DNA of 64,000 nt from Piromyces finnis finn (GCA_002104945.1 MCFH01000058.1:186001-250000), one strand, 5' to 3'; positions 1 to 64,000 are shown, counted from the first letter of the stretch. The notes: a model not told the origin generated them from the letters alone. Made by a program: numbers and translations.

Positions 1-1310
1 ACATTCCTAAATTTAGAAAATACACGTAGTGCAAATCAAGTAGGACACTTGATAAAAAACTAAAGAAACATGGAGATGTTAAAGCAGTTAAAAACTTTTA
101 TTGGAAAGATCTCAAAAGGAATTCAATTAAAGCGCAATATTACGATGATAATAAATTTATTGAAACTAAAGATTTTATTAAGTTATGTTATGAGTACCCA
201 GAGTTTGCCTATGGCTTCTACTGGCTATTGAAAGCGAGAAGCGGATACAAGTTGGATGCTAGAGTTGCCAAAGCCGCTAAATTTGTTGATCCAGTTTGTC
301 CTAACTACTGTCCATGTTGCAAGTGTGGTTTTCAAAGTATTAAACATTGGTTATTAGATTGTCCAACATTTAGAGATATCCGTATTAAACATTATGATTC
401 CATAGTCCAGCTACTAAATTTTTTCAGTCAACGTAATTCCAATAGTCCTATCAATAATAATGAAAATGTTAATATCAGTAGAGATAGCAATAACATTAAT
501 AGTAATAGTAACAATAGTAGTAATAATAATTACAATAGTAATAGTAACAATAGTAATAGTAACAATAGTAATAGTAACAATAGTAATAATAGAAATAGTA
601 ATAATAACAATAGTAGTAATAGAAATAATAATATTAGTAATGATAGCAATAGTGAAGATAATAATTCTAATTTAGATAGTAATTTAGTTAATGATAGTAA
701 TAGTTCTAATAATCCGGTGAATATTAATGTGTATGATTATTCTAGTGTGTGCAGTAAAATATTTAAATTCCTTCTTGGGGGAAGAAGTTTTAACAATATT
801 AATTACAATTCAAGGGAATGGAAAGAACTTTGTAAGCGTCAGATTCAATCTGGTACTAACGAAGAAACACCATTCTTGACGGTAACCGCGGAACTTCTAA
901 CCAAAATCATGCCTTTTGCTATTGGCCAGCAATGGTCAATGTTCAAAAGGTTTGAAGCAACATCCAAGAGCATCAATGCTGAAGAAACAGTAAGACAGGC
1001 CAGGAGGGCCAGCGCAACCAATGGAGATCATAATTTTGTTCCATGACAAAATTTTGATCTTTGGCTCAGTGTCCCATTGGAAGTCAAATACAATTATTAT
1101 ATCTTAGTATAATAGTGGCTTTCTTACTTTAATTAAAATTACTAGAATACATTATACCCATTTTTTATTCATTTGTGTTTATTTAAACATGTTTTTTTTT
1201 TTATTTTATTTTAATTTTTAATTTTTTATATTACATGTATTATAATTTTAATTAAATTAATAATAAAGTTTAAAATATTTGATGCCGTTAAAAAAAAAAA
1301 AAAAAAAAAA
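1..1310 (+). mobile_element. Non-LTR retrotransposon (LINE, family 1), 3' part: ORF2 C-terminus, 3' UTR, poly(A)
   Basis: ORF with CCHC-type motif (CPCCKC...HWLLDC) homologous to the C-terminus of the downstream LINE; AATAAA at 1262 then poly(A) at 1290-1310; runs off the window start. Confidence 0.9.
228..1046 (+). CDS. LINE ORF2 C-terminal region (zinc-finger-like motif plus Asn/Ser low-complexity insert)
   Basis: ORF track; the frame continues upstream to position 3 with one in-frame TAG at 27-29 (T*CKSS aligns with SWAKES of family 2). Confidence 0.8.
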   Translation: MKARSGYKLDARVAKAAKFVDPVCPNYCPCCKCGFQSIKHWLLDCPTFRDIRIKHYDSIVQLLNFFSQRNSNSPINNNENVNISRDSNNINSNSNNSSNNNYNSNSNNSNSNNSNSNNSNNRNSNNNNSSNRNNNISNDSNSEDNNSNLDSNLVNDSNSSNNPVNINVYDYSSVCSKIFKFLLGGRSFNNINYNSREWKELCKRQIQSGTNEETPFLTVTAELLTKIMPFAIGQQWSMFKRFEATSKSINAEETVRQARRASATNGDHNFVP

Positions 1311-4300
1311 TCCTTGTAGGAGACTTTAATATGTCAGCTATTAAAATTAAATCTTATATATCACAACACTTCCCGGATTGGACTATGGCTGAGTTAACTG
1401 GTAATAATTTTACCTGGGAAAAAGGTTCTAAATCTTCATGCATTGATCATATTATATACAACAAAGCTATGACAAAACACATAAACAAATCTTCAGTTTG
1501 CGAAGTTTTTCACGATGTTTCTGATCACAAACCGATACTTGTGTCTTGTAAAAAAGACTCTTCTGATGGTTTCAAAAAGCCTAAGAAGACCTTTAAATGG
1601 TCAAGTCATATCAGTAACACAAAGTGTTCTGACATTCTTACTAGTAATCGCTTTGCTGTTCTAGCTTCCGAACTTGAAGCTAATTGCGATAGCCTTTCGG
1701 CTGACGATATGGTTTCAAAATTTTTAGATACCTCCAAAACTATAGGTAAAGAAATAAAAGCCATTGTGCCTGCAGATTTAAAAGGTCCAGCATTCCATTG
1801 CCCTCAATACATCAAAAACTTATCACATGAAAAACACCTGGCTTACAAAAATATTAAGCCCCTTTCAGATTGCGCTGACATGGAAAATTATCTTAACCAG
1901 TTCTCCATATACCAAAATCTATGTAATACCATCAAAAAGGTTAAGAGTAAATTCAGATCCAATCTCTATAAAGCTAATATTGTTTCTATCAATAAACATT
2001 TTATTGATAAAAGCTTTAGACAAGGTTGGAAAGGCCTTAAAAAACTTGCCAAACCAAGTTATTCGTCCTCCCATGTTTCAACTATTAAGGACAAGAATGG
2101 CAAGGATTTATTTACTCCTCAAGAACAATTAAAACGTTAGGCTGAACATTATGAAAATCTTGCATCTGATGTTACAAATCACAGCTTAAATCGTGGTTAC
2201 TGGGAAAGAGCCTTCCAATTCAATCATATCAATCAAATAGCATGGGATATAAATGGTCCCATTTCTATTGAGGAAATTAGGAATGTTGTTCTGTCAATGA
2301 AGAATAATAAGGCTCCAGGTCCCGATGGTATCCCAATTGAATTCTTCAAAGCTTTCTTTTGTAACGAAGAACTGGAAAAAGAACATAAGGCTGCTGGAAA
2401 TTGTCTTAAATTAATTTTTAATAAAATCTGGAATGGTTCCTTTCCTTTGAAATGGAATTCTGCTTCCATTGTTTCTATTCCAAAGAAAGGCGATCTTTCA
2501 GACTGTAATAATTATCGTGGTATTTCTCTCATCAATGTAGGTCTTAAAATCATTTCAAAAATTGTAACTGATAGAATTTCAAAGTATGCTCTTTCTCATA
2601 ATTTTATAAGACCTGAGCAATTTGGTTTTCGCAATAAAGAAGAATGTATTAGCTTATTTATTTCCATTAGAGAAATCTGTCAAAGAAGAAAATTTAAAGG
2701 AAAAGCCACTTATGTCGCCTTTCTAGACCTTAAAAAAGCATACGACTCAGTTCCTATTTTTAATATCCTTATAAAGTTATATAAATTAGGTATACGTGGT
2801 AAATGTTTTGATTTTCTCAATAATCTCTACTCTACCTCTAAAGCTCGTGCACGTTTTTTGGATATGCTTTCCAATGAATTCCTTATAAACCGTGGTGTAA
2901 GACAAGGATGTCCTCTTTCTCCTATACTTTTTAACCTCTTTATCAATGATATTTTAAATAAATGTGAAAGGCTTGGAGTTAGCTTAGGTAATAAACGTTG
3001 TTGTGGTGGCCTTTTCGCAGATGACATTGTTTTGATTGCTCCTAGTAAGAAGAACCTTCAAAAGATGCTCAATCTAGTCCTTGATTGGGCTAATTTAAAT
3101 GAAATGTCTTTTGGAATAAATAAATGTGCAACTATTGTTGTTAAACCTATCAACTTTAATAGATCCCCTAGTTATGTCGACCCAACATTTTGCATCAGTA
3201 TGTACTCGATTCCAAAGGTTTCTTGCTATACTTATTTTGGAATCTCATTCGACGAAGATCTTTCTCTGACTCCTATTCTGTCTAATATGTACAAAAAAGT
3301 TCAGAAATCTTTATTCTCTTTTAAGAACTTCCTCACCAATAATTGTGTTCCTATTGGCTTAAAAAATATAGTAATTCATTCTTATATTTTAAGCAAAGTC
3401 TCTTATTATGCTCCTTTGCTTGGTTCCAACAAAAATAGAACTAAAAGAGTCCAATCTCTTATCAATACTGCAGTTTTATGGAGTGTCAATAGCTTTCACA
3501 ATAAAAGTTTTAATAACAAAGATTTTGTTTTTGAACGAAATTCATTTATTAGTCTGTATGCTTTTACAAGAGATATGAAGTTTCCTACCCTTTCAGGTAT
3601 TTGTGCTGCGCAACAAGTGAAATGCTTTGTAAAATGGAGAAAATCAAATTGTATAATTAAAGATCTCGTCCGATCTATTCCTCCCATGTCTCATTACTCT
3701 TGGGCCAAAGAATCTTGTTCACTACATAAGAAGCTTATGAAAATAAATATTAAAAGTACTAAAGATATTAGAGAATATTATTGGAATAATAGTAGCCTAA
3801 ATAATGGAAGTAAAGCCCTCAGATATACTAACAACAAATTCCTTAATTCAAATCTCCTAATGCATATCGGTCTCAACAAACCTCACTTAAATTTAGGAAT
3901 TACCTGGATTATTCGTATTCGATGCGGTTATGAAAATACTACCCGAATTGCTATTGCCAGTAATAGAGTTACTCCTGACTGCCCTCGTGTCTGTCCATGT
4001 TGCGGATATGACGAACAATCTTTTTACCATTGGATATTAGAATGTTCTGCATTCTCTGAATACAGAGCTTCTTCACTTAGCTTTCTTGTCGATCTTTTTA
4101 CCCTTTTTTACAATAAATATAAGAATCAATTCATCACATACTTACTCCCCGAAACGGAAGTAAGAAAAACAATTTATAACTATATTTTTACGTTCCTTCT
4201 TGGTGGAACTTTAGCTTATGATGAGCTACAAATCGATAAGGCGGAACAAAGACATTTGAATGAACAGCTTTACAGTTCATCGGGGTCTCATGTTCCATAT

Positions 4301-4844
4301 GTAGAGGATCTCGCGGCTTTTCTTACTAAAACAATCCCTATCATTAGTAGCTCTATGAAGCTACTTTTTGATAGGTTTAGTAAGCCACCTAACGTAATCA
4401 AGAGCGCCGACGTCGTACCAATATGGCAAAGGAACATTCTCAATGTTCCGTACACATGGTTCAATGTTAGTATTTCCTCAAATTCGAATGAAAACATTAT
4501 GAACTCATGGGAGAGTTTAGTGGACACCACACTATCATACCTGATGTTACTTTACTTTTTTATTTAATTTAGTTTATTAGGTAGGGACCATTCCACACAG
4601 TACGAATTGCAGAGTTCATTGAACTTATGTAACTTAAATAATTATTTTATTTTATATTTATATTTATATTTTTATATATTTTTTATTATTTTTATTTATT
4701 ATTTATTATATCAATATGTATTATCACCAATATTATGTAATATCACGAATTAAATAAAAGATGTGTATTCTCTTCCTAGTCTAAAAAAAATAAAGTTTAA
4801 AAATATTTGATGCCATTAAAAAAAAAAAAAAAAAAAAAAAAAAA
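1311..4844 (+). mobile_element. 5'-truncated LINE (family 2), APE endonuclease + RT + CCHC, poly(A) tail
   Basis: Begins right after the family-1 poly(A) at the endonuclease LVGDFN motif; AATAAA at 4789; poly(A) 4818-4844. Confidence 0.93.
1313..4567 (+). pseudogene. LINE ORF2 (APE endonuclease-reverse transcriptase-zinc finger) with one premature stop
   Basis: GDFN, IDHI and SDH endonuclease motifs; KAPGPDG, YRGISL, DLKKAYDSV, GVRQGCPLSP and LFADD RT motifs; ORFs 1331-2140 and 2297-4567 share a frame, separated by TAG at 2138-2140 (KR*AEHY). Confidence 0.92.
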
Positions 4845-4886
4845 CTTTTGGGCCAAAGAAGTTTATGAAAATAAATATTAAAGATT
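4845..4886 (+). mobile_element. Short rearranged fragment of family-2 LINE ORF2
   Basis: cttttgggccaaagaa-gtttatgaaaataaatatt-aaagatttaga matches about 3709-3770 with two internal deletions. Confidence 0.6.
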
Positions 4887-5400
4887 TAGACGAAACAATA
4901 AATTTAAAATAATACATGTTTTATAAATAAACTCTTTAATTATTTTTAAATTATCTCTTTATTATATTTTTTTATTGTCAATTTATTGTCTGGTTTTTAT
5001 AAATAAGAAATTTATCTTCTTTTTATACATTTCTTATTTATTATATGTATTATTATTTTTAACTATTAAATATTACTATTGATTTAAATTAAAAGAATAA
5101 ATTAAATAATTATATTTTAGTATTACTTTAAAATGTTTAAATTTAGACAAATTATTATAAATTATTATAAACTATCATTAACTATCATTATATGCATAAT
5201 ACCTTAAAAAATTAAAATTTAAGTAATATTAAAATTATTAATTATCCTAAACATTCATTTTATACAGAAACATAAAAAATTTCTATATTTTATCTTTAAA
5301 AATTTCATTATTGTTCTATTTCCAAATTTAAGTTTGTCACTTGTTAGTAATAATTACTCAATTATTTATTATAATTTATAAATATTATGTTATTTCAAAA
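4887..5400. repeat. Partial copy of LTR family C
   Basis: Colinear similarity to 18386-19010 and 42110-42710 (gaaacaataaatttaaaata..., tacagaaacataaaa..., ttgttctatttcc). Confidence 0.65.
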
Positions 5401-5559
5401 AAATAATTTGCAAATGGACGAGAATTGCTTTAATATAATTTTTATGTTAAAGCAATTATCGATTTGTTAGTTCCTAAGAATGTTAAAGAAATTCAGTTTT
5501 TATCAAAAACTCCACTAAAATTCTTTAATAAGAAATAATATTTTAGAGAATAAATCTCG

Positions 5560-6323
5560 TGTTATATAAATTTATTAAATAATAAATTAATATTTAAAGA
5601 TTTAATAAGATTAATTACATAAATTTTATGGAATAATAAAATAATAAATTATTTTATAATAATTCCGTTAAAATTAAATTATGATAAATATTTAAATTTA
5701 AGGAATAAAAGAATTTTAATTAAATTTAAATATTTCAAATATTTTAAATATTTTAAATAATAAATATAATTTTTTAAATACTTTTTATTTAATTTTAGAA
5801 TAGATTATACTTTTTTATTTAAATTTAGAATAGTTTAATAATTTTAACTTAGTTTTAAAAATAGATTTGTTTATATTTCAATAGGAAATATTAAGAATAG
5901 TATTGATAATATTAATTTAATTTATAGAAAATATATTGACTTTATTCAATTTTGAGTTTACTCAAATTAATTAAAAGTATAATGAATTAGTTTTAGTTTA
6001 GTTCTGTTATTTTATTATTTAATTAGATTAGTGTTGTTTATTTTATATTAAATTTATGTTTATTTAAATAGAATAATATATTAGAATATAATTATGAAAA
6101 AATATAAATACATGTAATTTTTGTTTATTAAATCGATGTAATTGTTATTTTCAATTTTTTAATTATTAGCTATTATATAGTTAATAATCTTTTTAAGAGT
6201 TTTAAGTAAAATGCTTTGTAAAAATAAAAAATTTAATGTTTAATTTTTTATTTTTTATTTTTATGTTAATAAAAATTGTTTTGTTTTAAGTATAAAATCT
6301 GTTTTAGACTTTATACTTTTACA
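5560..6323. repeat. LTR family J copy (5' boundary approximate)
   Basis: Colinear with 22169-22956, same ...tatacttttaca end. Confidence 0.7.
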
Positions 6324-6419
6324 GTAAATAATATAAATAATATTAAATATATATATTTAATTAAATTTAAAATATAAACAATTTTTGTTTATAAACAAAC
6401 TTTAATGTAATCATTTTGT

Positions 6420-6725
6420 ATAAATAGAAATAGAAAATATTATTTTAAAACTTGTTACTAATTAGCCAGGAAAATTAGAATATTTTAATAATAAAATAAT
6501 AAATTAATATATATTTTTTTATAATACATAGCGAGATGTATTATACATTTATTTTAAATAAATAAATTAATATTATAAAACAAAATGTTATTTTAAATTT
6601 TAAATCATACTTTTTAATTATACAAAACTTGTAGAATGAGCAAGTAAAAATAAATCATTCAATTACACACAAATATACCACTTTCTAATTCTATTTAGAA
6701 TTAAGGTATATTTGAACTCGTGTAA
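6420..6725. repeat. Repeat family L, inverted copy
   Basis: Reverse complement of 12110-12445 plus 12800-12843. Confidence 0.65.
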
Positions 6726-7024
6726 TTTTGTAAGAAATATTTGTAGCCATAGAATTGTACATAATTATTTCAATTGAAACCATATATTCTAGTTAACATT
6801 TATTGGTTAGTTAATCTACATAACTATATGTTAATGGTTACTATATTAATTGAAATTATATTTCATTTGCCCAATCAAGTGGTAAATAAAATAAGCTATT
6901 ATAGTTAAATGGTATATTTTTAAACAAATGCTAAAGACTTTTGTGTTAGTGTTAAAGCGTATTAACAACTATAATAAAAATCAATGTATATAATTAAAAT
7001 TAAGAAAACACAAAATACTAAATA

Positions 7025-7096
7025 AGGGGCGTTCCGGATTTGAACCGAAGACCTATTGATCTGCAGTCAATTGCTCTACCGCTGAGCTAACACCCC
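7025..7096 (-). tRNA. tRNA-Cys-GCA: tRNA-Cys (GCA)
   Basis: 72-nt cloverleaf GGGGTGTTAGCTCAGCGGTAGAGCAATTGACTGCAGATCAATAGGTCTTCGGTTCAAATCCGGAACGCCCCT; anticodon loop CTGCAGA. Confidence 0.96.
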
Positions 7097-7111
7097 TTTC
7101 ACTTTACTTTT

Positions 7112-7922
7112 TGGTAAATAATGAAATTAATAAATATAAAATTATTATTAAACCTGATTTTTAAGTTAACCCTAAAAGTAACTTAAAACAAGTTATAGTT
7201 TAATTAAGTACTTTACCAAAATTCTTAAATAAAATTAATCCTAAACACTGCATATATTTTGATTATTGAAAGAAAATAATAAACTTTAATTAATCGAGAT
7301 CAAAATATATAACTCTTGTTAAATTAATTGTTAAATTAAATATTTAATAACTTCGTTAGTAAATTACACTTTAAAAGTAAACAAATATAATAATTCATGT
7401 AATAAAATAATATAATTAAACACCTTTATTAAAACATTAAAAATAATTATTACTTTAATTAATTGTAAAATAAACAACTTTTTATATTCTTTAACTTTTA
7501 ATTATTTCTTTTATTGTTATTTCTAATTACTTTTATTGCTTTTATTATAAATAGTTATTAATTTTATTGTTTTAATGTAAATAGTTTAAATTCAAAAGAA
7601 AATATAAATACATGTAAATATTCTTATTTTAATCATTATTATTATTATTAATAAAGAAATATTATATAGTTAGATTAATATTTTATAATTTTAATAATCA
7701 CTTTTATACTTAAATAAATAAAATTTTAAATATTTAAATATTAGAAAAACAAGTGTTACTAATAAAACAATTTAGTGTTTTAACAAAACAATTTTATTAA
7801 TTTTTATAAAAACGATTTTAAATCTTAATCAATATAACTTATATAGTTATAACAAAAGATATAATATAATAATCACTTTTTGAAGTAAAATTCAAAATTA
7901 AGATTATTATCAAATTATATCA
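7112..7922. repeat. Solo LTR family A (811 bp), inverted, ending 15 nt upstream of tRNA-Cys
   Basis: Reverse complement of 8358-9168; TGATAT...ATTTACCA termini on the minus strand; no matching TSD. Confidence 0.8.
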
Positions 7923-8357
7923 GTTATGTTTTAAAACACAATTTTAAAATATATTTTTGAATCAACTCTTTATTTAATACATTTATTAAAAGTATTGATT
8001 GATTTTTAAATTAGGAAATAATTACATGTATTTATAATTTTCTTTCTGTTTTAACTTTTTAAAATAAAATATTAATATGTTTTAAAATATTAATGAATAA
8101 TAAATAAAAGAAACAATTTATTTTAAAGTAATTAATTTAATTAATATAACACTATTTTACTATTTAAAATGTTATTTATACTATGTTTATTTTATAACAA
8201 AAATATAATTTAAACTGAGTTTTAATATATAATTTTTTTACTTTTAATTAAACATTTAATATTATTATTATTTATTATTTATTTTTAAGTTGTTTTGAGG
8301 GTTAGTTTATATCAAGATTATAATTTCATATTTATTAATTCCAATTTATATCACAGA

Positions 8358-9168
8358 TGATATAATTTGATAATAATCTTAATTTTGAATTTTACTTCAA
8401 AAAGTGATTATTATATTATATCTTTTGTTATAACTATATAAGTTATATTGATTAAGATTTAAAATCGTTTTTATAAAAATTAATAAAATTGTTTTGTTAA
8501 AACACTAAATTGTTTTATTAGTAACACTTGTTTTTCTAATATTTAAATATTTAAAATTTTATTTATTTAAGTATAAAAGTGATTATTAAAATTATAAAAT
8601 ATTAATCTAACTATATAATATTTCTTTATTAATAATAATAATAATGATTAAAATAAGAATATTTACATGTATTTATATTTTCTTTTAAATTTAAACTATT
8701 TACATTAAAACAATAAAATTAATAACTATTTACAATAAAAATAATAAAAGTAATTAGAAATGACAATAAAAGAAATAATTAAAAGTTAAAGAATATAAAA
8801 AGTTGTTTATTTTACAATTAATTAAAGTAATAATTATTTTTAATGTTTTAATAAAGGTGTTTAATTATATTATTTTATAACATGAATTATTATATTTGTT
8901 TACTTTTATTAAAGTGTAATTTACTAACGAAGTTATTAAATATTTAATTTAACAATTAATTTAACAAGAGTTATATATTTTGATCTCGATTAATTAAAGT
9001 TTATTATTTTCTTTCAATAATCAAAACATATGCAGTGTTTAGGATTAATTTTATTTAAGAATTTTGGTAAAGTACTTAATTAAACTATAACTTGTTTTAA
9101 GTTACTTTTAGGGTTAACTTAAAAATCAGGTATAATAATTTTATATTTATTAATTTCATTATTTATCA
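8358..9168. repeat. Solo LTR family A (811 bp)
   Basis: TGATATAATTTG...ATTTATCA termini; further copies at 7112, 14448, 41299 and 63908. Confidence 0.8.
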
Positions 9169-9171
9169 AAA

Positions 9172-10662
9172 TGTTATGGTTCGAGGAATTTAATTTTATT
9201 TATAAAATATTAATAAATTTATTAATACTCAAAAATAATATTAAAATGAAATAAGAAAATTTGTTTTATTAATAAAATTGTTTTATTAAGATATTAATAT
9301 AAAATTATAAAAATAAAATAAAAATATAAATAAAAATATCTCTCCTCTCTAATTCTTATAATATACACCTTTTTATACTTTTTGTAAAAAATTAAGTAGT
9401 GTTAATTAAAAGAATTAGTCTTTAATTATTTACATTAATTTTAGTATTTAAATTACTTTTAAATGAATAATAAAATTACATTACTATTATAATAAATATT
9501 TATACATATTATTAAATTGATTAACATACATTAAAAGTTTACTTTAAATATATTTAACTAAAGAATTTTACTATTTTACAGAAATATTATTCATAATTTT
9601 AATTAATAAAAATTCATTAACTTGATAAATTAAACTAAAAGTTCAATAAACTATAATTTCCAATATATTATTATTACTAAATTAATTTTTAAGTTTAATA
9701 AAATAAAATTTAAGTTCAATAAAAATAATTATTAATAATTTTAAATATAATTTAAGTGTATACATTAATTTACAAATAAGAATATTGTAAAGTTTTCATA
9801 CATTTAGGAACAATAATGGATTAGGTCATAATCATTAATTATGACAAGAATAACATTATTTGTTGGTTCCTTAACAAAAATGATGCAATATATTTCAAAA
9901 ACACCATAAATAAAATATAATTGTGAACGTTAGCAATAGGGAATGAGAGTTGAATAATATATTAGATAATATTGTATTTATTTCTATTTTATAATAATAA
10001 AAATAAATAATAAAAACAAATAATAAAAATAATAAATTTTATAATAATATAATTAAATAGATTTTGGTTTAAAGTTTCTTTATTTAATTATTATTATTAT
10101 TATGATTATAATTATAACATTAATAACATTCAATACTAGTAGAATCGAAAGTTATTGTTTAATGAATATAAATACTTAAATATAAAATGTAAATATAAAA
10201 ATATGTTGATAAAATTCTTATTAATAATAAAATATAACTTTTTGAAATAATAAAAATAAACAATAATTATTCTTTTCTTTTATAATTAATATTTTAAACT
10301 GAATTAAATATAATAAATAAATACTAAATACGTAATTAGTGACCTAAAACTAAACTAAAATAAACTGTAACTAAAATAAAATAAAATAGAACTTATACTT
10401 AAAACTAAAATATCAAATATTATTTATATATGAAAAGTTTTTTCTCTTCTTTTATATATTGTTCTTTATCACTATTTTTATATCTTTTCGTTTCTTGTGT
10501 AATTAATTATTCTAATATATGTGTAACATTTGCGTCATAATAATTTATACTAATATAGTTTAATTATTATTAACACTAGTAATTGATATACAATTTATAA
10601 AAGGATTAGATATTATTCATGAAATACTTAAAATATTATATTTTTCTATGCATCTTGTATCA
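9172..10662. repeat. Putative LTR-like block (H) ending 16 nt upstream of tRNA-Cys
   Basis: Starts TGTTA, ends TATCA, flanked by AAAA/AAAA; single copy in the window and could be two stacked pieces. Confidence 0.4.
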
Positions 10663-10678
10663 AAAAAGTTAGATGAAA

Positions 10679-10750
10679 GGGGTGTTAGCTCAGCGGTAGA
10701 GCAATTGACTGCAGATCAATAGGTCTTCGGTTCAAATCCGGAACGCCCCT
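10679..10750 (+). tRNA. tRNA-Cys-GCA: tRNA-Cys (GCA)
   Basis: Identical to the 7025-7096 copy, opposite orientation. Confidence 0.96.
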
Positions 10751-10949
10751 ATATTTCTTATTTTAAATATCTAAAATGTTATATAATATAAATGAAAAAA
10801 AAATTGCTTATAATTGTATAGAGCGAAAAATTGGATATATTTTTAAATTCAAATATAATTTTATATTATAATAAAACTTATTATTAAAAAAGTTATTAAT
10901 AATCCCTGAAATAAGATTATAAATAATATATTTTAATTAATTAGTAATA

Positions 10950-11360
10950 CTAGAGTTATTAAATAATATTATAATTTTATAATTAAATAAAGTAAATTTT
11001 ATATTATAAAACTAACAAAGTCTTGCAAATGAACAAGTATAAAAATCAGTTATTATATTTTCTTTATTTTTATTTATTAAATTTTAGATACGAATATTAT
11101 CATGCCACGGATACTAGTGGAATCTACAATTTCAAGATCACTTGGAATTGTGAAATTACTTTTAAAATATCAAAAAATTAATTATTTCCAAATTTTGAAA
11201 AATATAAAACAATATTGAAGAATATTAAAAATTCAAGTAACAAGACCTTAACCTTTCTATAAATTATTATAAGCACCTTTAACCTTTAAGTTCATAACTT
11301 TATAACGAAAAACAATCTAACTCAACAAAACTATGTTCGTTAGAAATCCACGCTCGAACT
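10950..11360 (+). repeat. Inverted fragments of LTR B and LTR G
   Basis: About 11015-11050 and 11085-11102 are reverse complements of B-LTR segments; 11102 onward is the reverse complement of the G-LTR end (...ctagtatccgtggca). Confidence 0.6.
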
Positions 11361-12107
11361 ACAATATATGTTAATATAAAATAAATATTATTTTATATTT
11401 AAATTATATTTAAATAATATTTATTTTATATTTAAACTAACCAATAATAGTTAATATAGATTAATAATATTATAAAAGGAAACATGTAAACAAATACTAA
11501 TACTTTAGTGTTAGTATTAAAGATTAAAGTAAAATAATATAATAAATAATTAATAATAAAGAATACTTATATTTAAAATAGTTAAAGATACTTTATATTA
11601 ATAAGAGAAATAAGGCGAATAAACCTTTATTATTATATATAACTAAATTGTTTTATTCATTATTTAATTACTAATTTCTTTATAAAATTTAATATAAAAA
11701 CATTATTTATAATATTAGCTAGTATGATAGGTTGTTATTTATTTATTATTGTAATATCTTTTATATAAAATAATATATAAATCTATCCCTCTTATAGAAA
11801 ATATAATAAACCTCTTACAATGATATGTTATTATATAATATATCATAATATTATTATTTATTTTAATATTGTGATAATAAGGAATTATGCTGAAATAATA
11901 TATTCCAGTTATTAATAATTATGTGATTTATTTATATATTTATTTATTTAATTATTATTATTATTATTATTATTATTACATAGTTTATATTAATTAAATT
12001 TGACATTAGTTAAAATTATTATTGATCAATCATAATCTTAACCCTTATGTAAATTGACCTGGAGTTTATGCTAAAGGTAGTATTTTCTGTTTATTACGTA
12101 TTAATAT

Positions 12108-12845
12108 TGACACAAGTTCAAATATACCTTAATTCTAAATAGGCTTAGAAAGTGGTATATTTGTGTGTAATTGAATGATTTATTTTTACTTGCTCATTCT
12201 ACAAGTTTGATATAATTAACATTTTTAAAATTTAATTAAATATTTATATTTTACATTATTTTAATTATTTACTATTATTTATATAATTAATGAATATAAT
12301 TTAAAAATTTTAAAAAAACACCTTGTTTTATAATATTAGTTTATTTATTTAAAATAAATGTATAATACATCTCGCTATGTATTATAAAAAAATATATATT
12401 AATTTATTATTTTATTATTAAAATATTCTAATTTTCTTAGCTAATTGTAACGCGATTCTATATAAAGAATTTATTAATGTAGGAATTAATAATATTTATA
12501 TAGAAAAATAAATTTTGTATTCCCTATAAGTCAATAAATCTATTTATTTAAAATAATTTTTTATTATTATTAAATTTATTTTTAAACAAAGTAAAGATTA
12601 AATTTAAAGTTAATAAAAGCACAACTATTTAATTTTTGATCCACACCACTTCTATTTATACTTTTTCTAAATCTGATGTGGTTAAATAAAAAATTAAATT
12701 TTCTTTCTAAATTATTCTTTAAATTAATTAAAAATTACATAAAATGAATCCCGTGATAAAAATGCATAAAATATTTAATTTTCTAATAGAGTCATTACAC
12801 TAATTAGTAACAAGTTTTAAAATAATATTTTCTATTTCTATTTTG
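12108..12845. repeat. Repeat family L interrupted by solo LTR M
   Basis: Matches 6420-6725 in reverse once 12446-12799 is removed. Confidence 0.6.
12446..12799. repeat. Solo LTR family M (354 bp)
   Basis: TGTAA...TTACA termini; 5-bp TSD CTAAT/CTAAT. Confidence 0.75.
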
Positions 12846-12944
12846 TTAAGGATCTAAGATGAATTTAGGTAAGTTAGGTCAGAATGCTCTAACCCTATTT
12901 ATTAATTTAATATAAATTATGTTTTATTATAATACTTTTATTTA

Positions 12945-14315
12945 TTATTATTATTATTATTATTATAAATTCATAATTTATAAATTTAATTATTTATCAA
13001 TATCTTCGCCCTTAAGATATAACTTCGTCCCTTGAAGTTATGAAAAGAAAAATAATAGATAAAGAATTAAATTTTATAAATAATTAAATATCTTCATTTT
13101 ATTACTTCTTCTTCTTCTTAGGATTTTCTTCTTTCTTTCTTTATATGCATGTTTAATTTCTAATGTCCTCCATTAATTTATTTTTAATATATAATTTTCC
13201 GGATATTTTTTTTATAGTAGCTGCAGTGTCTTTTTCAAATAAATTTATTCTTCATTTATATCCACATCAAATAAAGCTTACTTAAGGTTTATTATTATTT
13301 AAAGTTTATTTTCTGATACTTTTATTCCATTATCCACATATTATTTTGAAATTCATATAAGTTTTTAGAAGAGCGGAGCAGTGGGAATATAATGTTTTTC
13401 ATTCAGGTGAAATATACATTATAATTTTATTATTTTATAATATATAATTGGTATATTATAATTGATTATGGATTTATAATTGAATTATATTATAATGTTT
13501 TTGTATTATAATATTGATTTTATTTTAAATAATTTGAATATTTTAAATTTTGATATTAATGTTGTTTATTTAATTATTGGAATTAAATATTTGTGAAATT
13601 TTTTTTTAATATATATTAATAATATATTGGAATATATTAATATATATTGTTGAAGTATTGTTAATTCCGATTTTAATTAATTTTGAAATTAATTAAATTT
13701 GAAGTAGCAGTAGTTTCCTATGGGGAACAGAGAGGTTCGCGTAATTCCCTCCGGCCTTAAGACTAGCTACGCAGTAGATTTTTGGATTCTCCACCATTTG
13801 ATACGAAGAAAAATATTATCTTAATTCTATAAATGAATATAGAAAGTGATAATATTTGTATCTAAAAAAAAAATAAAAAAAAATAAAATAAAATAAAAAT
13901 AGAATAAATGATTTTTATACTTGTTCATTTGCAAGTCTTTGTTAGTTTAAAATATAAAATTATTTTATTTAATTATAAAGTTTTAATATTTAATAACTCT
14001 TGTATTATTAAATATATATATGTTATGGTTTAATACATCTTGAATGTATGTAAATATAATCACAACTATTATTATAATAAAATTTAATATTATTATCTAA
14101 TTTTTATGGATTATTAGGAACATCTTTTAAAATAAAATAATTCTATCACTATTTATACAAAATTATTATTTTAAAGTATAATTATAAACAAATATAAACT
14201 ATTTAATTTAAAAATAAATAAACAATTAAATAGACAAAAAGTTTACATTTATAGTTTTTAATTTAATAATTTTATACATGTTAATTATTTTAATTTTCAA
14301 CTATCTGTGTTTTAA

Positions 14316-14412
<97 letters not shown>

Positions 14413-14444
14413 AATTCATAATTTATAAATTTAATTATTTATCA
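12945..14444 (-). mobile_element. TRIM-like non-coding LTR element B, copy 1 (3' LTR truncated)
   Basis: LTR end 12945-12999; PPT about 13000-13012; about 800-bp internal region near-identical to 54678-55478; PBS TGGTGGAGAAT at 13786-13796; 5' LTR 13799-14444 with a long (ATT)n. Confidence 0.85.
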
Positions 14445-14447
14445 AAA

Positions 14448-15259
14448 TAATATAATTTGATAATAATCTTAATTTTGAATTTTACTTCAAAAAGTGATTA
14501 TTATATTATATCTTTTGTTATAACTATATAAGTTATATTGATTAAGATTTAAAATCGTTTTTATAAAAATTAATAAAATTGTTTTGTTAAAACACTAAAT
14601 GGTTTTATTAGAAACACTTGTTTTTCTAATATTTAAATATTTAAAATTTTATTTATTTAAGTATAAAAGTGATTGTTAAAATTATAAAATATTAATCTAA
14701 CTATATAATATTTCTTTATTAATAATAATAATAATGATTAAAATAAGAATATTTACATGTATTTATATTTTCTTTTAGATTTAAACTATTTACATTAAAA
14801 CAATAAAATTAATAACTATTTACAATAAAAGTAATAAAAGTAATTAGAAATGACAATAAAAGAAATAATTAAAAGTTAAAGAATATAAAAAGTTGTTTAT
14901 TTTACAATTAATTAAAGTAATAATTATTTTTTAATGTTTTAATAAAGGTGTTTAATTATATTATTTTATAACATGAATTATTATATTTGTTTACTTTTAA
15001 AGTGTAATTTACTAACGAAGTTATTAAATATTTAATTTAACAATTAATTTAACAAAAGTTATATATTTTGATCTCGATTAATTAAAGCTTATTATTTTCT
15101 TTCAATAATCAAAATATATGCAGTGTTTAGGATTAATTTTATTTAAGAATTTTGGTAAAGTACTTAATTAAACTATAACTTGTTTTAAGTTACTTTTAGG
15201 GTTAACTTAAAAATCAGGTATAATAATAATTTTATATTTATTAAATTCATTATTTATCA
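14448..15259. repeat. Solo LTR family A
   Basis: Colinear with 8358-9168; starts 3 nt after the B LTR end. Confidence 0.8.
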
Positions 15260-15262
15260 CAA

Positions 15263-16028
15263 TGTAATAATTATATTATATTTACTATATAATAATAATT
15301 ATTAGCTTTAAATTAATAATATAAATTATTATTAAAATGTGAAAATAAAGGTAGAATTAGAAACTTAATTTAATGAGTTTATTATAAGAAATTATAATAA
15401 ACAAACACCAAACGTATCAGAATTATTTTGTGTATTTAATAGTTTTTTAATATTTATTTTATTACTTATTATTTTGTATAAAGTTATTTATTATAATTAA
15501 TCTTATAATAATAACTTTTGATTTCTCAAATCGAACTCAAGAGTACTATTTATATGTTTTATTTTATTAAATTAAAATTTCTAAGAACATTCTAATCTTA
15601 ACAAAAATCTTTTTAGGAAAAGACTAGAAGAAAAACCTAAAAAGTTATTTGATTGATATTCTAATCATACCAATCATCGTAATATTAAGTAAAGCCGTTG
15701 ATAACGGGTAAAACCTTAATATCCGATTTCCTATTACATACTAATATATAGTTGTATAATATTATTAATGTAATTAGTATATGTTTTACCTTTTATAATA
15801 CAAGTGTATATAAATGAATGTATAAATACATAATTAAATAAATTAATTAATCTAATATAGTGAATGAATAATTATTAACTAAATAAATATTTACAATATT
15901 TAACTTAACAAATAACTATAATAGTAAATAAATATATTAATATAATTTAATGGATTAATGATTATTAACTAAATAAATTATTTATAATGTTTAATACTAA
16001 GAATAAATAATAAGTATTTATTCTTACA
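15263..16028. repeat. Solo LTR family K
   Basis: TGTAA...CTTACA termini; 5-bp TSD CACAA/CACAA overlapping the A LTR end; diverged inverted relative at 43112-43930. Confidence 0.75.
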
Positions 16029-16034
16029 CACAAA

Positions 16035-16656
16035 TGATAAATAATAATTATAAATATATTATACATTTGATATTAGTAGAAAATTTTATTATAAAATAAT
16101 TATTAAATAATTTTATATAGTTTATTATAAAAATATAATTTACATAAAATCAAATATTTTATAAATTTATATATTTGATTGGGTTAAATTATAAAAATAA
16201 TTTTTAATATAAAGAATAATAATATTTTTTTAGTACAAAAATGAGAAGACTTAGATTATTAATAATAAGTTAAATTTTAATAATAGTTGATATAATTAAT
16301 TAGTTAATACATAATAATATTTAAAAGACAAAAATAAGTTTTTATATAATAAAAATTATTGTTAAAAAGAGTGTAAAAACAATAAATAAAAGAAAATATA
16401 AAAACGAAATTAAACTTGTCTAATTTGTAATTATTGTGTTAATAATAAATAATATTTTATAGAATAAATCTGGTGTTATCATTCTATATAAATATTATTA
16501 GAATAATAAAACTATTAAAATTATAAAACAAATTAAATATATTAATAAAACTAGTAGATATTGTTAAAGCTCGTACAATAGCTGTCGAGATAAAACAATA
16601 TAAGATAACAGAAGAAATAGTTAAAAAGTTGTAATATAACTACCAATCCGTTATCA
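16035..16656 (+). repeat. Solo LTR family D (opposite orientation to the full D element)
   Basis: Reverse complement of 36671-37294; 4-bp TSD CAAA/CAAA. Confidence 0.85.
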
Positions 16657-16661
16657 CAAAA

Positions 16662-17091
16662 TGATACAATAGAAAAATATTATCTTAATTCTATAAATGA
16701 ATATAGAAAGTGATAATATTTGTATCTAAAAAAAAATAAAAAAAAAATAAAATAAATGATTTTTATACTTGTTCATTTGCAAGTATTAGTTAATGTTTAA
16801 AAATATAAAGTTTATTTAATTATAAAATTATATCATTATTTAATAACTCTAGTATTATTAAATAAAAAAAAATGTATGTTTTATATTCTAATTTTCAGGG
16901 ATTATTAGTAACCCTTTTAAAAATAACTTTTATTATAAAATCATTTTTGAATTTAATATTTAAAAATATATATCTAATTTTTCGCTCTAGATTATTAGGA
17001 ACATCTTTTAAAATAAAGTAATTCTATCACTATTTATACAAAATTATTATTTTAAAGTATAATTATAAACAAATATAAACTATTTAATTTA

Positions 17092-17122
<31 letters not shown>

Positions 17123-18310
17123 TTTACATTTATAATTTTTAATTTAATAATTTTATACATGTTAATTATTTTAATTTTTAACTATCTGTGTTTTAATATT
17201 ATTATTATTATTATTTGTAAAAGTTTTACTAAACTTATAATTTAATATTAAAATATTAAATTAAATAAAAGATTAAAGATAACTAGGTTAGAAAAAAATG
17301 TTTTATTAAAATAATCTTAATTGTTTTATAAATGAATAATTAAATTATGTATTATAGTTAAAATAATTTCTTTTTATTTTATTTGAAGAGTATGTATAAT
17401 AATAAGATTATTTAATAGTAATACTTGTTAAGTATTAATAAGGTAATAATCTTTACAAAGATTTAATTCATAAAACTATTCTAGACTATTTATACTATTT
17501 GTAATTTTGCATTTAATACTAAAATAACTTTTTAGTACATGATTATATTCATATATTCATAATATATTTTATAATACTAAGGCTAAACTTAAGACTTATC
17601 ACTAATTATTAAAAATAACTATTGTTTATATATTCATAATATTAATTATTTCTTAATTATAATATAATTCATTGAATATAATATTAGTAATTATAATCTT
17701 TTAATTCAAATATTATAAGTTATATTATTGAAATAATTATTATAAAATAAAGTTAATTAATTCCGGAAAATAATTTTAATTTAATTAAAACAATAATTTA
17801 TATCCTTTTGGGTGAATGATTTATGTTTGATACATCAGGGGTGATCATTCTCTGAATAAACAATTAATCATTACTAACAAAATATCTTTAAATTGGAATA
17901 TCTCGTGAACCAGCAGAGATATTGACCTGATTTTAAGATATGTTGTTTATCTCAAGCGTGGCTTTTTAACGAACCCACAATCTCCCAACAATAATTTCCA
18001 AAAAATCGTCATTCGTTGAGGAGATACGCGTGTTTTCCCTTATTTAATTTTGACGATAAGGGTTAAAGTTATTTGTTATAAAATTATTAAGGGTTAAGGT
18101 CATATCTTAACCTTTTCTAAATTTTTTAAATATTTCTTAATATAATTTTATAATTTATTTGAAAATAAAATATTATTGATTTTGAAATTTTATAAGTAAT
18201 TTCACAATTTCAAGTGATCTTGAAATTGCAGATTCCACTAGTATTCGTGACATTATTATTATTATTATTATTATTATAAATTCATAATTTATAAATTTAA
18301 TTATTTATCA
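16662..18310 (-). repeat. Solo LTR family B interrupted by a G solo LTR
   Basis: B-LTR sequence at 16662-17215 resumes at 18253-18310. Confidence 0.75.
17216..18252 (-). repeat. Solo LTR family G (diverged)
   Basis: TGTAAAAG...GTGACA termini as at 28643-29831; 5-bp TSD TTATT inside (ATT)n. Confidence 0.85.
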
Positions 18311-18313
18311 AAA

Positions 18314-20410
18314 TGATGCGTTGACCGATATATTTGTGAATAATATAATGTTTTTAATAAATAATAAATTCTATATTATTATGATGAAACAATAAATTTA
18401 AAATAAAATAAAATATGTTTTATAATTAACAAATAAATCACTCAAAACTCGAAAATAAACTCTTATTATGTTTTAAATTAAATCTTTATTATATTTTATA
18501 ATTTATTTATTCTCTATTTATTGTCCGCCCTTTATAAAGAAGAATTTTATCTTCCTTTTATACATTTTCATTTATTACATGTATTATTATTTTTAACTAT
18601 TAAATGTTATTATTACTATTGTTATTATTTATTAAAATTAAAAGAATAAATTAAAATTATGTCTTAGTATTATAAAATATTATAGAATATTACTTATTTG
18701 ATTTTCTTATTACTTCAAAATGTTTAAATTTAGAAAAATTATTATAAATTATCATTGACTATCATTAAATGTATAATACCTTGAATAAAATAATTAAAAT
18801 TTAAAATTAAAATAATATTAAAATAAAATTAAAATAAAATTAAAATAAAAATTTAACAAAATTAAAATATTAAAAGTATCAATTATTATAAACACTCATT
18901 TTATACAGAAACATAAAAGAGTTCTGTATTTTATCTTTGGAATTGTTATTATTGTTCTATTTCCAGGTTTTAAGTTTATCATTTTAATAATAATTACTCA
19001 ATTAGTTATTTATTAATTTATAAGTTTAAAGAAATTTCTAAAGAACACTTGGATAAAACACTAGAATTAATAATTTGATGTATATCATTTTATTTTTAGT
19101 TTATTTATTCATTTTTATTTATTTATTTATTATTATTTTATTATTTTAATACATTATTGGATTAAGTCATTTTATTTTATTTAATAATTTATTTTATTAT
19201 TATCACAATTAGGTCGTTTTTACTTAGAATTTATTATATAATAAAGAGAATATTATTTATTTAAAAAAAAAGGGTTATATTTTCATAAAATTATTATTCA
19301 TTCATTTTTAAAGGTTATTTTCATTTATTTTTATTATAAGTTACTATGGGTTAAGTCGTGTGTTAAGTTTTTGGATTTGGTTATGCGGCCAGGTCAGAAT
19401 GTTATCAATTATATAGTAAATATGTTTTTAAGAAATTAAATTTAAATATAAAATAACCCTTTAAACTTCCAAATGAAAAATTAATATTTATTCTTTAGAA
19501 TAACTTTTTTTTTATAAAATTTTATTTATTTATTAATAATAATATAAATGATAATATATTTAATAACTATATAATTAAGATTATAACTATAATCTTTACA
19601 AAGAATTAAAATCAAATTCAATTCATTCTATTTTATATTCTTTGTTCAGATTATTAAATTGATAAAAATAAAGTATTACATGTAATATGTTAATAATATA
19701 ATAAGATTGTTTGTTTGTTTGTTTGTTTGTTTTGTCATGACATAAAATAAAATAAACATATGATTAATCATTTAAACACTTGATCCATTAACCTATTTTA
19801 TAATAATTAAAATTATTTAATTTATAAATGTTAACTGTTACACCTAAATGGTTTAGTTCTATTTTTAGTAACAGTCACTATCATTAATTAAATTAATATA
19901 ATTAGAATTTCTATTGATATCTTTTTAATTTTCGTCAAGTCATAAGAAATGTCTATGATCCATACTTGATATCATATTAATTTTAATTTACTTATTAAAA
20001 TCTTCAAATGATCATATCTTCCTTAAATGACCAGTTAGAAGGACCGCGATTATACCAAAATATAGCTTTTCCCTTAAGCTTTCTAATAAACTTGGTTTCA
20101 CAACCGTAGTACTTACAGCCGTAGCACTCGTTTTTGGCGAGTTATGCGTAGTTTCGTATTTGTTTGTTTTTGACTAAGGGTTATAGTGTATTGATATTAA
20201 ATTTTTTGAAATCATAACCCTTTCACTGAACCAAAATTTAAAAGGTGACTTTTAAAGGTGTTTTAAAATAATTATTGGGATCATTTAATTCTAATTATTA
20301 TGTTTAATTAATTATAGATATTATCTGAATTTGTTTTAAATCCAGTTAATATCTTCACAACGTGTTTATTCAGCTAGTTTTTATCATGTTTTTATGTGAG
20401 TAGCGTATCA
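18314..20410. repeat. Solo LTR family C interrupted by solo LTR I
   Basis: TGATG...GTATCA termini; uninterrupted copy at 42057-43108 shows the empty site aagtcgtgtttatt. Confidence 0.8.
19361..20359. repeat. Solo LTR family I
   Basis: TGTTAAG...CTTCACA termini; TSD TCGTG/ACGTG; copies at 43939-44899 and 63277-63851. Confidence 0.8.
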
Positions 20411-20415
20411 TAAAT

Positions 20416-21077
<662 letters not shown>

Positions 21078-21604
21078 AAATAATTGTAAAAGGTGTTTTT
21101 ATAATATTAGTTAATAAGTTATTAATATTTAGCTAATTAAGTTAGTTATTACCTCTCTATACGAGTTAATAACTAAATAAAGTTTTATAAAAAATAATAA
21201 AAGAAATAAAATAAATATTATAACACTAAAATAATTACAAACAAACGTATAAAGATTTTATGAAATAATGTTTACTTAAATAATTCTATATTAATTATAT
21301 CTTTTATTTATTAATTATAATTATATACATTAATTATTATTATAGTTACTAATTTACTTTAATACTAACGCTAAAGTATTTAACGTTAGTTTCAACTATA
21401 CTATTTAACTATATTAGTTTATTTTCTTTACCACTTGATTGGGTAAAGTAAATAAACTTCCTATTTAATTAATAACCATTAATATATGGTTATACATATA
21501 TCTGGCCAATAAATGGTGACCAGAATATATGGTTTCAATTGAAATATTTGTGGGCAAACTTATGGCCACAAATATTTCTTACAATGCCCCCCTAAGGAGA
21601 AAAC

Positions 21605-24600
21605 CTAAGCAGGGTTTTGGACACTAACCATGAATTCCTGGTAGCATTTATCTTGAAATTCCTTGAGTAGCTTATCATAATGGGAGTTCTTGTCAATGAT
21701 ATCAGCATCAACCCACTTTTGCCTAAAGTCACTAAAGGTAGCTAAGTATTGATAGTTATCCTTCTTTCTTCTGGCATTCATGATTTTGATGATTTTCTGG
21801 TAGCTCACTGGTGCAGGTGTTAGTTATTCAGGTTTGTTATGGTAGGGTTCAAGTTCACTGATATGAAACACTGGGTAGACGTTGGGGAAAGGTGACTTGC
21901 TGATATCCAACCGGTAGTTAAGCTTGCTTTCATCAATTCCAATAACCTTGAAGGGACCGTACTTTCTTGCTTGTAGCTTGTAGAAGGGAAGAGGGTTGTA
22001 ATTTTCTGGTTTTCTTAACCACACCAAATCCATGAGCCTAATTTTAGGGTAGTTAAGTTCTCTTCTATGGTCCAAGTGGTCTAAGAACCGTGTTCTTGAT
22101 ATGTCCAGCATGTGCTTTAAGTTACCTAAGTTGTGAGCGAAGCTATCTAATATAGGAGCTTCGCCAAGTGTAAAGATATAAGATATATCTTTAGATTATT
22201 TAATAATTAATTATTAATTATTAAATAATAAATTAATATTTAGTAAAACTGATTATAAAATTTTTGAATAAATTTTATGGAATAATTTAATAATAAATTA
22301 TTTTATAATAATTCCGTTAAATTTAAATTAAGATAAATATTTAAGTTTAAGGAATAAAAGAATTTTAATTAAATTTAAATATTTCAAATATTTAAAATAA
22401 TTAAAATATTTTTTAAATACTTTTTATTTAATTTTAGAATAGATTATACTTTTTTATTTAAATTTAGAATAGTTTAATAATTTTAACTTAGTTTTAAAAA
22501 TAGATTTATTTATATTTCAATAGGAAATATATTAAGAATAGTATTGATAATATTAAATTAATTTATAGAAAATACATGGGCTTTATTCAATTTTGAGTTT
22601 ACTCAAATTGAATTAAAAGTATAATGAATTAGTTTAGTTTAGTTCTGTTATTTTATTATTTAATTAAATTAGTTTTGTTTATTTTATATTAAATATATGT
22701 TTATTTAAATAGAATAATATATTAGAATATAATTATGAAAAAATATAAATACATGTAATTTTTATTTGTTAAATCGATGTAATTGTTATTTTCAATTTTT
22801 TAATTATTAACTATTATATAGTTAATAATATTTTTAAGAGTTTAAATAAAATGTTTTCTTAAAATAAAAATTTAATGTTTTATTTTTTTATTTTTGTGTT
22901 AATAAAAATTGTTTTGTTTTAAGTATGAAATCTGTTTTAAATTTTATACTTTTACACCAAGTGAGTGGACAAGTTCTGAGTCTTGAGGGTTCATATGTAC
23001 CTGGTAGTTATACAAGGCTAGGAATGGGGACTGCTTAGTAGAACTGTGCACTGCATTATTATAACAGAACTCAGCTAAGTACAAGTACTTCAACCATTCG
23101 TCGTCATCAAAGGTCTTCACAAAGCATCTAAGGTACATACTTACGTAGGAGTTATTACGTTCTACCTGACCAACTGTTTCATGATGGCCAGTAGTAGCAA
23201 GGTTTACTTCTACGCCAAAGAACCCCATAATGTCCTTCCACAATTTACTAGTGAACTGGACACCACGATCCGTAGTAACCGATTTGGGACAACCATGTAA
23301 CTTGAATACATGTTGTAAGTATGCTAAGGCTGTTTCTTTAGCAGTAGGCATACTCCTAAATCCCACTAAGTGTATCATTTTGGTTAACTTATCGCTACAA
23401 ACCATGATACAACCTCTTCTAGTGACTTCTGGGGGTTCTGAGGGACTACTACCTGGTTTTCTGCGTTCCTTAATAGGTAGGTCCGTCAGGAAGTCAATTT
23501 CTACTTCTTGCCAAGGTAAGTCTGCAACTTTTACCCTAGCAGCGCTACCGTACGGCTTGTGTCTGTTGTCCTTTTGGGTACAACATATGGTGCAAGCTTT
23601 AATATAACCCGCAATGTCATCCTTCATTTTTGGCCAGTAATAGTTTCTGGCTATCAGGTCGTAAGTCTTATCCTTTCCTAAGTGACCCGCTGTTTCACTA
23701 TCATGGTTAAGTTTTATGATTGTTTCCCTTAACACCTTTGGTACATATGTACGTTCTGGTGCATCCTTCCTAACAATCAACCCATTAACCATCAACCACT
23801 TCTTTTTGATGAGCTTGTGGCCTCTTTTTGCGTCAAGACCATCTCTAATTTCCCTAGCAAGCTCATCCGTGTTGTAAGCTTGTTTCAATTCTCCCACGAA
23901 GCTTACTTCTAACACCGCATAGCACTCTTCTTCCACGGGTGGAAATTCTTTTACCTGTTCAGGTCGAAGAAGGCTAGCTTTTTCCATCTCCAGTTGTACC
24001 TGTTCTGGAGATACCATTCTTGATAGGATATCGGCTCTACCATTCATTTTTCCTGGCCGATATATTATTTCGAAGTTGTATGCAGCAAACAGCTCTTGCC
24101 ATCTTGCCTGTCTTGCTGTCAACAACTGTGGTTTTGTGGCGAACAGGAGATTCCTATGGTCACTATATACTAGGACCTTATGTTTCGCACCCATCAACAG
24201 GTGTCGCCACTCGATGAAAGCATTCCTAATAGCCAACAACTCCTTTTCCGTGATGGAGTAGTTGATTTCTGCTTTCGTAAGCTTCTTGGAATAGTAATAC
24301 ACAGGGTGTAATTCGTTGTCATCGCCTAGTTGTGATAATACACCACCCACCGCGTAGTTACTAGCGTCGCACTCCACTATAAACTGACGGTCATGATCAG
24401 GATATGCTAATACTGGTGGAGACAACAGCATTTCTTTTAACTTCTCGAACGCCTGGATGCGTTCTTCATTCCACAGGAACTGTACCTTTTTGGACGTCAT
24501 AGCATATAACGGCCTTGCTATCTTAGAGAAGTCCTTTATAAACTTCCTATAATAGTTGCAGAATCCAAGGAATGACTGTAGTTCTTTGAGGTTGGTTGGT

Positions 24601-27600
24601 TGTGGCCAACTTGCTACAGCTTTTAACTTCTCTGGGTCGGTTTTAATACCATATTTTCCAACTACATGACCCAGGAATGCAAGTTCTTCCTTGTGGAACT
24701 CACACTTCGCTAACTTAGCTACTAGACGATTATCTATTAGCTTTTGTAGGACTCTTTTTACATGCCCTACATGCTCTTCAAGTGACTTGGAGTAGATGAT
24801 GATATCATCCAAGTACACTTGACAGCAGTCATTGATTTCCTCTGCCAGCACCGTATTAATGAACCCTTGGAACGTGGCAGGAGCATTAGTCAACCCAAAT
24901 GGCATCACTAGATATTCATAATGCCCAAACTTGGTTGAGAATGCCGTCTTGTATTCGTCACCTTCACGAATACGCACGAGGTTGTAGGCAGACTTCAAAT
25001 CCAACTTGGAGAAGATAGTCGCGCCTTTCATAGCCTCGAACACTTGACTGATGAGTGGTAAGGGGAAGGAGTTACGCACTGTTACCTTATTAAGACGCCT
25101 ATAATCAGTACATAGTCGTCTTTCACCACTCTTTTTGGGCACGAATAACACAGGATAACCTGCAGGACTCTCTGACTTCCTGATGAAGCCCTTTGCCAGG
25201 TTTTCCTCTATATATTCCTTCAGTGCTTTTTCCTCTTCTGGATTGAAGGGATATATAGGCCCTTTATGAAGACTAGCATCCGGCTCCAGGTCGATCTTAC
25301 AGTCGTAAGGACGGTGTTCTGGTAGCTGGTTGGCTATTTCTTCATTAAATGCTTCTTTGAAATTGTGGTAGTACTTCTCCACGATTTCTTCAGGTGTAGG
25401 TTGATTTTCGTTTAAGTTTTCTTCCTGTACCAACCCTACGTAAATGTGATTTTTCTCTAAGTTCGACTCTTGTACCAACCCTACTGAAACACAAGTTTTC
25501 TCTAAGTTGGATTCAAATGCCAACCCTCCGGAATCACATTTTTTCTCTAAGTCAACACTCTGTACCAACCCTACTGAAACGGGATTTTTCTCTAAGTCAG
25601 AACTCGATGCCAACCCTCCGGAACTTCCGTTTCTGGTTTCTCTTGTAGCCTTGTGGCTACCATTACCCACGATTTCGACTTCTATGTTTTCCGCAGTTAC
25701 AGTTACCAGAGGCCTTCTTGCTTTTGCATTAGTAACTGTAGTTATGGGACTTAATTGAGTACAGTAGTAGATGTCGCCACCATTTACACCATAACTGTTG
25801 GTATGTCCTTTATCCTTATCATTATCTACTACGAAGTACCTCACTTGTGCATCTTTATCATAACCTCTGTAGATAAAGTGCTCATCCATGAAGCCCAGTC
25901 CCACAATGATCATCTCCGGCATGTTGTCGGATAGGTGACAACTTGTGTTGAAGCAGTATGGTTTAGCTTCTTGTTCGCCAGATGGAGTTAACCATAACTT
26001 CAACTGCAAGTCATCTGAGAACTGCTTTAACTCGATATCTCCATTCACAGTTCTGAATATGGCTGGTTTGTCCACTACCTTTAACCCGAGCTTCTTTGCT
26101 AAATTTGGGTGGATGAGGTTTGTAGTGGAACCAGTATCATACAAGACTTCTACCCTTTTTATATCTCGAGGGTTGCTTCTTGCATTTATTTCAGCTACTA
26201 GTTGGTTCTGACTGTAGTAACTGTTATTGACCGTCGTTTGACTTGCCATAGCCTTAGGTAATGGGTTATTTCCCATACTAGAAGGTCCTTGCCTTGGTTG
26301 GAAGCTAGAACTTCTTCTAAAGCTTGACTTATTTAAGGATTCACGACGTTCTTTAGTACCGTTGTTGTTTTTTGCGTAAGCCTGAGTGTTGGTCTGCTCA
26401 ACTTTAGGCTTATTATTTGGCTTGTTGTTCTTCTGCTTTAACTCAGCCCATCTAGATGGTCTACATGGGTCTGTGATGTCCAACAATGCCATAATAATGG
26501 TCTGGCGGTCTCTTTTGTCGTACTTTTCTATGGTTTCATTACGGAAGACTGCTTGGTGATCATCGCACTTTAACAAGACTTCACTTAATGTTTCTAGCGT
26601 ACGTTCCTGTTCAGGGATATCATAGAACGCTTCCCGGACAGAAGGCCTGACCTGTTGTATTAACACCTGTCTCCTAACATTTTCAGGGAGCCCAAGTGTT
26701 TCCGTCAATTCATTGAACTATTCCAAGTAATCGTATGCTTTTCCCCACTCATGTGTGAGCTTAAGCAACTTTGACTTGCAGAGTTCATGGGGAGACTCTG
26801 GTGGAAACTTATCTTGAAGGTGGAGGAATAGTCTTTCAGCATCAGGATTCCTACGCTGCAACATCCTCTCTCTAAGTCTATACCATCTCAATACTTTCCC
26901 ACCTAGATGATCTTCAATGAAGCTAACCTTTGCCTTTTCGTCGTTACCATAGTCATATGGGTAACGTTTGAAATGACGTAAGCATTTCTCTTGAAAACCC
27001 TCTAAGTCTATCCCATTATTATCAAACATAGGCACTTTTTCTTCATACATATGTACTCGCCAGTCGAACATCTTCACGTCCCCATCCTCGGAGTATTCCG
27101 TAGGGTTGGTGCTACTACTAGTTCCAGCACCATGAGGATTACCCATACCACCGGTTTGATAGGATGTTCTTTCATGAGCTCTGGCTTCAGCTCTTCTGTT
27201 CATGGCTTCGACTTTAGCCTCGAACAATTTTTCTCTTTCTTCTAGAGCGTTTCGTTGCTCCCTCAATCTGGCCATCTCTTCTTCAAGCTCTTTTTTATAA
27301 GAGACAAAGGCACTAGATTGGCGGTACAACGTTTCTTGGTTGTTTAGCACTTGCTGGTGGTCTTGTAACCTTTCCTCATGTTCTGCAGTAAAGGCATTTT
27401 CCACAGCATGCAGCTCTTCCAAGCTAACTTGGCTAGCTGACTCATTTGCTTCCAACCTTTGATCCACTTCAACAAATTTTTGCTGAAGAGCATCGTTTAT
27501 CTCGCTCTTGTAAACCTCAATACCCCGAAGTTGTTCTTCCATAGCACCCAGACGGTTTCCCATACTAGCAAACTGGCTAGATATTTCCGAAACCCATCTA

Positions 27601-27746
27601 TTAAGAAGAACTTCAATGTGTTGCATTGGGTTTACCTCACTATTATTAGTAAAAAAGAAAGAAGGATCAACAGGGGCGGGCATAGAATCCCCCTGTTGAA
27701 CCTGTAAATTCTGATTAGATTCGACCTCGGTGCTTTCGAGAAGCAC
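21605..27746 (-). pseudogene. F gag-pol single reading frame (Gag, PR, RT, RNase H, IN, chromodomain-like) with two in-frame stops and an LTR insertion
   Basis: LYDTGS protease, YLDD RT, H-H-C-C and DDE integrase, GPF motif; TAG at 26718-26720 and TAA at 21824-21826 are in frame; removing 22169-22956 restores LVHSLG-EAPILDSF. Confidence 0.9.
22169..22956. repeat. Solo LTR family J inserted in the F integrase
   Basis: TGTAAA...TTTACA termini; 5-bp TSD CCAAG/CCAAG. Confidence 0.9.
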
Positions 27747-28183
27747 CGGGGTTCGAACCCGTTACATTCCCTCTACACCATCCATGCCATCCGCGCTCGC
27801 CGCGTCAGGACGGGTCCCGTCCCTTACGAATGATGTTTTTGTGTCCAATTTATGGACACCTCGAGGGTTAGGAGACTTACCTGTATTTTTCATTTCTAAT
27901 TCAAAAATAAATTCTTTCAATAAATTAAAGAATTTATTATATAAAATATGATTGTGATGAATTTTAAAATTTGAAATAATGAATTTTTTATTACTAAACT
28001 ATTAGAAAATAATTATTTTTAATGATAAATTTACTTCTTTTAAATATAATATTTGAATATTATATAAAATATTGTAAATAATTATTATTAAACAATAATT
28101 TAAATAAAATAAAATATGTTTTTTAAGAACTTTTAATAAAACTAACCTAATTAAAACTAAGCTAACGTAAGAACTAACTATAA

Positions 28184-28194
28184 AGCGTTAGTAT
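28184..28194 (-). promoter_or_regulatory. Self-priming PBS of element F
   Basis: ATACTAACGCT on the sense strand abuts the 5' LTR and is complementary to LTR positions 28469-28479. Confidence 0.8.
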
Positions 28195-30756
28195 TGTAAA
28201 AGGTTTTTATATATATTAGTTAATAAGTTAAATATAACAAGTTAATTAAGTTAGTTATTACCTCTCTATACGAGTTAATAACTAAATAAAGTTTTATAAA
28301 AAATAATAAAAGAACTAAAATAAATATTATAACACAAAAATAAATATAAAACAAATAGATATTAATATGAAATATTATTTACTTAAATAATTAATTTTAA
28401 TTATATCTTTTATTTATTTAGTATAATTATAATACATTAATTATTATTATAGCTATTAATTTACTTTAATACTAACGCTAAAGTATTTAACGTTAGTTTT
28501 CAACTATACTATTTAACTATATTAGTTTATTTTCTTTACCACTTGATTGGGTAAAGTAAATAAACTTCCTATTTAATTAATAACCATTAATATATGGTTA
28601 TACATATATCTGGCCAATAAATGGTGACCAGAATATATGGTTTGTAAAAGTTTTACTAAACTTATAATTTAATATTAAAATATCAAATTAAATAAAAGGT
28701 TAAAAGATAACTAGGTTAGAAAAAAAAATGTTTTATTAAAATAATCTTAATTGATTTATAAATGAATAATTAAATTATATATTATGGTTAAAATAATTTC
28801 TTTTATTTTATTTAATAATATATTGCTAAAATATAATAATAAGATTATTTAGTAGTAATACTCATTAAGTATTAATTATTATTAATAGTTAATAATTTCT
28901 AGTTAATAATCTATAGTTAATAATTCATAGTTAATAATTTATAGTTAATAATTTATAGTTAATAATTTATAGTTAATAATTTATAGTTAACAATTTATAG
29001 TTAATAATTTATAGTTAACAATTTATAGTTAATAATCTTTACAAAGATTTTAATTTCATAACTATTCTAAACTATTTATACTATTTGTAATTTTACATTT
29101 AATAATAAAATAACTTTTCAATACATGATTATATTCATAATATATTTTATAATACTTAAACTAAACTTAAGACTTATTCCTAATTATTAAAAAATAACTA
29201 TTGTTTATAATATTCATAATATTAATTATTTCTTAATTATAATATAATTCATTGAATATAATATTAATAATTATAATCCTCTAGTTCAAAGATTATAAAT
29301 TATGTTATTGAAATAATTATTATAAAATAAAGTTAATTAGTTCCGGAAAATAATTTTAATTTAATTAAACAATAATTTTTATACTTTGAGTGAATGATTT
29401 ATGTTTGATATATCAGGGGTGATCATTCTCTGAATAAACAATTAATCATTGCTAACAAAATATCTTTAAATTGGAATATCTCGTGAACCAGCAGAGATAT
29501 TGACCTGATTTTAAGATATGTTGTTTGTCTCGAGCGTGGCTTTCTAACGAACGTAATTATAACCAAAATATTATTATTCAAAAATCGTCATTCGTTGAGG
29601 AGATACGCGTGTTTTTTCTTATTCCATTTTAACGATAAGGGTTAAAGTTATTTATTATAAAAATTATTAAGGGTTAAGGTCATATTTTAACCTTTCCTAA
29701 ATTTTTAAATATTTCTTAATAAAATTTTATAATTTATTTGAAAATAAAATATTTGTTGATTTTGAATTTTCATAAGTGATTTCACAATTCCAAGTGATCT
29801 TGAAATTGTAATTTCACTAGTATTCGTGACATCGCTCCGCCAAAAAAAATCGAATACCAGGCGATTGAAATAATATAAAATAGAGTTGTATAATAAAGTA
29901 TAATTGAAATAAATTGAAGTAGTATATATTAAATATAAACCAATATATAGTTGTATGTGTAACATGAAATAAAATGGTAACTAAATAAAGAATATATTTA
30001 ATATAATATGTTGAATATATTGCAATATATGAAATAAAATTAAAAAACATTTTCTTGTGTAACATACAGTCAAATTCATAAGATTTTTGAAAGAAATGTT
30101 GAAATTTAAATTGATCATTGAGTGAAAAAATTGAAATTCGTACGAAAAATTAAAATTTGAATAAGAAATATTATTCCTAGGATATTGAAACACTTTTTAT
30201 TTTTGAAAAATGTTAACATTTGCTAAAATAATTGAAATTTCAAAAATTGATCAAATAAACTTTAATTAATATGATTTTGAAAAAAAAAAAATTTTTGAAA
30301 TTTTTGAAAAATTTTTAATAATAAAAAATTTTTTCATTAAATACAAAAAAAATTTTGAACTAAACTTTTTGAAAAAATGTCACTGAAAGAATATTGATTT
30401 TAATGATCGATCGAGATAGTGACAATATTGAAATTGATACTATTGAATAGAGAATAAAATAAGCATTAACAACATATAAATATTTGTAATTGTACTGCTA
30501 AAATAAATTGAAAATTATTCTCTTTAAATATTTAATTTTCATTATAAAAATTTTGTGTTTTAAATTAAATAAATTGATAAAATAAAATTGTTGGATCAAA
30601 AATTATTGAATTGAAATTTAACATTCATAGAAAAAATTTTTGAAATTTGTGTTGAAATGTATTAGATGAGTAATACAAATTATAATAAAACATAATGTTA
30701 GTGAAAGATATTAATAAATTTTAAAAAATAAAATTGTTGAAATGCAATTTAAAGAA

Positions 30757-33700
30757 TTAGATTTTGTGTTTTCTAATACTTTTATTGAATTGAATTAATA
30801 ATTCTTGATATCTTGGGTCACTTTCTATTACTGTAGCAGGAACCCAGTGCCAACTTAGGCGGTGTTTATAACGAATTTTATATTCGTAGCGTTTTTCTTT
30901 ATAATTTGTCCTAAAGTCACCAATTTCTATAATTTCTGCATTAGTTTCTTTATATTTAAATCTATTTTTAAATTTATCTGGCGTAGATACATAAGGTTCA
31001 AGTTCCGATATGTGAAATACAGGGTGGTGTTTTGGAAAAGGTGATTTTGAAATATCTATTTTATAATTACCATTGTTTAAAACTTCTAAAACCTTGTAAG
31101 GACCATACTTACGAGGCGCTAGTTTGGCATTTTCAGTAGTAGCAAAAGCAGGAGGTGCATGAATCCAAACTTTTTGTCCTTCATTCAATTCAGGAGCAAT
31201 AATTCTTTTCTTATCGGCAGCTCTTTTGTATAAATCTTGAGATCTAAGCAAAACATCTTTAACTAAAAGGAAATTTTTACTAACATCTTTAATGTATTTA
31301 AAGTTTGAATCAGAACCTTGAAACAAAAAGACATCATCCATAGGTGGGTGGAATCCATAATTAATGAAAAATGGAGTTTGTTTTGTAGATTCATGAACTG
31401 TATTATTATAAACAAATTCAGCTAGATGTAACCATTCAATCCAGTCATCGTGGAAAAATGTTCTTGAATAGCAACGTAAATATTGTTCAATGAAAGAGTT
31501 ACAACGTTCTACTTGACCAACGGTCTCATGGTGATCTGTGGTAGCTATTTTTGGCTTAACACGCAATTTTTCCATAATTTCTATCCATAAAGCACTAGTA
31601 AATTGTGTTCCTCTGTCCGTATAAATATCTGTAGGTAGTCCATGGAGTTTAAAAATATTTTTTAGGAAAGCTTTGGCAGTTTCTTCAGCTGTAGGTATTT
31701 CTTTGAACGGAATAAGGTGAATCATTTTTGAAAAGCGATCTACAACAACCATTATAACGGAAAACTTTTTTGATTCAGGGAGACCACAAAGAAAATCGAT
31801 TTCAATAGATTTCCAAGGGCGATCAGGAATTTCTAAAGGTCTTAAAAGATCATATCTTTTATGTCTATTAACTTTATTTCTGGAACATTGTTCGCAAGAA
31901 TTGACAAAATTTACGATATCTTGATGCATTTTGGGCCACCAAAAATTACGGTTAATTAGTTCTTCAGTTCTTCGAATACCTAAATGACCAGCAGTAGCGT
32001 TATCATGGTACCTGGTTAAAATATCTACATGAAGTTTTTCTGGTACATAAATTAAATTATTATATAAAATTAAATTATTTTTTATTTTAAATTTTTCCAT
32101 TTTTCTGAAAGGTCTGTAAAAGTAACCTTGATTAGCATTATTAGGACTAAAGTAAAGATAAATATTATTCGCATTTTCATCATCCTTATAATTTTCTATT
32201 ATTTGATCAATGAGAGAACCAACAATACCAACAAAACATGGAGTATCGGGAACGTTTTTATAATCTAATATATGTTCTGGTTTAGGTTCAACATTATTTT
32301 TCTCGTAATCAGGTCTTCTTGATAAACTATCAGGTTTACCATTTTTTCTTCCTTGGCGGTATATTAATTGAAAATTATATTCTTGGAAAAATAAATGCCA
32401 ACGATGTTGACGTTGGTTTCCGACTTTACCACCTAAGGTGTATAGAAGGTTTTTATGGTCAGTAAAAACGGTTACTTGGTATTTAGCACCTAGTAATAAA
32501 TGTCTCCAGGTAGAAAATGCACATTTTATAGCTAAAAGTTCCTTTTCAGTAATTGAATAATTTAATTCAGCATTGTTTAAACATCTTGAATAATATGCTA
32601 CAGGATGTAATTTGTTATCTTCATCCTTTTGAGAAAGTATACAACCAATGGCAAAATTACTAGCATCGCATTCGACAATAAATGGTTTGGTTGGATCTGG
32701 ATGTAATAAAATAGGTGAAGAGATTAGTCTCTTTTTTAATTCTAAAAATGAGTTATTACATTTATCATTCCAATTAAAACTAGTATTTTTCTTTGTTAAA
32801 TTGTGAAGCGGTTTAGCAATAGTAGCAAAATCTTTTATAAATCTTCTATAATAGTTGCATAATCCAACAAAGCGTTGAACATCTTTTACACAATTAGGTG
32901 TAGGCCATTCTTGGACAGATTTAATTTTCTTTGGATCAGTAGATATACCATTGCCTGATATAACGTGTCCTAAAAATTCAACTTCTGGCTTGTGAAATTC
33001 ACATTTCTTTAATTTAGCAAATAAATTATTTTTGAGCAATGTTTGGAGAACAGTACGAACATGTTGTATATGTTCATCTAATGTTTCCGAGTAAATCAGA
33101 ATATCATCTAAATATAAAATAACAAATTTTTCTAAATAAGGGCGTAATACTGAATTAATAAATGATTGAAATGTAGCAGGGGCATTTCTTAAACCAAAAG
33201 GCATTACTAAATATTCATAGTGACCATATTTAGTTCTAAAAGCTGTCTTATATTCGTCTCCTTCACGAATACGCACTAAATTGTAAGCAGAACGAAGATC
33301 TAATTTTGAAAAGAATTTAGCACCTTTCACTCTTTCGATAATATCAGTAATTAGAGGAAGTGGGTAAGAATTGCGAATTGTAACTGCATTTAATTTTTTG
33401 TAATCAATACAAAGACGTAACGATCCATCCTTCTTTTTCTGAAATAAAACAGGATAACCAGCTGGAGATTCAGATGGTCTAATGAATCCTTTCTTGAGAT
33501 TTTCATCTATGTATTCTTTAAGAACTAGAGATTCATCTTCAGATAGAGGATATATAGGACCATAATGTAAAGAAGCATCTTTTTGTAAAACGATTTTACA
33601 ATCCGTTAGCCTATGTGGTGGTAGTTTATCAGCCTTAACCTTGCTGAAAACTTCCGCTAAATCACGATATGGTTCTGGTACTTCTTCTAATTTGAAGTCT

Positions 33701-34362
33701 TCTTCATTATCATCTTCATCATCAGTATTATAATCTTTTTCACTATTAGCTAAAAATGAGTGAATAAAGTAATTATAGCTGAAATTTTGATATTTTGGTT
33801 TAGAGTAATTTTTCAAATTATTAAAAGATGTATTGGAAGTTAATTTATTATGATTAATGTTTTTAATTTTTAAATTTTTGGATTTATTCAATCGGTTTTT
33901 ATTAATTTTATATATAATTTTATTAGAATTTAATTTTTTAAAATTGTTAAAATTTAAACTTGAATATACAAAATTTTTATTATAATTAAAATGTAGTTGA
34001 TATTTGTGTAAAAATTTATTGCCTAATAACAAATCTGTTGGAAGATTTTTAATAATTAGAAATTTTTCTTTAAAAGTAATTAAAAATTTTGAATGATTAA
34101 TATAGATAGTAGTCTTAAAATATAAGAAGGTGTATGTATCAATAAATATTGAACCACTAATTCCATTTATTTCAATTGAGTGTAATAATTTGTGTGGTTT
34201 TAGTTTTAATTTATTGACCAAGTTGATTGAAATAAAGTTGCAATATGAGCCACTATCTAAAATTAAATTGTATTGATTTTTATTAATTGAATTTTTTAAA
34301 TCATAAAGTTTGTTTAATTTAATTGGGATAAAAAATTTTAAGTTGAAAAATGTTGTAGGCAA
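30757..34362 (-). CDS. pol: G Pol (PR-RT-RNase H-IN-chromodomain), reached by -1 frameshift from about 34458
   Basis: LDSGS, YLDD, HHCC, DDE and GPY motifs, C-terminal chromodomain-like segment; the frame is open back to the slippery site. Confidence 0.93.
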   Translation of the reverse strand: MPTTFFNLKFFIPIKLNKLYDLKNSINKNQYNLILDSGSYCNFISINLVNKLKLKPHKLLHSIEINGISGSIFIDTYTFLYFKTTIYINHSKFLITFKEKFLIIKNLPTDLLLGNKFLHKYQLHFNYNKNFVYSSLNFNNFKKLNSNKIIYKINKNRLNKSKNLKIKNINHNKLTSNTSFNNLKNYSKPKYQNFSYNYFIHSFLANSEKDYNTDDEDDNEEDFKLEEVPEPYRDLAEVFSKVKADKLPPHRLTDCKIVLQKDASLHYGPIYPLSEDESLVLKEYIDENLKKGFIRPSESPAGYPVLFQKKKDGSLRLCIDYKKLNAVTIRNSYPLPLITDIIERVKGAKFFSKLDLRSAYNLVRIREGDEYKTAFRTKYGHYEYLVMPFGLRNAPATFQSFINSVLRPYLEKFVILYLDDILIYSETLDEHIQHVRTVLQTLLKNNLFAKLKKCEFHKPEVEFLGHVISGNGISTDPKKIKSVQEWPTPNCVKDVQRFVGLCNYYRRFIKDFATIAKPLHNLTKKNTSFNWNDKCNNSFLELKKRLISSPILLHPDPTKPFIVECDASNFAIGCILSQKDEDNKLHPVAYYSRCLNNAELNYSITEKELLAIKCAFSTWRHLLLGAKYQVTVFTDHKNLLYTLGGKVGNQRQHRWHLFFQEYNFQLIYRQGRKNGKPDSLSRRPDYEKNNVEPKPEHILDYKNVPDTPCFVGIVGSLIDQIIENYKDDENANNIYLYFSPNNANQGYFYRPFRKMEKFKIKNNLILYNNLIYVPEKLHVDILTRYHDNATAGHLGIRRTEELINRNFWWPKMHQDIVNFVNSCEQCSRNKVNRHKRYDLLRPLEIPDRPWKSIEIDFLCGLPESKKFSVIMVVVDRFSKMIHLIPFKEIPTAEETAKAFLKNIFKLHGLPTDIYTDRGTQFTSALWIEIMEKLRVKPKIATTDHHETVGQVERCNSFIEQYLRCYSRTFFHDDWIEWLHLAEFVYNNTVHESTKQTPFFINYGFHPPMDDVFLFQGSDSNFKYIKDVSKNFLLVKDVLLRSQDLYKRAADKKRIIAPELNEGQKVWIHAPPAFATTENAKLAPRKYGPYKVLEVLNNGNYKIDISKSPFPKHHPVFHISELEPYVSTPDKFKNRFKYKETNAEIIEIGDFRTNYKEKRYEYKIRYKHRLSWHWVPATVIESDPRYQELLIQFNKSIRKHKI

Positions 34363-34419
34363 TTTTTTATTTATTTTAGAGTCATATGTAGGAAAGTTGT
34401 AATGTATTATTTTTGTATT

Positions 34420-34464
34420 ATGAACTCTCTTAGACTCTCTTGAGAGTTCATTTCTTAGTTTTTT
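34420..34464 (-). promoter_or_regulatory. -1 programmed ribosomal frameshift signal of G
   Basis: A AAA AAC (34464-34458), 6-nt spacer, 10-bp stem ATGAACTCTC/GAGAGTTCAT with a 12-nt loop. Confidence 0.85.
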
Positions 34465-35365
34465 GAGTTCATTTTTTGAACTTTATTGACATAATTATTA
34501 TTATTGTTTGAATTTTGATAATGGGTTTTATTCTTATTGAATTTCCTATTGTTTCTCTTATTGTAATGTTGATTTTTATTATTATTATTATTGATATTTA
34601 ATTTATTATTAGTAGCAAGAGAATTTTCAAAAATTATACACTTTGTAACCATTTCACTTAAAGTGTTAGGTAAAATATCAGCTTTCTTAATTTCATTCTT
34701 ATATTTTGGATGTAAACCATTTAAAAATATTAGTGAAAGACTAATGTCATCTATCTCTAAACAACGACTTAAATCTCTAAATTTGTTAATATAATCGTTC
34801 ACTTTTCTATAAGCTTGTCTTAATTCTATTAATTGAATCATGGCTAATTTGGTACTGGTAACATTTGAAAAAGCTTTGTTTAATTCACTTAATAGTTCGT
34901 TCATAGTCATAGGAGTAATACCATCTTTATATTTAATATGATACCAAGTTCTGGCAGAATCACGTAATCTAACAACAACAAAGTTAATTTTTACTTCTTC
35001 AGATAGTTGATTGTTAGGTGGAGTTTTAAAGGTAGCTTGGCAGAGTTCGCAGAATAACTCAGTCTGAGTAGTATCACCAGTAAAGAATCCTGGATCTGGT
35101 ACTTGTTTGATAGGATAGGTTCTATTACGCATTATAACATCATGGTCTTCATCATAATCAGTAGAAGATTCCTCGGTTTCAGTATAATTAGCACGACTCT
35201 TAAGTTCCTTTAACATAGCATCCATACGTTCTAACAAGGAGGTGGTATTTTTATCCAATTGTTGAGTGATATACTTGTCTAATTCACCACAAAGATTTTT
35301 CTTAAATTCTTCTAAATCTTGAGGCTTTAGGAATTGTTGAACTGGTTTAGGTGTTGGTTGAGTCA

Positions 35366-35366
<1 letters not shown>
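34455..35366 (-). CDS. gag: G Gag (capsid-like, no zinc knuckle)
   Basis: Retrotransposon gag motifs (PGFFTGD, LRDSARTWY, FLNGL) upstream of pol. Confidence 0.88.
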
Positions 35367-35401
<35 letters not shown>

Positions 35402-35442
35402 AAATTAAGTTTTTTCCTAAGGTAGTTATGGTAAAAAACGCG

Positions 35443-35453
35443 GTAAAGATTAT
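35443..35453 (-). promoter_or_regulatory. Self-priming PBS of element G
   Basis: ATAATCTTTAC abuts the 5' LTR and is complementary to LTR positions 35815-35825. Confidence 0.78.
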
Positions 35454-37628
35454 TGTAAAAGTTTTACTAAACTTATAATTTAATATTAAAATATCAAATT
35501 AAATAAAAGGTTAAAAGATAACTAGGTTAGAAAAAAAAATGTTTTATTAAAATAATCTTAATTGATTTATAAATGAATAATTAAATTATATATTATGGTT
35601 AAAATAATTTCTTTTATTTTATTTAATAATATATTGCTAAAATATAATAATAAGATTATTTAGTAGTAATACTCATTAAGTATTAATTATTATTAATAGT
35701 TAATAATTTCTAGTTAATAATCTATAGTTAATAATTCATAGTTAATAATTTATAGTTAATAATTTATAGTTAACAATTTATAGTTAATAATTTATAGTTA
35801 ACAATTTATAGTTAATAATCTTTACAAAGATTTTAATTTCATAACTATTCTAAACTATTTATACTATTTGTAATTTTACATTTAATAATAAAATAACTTT
35901 TCAATACATGATTATATTCATAATATATTTTATAATACTTAAACTAAACTTAAGACTTATTCCTAATTATTAAAAAATAACTATTGTTTATAATATTCAT
36001 AATATTAATTATTTCTTAATTATAATATAATTCATTGAATATAATATTAATAATTATAATCCTCTAGTTCAAAGATTATAAATTATGTTATTGAAATAAT
36101 TATTATAAAATAAAGTTAATTAGTTCCGGAAAATAATTTTAATTTAATTAAACAATAATTTTTTATACTTTGAGTGAATGATTTATGTTTGATATATCAG
36201 GGGTGATCATTCTCTGAATAAACAATTAATCATTGCTAACAAAATATCTTTAAATTGGAATATCTCGTGAACCAGCAGAGATATTGACCTGATTTTAAGA
36301 TATGTTGTTTGTCTCGAGCGTGGCTTTCTAACGAACTTAATTATAACCAAAATATTATTATTCAAAAATCGTCATTCGTTGAGGAGATACGCGTGTTTTT
36401 TCTTATTCCATTTTAACGATAAGGGTTAAAGTTATTTATTATAAAAATTATTAAGGGTTAAGGTCATATTTTAACCTTTCCTAAATTTTTAAATATTTCT
36501 TAATAAAATTTTATAATTTATTTGAAAATAAAATATTTGTTGATTTTGAATTTTCATAAGTGATTTCATAATTCCAAGTGATCTTGAAATTGTAATTTCA
36601 CTAGTATTCGTGACATGGTTTCAATTGAAATATTTGTGGGCAAACTTATGGCCACAAATATTTCTTACAATGATAACGGATTGGTAGTTATATTACAACT
36701 TTTTAACTACTTCTTCTGTTATCTTATATTGTTTTATCTCGACAGCTATTGTACGAGCTTTAACAATATCTACTAGTTTTATTAATTTATTTTAAGTTAT
36801 TTTATAATTTTAATAGTTTTATTATTTTAATAATATTTATATAGAATAATAACACCAGATTTATTCTATAAAATATTATTTATTATTAACACAATAATTA
36901 CAAATTAGACAAGTTTAATTTCGTTTTTATATTTTCTTTTATTTATTGTTCTTACGCTCTTTTTAACAATAATTTTTATTATATAAAAACTTATTTTTTT
37001 TGTCTTTTAAATATTATTATGTATTCACTAATTAATTATATTAACTATTATTAAAATTTAACTTATTATTAGTAATCTAAGTCTTCTCATTTTCTACTAA
37101 AAATTATTATTATTCTTTATAATAAAAATTATTTTTATAATTTAACCCAATCAAATATATAAATTTATAAAATATTTGATTTTATGTAAATTATATTTTT
37201 ATAATAAACTATATAAAATTATTTAATAATTATTTTATAATAAAAATTTCTACTAATATCAAATGTATAATATATTTATAATTATTATTTATCAAGATTT
37301 CCTCCCCTAAGATACGACTTAGTGGTAGCTGATAAAAATATTCATAAATAATAATAAATATATAAGTTTTTGATATTTTTATACTAAAGATTTAAAAATT
37401 TAAATTTTTTTTTTTTCTATATATATGATAAAAATAATATAAAATAAGGTTTATAAAAAAAATGATGAAAAATTTGAAAATTTTTATTAATAAAATTTTT
37501 TTTTCAAAGAGAAATAAAAAAAATGAAGTGAAATTTTGTTAAATGTCGTAGTGTAAATATTTTTGTGTTTTTATATATTTTTGTAATGTAATTGTCGTAT
37601 TATTTGTATATAAATGTTTAATGTGGTT

Positions 37629-39458
37629 TTATCTTTCTTTAAACTTTGAAAATAGATGAAATTTTGATTTTAATATGTCGAAATAATGTCGTTTTAAAAT
37701 TGAAGTTACTGATTTGATATAATCTTTTAGATTGAAAATAATTGAATTTGAAATACTTTCTTTTACACTTTTTATTATACTGAAATATATATTCTTAAAC
37801 GAATTATTTGATGAATTTTTGATTATATCATTTTGTTTATTTCGCTTTTTTCTTGATTTTAATTTCCTGTTAATATTAATATTCAAATGATTATATTTTA
37901 GAATTTTACTTTTATTTTTATATATCTTGATTTTGTGGCATTTTTCGTGAATAATTGGCGTTTTTTCTGCTTCATCACGGCCGACAAGATTTGACTTATT
38001 AATTGAAAATTTAATAAGTGAATCGTTTTTAATTCTTTTTGGAAATTTGCTGAAATTTGAATGAAAAATGTGATATTTTGGATAAAAATATTTATTTTTA
38101 AATTTGATTAAATGTCGAAATTTAATTGAATATAAAAGTTTGTTTTTATTGTTAAAAGTCGAATTAAAATTTTGAATTTTGATATTATTATTAAATGAAT
38201 TAAATTGAGATTCATTAATATTTGATGGATTGAAACAATGAATCATTGAAATATTTGAAAGATTATTTTTATTTTGTTTAAAATTTGAGGGACGAGCAAC
38301 CATAATAGGAGATGAATTAGTTTTCATGTAGAGAGAGTCATCATCAGGATCAATGTATAATCGGTGATTCTTTTGAGATTGACGACCTAATATAATATCA
38401 TAACATGAATCTTCATCTTCTAGAATCCAGAATAATGCATAGATTTTTAAATCACCAAATTTAAGAGTTAAATTAACAGCTTGATTTGTTGAAATAACTT
38501 GTTTGCTAGCTAATTTAAAGAAAGTTCTCTTAAAATGTGTAATATTATGATTTGCTGATATTAAATTAAAGAAGGATTTAGTAATAACATTAACATCAGA
38601 ACCAGTATCTACTAAAACTCGGACAATGTTATTATCAATTGAGCCAATGACAGAAGCAATGTTGATTTTATTAATGACATTAATTTCGTTATCTGCTATA
38701 TTGATAATATCATCATCATTGTCATTATCAGCATCATCATTGTTTTCATTATTTTTATTATTATAATTTTCATTAATGATATTAATAAATGAATTAATAT
38801 CATCATCATTAAGATCCATATTTTGAATGGCGTTTATTTTCCGAACGTCATTTGGATCAAGCTTTAAACCTTTGGCACAAAGTCTTCTGATGATAGGACT
38901 GACTGCAAGCAATTGTGCAAAAGAGATACCAGCATTTGTATTATTAAGGGCATCAAAAATATTATATTCTTTATTTTTGCCCAACATGACAATAGAACGT
39001 AGGAAGTCATAATAGTTGCTTTTGGGAGACTTTTTGCTATCTATAACTTCTTCTAATTCGTCCTGTTTACTTGGTATATCTGGACCAATTCTTCTTTTAT
39101 TTCTGGTTTCTTTATTTTTCATCTTAGCAGAGGAAATATTCTTGCCTGCAATTACCGAGGGGTCTAAGATGTCTAGGCGGGAAGTAGTGGTATGAAAATT
39201 TGAATTTTTCTCATTACGAATTTCTTGCTGTTCTTTCATCTGAGTGGCCTTTGTATGTATTGGTAATGGATTTTCTCGAAGTTTCTTTTTCTTCGACTGA
39301 GTCACGTGATCCTCATCATCACTTTCATCACTTTCTTCAGAACTTTTTCTCTTGAATGCATAAATAAGGTTTTCGATGTCCTTATCATCGACTGTATTTG
39401 TCACGTGATCACGTGTAACGTAATCCTTATCATCTTCATTGATTGGATCATCCACCAA
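37629..39458 (-). CDS. D second ORF: aspartic protease with low-complexity flanks (frame open back to about 39625)
   Basis: LVDTGS and IILGR protease motifs; ISFAQLLAVSP segment; C-terminal part is AT-driven low complexity. Confidence 0.8.
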   Translation of the reverse strand: MVDDPINEDDKDYVTRDHVTNTVDDKDIENLIYAFKRKSSEESDESDDEDHVTQSKKKKLRENPLPIHTKATQMKEQQEIRNEKNSNFHTTTSRLDILDPSVIAGKNISSAKMKNKETRNKRRIGPDIPSKQDELEEVIDSKKSPKSNYYDFLRSIVMLGKNKEYNIFDALNNTNAGISFAQLLAVSPIIRRLCAKGLKLDPNDVRKINAIQNMDLNDDDINSFINIINENYNNKNNENNDDADNDNDDDIINIADNEINVINKINIASVIGSIDNNIVRVLVDTGSDVNVITKSFFNLISANHNITHFKRTFFKLASKQVISTNQAVNLTLKFGDLKIYALFWILEDEDSCYDIILGRQSQKNHRLYIDPDDDSLYMKTNSSPIMVARPSNFKQNKNNLSNISMIHCFNPSNINESQFNSFNNNIKIQNFNSTFNNKNKLLYSIKFRHLIKFKNKYFYPKYHIFHSNFSKFPKRIKNDSLIKFSINKSNLVGRDEAEKTPIIHEKCHKIKIYKNKSKILKYNHLNININRKLKSRKKRNKQNDIIKNSSNNSFKNIYFSIIKSVKESISNSIIFNLKDYIKSVTSILKRHYFDILKSKFHLFSKFKER

Positions 39459-39590
39459 AGGGTTAGAGAATTTTTCTTTAGAATTTGGAAATTTTTTTGT
39501 TTTATGGAAATCACGTGTATCATCAACATAGATTTGCTCATTAATGTTGTTGATGTTGTGGGTTTGGTTATTATCAATTTTGGAGTTAGA

Positions 39591-39626
39591 AGGGGAAGAT
39601 TGAGAACTTCCCCCATTTAATTTAAA
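39591..39626 (-). promoter_or_regulatory. -1 frameshift signal of D
   Basis: T TTA AAT (39626-39620), 5-nt spacer, stem GGGGGAAG/CTTCCCCT; the -1 frame is open into ORF 37629-39458. Confidence 0.8.
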
Positions 39627-40471
39627 TGGTTTTGGGTTTTGAGGAGGGTAGCTATGATTTTGTTCACATCGGTCATTTCGTTTGGGCAGAAGCGGGCATC
39701 ATGTCCTTTCTGGTTACAACGGTGGCAGATATGAATTTTCATCTGGGCAAGGCTTTTGGTCAAAGCATCCAGATCTGATTCTTTAGCTTCTTCTTTAGTA
39801 GTCTTTTCATTATCAGTACTACTATTATTTTCGTTATTATTATAAGAGGTTTTATCTTCAACTTCTATTTTTCTCTTATAATAATTATTTTTGTTTTGAG
39901 TTCTTTTATTGGGTACATATTCATCATCACTTTCATAAGCAGATAGAAGCTCATCTGCTTTAATAGCAATGACCATAGCATCCTTTAAAGTTTTTGGTTG
40001 TTTGTTAATAAGAGAATTTAATATAGAAGTTCTCCTATTAAAAGCTTTTGTATAAAGAAAAACAAGTCTTTCTTCAGAAGGCTTGTCCCTTTCTTTAATT
40101 TCTTTCAAAAGGTCGTTAAAAGAACGGTTAAATTCTCTAACAGAGCTTTTGTTTACTTTTATTTTTTCTAACTTATTTAGGTTTCTATTAGAGGTTTTAT
40201 CATCCTCAAATAAGTTAGATATTTTATTGATAAATTCATTATAAGATAGGGATCTATCTTCATAATAAATATCACTACAAAGATCCTTTGAGTTACCGGT
40301 AGTAGCAAGCAAAGCAATTCTCTTCTTTTCTTTTTCAGAAAGAGCTAAGTCTTCTAAGATATCTTCAAGTTCCATTTTCCATCTGAAGAACTTAGTATCT
40401 TTCTTGCCAAGAGGGCTTATTTCTTTAGCCATACTAGCGGCTCTTTCAAAATTGTTTTTATTTTCAGTCAT
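39617..40471 (-). CDS. gag: D Gag with CCHC zinc knuckle
   Basis: CHRCNQKGHDARFC knuckle; position directly after the PBS. Confidence 0.88.
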   Translation of the reverse strand: MTENKNNFERAASMAKEISPLGKKDTKFFRWKMELEDILEDLALSEKEKKRIALLATTGNSKDLCSDIYYEDRSLSYNEFINKISNLFEDDKTSNRNLNKLEKIKVNKSSVREFNRSFNDLLKEIKERDKPSEERLVFLYTKAFNRRTSILNSLINKQPKTLKDAMVIAIKADELLSAYESDDEYVPNKRTQNKNNYYKRKIEVEDKTSYNNNENNSSTDNEKTTKEEAKESDLDALTKSLAQMKIHICHRCNQKGHDARFCPNEMTDVNKIIATLLKTQNHLN

Positions 40472-41209
40472 ATTTAGTAAATAAATAAGATAATTATACT
40501 AAATATACTAATTAATAGGAATTATTTAAATTTTCGGCTTTCCCACGGGACGACTGAGGTTCTCCACCACTTGATAACGGATTGGTAGTTATATTACAAC
40601 TTTTTAACTACTTCTTCTGTTATCTTATATTGTTTTATCTCGACAGCTATTGTACGAGCTTTAACAATATCTACTAGTTTTATTAATTTATTTTAAGTTA
40701 TTTTATAATTTTAATAGTTTTATTATTTTAATAATATTTATATAGAATAATAACACCAGATTTATTCTATAAAATATTATTTATTATTAACACAATAATT
40801 ACAAATTAGACAAGTTTAATTTCGTTTTTATATTTTCTTTTATTTATTGTTCTTACGCTCTTTTTAACAATAATTTTTATTATATAAAAACTTATTTTTT
40901 TTGTCTTTTAAATATTATTATGTATTCACTAATTAATTATATTAACTATTATTAAAATTTAACTTATTATTAGTAATCTAAGTCTTCTCATTTTCTACTA
41001 AAAATTATTATTATTCTTTATAATAAAAATTATTTTTATAATTTAACCCAATCAAATATATAAATTTATAAAATATTTGATTTTATGTAAATTATATTTT
41101 TATAATAAACTATATAAAATTATTTAATAATTATTTTATAATAAAAATTTCTACTAATATCAAATGTATAATATATTTATAATTATTATTTATCAACAAT
41201 AATCAATTG

Positions 41210-41281
41210 GGAGGGTTGGCGCAACGGTAGCGCGTCCGCCTCCAGAGCGGAAGGTTGGGTGTTCGAATCACTCACTCTCCA
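41210..41281 (+). tRNA. tRNA-Trp-CCA: tRNA-Trp (CCA)
   Basis: 72-nt cloverleaf; acceptor stem GGAGGGT/ACTCTCC; anticodon loop CTCCAGA; GTTCGAATC T-loop; T-rich terminator. Confidence 0.95.
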
Positions 41282-41298
41282 TTTTATTTCTTATTTAT

Positions 41299-42053
41299 TT
41301 ATATAATTTTATAAGTTTAATTTTGAATTTTACTTTAAACAAAAAGTGATTATTGTATTATATCTTTTGATATAACTGTATAAATTATATTTATAAAATA
41401 TTATTTTATAAAAATTATTAAAAATCTTTTATTAGAAATATTCATTTTTCTAATATTTAAATATTTAAAATTTTATTTATTAAATTATAAAAATTAACTA
41501 TATAATATTTTCTTTACTAATAATAATAACAATGATTAAAATAAGAATATTTACATGTATTTATATTTTCTTTTGAATTTAAACTATTTACATTAAAACA
41601 ATAAAATTAATAACTATTTACAATAAAAGTAATAAAAGTAATTAGAAATAACAATAAAAAGAAATAATTAAGAGTTAAAGAATATAAAAAGTTGTTTATT
41701 TTACAATTAATTAAAGTAATAATTATTTTTAGTATTTTAATAAAAGTGTTTAATTATATTATTTTATAACATGAATTATTATATTTGTTTACTTTTAAAG
41801 TGTAACTTACTAACGAAGTTATTAAATATTTAATTTAACAATTAATTTAACAAAAGTTATATATTTTGATCTCGATTTATTAAAGTTTATTATTTTCTTT
41901 CAATAATCAAAATATATGCAGTGTTTAGGATTAATTTCATTTTAGAATTTTGGTAAATTAATTAAACTATAACTTATTTTAAGTTACTTTTAGGGTTAAC
42001 TTAAAAATCAAGTATAATAATAAATTTATATTTAGTAATTTTATTATTTATCA
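41299..42053. repeat. Diverged LTR family A copy
   Basis: Colinear with 8358-9168, ends ATTTATCA; 5' boundary approximate. Confidence 0.7.
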
Positions 42054-42056
42054 AAA

Positions 42057-43108
42057 TGATGTGTTGACCGATATATTTTTGAACAATATAATAAATTCCA
42101 GTATTTATGATGAAACAATAAATTTAAAATAAAATAAAATATGTTTTATAATTAACAAATAAATCACTCAAAACTCGAAAATAAACTCTTTTATTATATT
42201 TTATAATTTATTTACTGTCTACTTACTGTCTTTTTTTTTTATTCTCTATTTATTGTCTGATTTTTATAAAGAAGAATTTTATCTTCTTTTTATACATTTT
42301 TCATTTATTATATGTATTATTATTTTTAACTATTAAATATTACTATTACTATTGTCATTATTTATTAGAATTAAAAGAATAAATTAAAATTATGTTTTAG
42401 AATTATAAATATTATAGAATATCACTTATTTGATTTTCTTATTACTTCAAAATGTTTAAATTTAGAAAGATTATTATAAATTATTATTGACTATCATTAA
42501 ATGTATAATACCTTAAATAAATAATTAAAATTTAAAATCTAAATAAAATAAAATTAAAATTAAAATATTAAAAGTATCAATTATTATAAATACTCATTTT
42601 ATATAGAAACATAAAAGAGTTCTGTATTTTATCTTAATATTGTTGTTATTGTTCTATTTCCAGGTTTTAAGTTTACCACTTTTAATAATAATTACTCAAT
42701 TATTTATTATTAATTTATATATATATAAGATTAAAAGAATTTCTAAAGAACACTTGGATAAAGCACTAGAATTAATAATTTGATGTATACCATTTTATTT
42801 TTAGTTTATTTATTCATTTTTATTTATTTATTATTATTTTATTATTTTAATACACTATTGGATTAAGGCGTTTTATTTTATTTAATAATTTATTTTATTA
42901 TTATCACAATTAGGTCGTTTTTACTTAGAATTTATTATATAATAAAGAGAATATTATTTATTTAAGAAAGGGTTATATTTTCATAAAATTGTTATTCATT
43001 CATTTTTAAGGGTTATTATCATTTATTTTTATTATAAGTTACTATGGGTTAAGTCGTGTTTATTTATTCTGCTAGTTTTTATTATGTTTTTATGTGAGTA
43101 GTGTATCA
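42057..43108. repeat. Solo LTR family C (uninterrupted)
   Basis: TGATGTG...GTGTATCA termini; colinear with 18314-20410 minus the I insertion. Confidence 0.8.
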
Positions 43109-43111
43109 ATG

Positions 43112-43930
43112 TGTAAGAAATAATAATTATTTCAATCTAAATAATTAATATTTCTTATTAGTTTAATAATTTAGTTAATATTTTATACACTTAAATTATT
43201 TATTTAATTTATTTAATTAAATATAAATTATACATCCATATACTTTATTTAATTTATTTAGTTAAATATATTTCATATATTTATATAATTTATTTAATTT
43301 TTTTAATTAAATAATAATTTGTTCATTTGATTTTTAATTAATATTTATATACAAGAATCCGTAATTTTACCCTTTAATTATATATTACTAATTAATTTAC
43401 CTGTTATATCTAAACACGGATTTACTTTAGGAAATCGGTATTTTAAGGTTTTTCCGATTATTATTACAAATAATTGGTTTTACTTAAAATTTACACGATG
43501 ACCAATATGATTAGAATATTGGTTGAAAACTTGTTCATGTTTTTCTTCAAGTCTTTTCCTAAACATTTTATTTTTTAAGATTAGAACTCATTTATTTAAC
43601 CTTATTTTTTAATAAAAATATAAATAAAACACTCTTGAAATTCTTTAGAATTCAAGAGTTATTATTATAAGAAAAATTAATTATAATAAATAACAAATAA
43701 TTTTATTTAATAAAAATTAATTAATAAAAAATCATATTATTAATAAAACATAATTCTTATATTATACATTTCATTCTCATCCTTATTCCCATTTGTGTTT
43801 TTTGTTGTTTATTATAAATTCTTATAATAAACTCGTTAAGTTCTAGTTTTTTAATTTAATATTTAATTTTTTTTTATTTTCTTTTCATATACATATAATT
43901 TAATATTAAATTTTAATATTGAGTTATCTA
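43112..43930. repeat. Diverged inverted relative of LTR family K
   Basis: Reverse-complement similarity to 15263-16028 (aggaaatcgg...taaggtttt, gtcttttcctaaa, cttataataaactc). Confidence 0.55.
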
Positions 43931-43938
43931 TAAGTAAT

Positions 43939-44899
43939 TGTTAAGTTTTAAGGTTTGGTTATACGGCCAGGTCAGAATGTTTTAATTATATAGTAAAAAA
44001 TGTTTTTTTTTTTAAGAAATTAAATTTAAATATAAAATAACGCTTTAAACTTCCAAATGAAAAATTAATACTTATTTTTTAAAATAACTTTTTATAAAAT
44101 TTTATTTATTTAGTAATAATAATATAAATGATAATATGTTTAATAACTATATAATTAAGATTATAGCTATAATCTTTACAAAGGATTAAAATCGAATTCA
44201 ATTCATTCTATTTTATATTCTTTGTTCAGATTATTACATTGATAAAAATAAAGTATTACATGTAATATATTAATAATATAATAAGATTGTTTGTTTGTTT
44301 GTTTGTTATGACATAAAATAAAATAAACATATGATTAATCATTTAACACTTGATCTGTTAACCTATTTTATGTTAACTGTTACACCTAAATGGTTTAGTT
44401 CTATTTTTAGTAATAGTCATTATCATTAATTAAATTAATATAATTAAAATTTTTATTGATAAATTCTTAATTTTTGTAAAGTCATAAGAAGTGTTTATGA
44501 TCCATACTTGATATCATATTGATTTTAATTTACCTATTAAAATCTTTAAATGATCATATCTTCCTTAAATGACAAGTTAGAAGGACCGTGATTGTACCAA
44601 AATATAGCTTTTCCCTTAAGCTTTCTAATAAACTTGGTTTCACAGCCGTAGTACTTACAGCCGCAATGTTCGTTTTGGCGAGTTATGCCTAGTTTCGTAT
44701 TTGTTTATTTTTAGCTAAGGGTTATAGTGTATTGATATTAAATTTTTGAAATCATAACCCTTTCACTGAATCAAAATTTAAAAGGTGACTTTTAAAGGTA
44801 TTTTAAAATAATTATTAGAATTATTTAATTATAATTATTATGTTTAATTAATTATAGATATTATCCGAATTTGTTTTAAATCCAGTTAATATCTTCATA
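43939..44899. repeat. Solo LTR family I
   Basis: TGTTAAG...CTTCATA termini; 5-bp TSD GTAAT/GTAAT. Confidence 0.8.
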
Positions 44900-46363
44900 G
44901 TAATTATAAAGTGGGCTAGGGTTGATATGTAACTTGGTCAGAATGTTTTGATATAATACAACTTAATCTAAAATAAAGTATTAAACTTGTTTATTGTTAA
45001 CCTTTTCTTTAAAACTTATTAAAGAATTTTAAATAATACTAATTTAAAAATTAAATAGGTTTTTGTATTTGAAATAAAAATTCTAATATAATTTAATTAT
45101 GAAATTTACTTATTAATTATTTATTTATTAAGATAATATTTATTAAGTTATATTATAGTTAATAATTAATTAATAATCTTACAAAGAATTTCAAAAATGA
45201 TTTTAATTCTTTGTTTAAATACTTTTTCTTACAATTAATAAAATTACATTGATATTAATATTGATATTAATAATAAAGATAAAAATAAAATAATTTTAAA
45301 TTAAAATATTAATAATTGATATTGATATTAATGATATGAATTCATATGATAGATCTTAAGATTAATCTTTTAAATTACTTTTAAATAAAAAGTATTGTTT
45401 TAACCTTTTTAAATTATAAATATTTAATATTATAAATTGAGAATATCAATTGCTGATACTAATTATATATTCTCATGATTGATTAATTAATAATTATAAT
45501 TAATGATTTTTGATCCAAAGGCTTTTTGGTTTGATTATGATTGAGGTTATTAATCAAAATTATTTGAAAATTATTAATTAATTTTTATAATTGATTAGGT
45601 TTGTAATCAAGAATATTTATTATCTAACCTTATTTAATAATAATGGAGAATTTTTAAATTGAATTATTTATAGAAAGTTGGATGACTTGAATAATGACTT
45701 TAATTATATAAATTAATATTGATCATTTTAATATATATTATTATATATTAATTGAAACTAATTAAATCTTTAAATAGCTATATCTCAAGAACTAGTGGTC
45801 TAAATTAGCTGAAAATTTGTGAGAATATAGATCTCAACCAGTAACCAGTACTTTCTAATAAAATTGATTTGAATTCTCTAGAAAAGGAAAATAGGACACG
45901 AGATTCATAAGTTATCACTAGTTTCGTATAATGCATTTTTTTCTCAAGGGTTAATTTATTGAAAATTAAATTTTTGTGATCTTTAACCCTTTTCAATATT
46001 AAATTTTTTCAAGTGATCTTTTAATTATTTTTAAAAGTGTTTTTATAATTTTTGAAATATAAATTTAATTTTTAAATTGTTTATTTGAATATTTAATTTA
46101 TTTTTTAATTGTCTTCTATTATTGACAGTAATTGTATTATACTTATACTATTTATTATAAATATTATAATAAAATTATTACACAATCTCAATGATGATAA
46201 ATAATTAAATTTATAAATTATAAATTAATAATAATAATAATAACAATAATTAAAATACAGATAAAAATTAAAATATTTAACTTGTATAAAATTATTAAAT
46301 TAAAAATTATAAATGTAAACTTTTTATTTATTTAATTGTTTAATTCTTTTTAAATTAAATAGT

Positions 46364-47760
46364 TTATATTTGTTTATAATTATACTTTAAAATAATAATT
46401 TTGTATAAATAATAATAAAGTTCATCTGTCGAAATATTAGAATCGTTGAGTTTTTCTGAAAGTATTTGGAATTTATTATGACTGAGAATAGATTCCTTTT
46501 CCTCAATACATTTTAACCTATTCCATTTCAGAATCTTCTTAGGAACATTAAAGTCATTAGAAAAATCGTCCATAGGAATAATTTTACCATTAATAAGGAG
46601 TGGCTTATGATCTGAAACTGGGTAAAAATCATTTATAAATGATCCTGAGTGAATAAGATCCTTCATATTCGAGTTGATAAGAGCATGATCAATATCGGAA
46701 AATTGATCACCCAGAGTCCAAGAGATAGAAGAACCTTTAAGTGGAAGAACTTCCCAATCTCCTAATCCATTAGATGATAACTAGTTAGATAATTTTACTT
46801 TGGACATATTAAAATCACCAACAAGAATCGATGGATGGGATGAATGAGTTTGTAACCACAAGCGAACTTCTAATTTTGCATGATCAACATAGATGTTGTG
46901 ATGACTATGAGGCATATAAACATTTCCAATCTAGCATTTGAATCTATTCCAAAGACTAAAAGTATAAATAGAAATAATATACTTTCCAGAGAAGTTTTCA
47001 AGTGAGGCTTGACACGAGTTGTGAAAACCTAAATATAAACCTCTTATTCCAGGAACTGATTCATCAGCTTTCTTGAAAAAGTGTCTATAGTTTCGCAAAG
47101 TAACACGACAAGGATAATCTGTATTCGATCCAGAACCATTACCAGTTTCTTAAAAGCATAAAAATAATGGTTTGAAAATAGCTGTGAAATAGCTAATACT
47201 ATCTCTTTTCTCATGATTCCACCCATTGGTGTTCCAACTAAGACAAAAAGAAAAGTTATCAGGCTTGTTGGATGAGCAAGAGTCGTTGCAATTACTATTA
47301 TTATTATTGTCATCGTTATTAATGGATGATGTGTCAGAGGAATTAGTTGAACTATTATCAGATGGCTGTGTAACTGACGAATTATCAATTATTGAATTGT
47401 TATTGGAGTTAATAGAACTATCATAAATAATTGTTGAATGTTGAAATTGAAATTGAAATTGATTTTCATGTTGGAAATCTTGTTGAAGATTTGAATGTTG
47501 AACTGATTGTTGAGTTGCTTGTTGAGTTGATTGTTGATGTTTATTGGAAACTAAAAAATTTACGTTTGAGTGAGGAAAAATTGTATTTATGATTTCTTCC
47601 ACTACGAGCTGAAAAAGAAATTTTGGCAGTTGATAGTTTCTTCCTTAAGATGTGTAAAATATTATAACAGTCTTTCATTGAGCCATGAACCTTGACTAAG
47701 AAAAAATGATCATTGGAATTCTTCAAATATTTAACCCTTCAGAATAACCTCGAGTTTTTC
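46364..47760 (-). pseudogene. Degraded LINE 5' fragment: Gln/Asn/Ser-rich N-terminus plus APE endonuclease
   Basis: SWNTNG, LCF*ETG, YMP, LVGDFNM, DIDH and SDHKP motifs across frameshifts and stops; no RT downstream. Confidence 0.82.
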
Positions 47761-48195
47761 CCATAGCTTGCTAACTTGCTAACTGACCATGATCGAATAC
47801 CACGGATAAAGAAGAATCTAATATTATCTAAGGGGATACCATAAGAGCGGATACCACGTCTGATATAATTCTTATCTTTAATATAAAGGACTGACATGAT
47901 AATTAATTCTAATTAAAAATATTGAATATAAAATAAATACTAATAAAAATTATAAATATAACGTATATGGAAAAAAATCTGTCTCTCTCTCTCTTCTTAA
48001 AAGTACTGGATAGTACAAAAATTGTTACGATGCTTTGTTTAAAGTTTCTTTTTTTTTTTTGAATTCTAGTTGTAAATTTTCTTTAAAAATTCTAGTTTTG
48101 GTTTGTTGTTAGTAAATTCGATTCGCTTTTTGACACTAAAATTGTTTGACTTTACTTTTCATTAAATATTTAAATTGGTAAAAAATTTGAATCAA

Positions 48196-48712
48196 GAATG
48201 TCGACACCAGAAAGCTTGTGAATAGTATTTTTACATGATGTAGAGTGAATCAGTCTCTTACAAGAAACAATACAACAATAGCTACATGAATATAAAAATA
48301 CAATGCAAATGCTAAAGTTGACTACATTGGATTCTTACAAGAGAAGAGTAGTACTACATGAATACATGAATAAAAGAAAAAATACAGCAACAAAATGTAT
48401 TACTCTTCTAATTAAATACTATACAAACTTACCTGAATATCAAACATTCAACTTATTCATCAAATACTTAAATTCGATGGATAAAATGTTTTTTTTAATC
48501 GCTCAGTACCATGAGCTTAGTCCTAATAATTTTCCTTTAGAGACTAACCAAGCATCCATTGCGCAATACTTGGATTTAATTCTTTCTACTCTCTCAGTAC
48601 CATGAGCATGAGTAGAGCCCCTTGAGAAACTTCATTTATCAGAGAAAGATCTTCGTCGAATGAGATTCCAAGATAATTATAGCAAGAAACCTTTGGAATC
48701 GAGTACATACTG
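48196..48712 (+). pseudogene. Degraded ORF of unknown origin
   Basis: Coding-like composition in AT-rich surroundings, several in-frame stops around ORF 48303-48605; no recognised motif. Confidence 0.3.
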
Positions 48713-49016
48713 ATGTAAAACGTTGGGTCTATATAACTAGAGGATCTCTTAATCACTCCAGTTGTAAATATTTTGAAACTTTTTATTATTATAGTTCATT
48801 CTTATACAAATAAAAACAATAACTAATAAATATTTAAAATATAATAAAAATTGAAAGTAGTATTACGCGAATGAGGAAAATACAACAATCTTTTTATTGT
48901 CATTATTATTAAATCGTTTAATAAAAAAAAATTAATTTATTATTACTTTATTTATTTATTTACAAATAAATTAAATAATTTATTTTAATTTATTTTTATG
49001 TAATATTTATATTTCT

Positions 49017-50003
49017 TTATTTTAAATAGGTTTTGTAGAAAGTATCAATTTTATCAAATGGAATAACCTTCAAATTATCATAAAGATCGGTATGAACAGC
49101 ATCTGGAATAATTAATAATTGCTTATTATCAGTGTACTTATTATCTTTTACCATATTATCATAGGCAGTTTTACTAAAGTAGCAAGAGTGAGCCTTTTCT
49201 CCATGGATAATAAAAACTGCATTTCTAATTTCATTACTGTAACGAAGAATAGGTTGATTCATAAATGACATACAACCAATAGTATTCCAACCGTTATTGG
49301 AATTTAAAGAACGCTTATGATAACCTCTTTCAGTCTTATAATAAGAATAGTAATCTTTAACAAATTGTGGAGCATCAGCTGGAAGTGGATCAACAACACC
49401 ACCTCCTAACTTATATTCACCCTTTTTAAAATCTTCTATTCTTTGTTGATTAAGATTCTTTCTATTTTCATATCTTGCTGGTTCATTATCCCCTTGATCA
49501 AAATAGCCATTAGCATTTACTCTTGTCATATCATACATAGTGCATGATACTGTAGCCTTTACTCTAGTATCAAGACAAGCGGTATTAAGAGCTAAACCTC
49601 CCCAACCACAAATACCAAGAATACCAATACGTTCAGGATCAACATTATCTTGAATAGATAAGAAATCAACAGCAGCTTGGAAATCTTCTGTATTAATATC
49701 AGGTGAAGCCATATATCTTGGTTTACCACTAGATTCCCCTGTAAATGATGGATCAAAAGCAATAGTTAAATAACCTCTAGAAGCTAATTCTTGAGCATAT
49801 AAACCACTACATTGTTCCTTTACAGCACCAAATGGTCCACAAACAGCAATAGCTGGTAATTTTTCTTTAACTTCATTAGGAATATACATATCAGCAGCTA
49901 AAGTAAAACCATATCTAGTGGTAAAGGTAACTTTTTTATGTGTAACTTTATCACTCTTTGGGAAAGTTTTATCCCATTCTTGAACTAAGACTAATGATTC
50001 CAT
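49017..50003 (-). CDS. Alpha/beta-fold hydrolase (bacterial YcjY/COG1073-like), intronless
   Basis: GPFGAVKEQ, FDPSFTGESSG, GICGWGG nucleophile elbow, IHGEKAHS and HTDLYD motifs; clean 328-aa ORF. Confidence 0.9.
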   Translation of the reverse strand: MESLVLVQEWDKTFPKSDKVTHKKVTFTTRYGFTLAADMYIPNEVKEKLPAIAVCGPFGAVKEQCSGLYAQELASRGYLTIAFDPSFTGESSGKPRYMASPDINTEDFQAAVDFLSIQDNVDPERIGILGICGWGGLALNTACLDTRVKATVSCTMYDMTRVNANGYFDQGDNEPARYENRKNLNQQRIEDFKKGEYKLGGGVVDPLPADAPQFVKDYYSYYKTERGYHKRSLNSNNGWNTIGCMSFMNQPILRYSNEIRNAVFIIHGEKAHSCYFSKTAYDNMVKDNKYTDNKQLLIIPDAVHTDLYDNLKVIPFDKIDTFYKTYLK

Positions 50004-52360
50004 ATTTATTTTTTAAACTTAAAGTATTTTAAATATATATTATAAAATTAAATAAAAAATATTTTATTGTTATTATTTTATTAACATAATTCATCAAAAT
50101 TTTACTTTCTGTAATCATTAATTTTACACAATATTACTATAAATTATGAATTATAAATAATATTAAAATAAAACTATATTTACCTTTTCCTTTTTTTTTT
50201 TTGTCTTTTTTTTATAAAAAAAAAAATCAAAATTTGAATTTTTTTCTTTTATATATATATATATATTTTTTTTTAATTTATTTATTATATTGTAATTAAA
50301 AATAAATTAATGATTATTATTAAATAATATAATAAATAATTATAAATAAATATATTATATTATATAAATATAAATATATATCAATAAAAAAAATTATTAT
50401 ATATAAATTCTATCATATTCTATCATATTAATATATGAGTAATCAAGAAAAGTGGAAACAAGAACTAACATAACACTAACAAAAAATGAAATTTTTTTTT
50501 ACTATTACTATAAAATGCATGTCAAGAAAGCATATAAAATGGAACACAAAAAGAATTTTTAATTATAACTTCAGATGATATTCCATTCCATTTGTTACTT
50601 GCCTGAAGAACACCAATATCATTTTTCATTTGCGGAATATAAAAATATCAATGGAATATAATCCGATTACTTTAAAGGAGTTATTACTAATACCACCTAT
50701 ATAATTAATATATTTGTTAAATATTTCATTACATTCTTTATATATATTAAGACTGATTTAGTTTTTGTTAAGCTAAATAAATTTCCAAATTTAATACCAT
50801 ATATGTCAAATTTAATTAAAAAAATAAAATAAAATAAAATAAAATAAAATTGAAATATTATATATTCAGTGTCACTTTACGAGTTCAATATATAAAAATT
50901 AACATTAATTAATTGATATACCATAAGAACTTCTAGAAAATATGATAAAAAAAATGAAACACTAATAGCAATAGCAAAAATAATTATGATTAATATAACT
51001 ACTTTTATTATTAGTCAAAATACTTTTATAATAGTTTTTCAAGACTTTAATTATTTCAATTATTACGAAAAAAAAATAAATAAAAAAAAAAACAATAATA
51101 ATAAAAAGCTAATAAATAAATGAGCAAACAAAAGAAGCATAGGTTAATAAAAAATAAATAAAATATTAAAAAAAAATATAGGAAGACAGAGAAATTAACA
51201 AAAATAATAAAGAACAAGTAAATGAAAATAACTTACCGTTAATTTAAAATATTATAATGTTTCAAACAAAGAATATAGTACTTTAAATAAATTATTACAA
51301 AGAAAAAATATTGAGTTTACTATATTTGAGGTTTATGAAGAAATTTTTAAGTTCGATGACTTGTTTTTTTTTTTTTTTTTTTTATTAATTCAATCTGGAA
51401 TTTTAATTTATTCTATGATTAGTAGGTGTTAGTTTTTCATAATTATTTAATACTTTATATATATATATGACTAATTCAAATAAAATTCCGCTTCCAATAT
51501 TCATTGATTATTATAAAAATATTAAACTTTTATACGCCACTCAAATTTATATACTCTATGAATCATTGTTAATAAATTCATATGCTTTAATTATTCTTCT
51601 TCACCTTTAAAAAAAAACTATCATAAATGTTTAATTTTTGATTATTTATTGAACTTAATATAAGTAGTAATAATATATAAGGTTATATTTATAATAGATC
51701 ATGGATATAAAATATATTACTGATTTTTATTTATATTTCGTATCTATAAATTTATTTTAACTTTCTTATATTCAATCATATTTCATATATATTTCATTTA
51801 TAATTTGTTAGTATTTATGAAAAAATTCTAAAATTATAATACATAAAATCAAATAATTTGTAAATATATATATGGAAACATCAGTTTTTTGTTTCTTCAT
51901 ATTATAAAAAGGCAAGCAATTGTTATAAACAATAAACAATGCTACTAAATAGCAAAAATGTGTGAATATTATTCATTAATTTTTTACATCTTATTAAAAA
52001 AAAAAAAAAAAAAAGAACATATAAATAATAAAATAATAAATATAAGTTGTTGTTGTTTTTTAATTATTTTTATTATTATTTAAAATTTATTCTAATTGGT
52101 ATTATATTTTTTCCTTAATATATATATATACTATTTAATTTTTATATTATTTAGTAATTTTTAATTTTTTCGCGAGGTAATTTACTGAATTGATCTGTTA
52201 AGAAAAAAAGGGGAAAAAATTATAAAAAAATAATATTATTACATTATATTATTAACCTAATTTCGGTTTAAAAATAAACTAAAATATATATTACATTTTA
52301 TTTATTTATAACTATTATTCTACCTTAAAATTACCATTCATATCTTCTTTTAGCCAAACT

Positions 52361-53797
52361 TCACATTCTTCTCTTGTTCCTTCTGGATTTCTCAATTGCC
52401 ATATCTTCTTTTTTATCTTTACTTTTTTTCTGGATTTGATCTTGAATTTCTTTTACTTGAGCTTTTGAAAGAGCAGATCTAATGGTAACAACTGCATTTT
52501 CTGGTGGCCGAACAAACACAATTTTATATAAATTTAAATCATAAAGATATTCACAGGCTTTCAATGAATCATTACCATTTAGCATTTTATTTAATTCTTC
52601 ACCAATTTTACTACGACTAGTTCTTGTACTTAACATATTCTAAAAAAAATAATAATAATAAAAATATAGATTCTAATCTTTAAATATTATATAAAAATTT
52701 TCATATTTTAATTTAATTGCTATTATTTGAAATAAAATGAAATTCAAATATTTGTTACATACTTGTATTTCTTCATTTTTTATTGCTTCTAACACATTTT
52801 TTTCAATAGTGTGTCCGAAATGAGAAGCAAAACGCACTACTCTAAGTGTTCTTAAAGGATCGTCATTAAATGTTTCATATGGTGGTAATGGTGTTCTTAT
52901 GATTTTTTCCTTTAAATCATGTAAACCCTTCATTATTTGTTATGTATGTTAAATGAATAAATTGTTTTTAATTTAATTAGAAAGAAGGGATAATATTTAA
53001 TTATATTAATATTTAATTATTAAGATCTTCAATTTTAAAAAGATTTAATGTATCAATTTCACATTAAATAAATAATAATAAATAATATACCATTTTTGTA
53101 AAATCTTCAACTTCCTTAGTTTGAATATTGTAAAATAAAGCATTGATAGTAATATCACGTCGTTAAGCATCTACTGTTGGTGTGCCATAATTTATGGAAT
53201 ACTTATTTGGTTCTGTACTGCCTATTACTGTTGGTGTATCACCACTTAAGTTTACAAAATCAATTGATTGACCTAAAACCTTTCCAGTCGCAGTTTCCAT
53301 ATTTTTATTTTTTTCTGGATTAGCGGCTACTCGAGCCATATGAGAAACTTCTAAGTTATTATTTAACATATATTCTCTTACTAATAAAGCAAAATCATAG
53401 CCCATCATATTATCTACAACAACATCAATATCATTTGATTCAAGACCCAATAACTTTAATGGGTTTTTTTTTATTATTATTATTGTAATATCATTGTTAA
53501 TTATTAGAATATATAAGTAATATTTAAATTTTATATTTTTTTTTTAATTTTATTTTATTTTAGTAATTTTTAATCATAAAAAAAGGACTTATTTTATATC
53601 TTTTTAGTTTAAATAAGAAATAAATATTTATTCTTTTATTTAATAGATAAGATTTTATAAACTTACTTTATCTCTAACCCAACCACCTGCAATTCTTAAA
53701 GTTGGCCTTTCTTTTTTTTTTTTTTTTCTTTTATATATTCGTAAACATTACTTAATATATCAATTTTATTCTCATTTTCAGTAAAATTTATTTTCAT
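52361..53797 (-). pseudogene. CCA1: tRNA nucleotidyltransferase (class II, CCA1-like) paralog, four exons, disrupted as assembled
   Basis: Exons 53797-53667, 53453-53091, 52927-52763 and 52639-52361 with GT-AG introns; RIAGGWVRDKLLG, DIDVVVD, RRDITINALFYN and DDPLR motifs; in-frame TAA at 53163-53165; 1-nt shift in a T16 run; short C-terminus. Confidence 0.8.
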
Positions 53798-56700
53798 GAT
53801 AATCTATTAAATATTTTTATTTATTTATTTATTTATATTGTGAATAATTGTTTCGTTTTAGTTTTCTTTAATAATAGATTTTAACTTACAAACTCTTCCT
53901 TGATATAATAATACAATAATTAAACAATTTTTTTAAAAGATATATGTTTTTTATCCAATGAAATATCATCATTTTTTATATATATTCTGCATAAGAAATT
54001 TTAAAGGAAAAATAAGATTTTAATCATAAAAATCTACATAATAATAGATTTTATTAAGGATTAGGGTTATAATGATTTGGATGATGATTGATTTTTCTTT
54101 GATACGAAGAAAAATATTATCTTAATTCTATAAATGAATATAGAAAGTGATAATATTTGTATCTAAAATTTAATAAATAAAAATAAATAAGAAAATAAAA
54201 ATAGAATGAATGATTTTTATACTTGTTCATTTGCAAGTCTTTGTTAGTTTAAAATATAAAATTATTTTATTTAATTATAAAGTTTTAATATTTAATAACT
54301 CTTGTATTATTAAATATATATATGTTATGGTTTAATACATCTTGAATGTATGTAAATATAATCACAATTATTATTTTAATAAAATTTAATATTATTATCT
54401 AATTTTACTGGATTATTAGGAACATCTTTTAAAATAAAATAATTCTATCACTATTTATACAAAATTATTATTTTAAAGTATAATTATAAACAAATATAAA
54501 CTATTTAATTTAAAACTAAATAAACAATTAAATAGACAAAAAGTTTACATTTATAGTTTTTAATTTAATAATTTTATACATGTTAATTATTTTAATTTTC
54601 AACTATCTGTGTTTTAATAATATTATTATTATTATTATTATTATAAATTCATAATTTATAAATTTAATTATTTATCAATATCTTCGCCCTTAAGATATAA
54701 CTTCGTCCCTTGAAGTTATGAAAAGAAAAATAATAGATAAATAATTAAATTTTATAAATAATTAAAGATCTTCATTTTATTACTTCCTCTTCTTCTTAGG
54801 ATTTTCTTCTTTTCTTTCTTTATATGCATGTTTAATTTCTAATGTCCTCCATTAATTTATTTTTAATATATAATTTTCCGGATATTTTTTTTTATAGTAG
54901 CTGCAGTGTCTTTTTCAAATAAATTTATTCTTCATTTATATCCACATCAAATAAAGCTTACTTAAGGTTTATTATTATTTAAAGTTTATTTTCTGATACT
55001 TTTATTCCATTATCCACATATTATTTTGAAATTCATATAAGTTTTTAGAAGAGCGGAGCAGTGGGAATATAATGTTTTTCATTCAGGTGAAATATACATT
55101 ATAATTTTATTATTTTATAATATATAATTGGTATATTATAATTGATTATGGATTTATAATTGAATTATATTATAATGTTTTTGTATTATAATATTGATTT
55201 TATTTTAAATAATTTGAATATTTAAAATTTTGATATTAATGTTGTTTATTTAATTATTGGAATTAAATATTTGTGAAATTTTTTTTTAATATATATTAAT
55301 AATATATTGGAATATATTAATATATATTGTTGAAGTATTGTTAATTCTGATTTTAATTAATTTTGAAATTAATTAAATTTGAAGTAGCAGTAGTTTCCTA
55401 TGGGGAACAGAGAGGTTCGCGTAATTCCCTCCGGCCTTAAGACTAGCTACGCAGTAGATTTTTGGATTCTCCACCATTTGATACGAAGAAAAATATTATC
55501 TTAATTCTATAAATGAATATAGAAAGTGATAATATTTGTATCTAAAATTTAATAAATAAAAATAAATAAGAAAATAAAAATAGAATGAATGATTTTTATA
55601 CTTGTTCATTTGCAAGTCTTTGTTAGTTTAAAATATAAAATTATTTTATTTAATTATAAAGTTTTAATATTTAATAACTCTTGTATTATTAAATATATAT
55701 ATGTTATGGTTTAATACATCTTGAATGTATGTAAATATAATCACAATTATTATTTTAATAAAATTTAATATTATTATCTAATTTTACTGGATTATTAGGA
55801 ACATCTTTTAAAATAAAATAATTCTATCACTATTTATACAAAATTATTATTTTAAAGTATAATTATAAACAAATATAAACTATTTAATTTAAAACTAAAT
55901 ATTCAATTAAATAGACAAAAAGTTTACATTTATAGTTTTTAATTTAATAATTTTATACATGTTAATTATTTTAATTTTCAACTATCTGTGTTTTAATAAT
56001 ATTATTATTATTATTATTATTATAAATTCATAATTTATAAATTTAATTATGTAAAATATTCTAAACTAAGTTCAGGTTTGTATACACTCAATATTCTAAA
56101 CTACACTTTAAATTATTTTTAATTTTTTATATTTTATTTATTAAATTATTTTAAAATAACTAAACTAAAACAACCGTTGATTACTTTACCGTGAAGGATA
56201 TTTTACCAGAGCCCTCACTAAGTAATCAATTTATTTTATTTAAAACTAAAATTATTAATCTAAACTATAAACTAATGTTAATTTATCTATACTAAATTAA
56301 CCTATACGATTTTCCAACTATCGTTTCAATAGTTGAAAAATTTTCTTTATTTATACTTTTTAAATAAATTGAATAAATTCTAATATACATGTTTTAATAT
56401 TATAATTTTACATTGTTTACATTTATGCATTTATTAAAAGAATTTATTTGTATTAAACTATTTAAATTCAATTTATTTACTAAAGAATTTTCTAAACTTA
56501 AAATAAAGTTTTGATTTATTTACTATATGGTTGATTATATTTCAAACATATATTCAATTTATTTATTTCTAATTTTGAGGCTTAGTTTATAAAAAAAATT
56601 TTTTATTATCTAAAATATTTATTGGTTAAAATTTATTTAATTTAAAATTTTATTTTATCATCAAAAACTTTATCTTATCATAAAATTATATTTTACATAA

Positions 56701-56831
56701 ATTTATGTTAATGTATTGTGATATAAATTTTATGGAAATTTACGGTACATTAATTTAATACATTATACATTATTTTAAATACGTATTAAATACATTATTC
56801 TATTAATACAATATTTTACATGCCCCTCTTC

Positions 56832-59800
56832 TTAAGTCGAGCCCCTGAGCGACTTATGTTTAAGGTATTCCTGGATCAACTGAGGGTCTTCGATTTCATC
56901 TTCTCTAAGCCATGTACTTTCTGAAGGTAATAAACTTTTCCAAACCACAAAGTAGTACTTAGTTCCATTAACAACTTTTTCACTAACAATTTTCAATGGA
57001 ATTCTTCCTTCAGTAGAATCAGTAGCAATGTTTGGAATTCTAGAAGTTGATTCATTCACTTCAACTTCTCTTTCAACAAAAGGTTCTAAATTCGAAATGT
57101 GAAAAACGGGATGACATCTTAAACTTTCTGGTAGTTCCAATTTATAAGAAACAGGTCCTGTTTTTTCAATGATCTTAAATGGTCCAAGTTTCTTATTTGT
57201 TAATTTTGGAGGCCCTTTCGGAAGTAAATCAGGACGCTTTAACCAAACTAAGTCACCAACCTTTAACTTAGGTCCAATAAGTCTAATACAATCGGCGTAT
57301 TTCTTATATCTTTCCTTGGCTTTTTCTAAGTTCTTCTTTAAAAATTTAATATTGTCTTGCATCTGAGAGGCGTGCCTGTTAGCTCTTCTGTTGTCACTAT
57401 CAGCAGGAATATCGGTATTAAATCTTGGATTTTGCCCATAATTTGCAAAGAATGGAGTTTGATTTATAGATTGCTGAAGTGTATTATTATACGCAAATTC
57501 GGCATAAGGCAGAAGATTCATCCAGTTATCTTTTCTTTTGTTAATGTAACATCTAAGAAATTGTTCTAAAATACTATTTACACGTTCAGTCTGTCCGTCT
57601 GTTTGAGGATGGTGAGCACTCGAAATATTGTGCTTAATGTTCAACAAAGTGCATAATCTTTGCCAAAATTCAGAAGTAAATTGGGTTCCTCGATCCGATA
57701 TTATTTCATCAGGTAGGCCATGTAAACGAAAAACTTCTCTAAAGAAAACATCAGCGGCAATTTGAGCAGTCGGAATCATTCTAAACGGAATAAAATGAGC
57801 CATCTTCGTTAATCTATCCACAACAACCATTATAACTGTTTTTTCCTTTGACTTTGGCAAATCAGTTATAAAATCCATAGAAACAGAAGACCACGGTCTT
57901 TCAGGAGTTGGTAGCGGCTGTAAAAGTCCATAAGGTCTATGACGATCAACCTTAGCAGCTCCACAAACTTTACAAGAAGCAATAAACTTAACTATATCTT
58001 GAGTCATGTTTATCCAAACAAAGTTTCTTGTAATTAATTCTTTTGTTTTAATAATACCAAAATGACCATGAATTGGATTGTCATGATGCATTGAGATTAT
58101 TATATCTCTCATTTTCTTTGGTACATAAATTAAACTTTTATACAAAAGAATTCCTTCTTCGCTTAACTTAAAATTCTTCATTAACTTCTTATACTTCTTA
58201 CTTGCGGTAGATTTTCCTTGTAGAATATTTATTAACTCCTTAATTTCTTCATCTTCTTTAATTTCTTTAATTAAATCTTCTTTGAGATTCCCTTGAATAG
58301 ACACAAGACATAAAGTATCTTCGATTTCTTTAACTGTCAAGCAAGAATAGGCTTCTTCGTCTTCTTTATTACTTTTATCTTCTTCATAATCAGGACGTCT
58401 TGAAAAAGCATCAGGTTTTCCACCTTCTTTACCCGGTCTATATTGTATTTTGAAATCATAACGGGTCAAAAACAAATTCCAGCGAATTTGTCTTTGCGAC
58501 AATAGTTCAGGCTTTCTAGGAAAGGTAAGATTTTTATGATCCGTATAGATCATAAATTGATGCTTGGCTCCTTCTAAGTAGTGTCTCCATTGTTTCAAAG
58601 CTTCAATAACAGCCAAAAGTTCCTTATCATAAATAGGATAATTCTTTTCCGATTTAGTCAATCCCCTTGAATAATAACAAATTGGATGAAGTTCATTATT
58701 ATTCGGTAACCTTTGAGACAATACAGCACCAATTACAAAATTACTTGCATCTGTCTCAACCACAAAAGGTAATTCAGGATCAGCATGAATTAAAATTGGT
58801 TCTTCGGTAAAGAATTTCTTTAAAGTACAAAAAGCTTCATTACATTCTTCTGACCAATGAAATTTAACATCTTTCTTTGTTAGATTATGTAACGGTTTAG
58901 CAATACCAGCAAAGTTTGGAATAAATCTTCTATAATAATTACATAATCCGATAAATGATTGCACTTCTTTAACAGATGTTGGTACAGGCCATTCCATAAT
59001 AGCTTTAACCTTCTTTGGATCCATAGAGATTCCTTTATCTGAGATAACATGCCCTAAGAAAGTAGTTTCTGAAGTTTCAAATTCGCATTTACTAAGTTTT
59101 GCATATAAGCCATTTTCTTTTAATCTTTGAAGAACTTTCTTTACGTGCTTTCGATGTTCTTCTAAGTTTTTCGAATAGATAAGAATATCATCAATATAAG
59201 AAAAAGCGAATTCATCCAAGTATTCCCCGAGAACATCATTGATAAAATGTTGGAAAGTTGCAGGAGCGTTTTTCAACCCAAACGGCATGACAAAGTGACC
59301 AAATCTTGTCCTAAATGCAGTTTTATATTCATCACCTTCATTTATTCGAACTAGATTATAAGCAGACTTGAGATCAAGTTTAGTAAAGACTTTTGCTTCT
59401 CTTAATCTATCGAATAATTCAGATATGAGAGGTAATGGATAAGAATCCCTGATTATGTTTTCATTGAGTCTTCGGTAGTCAACACACAATTTTAAAGTCC
59501 CATCCTTTTTCCTAACGAACAACACAGGTGCTCCGGCAGGTGAAGTAGACGGTCTAATAAATCCTTTTTCTAAATTTTCAGAAATATACTCCTTTAACGT
59601 ATTCCTTTCTTCTTCTGTCAAAGGGTATAACGGACCATAAAATAAGTTATCTTTATCTTTCAATCTTATTTTACAATCGTATATTCGATGTGGAGGTAGT
59701 TCATTACACTCAACTTCATCAAATACACTTTCAAATTCCTTATATACATCAGGAATTTCTACAACACTTTCTTCAACATCTTTACCTTTATTTCCTTCAT

Positions 59801-60116
59801 TTGAAATAACACTACATACAATATACTTTTGAACATTCTTTTTATTTAATTTTAAGTTTTTACTACATTTCTTTTTAATACATGAATTCTTATTTTTATC
59901 TATAATTTTTATATTTTCTTTGTTCTTAATTTCACTATATCTAATTTTTAAACTATTTTTATAATTATTGAGTATTTCCTGTACTAGTTCCTTTTCTTTT
60001 CTTCTTTCTTCTTCCTTGGACAATTCTTCTTCTTTGCTTCTTTTTTCCATTTCTTCTGGAGTAGCACAGCAATTTAAAGAACAGAATTTGGACTTAAATT
60101 CTAGAGTTAGGATCAT
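56832..60116 (-). CDS. pol: E Pol (RT-RNase H-IN-chromodomain), frameshifted from the protease
   Basis: YIDD, HHCC, DDE, GPF and chromodomain (YYFVVWK...STW) motifs; lacks EYL in GHF-EYL-VMPFGL. Confidence 0.88.
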   Translation of the reverse strand: MILTLEFKSKFCSLNCCATPEEMEKRSKEEELSKEEERRKEKELVQEILNNYKNSLKIRYSEIKNKENIKIIDKNKNSCIKKKCSKNLKLNKKNVQKYIVCSVISNEGNKGKDVEESVVEIPDVYKEFESVFDEVECNELPPHRIYDCKIRLKDKDNLFYGPLYPLTEEERNTLKEYISENLEKGFIRPSTSPAGAPVLFVRKKDGTLKLCVDYRRLNENIIRDSYPLPLISELFDRLREAKVFTKLDLKSAYNLVRINEGDEYKTAFRTRFGHFVMPFGLKNAPATFQHFINDVLGEYLDEFAFSYIDDILIYSKNLEEHRKHVKKVLQRLKENGLYAKLSKCEFETSETTFLGHVISDKGISMDPKKVKAIMEWPVPTSVKEVQSFIGLCNYYRRFIPNFAGIAKPLHNLTKKDVKFHWSEECNEAFCTLKKFFTEEPILIHADPELPFVVETDASNFVIGAVLSQRLPNNNELHPICYYSRGLTKSEKNYPIYDKELLAVIEALKQWRHYLEGAKHQFMIYTDHKNLTFPRKPELLSQRQIRWNLFLTRYDFKIQYRPGKEGGKPDAFSRRPDYEEDKSNKEDEEAYSCLTVKEIEDTLCLVSIQGNLKEDLIKEIKEDEEIKELINILQGKSTASKKYKKLMKNFKLSEEGILLYKSLIYVPKKMRDIIISMHHDNPIHGHFGIIKTKELITRNFVWINMTQDIVKFIASCKVCGAAKVDRHRPYGLLQPLPTPERPWSSVSMDFITDLPKSKEKTVIMVVVDRLTKMAHFIPFRMIPTAQIAADVFFREVFRLHGLPDEIISDRGTQFTSEFWQRLCTLLNIKHNISSAHHPQTDGQTERVNSILEQFLRCYINKRKDNWMNLLPYAEFAYNNTLQQSINQTPFFANYGQNPRFNTDIPADSDNRRANRHASQMQDNIKFLKKNLEKAKERYKKYADCIRLIGPKLKVGDLVWLKRPDLLPKGPPKLTNKKLGPFKIIEKTGPVSYKLELPESLRCHPVFHISNLEPFVEREVEVNESTSRIPNIATDSTEGRIPLKIVSEKVVNGTKYYFVVWKSLLPSESTWLREDEIEDPQLIQEYLKHKSLRGST

Positions 60117-60405
60117 GTTTTCTTAACCAATTCTTGCCCAAAATAACAGAAATACCAGAAGGAAGATCGGTAAGGTAGAATTGAATGGATTCCTTATGAT
60201 TCTTGATATTCATTATCAAAGGAATTGTTTCATACTTCAAAAATCCATTACCACCTATACCTTCAACATATTTATCCTTAAACATTCTTTGGAATGGAAT
60301 CTTGTACTTATCAACGGCCTTCCAATCCAAAAAGTCCAAGTCCGAACCAGAATCCACAAGAGCCTTAAGATAAACACCATTATTGTAACAGAATATCGTA
60401 AACAT
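60094..60405 (-). CDS. E aspartic protease fragment
   Basis: LVDSGS and VILGKNWL motifs; out of frame with both gag and pol. Confidence 0.8.
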   Translation of the reverse strand: MFTIFCYNNGVYLKALVDSGSDLDFLDWKAVDKYKIPFQRMFKDKYVEGIGGNGFLKYETIPLIMNIKNHKESIQFYLTDLPSGISVILGKNWLRKHDPNSRI

Positions 60406-61366
60406 TTAACATTCTTCTTCCAGCGGTAGTAGCCATGAATGCTTTTGGTCTATTTATAACCTTATCCTTAAGTTGAGGACAATCCTTTTTAACATGTCCA
60501 GTCCTTTTGCAGAAGAAACATTTTCTTGGTTTAACTGAGGTAGTGGGGCTTTCTTGGTCTATATAATTTCTATATTTTACACCATAAGAGAGGTACCTTG
60601 ATCCTAAGTCTCTGTTATATCTTCGGTTCTTCTTTCCGTCGACATCCATAGGATCTTTTCCAAAGACTTTCCATTCTAATTCTATATTGGCAGCAACGAC
60701 ATTAATTAACTCAGTTAACTTCCTAATTCTTGGGTAAAGGAGCTTAGCTTTTTCCTTGACTGAAGTTGGTAAACCTTCCATAAAGAAATGGATTTTCGCT
60801 TCATCGTTAAAAGACGAGTCTCTAGCCATCTTTTCAAATTCTTCGCAGTAGTCCATGACGTTCTTGAATTGACTTGACTTCAATTTTGCAAGTCGACTAT
60901 TGGCTACATCGGCACTGTTGCAAGTTTTGTAGCGAGCCTTCATTGCCTCGATAAAGTCTTCGTAAGAGTTCAACAGGGGGCTTTCTTCTCTTTCTAAGTC
61001 GGCAAACCATTCGGCGGCGGTTCCTTCCAGGTAGCATCCCAAGATATCCAGCTTGTAGGCGTCGGTAGCATCTTCTTCCAAGTTATATTTAAAGTATTTC
61101 TCCAATCTTGCCAGGAAGTAAAGAAGTTCACTTCTTTTTCCCGAAAATCTTGGAGGTTTTGGGATGAGTTTTCCCCTGGTGTTAACGCTTTTACCAGTCT
61201 CATCCTCAATATCCATCATGGAACTCGCCTCAGAGCCTGCGTCACTGACTCCAGCTATTCCATCGTCACGGTTGTCTAACATTCTATATCTAGTATTCAT
61301 ATTACTACTTAATAAACAACAAATAGTCAACCAATATTTAATATCCCAATTATTTATACTATTCAA
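60380..61366 (-). CDS. gag: E Gag with CCHC zinc knuckle
   Basis: PKPPRFSG, LEGTAAEWF, FMEGL and CFFCKRTGHVKKDC motifs; true start probably downstream of the listed ATG. Confidence 0.88.
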   Translation of the reverse strand: MNSINNWDIKYWLTICCLLSSNMNTRYRMLDNRDDGIAGVSDAGSEASSMMDIEDETGKSVNTRGKLIPKPPRFSGKRSELLYFLARLEKYFKYNLEEDATDAYKLDILGCYLEGTAAEWFADLEREESPLLNSYEDFIEAMKARYKTCNSADVANSRLAKLKSSQFKNVMDYCEEFEKMARDSSFNDEAKIHFFMEGLPTSVKEKAKLLYPRIRKLTELINVVAANIELEWKVFGKDPMDVDGKKNRRYNRDLGSRYLSYGVKYRNYIDQESPTTSVKPRKCFFCKRTGHVKKDCPQLKDKVINRPKAFMATTAGRRMLNVYDILLQ

Positions 61367-61611
61367 CTTGACTATTCCTAATTATTTTATTCTTATATTA
61401 AATAAATAATTTAACAACCTTATTATTATACTATACTAACCTTTTTATTATTTACTACTACTAAACTAACAACTAGTTATTAACCAAACTAATATATTTT
61501 TATTATTACTATTTATTGATTATTAACTATTAAACTATTTTAACAACAAATTATTCTATACCAAATAATTATAAAATACCCCGAAATTAACTAAAATTAA
61601 TTTCTAACAAA

Positions 61612-61647
<36 letters not shown>

Positions 61648-61772
61648 TAATATATTTTATATAATCCCCGAATTTAATTCTATTATTAAATTCTCACTAT
61701 AATTAATTTTTTTTTTTATAATATTATTTTCTATTACTATTCGTATACAAAGGTGAACTTCCTATTCTAATA

Positions 61773-61783
61773 AGTTGGAAAAT
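61773..61783 (-). promoter_or_regulatory. Self-priming PBS of element E
   Basis: ATTTTCCAACT abuts the 5' LTR and is complementary to LTR positions 62043-62053. Confidence 0.82.
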
Positions 61784-62577
61784 TGTAAAATATTCTAAAC
61801 TAAGTTCAGGTTTGTATACACTCAATATTCTAAACTACACTCTAAATTATTTTTAATTTTTTATATTTTATTTATTAAATTATTTTAAAATAACTAAACT
61901 AAAACAACCGTTGATTACTTTACCGTGAAGGATATTTTACCAGAGCCCTCACTAGGTAATCAATTTATTTTATTTAAAACTAAAATTATTAATCTAAACT
62001 ATAAACTAATGTTAATTTATCTATACTAAATTAACCTATACGATTTTCCAACTATCGTTTCAATAGTTGAAAAATTTTCTTTATTTATACTTTTTAAATA
62101 AATTGAATAAATTCTAATATACATGTTTTAATATTATAATTTTACATTGTTTACATTTATACATTTATTAAAAGAAATTATTTGTATTAAACTATTTAAA
62201 TTCAATTTATTTACTACAGAATTTTCTAAACTTAAAATAAAGTTTTGATTTATTTACTATATGGTTGATTATATTTCAAACATATATTCAATTTATTTAT
62301 TTCTAATTTTGAGGCTTAGTTTATAAAAAAAATTTTTTATTATCTAAAATATTTATTGGTTAAAATTTATTTAATTTAAAATTTTATTTTATCATCAAAA
62401 ACTTTATCTTATCATAAAATTATATTTTACATAAATTTATGTTAATGTATTGTGATATAAATTTTATGGAAATTTACGGTACATTAATTTAATACATTAT
62501 ACATTATTTTAAATACGTATTAAATACATTATTCTATTAATACAATATTTTACAAATTATTTATCATCTTCAAAATT

Positions 62578-63130
62578 TCGTTCCAGTTTTTATCCTGGTT
62601 GTTAAGGCGTTTCCTTAGCATACATAAGGCTTCTGGTTCGACCCCGCAGATGTCAGTGCCTGTGGATTTTCCCACTGGGTTTGCCATGGGTTGGGTTATG
62701 ATATTCAGGTAAGTATAAATGAACTTTCTAATTTACTACTATGATAATAACACTCGTCTAGCCGGCCTGAGAGGGTCTAGTGTACATGGTACATTCCAAA
62801 TTAGAACTTAATAAGTGGTGACTTAGGCTATGCCAAAAACACACAATATTCCTTAATCAATTTAAGTGTAAACATTAGGGGGCGGTTGACACGTGATCAA
62901 ATTGACTATAAGAGGCTTAGCATTGTAGTTGTGAAATATCGTACAACGACATGCATCTAATGTACATGGATTAAGTGAGCGTCGAAGCTGAAGAAACAGT
63001 ATGACAGACCAGGAGGGTCACAACCACCTAGCAATAGGAATGAGCCAACGTTTCTCTAAGAACCACCATTGGAGCTAACTCTGATCGATGGGAGAAATGC
63101 ACTCGGAAGTTAAAAAAAAAAAAAAAAAAA
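62578..63130 (+). mobile_element. Probable tRNA-derived SINE with LINE-related 3' segment
   Basis: tRNA-like head (stem CCTTA/TAAGG with 7-nt loop; B-box GGTTCGACCC at 62635); 31/34 match to LINE 978-1011 at 62987-63020; A19 tail; 13-bp TSD TTTCTTCAAAATT. Confidence 0.75.
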
Positions 63131-63276
63131 TTTCTTCAAAATTATGAATTATTTTTAAGTATTTCATTATTAAAATAAATATAAAAAAAACTAGATGCAT
63201 ATATTACCATTTATTTTAATTTAAGCTATTATTTTTCATACTATTACCAAAACAACTATTAAAAGATTAATATTTA

Positions 63277-63851
63277 AAATAAACATATGATTAATCATTT
63301 AACACTTGATCTGTTAACCTATTTTATGTTAACTGTTACACCTAAATGGTTTAGTTCTATTTTTAGTAATAGTCATTATCATTAATTAAATTAATATAAT
63401 TAAAATTTCTATTGATAAATTTTTAATTTTTGTAAAGTCATAAGAAGTGTTTATGATCCATACTTGATATCATATTGATTCTAATTTACCTATTAAAATC
63501 TTTGAATGATCATAACTTCTTTAAATGACCAGTTAGAAGGACCGCGATTGTACCACAATATAGCTTTTTCCCTAAGCTTTCTAATAAACTTGGTTTCACA
63601 GCCGTAGTACTTACAGCCGCAGCGTTCGTTTTGGCGAATTATGCCTAGTTTCGTGTTTGTTTATTTTTAGCTAAGGATAGTGTATTGATATTAAATTTTT
63701 GAAATCATAACCCTTTCACTGAATCAAAATTTAAAAGGTGACTTTTAAAGGTGTTTTAAAATAATTATTGGAATCATTTAATTATAATTATTATGTTTAA
63801 TTAATTATAGATATTATCTGAATTTGTTTTAAATCCAGTTAATATCTTCAC
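63277..63851. repeat. Partial LTR family I (right part)
   Basis: Colinear with 44310-44899; ends CTTCACA. Confidence 0.75.
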
Positions 63852-63907
63852 ATATCACTTTCTATATTCATTTATAGAATTAATATAATATTCTACCTGA
63901 TCAATGA

Positions 63908-64000
63908 TGATATAATTTGATAATAATTTTAATTTTGAATTTTACTTCAAAAAGTGATTATTATATTATATCTTTTGTTATAACTATATAAGTTATATTG
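63908..64000. repeat. Start of an LTR family A copy
   Basis: TGATATAATTTGATAAT... as at 8358; runs off the window end. Confidence 0.75.

Follow-up and report, generated by a model that had tools for sequence, protein, structure and literature searches.

A stack of Ty3/gypsy-type insertions at fixed distances upstream of one tRNA-Trp gene in Piromyces finnis

RESULTS

Insertions upstream of tRNA-Trp

The stretch of Piromyces finnis DNA analysed here (64,000 nt, referred to as the window) carries about a dozen Ty3/gypsy-type insertions over 28 kb, placed at fixed distances upstream of one tRNA-Trp gene. A T-run terminator follows the tRNA at its 3′ side. Element boundaries were set by self-BLAST and by reading of the junctions. 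The insertions were peeled off in turn by their target-site duplications (TSDs) using a script, and the gap was counted from the LTR end to position +1 of the tRNA. After peeling, the gaps of class I members are 14, 11, 13, 14, 13, 14, 16 and 14 nt, and those of class II members are 65, 65 and 71 nt. The features are, from left to right:

12924-14444, minus strand: TRIM-like C-family element
14448-15259: A solo LTR, class I; exact TSD CAAAA, gap 14 nt
15263-16028: K solo LTR, class I; TSD CACAA, gap 16 nt
16035-16656: inverted D-family solo LTR; TSD CAAA, gap 14 nt
16662-18310: C-like solo LTR, class I, split by the F-like LTR; gap 13 nt
17216-18252: F-like solo LTR, class II, in a TTA repeat; TSD TTATT, gap 71 nt
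18314-20410: H solo LTR, class I, split by G; gap 14 nt
19361-20359: G solo LTR, class II, 51 nt inside the end of H; TSD TCGTG / ACGTG, gap 65 nt
20416-21077: C-family solo LTR, class I; TSD AAAT, gap 13 nt
21085-36669, minus strand: element B, class I; TSD ATAAT, gap 11 nt before insertion of D
21085-21583: B left LTR
21824-22111: SH3 domain of the B integrase, whose C-terminus is broken
22944-26708: B pol (protease, reverse transcriptase, RNase H, integrase)
26718-27746: B gag-like ORF
28195-28642 and 36621-36669: B right LTR, split by F
28638-28642 and 36616-36620: F TSD copies (TGGTT)
28643-36615, minus strand: element F, class II, inside the right LTR of B; gap 65 nt at insertion
28643-29831 and 35454-36615: F LTRs, 97.4% identical
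30757-34362: F pol
34455-35366: F gag
36667-36670 and 41196-41199: D TSD copies (ACAA)
36671-41195, minus strand: element D, class I, non-autonomous; TSD ACAA, gap 14 nt
36671-37295 and 40572-41195/6: D LTRs
37629-39458: D ORF2, protease only
39617-40471: D gag with CCHC knuckle
41210-41281, plus strand: tRNA-Trp(CCA), the anchor of the stack (ARAGORN; Rfam RF00005, 65.3 bits)
56051-62554: element E, with a chromodomain (Pfam)

TSDs of 4-5 bp are exact in eight of the 11 stack members in which one was read; that of H has one mismatch (AAAA / TAAA). The scripted peel gave the same numbers as the preliminary description, which had recognized eight LTR ends 11-16 nt upstream of tRNA-Trp once TSD-bounded elements are removed: D at 14 nt (ACAA), B (there called F) at 11 nt (ATAAT), the C-family solo LTR (there B) at 13 nt (AAAT), H (there C) at 14 nt, and, further left, the C-like LTR (there again B), the inverted D (CAAA), K (CACAA) and A at about 13-16 nt. 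The three nested insertions F, G and F-like, 65-71 nt upstream, had been left unseparated in that account. The F-like LTR lies 58 nt inside the end of its host LTR, and its gap crosses a TTA microsatellite.

The stack extends left beyond position 14448. The TRIM-like element found there, outside the coordinates considered before, consists of a left-LTR remnant, a core of about 800 nt without a long ORF and a right LTR (13798-14444), and has an intact twin at 54098-56059. It is the oldest member of the stack that can be put in order. To the right of tRNA-Trp, an A-like LTR lies 19 nt past the tRNA 3′ end, and the stack from 41300 on is without a recognizable anchor; a search for one to the right of tRNA-Trp found none. 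Since no fixed LTR distance downstream of tRNA 3′ ends was seen in 50 loci, this A-like LTR is probably the far end of another stack.

The elements are related to each other and to Ty3

Judged by their proteins and termini, the stack elements are Ty3/gypsy (Metaviridae) LTR retrotransposons. The pol proteins of B, F and E have the domain order protease, reverse transcriptase, RNase H, integrase (Pfam), and the best PDB match of B and F pol is Ty3 Gag-Pol 7Q5B (E-values of 1e-118 and 1e-136). Pfam detects Ty3_capsid in D gag, Retrotrans_gag in F gag and SH3_Tf2-1 in both B and F. A Pfam chromodomain was found only at the integrase of E, for which membership of the heterochromatin-targeting chromoviruses was considered, and was not detected in B or F. 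The junctions that were read show direct LTRs with TG...CA ends and a short TSD. The families had been called unrelated, which does not hold: the three pol proteins in the window are 45-51% identical to each other and all of Ty3/gypsy type, D and the C family have LTR termini and primer-binding sequence in common, and A and H share a terminal motif. A tRNA-like stretch in the leader of B was rejected as a tRNA after inspection showed no cloverleaf fold.

D appears to be the youngest family. Its LTR pair is 100% identical over 625 nt, and at least 40 copies of the LTR occur in the genome at 99-100% identity. The internal region of D is also present at high identity in three assembled-contig runs that we guess to be RNA, which would fit transcription of D without demonstrating it. 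An empty-site joint was not found in the assembled contigs of sequencing runs.

LTR ends upstream of tRNA genes genome-wide

To sample the genome, 50 unique tRNA units were chosen without regard to LTRs from loci of an RF00005 search. The sample was seeded from two isoacceptor families, and its units are not fully independent because many are paralogues with shared downstream flanks. A histogram of BLAST alignment ends upstream of the tRNAs was too noisy in this AT-rich DNA; terminus motifs and reading by eye were used instead. In 41 of the 50 units (82%), an LTR end lies 11-18 nt upstream of the tRNA, with a mode of 14. Three further units have an LTR end at 22-28 nt, and six are empty. An LTR terminus matching our library was present at 11-18 nt in 29 of the 50 units, where 1.8% per unit is expected (P ~7e-38), and chance is therefore excluded as the cause of the class I peak. 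Among the targets are Arg, Glu, Gly, Thr, Ala, Cys, Trp and Ser tRNA genes, with ten isoacceptors. A genome-wide peak upstream of tRNAs, proposed beforehand as one of two observations on which the idea would stand or fall, thus exists at 11-18 nt. It also bears out the core of the suggestion, in that several families aim at one narrow range upstream of tRNAs and make the tRNA the growth point of a stack.

Individual families behave in the same way. For B, a genome pattern of LTR end, gap and B box gave 20 matches against none in the control, with gaps mostly of 11-14 nt. The class I families, among them D, B, C, H, A and K, use the range of 11-18 nt from the mature tRNA 5′ end in either orientation and with TSDs of 4-5 bp. 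D lies 13-17 nt upstream of three tRNA-Trp genes, one tRNA-Glu and two tRNA-Ser genes, and the flanks differ; these insertions are independent at each site. A paralogous locus on the same contig, in which a B LTR end precedes tRNA-Trp without D, can stand for an empty site.

Not every young D copy has an anchor. No recognizable adjoining Pol III gene was found for 10 of 17 young D insertions seen from both sides. Nine of these ten lie between two other LTRs or beside one, and the tenth has the GC-rich B leader on one side and an N LTR on the other. At these places, still younger insertions may have followed in large number, or else some integration takes place away from an anchor. An Rfam search of 20 D loci without tRNAs revealed no other Pol III gene, and one locus proved to be a SINE that is absent from Rfam. 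This tRNA-derived SINE has 137 exact heads in the genome. Class I LTR ends were seen by eye 7-11 nt upstream of about 19 of the 100 heads listed; one head with an LTR lies in the window and one beside a D copy. Read from these heads, the target would be the Pol III promoter rather than tRNA sequence. No case of 5S or U6 as an LTR target was seen. Ends of E type were found 18-22 nt ahead of SINE heads and, ahead of tRNA genes, at about 28-30 nt (to about 33 nt), in about eight cases.

A second site about 65 nt upstream

F, G and the F-like LTR each interrupt the preceding LTR within its final ~50 nt, at a gap of 65-71 nt from tRNA-Trp. Genome-wide, ends of F and G type lie 64-67 nt upstream of tRNAs, almost always in one orientation and with a 5-bp TSD; in the sample of 50 tRNA units the significance is P ~2e-30. 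The genome pattern for the F end gave 14 matches against 0 in the control, 11 of them in a 6-nt band. For G, 19 matches were obtained against 0, of which 16 fall in a 6-nt band and three are shifted by 9-11 nt, a shift that might be due to tRNAs with a long variable arm. In reverse orientation, F gave only three matches, two of them duplicates. The position of the 5′ LTR beside the tRNA is documented for F; G occurs as a solo LTR.

The total class II distance is constant at 64-67 nt. The part contributed by the host LTR is 44-54 nt and shrinks as the class I gap grows, and the sequence between the class II end and the tRNA is drawn from more than ten different LTR ends. Because the total holds across host-LTR parts of varied length and more than ten sequences, the distance is measured from the gene and not from local sequence. 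An F relative whose pol is 64% identical was found on an AT-rich metagenome contig. It begins 64 nt before a divergent tRNA-Val, across a spacer that is not an LTR; two further contigs of F relatives showed no tRNA, and the contigs of B relatives from other organisms contained no flanks of the element. On this one contig, the -65 site appears to be kept in a relative from another organism.

These distances bear on two other explanations. In the first, integration does not follow the Pol III machinery but recognizes DNA sequence or structure, either an AT-rich motif or the junction at which two LTR ends meet. The spacers are indeed A-rich. Of the young D copies, many occupy the 4-7 nt that separate two LTR ends, and no Pol III gene was found within 1.5 kb of them; such junctions may resemble those of LTR circles. 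On the other hand, spacer sequence varies among targets, the 64-67 nt of class II are kept over more than ten unrelated intervening sequences as well as over the non-LTR spacer of the metagenome contig, and insertion also occurs where no LTR was present before, as at SINE heads in unique DNA. We therefore consider recognition of DNA alone very unlikely. It is still less probable, and in our judgement barely credible, that integration is untargeted or weakly biased and that copies beside tRNAs simply survive selection in a safe haven. Each family has hundreds of copies in the genome, and gene-poor, AT-rich tRNA neighbourhoods would tolerate insertions. Selection, however, cannot give nucleotide precision such as a mode of 14 nt, a band of 64-67 nt and an orientation bias of about 12:1, nor can it account for the same spacing at SINE heads scattered through the genome. 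In addition, copies that are 99-100% identical already show the pattern.

Order and age of the insertions

Overlaps of TSDs and nesting fix part of the order. D came after B, K after A (the TSD of K, CACAA, takes in the last CA of A) and A after the TRIM-like element (the TSD of A, CAAAA, takes in the final CA of that element, which ends at 14444). Likewise, F came after the right LTR of B, and G after H. Many neighbours in the stack cannot be put in order; for the adjoining C solo LTR and B, the final sequence is the same whichever came first. It had been assumed that every newcomer inserts between the tRNA and the previous element, which is not the case for F and G: these enter the previous LTR, 64-67 nt upstream. 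Therefore, the left-to-right order is no simple time line.

The proposal that age rises leftwards thus has partial backing from the orders proven by TSD overlap or nesting, but a gradient cannot be demonstrated. In a stack at tRNA-Arg on contig C8, a 99.7% copy of D is distal to LTRs that look older, namely a D-like one at 93%, a further LTR and one of B. Identity to the closest copy was tried as a proxy of age and rejected as not decisive, as the differences are small and non-monotonic along the stack. The C-family solo LTR is 99.3% identical to the copy at 54099-54644, the nearest genomic copies of H show 96-97% identity, and the inverted D-family solo LTR is 96.6% identical to D. The LTRs of D had rightly been described as identical and those of B as diverged (92.5% identity), but the divergence of B is not a measure of age. 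Its left LTR is 99% identical to at least seven copies elsewhere, whereas its right LTR reaches at most 97% identity, to another set of copies. Since the two LTRs belong by these matches to different subfamilies, their divergence reflects the subfamilies and not elapsed time.

An element with LTRs of two subfamilies also raises the question of whether the stack arose mainly by segmental duplication and ectopic LTR-LTR recombination of few insertions. Shared downstream flanks of tRNAs mark duplicated loci, as does the paralogous locus with B LTR and tRNA-Trp on the same contig; tandem arrays sharing LTRs occur elsewhere in the genome, and the order A then H is repeated to the right of the tRNA. 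Rearrangement would not be expected to leave each stack member with its own TSD and peeled gaps that return to 11-16 or about 65 nt, and different families hold the proximal position at different paralogous tRNA copies. This origin of the stack seems unlikely to us. Probably recombination reshuffles stacks but does not create them.

DISCUSSION

We consider it very probable that the stack results from at least 12 separate Ty3/gypsy integrations aimed at the Pol III complex on one tRNA-Trp gene. Each class I newcomer takes the short gap left between the gene and the LTR before it, pushing older copies outward. Class II elements (F, G) interrupt the proximal class I LTR, whatever its family, in its last ~50 nt. 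If Ty3 is a guide, the C-terminal region of the integrase may read its position from TFIIIB (TBP/Brf1), which is set by TFIIIC on the A and B boxes, and class II integrases might bind that complex at its upstream face. Taken only from the distance to the mature 5′ end, the class I position would be at the Pol III start site. LTR-LTR recombination would turn many elements into solo LTRs, and recombination between stacked copies would blur their order in time. A more far-reaching model, for and against which we see the balance as even, is that distinct integrase lineages read at least two, perhaps three, fixed distances off a single Pol III pre-initiation complex. Many families would use about -14 in either orientation, the chromodomain element about -28, and F and G, in one orientation, about -65.

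Ty3 inserts in either orientation, and its sigma elements lie 16-19 nt from the tRNA. Class I resembles Ty3 in gene order, the narrow window upstream of tRNAs, the short TSD, the use of either orientation and the targeting of other Pol III genes. It differs in the position of its LTR ends, 11-16 nt away from the mature tRNA, in the coexistence of many families, in the occupation of 82% of sampled tRNA units and in stacks that reach tens of kb; moreover, the host belongs to the Neocallimastigomycota and not to the yeasts. Ty1 (S. cerevisiae, Pseudoviridae) is directed by the AC40 subunit to a region upstream of Pol III genes that extends to about 1 kb. It likewise targets Pol III genes and forms LTR clusters at tRNA genes, but unlike both classes described here it is a copia-type element with a broad, nucleosome-phased window.

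The integrase C-terminal domain and a vestigial chromodomain of Ty3 (Saccharomyces cerevisiae, Metaviridae) bind TBP/Brf1 of TFIIIB (PMC8632968, PMC5911963). Further Ty3/gypsy elements that insert about 5-30 bp upstream of tRNA genes are DGLT-A of dictyostelids, Tj1 of Schizosaccharomyces japonicus, Tca8/beta of Candida albicans and Ylt1/Tyl3/Tyl6 of Yarrowia; DGLT-A is found in either orientation at about 15 bp and is reported to be inactive (PMC5006619, PMC4600332, PMC5911963). The hosts of these elements have compact genomes with modest copy numbers, whereas in P. finnis the youngest family has LTR pairs of 100% identity and several distance classes are present. The geometry of class II, at 64-67 nt with the element pointing away from the tRNA, is similar to that of the dictyostelid non-LTR elements TRE5-A and NLTR-B, which have upstream windows of 40-54 and 39-64 bp, with TRE5 always running opposite to the tRNA (PMC5911963, PMC5006619). 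In contrast to these, class II consists of LTR elements with an integrase and a 5-bp TSD, without endonuclease or target-primed reverse transcription. In a review's table of targeted elements (PMC5911963), none of the LTR elements listed has so distant an upstream window.

We found no report of tRNA-gene targeting by LTR elements in Neocallimastigomycota or other anaerobic fungi, in agreement with the preliminary description. The locus thus adds a new host group, beyond yeasts and social amoebae, for Ty3-like targeting of tRNA genes. The scale is unusual, with stacks that grow to about 28 kb. Families whose LTR pairs are identical appear to remain active, and at least two distance classes operate at the same genes. 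As stacks are only partly chronological, the divergence of LTR pairs is unsafe as a measure of age unless subfamily chimeras are checked.

The pattern accounts for much of the way in which repeats are arranged in an anaerobic fungal genome and offers comparative material for the docking of integrases on TFIIIB. If true, the -65 site would be the first case in which LTR elements are described at a Pol III site so far upstream and with locked orientation, and the interleaved stacks at most tRNA genes would be a system in which the geometry of integrase and TFIIIB/TFIIIC could be dissected. Anaerobic fungi are hard to manipulate genetically. The elements point to a natural machinery for site-specific integration in organisms with few genetic tools and may, if the model of several fixed distances holds, lead to safe-harbour insertion tools for anaerobic fungi.

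tRNA genes of the window and the tRNA-Trp stack

The window, C187:186001-250000, belongs to a very AT-rich genome of 56.5 Mb in 232 contigs. ARAGORN and Rfam identified three tRNA genes in its 64 kb:

7024-7097, minus strand: tRNA-Cys
10678-10751, plus strand: tRNA-Cys
41210-41281, plus strand: tRNA-Trp

The order of elements beside tRNA-Trp was established by self-BLAST and by reading every junction. Each element was deleted by script together with one copy of its target-site duplication (TSD), and the gap from the LTR end to tRNA position +1 was measured. The family letters are our own and differ from those of the preliminary description.

Elements of the stack, leftwards from tRNA-Trp, with gaps after deletion

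36671-41195, minus strand: D, LTRs of 625 nt, identical; gap 14 nt, TSD ACAA
21085-36669, minus strand: B (formerly 'F'), right LTR interrupted by complete element F; gap 11 nt, TSD ATAAT
28643-36615, minus strand: F, complete element within the right LTR of B; gap 65 nt, TSD TGGTT
20416-21077: C-family solo LTR (formerly 'B'); gap 13 nt, TSD AAAT
18314-20410: H solo LTR (formerly 'C'), interrupted by G solo LTR; gap 14 nt, TSD with one mismatch
19361-20359: G solo LTR within H; gap 65 nt, TSD TCGTG/ACGTG
16662-18310: C-like LTR, interrupted by F-like solo LTR; gap 13 nt, TSD with one mismatch
17216-18252: F-like solo LTR within the C-like LTR; gap 71 nt, TSD TTATT
16035-16656: inverted D-family solo LTR; gap 14 nt, TSD CAAA
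15263-16028: K; gap 16 nt, TSD CACAA
14448-15259: A; gap 14 nt, TSD CAAAA
ending at 14444: TRIM-like C-family element, outside the left boundary first proposed

Eight LTR ends thus fall 11-16 nt from the tRNA, reproducing the gaps and TSDs of the preliminary description; the TSDs are exact except in H and the C-like LTR. The nested elements have 5-bp TSDs and different gaps, and the 71-nt gap of the F-like LTR spans an expandable TTA repeat.

All long ORFs of the stack are carried by the minus strand. B and F encode polyproteins with PR-RT-RNaseH-IN. D encodes a zinc-knuckle Gag and a protein of 609 aa that carries a protease motif; a domain search of its ORFs found neither RT nor IN, so D is non-autonomous and needs mobilisation in trans. 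Nevertheless, D is the youngest family. At least 40 LTR copies with 99-100% identity are present in the genome, where several full copies keep the same ~4.5-kb structure. Two other studies provided three public runs (X5-X7), which we guessed to be RNA; contigs over the D internal region were found in them at ≥99% identity. These are compatible with transcription of D but do not prove it.

Two features of B were noted separately. Its pol ORF contains, at 25405-25623 between protease and RT, four tandem 45-nt repeats encoding a repeated 15-residue peptide. Its leader just upstream of gag (27735-27835, minus strand) is GC-rich, with hairpins and a B-box-like palindrome, GGGTTCGAACCC. In another B copy (L011, C1:134660), an N-family LTR and a D LTR were inserted at the same point, ~76 nt upstream of the leader box. 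The leader may be a Pol III decoy; a cloverleaf was rejected by inspection.

Elsewhere in the window, the tRNA-Cys genes at 7024-10751 are divergent and 3.6 kb apart; LTR ends 14-15 nt upstream of both form two small stacks that face each other. A further stack at 41300-46100 starts 19 nt past the 3′ end of tRNA-Trp and contains A-like, H-like, inverted K-like, G-like and other LTRs, 1-3 nt apart; a search for its anchor found no tRNA, SINE head or B-box. The host alpha/beta-hydrolase gene at 49017-50003 (minus strand) shares 85% identity with Piromyces sp. E2 and P. finnis proteins, which places the host among the Piromyces-type anaerobic gut fungi, and 76-78% with rumen Oscillospiraceae proteins. 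It appears to be of bacterial origin, acquired by anaerobic fungi.

LTR ends upstream of tRNA genes across the genome

The Rfam tRNA model was run against the whole genome, yielding 63 best-scoring genes. Thirty loci from these and 20 chosen by coordinates were reduced to 50 tRNA transcription units, the window's three among them, once the downstream member of each dicistron and duplicates in an identical context had been left out. Their upstream regions were inspected by direct reading and searched with a library of window-derived LTR termini. An LTR terminus was found 11-18 nt upstream in 41 of the 50 units (11 nt, 5 units; 12 nt, 5; 13 nt, 3; 14 nt, 15; 15 nt, 6; 16 nt, 6; 18 nt, 1). Two paralogous units carry one at 22 nt and one unit at 28 nt, within a disrupted upstream tRNA-Glu; six are empty. 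Automatic matching accounted for 29 of the 41, the remainder being families outside the library called by eye. With library termini at 0.22% of pooled positions, 29 of 50 in an 8-nt window corresponds to P ~7e-38. The peak just upstream of tRNAs that the preliminary description predicted is therefore present genome-wide.

B, C, D, A and K each occur in both orientations in this sample. Where tRNAs form Glu-Arg or Gly-Thr dicistrons, it is the first gene that has the insertions upstream. Six of 30 D-LTR loci carry a tRNA (three different Trp genes, one Glu, two Ser), always with the LTR on the 5′ side and 13-17 nt between LTR and gene; these insertions are independent, as their flanks differ. 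A whole-genome pattern of B LTR end, gap and B-box gave 20 matches versus none in the reversed control. Gaps were mostly 11-14 nt, and the genes included Arg, Gly, Trp, Ser and Glu. One match, at position 42858 of the window's contig (C187:42858), is a paralogous B-LTR and tRNA-Trp locus with nearly the same spacer that lacks D, effectively an empty site for D.

The apparent dicistrons, tRNA-Glu/tRNA-Arg (10-nt spacer) and tRNA-Gly/tRNA-Thr (8-nt spacer), were seen in many copies (L033-L041, L052, L054, L060-L079). The upstream tRNA-Glu is disrupted in some, by an E-type LTR end (L052) or an internal deletion (L038-L040). Duplication of the loci is indicated by downstream flanks of more than 100 nt that many tRNA copies have in common.

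A second distance class

Families F and G (class II) end at another distance from the tRNA than the families at 11-18 nt (class I: A, B, C, D, H, K and others). In the tRNA sample, F-type ends lie 64-67 nt upstream in seven units and G-type ends 65-67 nt upstream in four, with one further at 97 nt (P ~2e-30 for class II ends). Whole-genome patterns of LTR end, gap and B-box gave 14 matches versus 0 for F, 11 of them within a 6-nt band, and 19 versus 0 for G, with 16 in such a band. The three remaining G matches are displaced by 9-11 nt, which we attribute by inference to a long variable arm of the tRNA.

The interval from the class II end to the tRNA is filled by the tail of the class I LTR nearest the gene, with at least ten families or orientations represented. 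The total distance stays at 64-67 nt. Of this, 44-54 nt fall within the host LTR, a portion that shrinks as the class I gap grows. The class II ruler therefore starts at the gene and not at the LTR. Orientation is also biased: F gave only three reverse matches, two of them duplicates of one solo LTR for which two divergent tRNA units are each 64-65 nt away. F is directed away from the tRNA, its proximal end being the 5′ LTR. On an AT-rich metagenome contig, a relative of F (64% identity in pol) starts exactly 64 nt from a divergent tRNA-Val, on its upstream side, and no LTR intervenes. Targeting of the distant site appears to be inherited within the F lineage.

Repeated LTRs were also observed. 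On contig C135 (109910-115092; ends seen in L081 and L071), five tandem F-family solo LTRs, ~4 nt apart, lie within one C-like LTR; the F series ends 64 nt before tRNA-Ala. H-family arrays on C74 and C79 share LTRs with a period of 5.57 kb, and metagenome contig L085 carries two F-like elements with a common LTR.

SINE heads as insertion targets

Element E (56051-62554) is a full Ty3/gypsy element with a canonical chromodomain, LTRs of 99.4% identity and TSD AATTA. Its insertion point lies within a C-family LTR, 7 nt from the LTR end and 22 nt before the head of a ~550-nt retroposon (62577-63130), which the LTR end itself precedes by 10-13 nt. The retroposon carries A- and B-box-like motifs (GGTTCGACCCC at 62635), a poly(A) tail and a ~11-nt TSD (TCTTCAAAATT), which identify it as a tRNA-derived SINE, with no match in Rfam. 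The only domain in a 756-aa ORF at 2297-4567 is a reverse transcriptase. The ORF may represent a non-LTR element, in which case it could be a candidate mobiliser of the SINE.

The genome contains 137 exact SINE heads. By eye, class I LTR ends lie 7-11 nt upstream in ~19 of the 100 heads listed, including the site of one D copy without a tRNA. Since the tRNA-like +1 lies ~3 nt inside the SINE, this geometry is that of tRNA genes, pointing to the internal Pol III promoter as the common denominator. E-type ends precede two SINE heads by 18-22 nt and tRNA genes by ~28-30 nt, or up to ~33 nt where the tRNA start is indistinct. With about eight cases in total, these may tentatively form a third distance class at about -28.

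Chronology of the stacks

Some insertion orders follow from the junctions. The D TSD includes the last three bases of the B LTR, so D came after B. The K TSD includes the terminal CA of A, and the A TSD that of the TRIM LTR, giving the order TRIM, A, K. By nesting, F is younger than the right LTR of B, G than H, and the F-like than the C-like LTR. For neighbours that do not overlap, such as the C solo LTR and B, either order yields the same final sequence. A second stack on C135 consists of an older LTR with a nested G, then the C-like LTR with its five F solo LTRs before tRNA-Ala, consistent with serial insertion.

The preliminary description had argued for age from the diverged LTRs of B. 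This argument does not hold. The left LTR matches at least seven other copies at 99% identity. The right LTR is at most 97% identical to members of another set, whose element length differs; the divergence of 7.5% is therefore that of a chimera between two subfamilies. The B pol ORF is still 1254 codons long. Age was also proposed to rise leftwards. Only some orders are proved by TSD overlap and nesting. Closest-copy identities show no monotonic trend with distance from the tRNA; listed from the nearest element, they are D 100%, B 97-99%, C solo 99.3%, H 97%, inverted D 96.6%, A 97.9% and TRIM 98.3%. On C8, the stack before tRNA-Arg has a D copy of 99.7% identity farther out than a D-like LTR of 93%, a further LTR and a B LTR. 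Furthermore, 10 of 17 young D insertions read on both sides are not beside a recognisable Pol III gene, and most of the ten lie between two other LTRs. Either turnover is very fast, or stacks are reshuffled by ectopic recombination, or some integration occurs away from the anchor.

Proposed targeting mechanism and known systems

The data reveal positional precision, no dependence on tRNA identity or flanking sequence, use of SINE heads, and a distance and orientation specific to each family. The closest solved relative of the stack's Ty3/gypsy integrases is the Ty3 intasome protein. The ruler of Ty3 integrase is formed by its SH3-like domain at the C-terminus together with a vestigial chromodomain, which bind TBP and Brf1 (PMC8632968). 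An SH3_Tf2-1 domain was found in B and F, and a Pfam chromodomain in E only. By analogy, class I integrases would dock on TFIIIB in the manner of Ty3, while those of class II might dock on the upstream side of the Pol III complex with fixed polarity. The class II position resembles that of the dictyostelid non-LTR TRE5 and NLTR-B elements (PMC5911963).

LTR elements known to target Pol III genes are Ty3, Ty3p, Tj1, Tca8/beta, Yarrowia elements, DGLT-A and Skipper-2 (PMC5911963). A literature search found no report of such targeting in anaerobic fungi. The strategy is a known one in a new occurrence. What is unusual is that the tRNA genes are close to saturated with LTR insertions, that many families coexist there and, for LTR elements, that a discrete, orientation-biased site lies 65 nt upstream.
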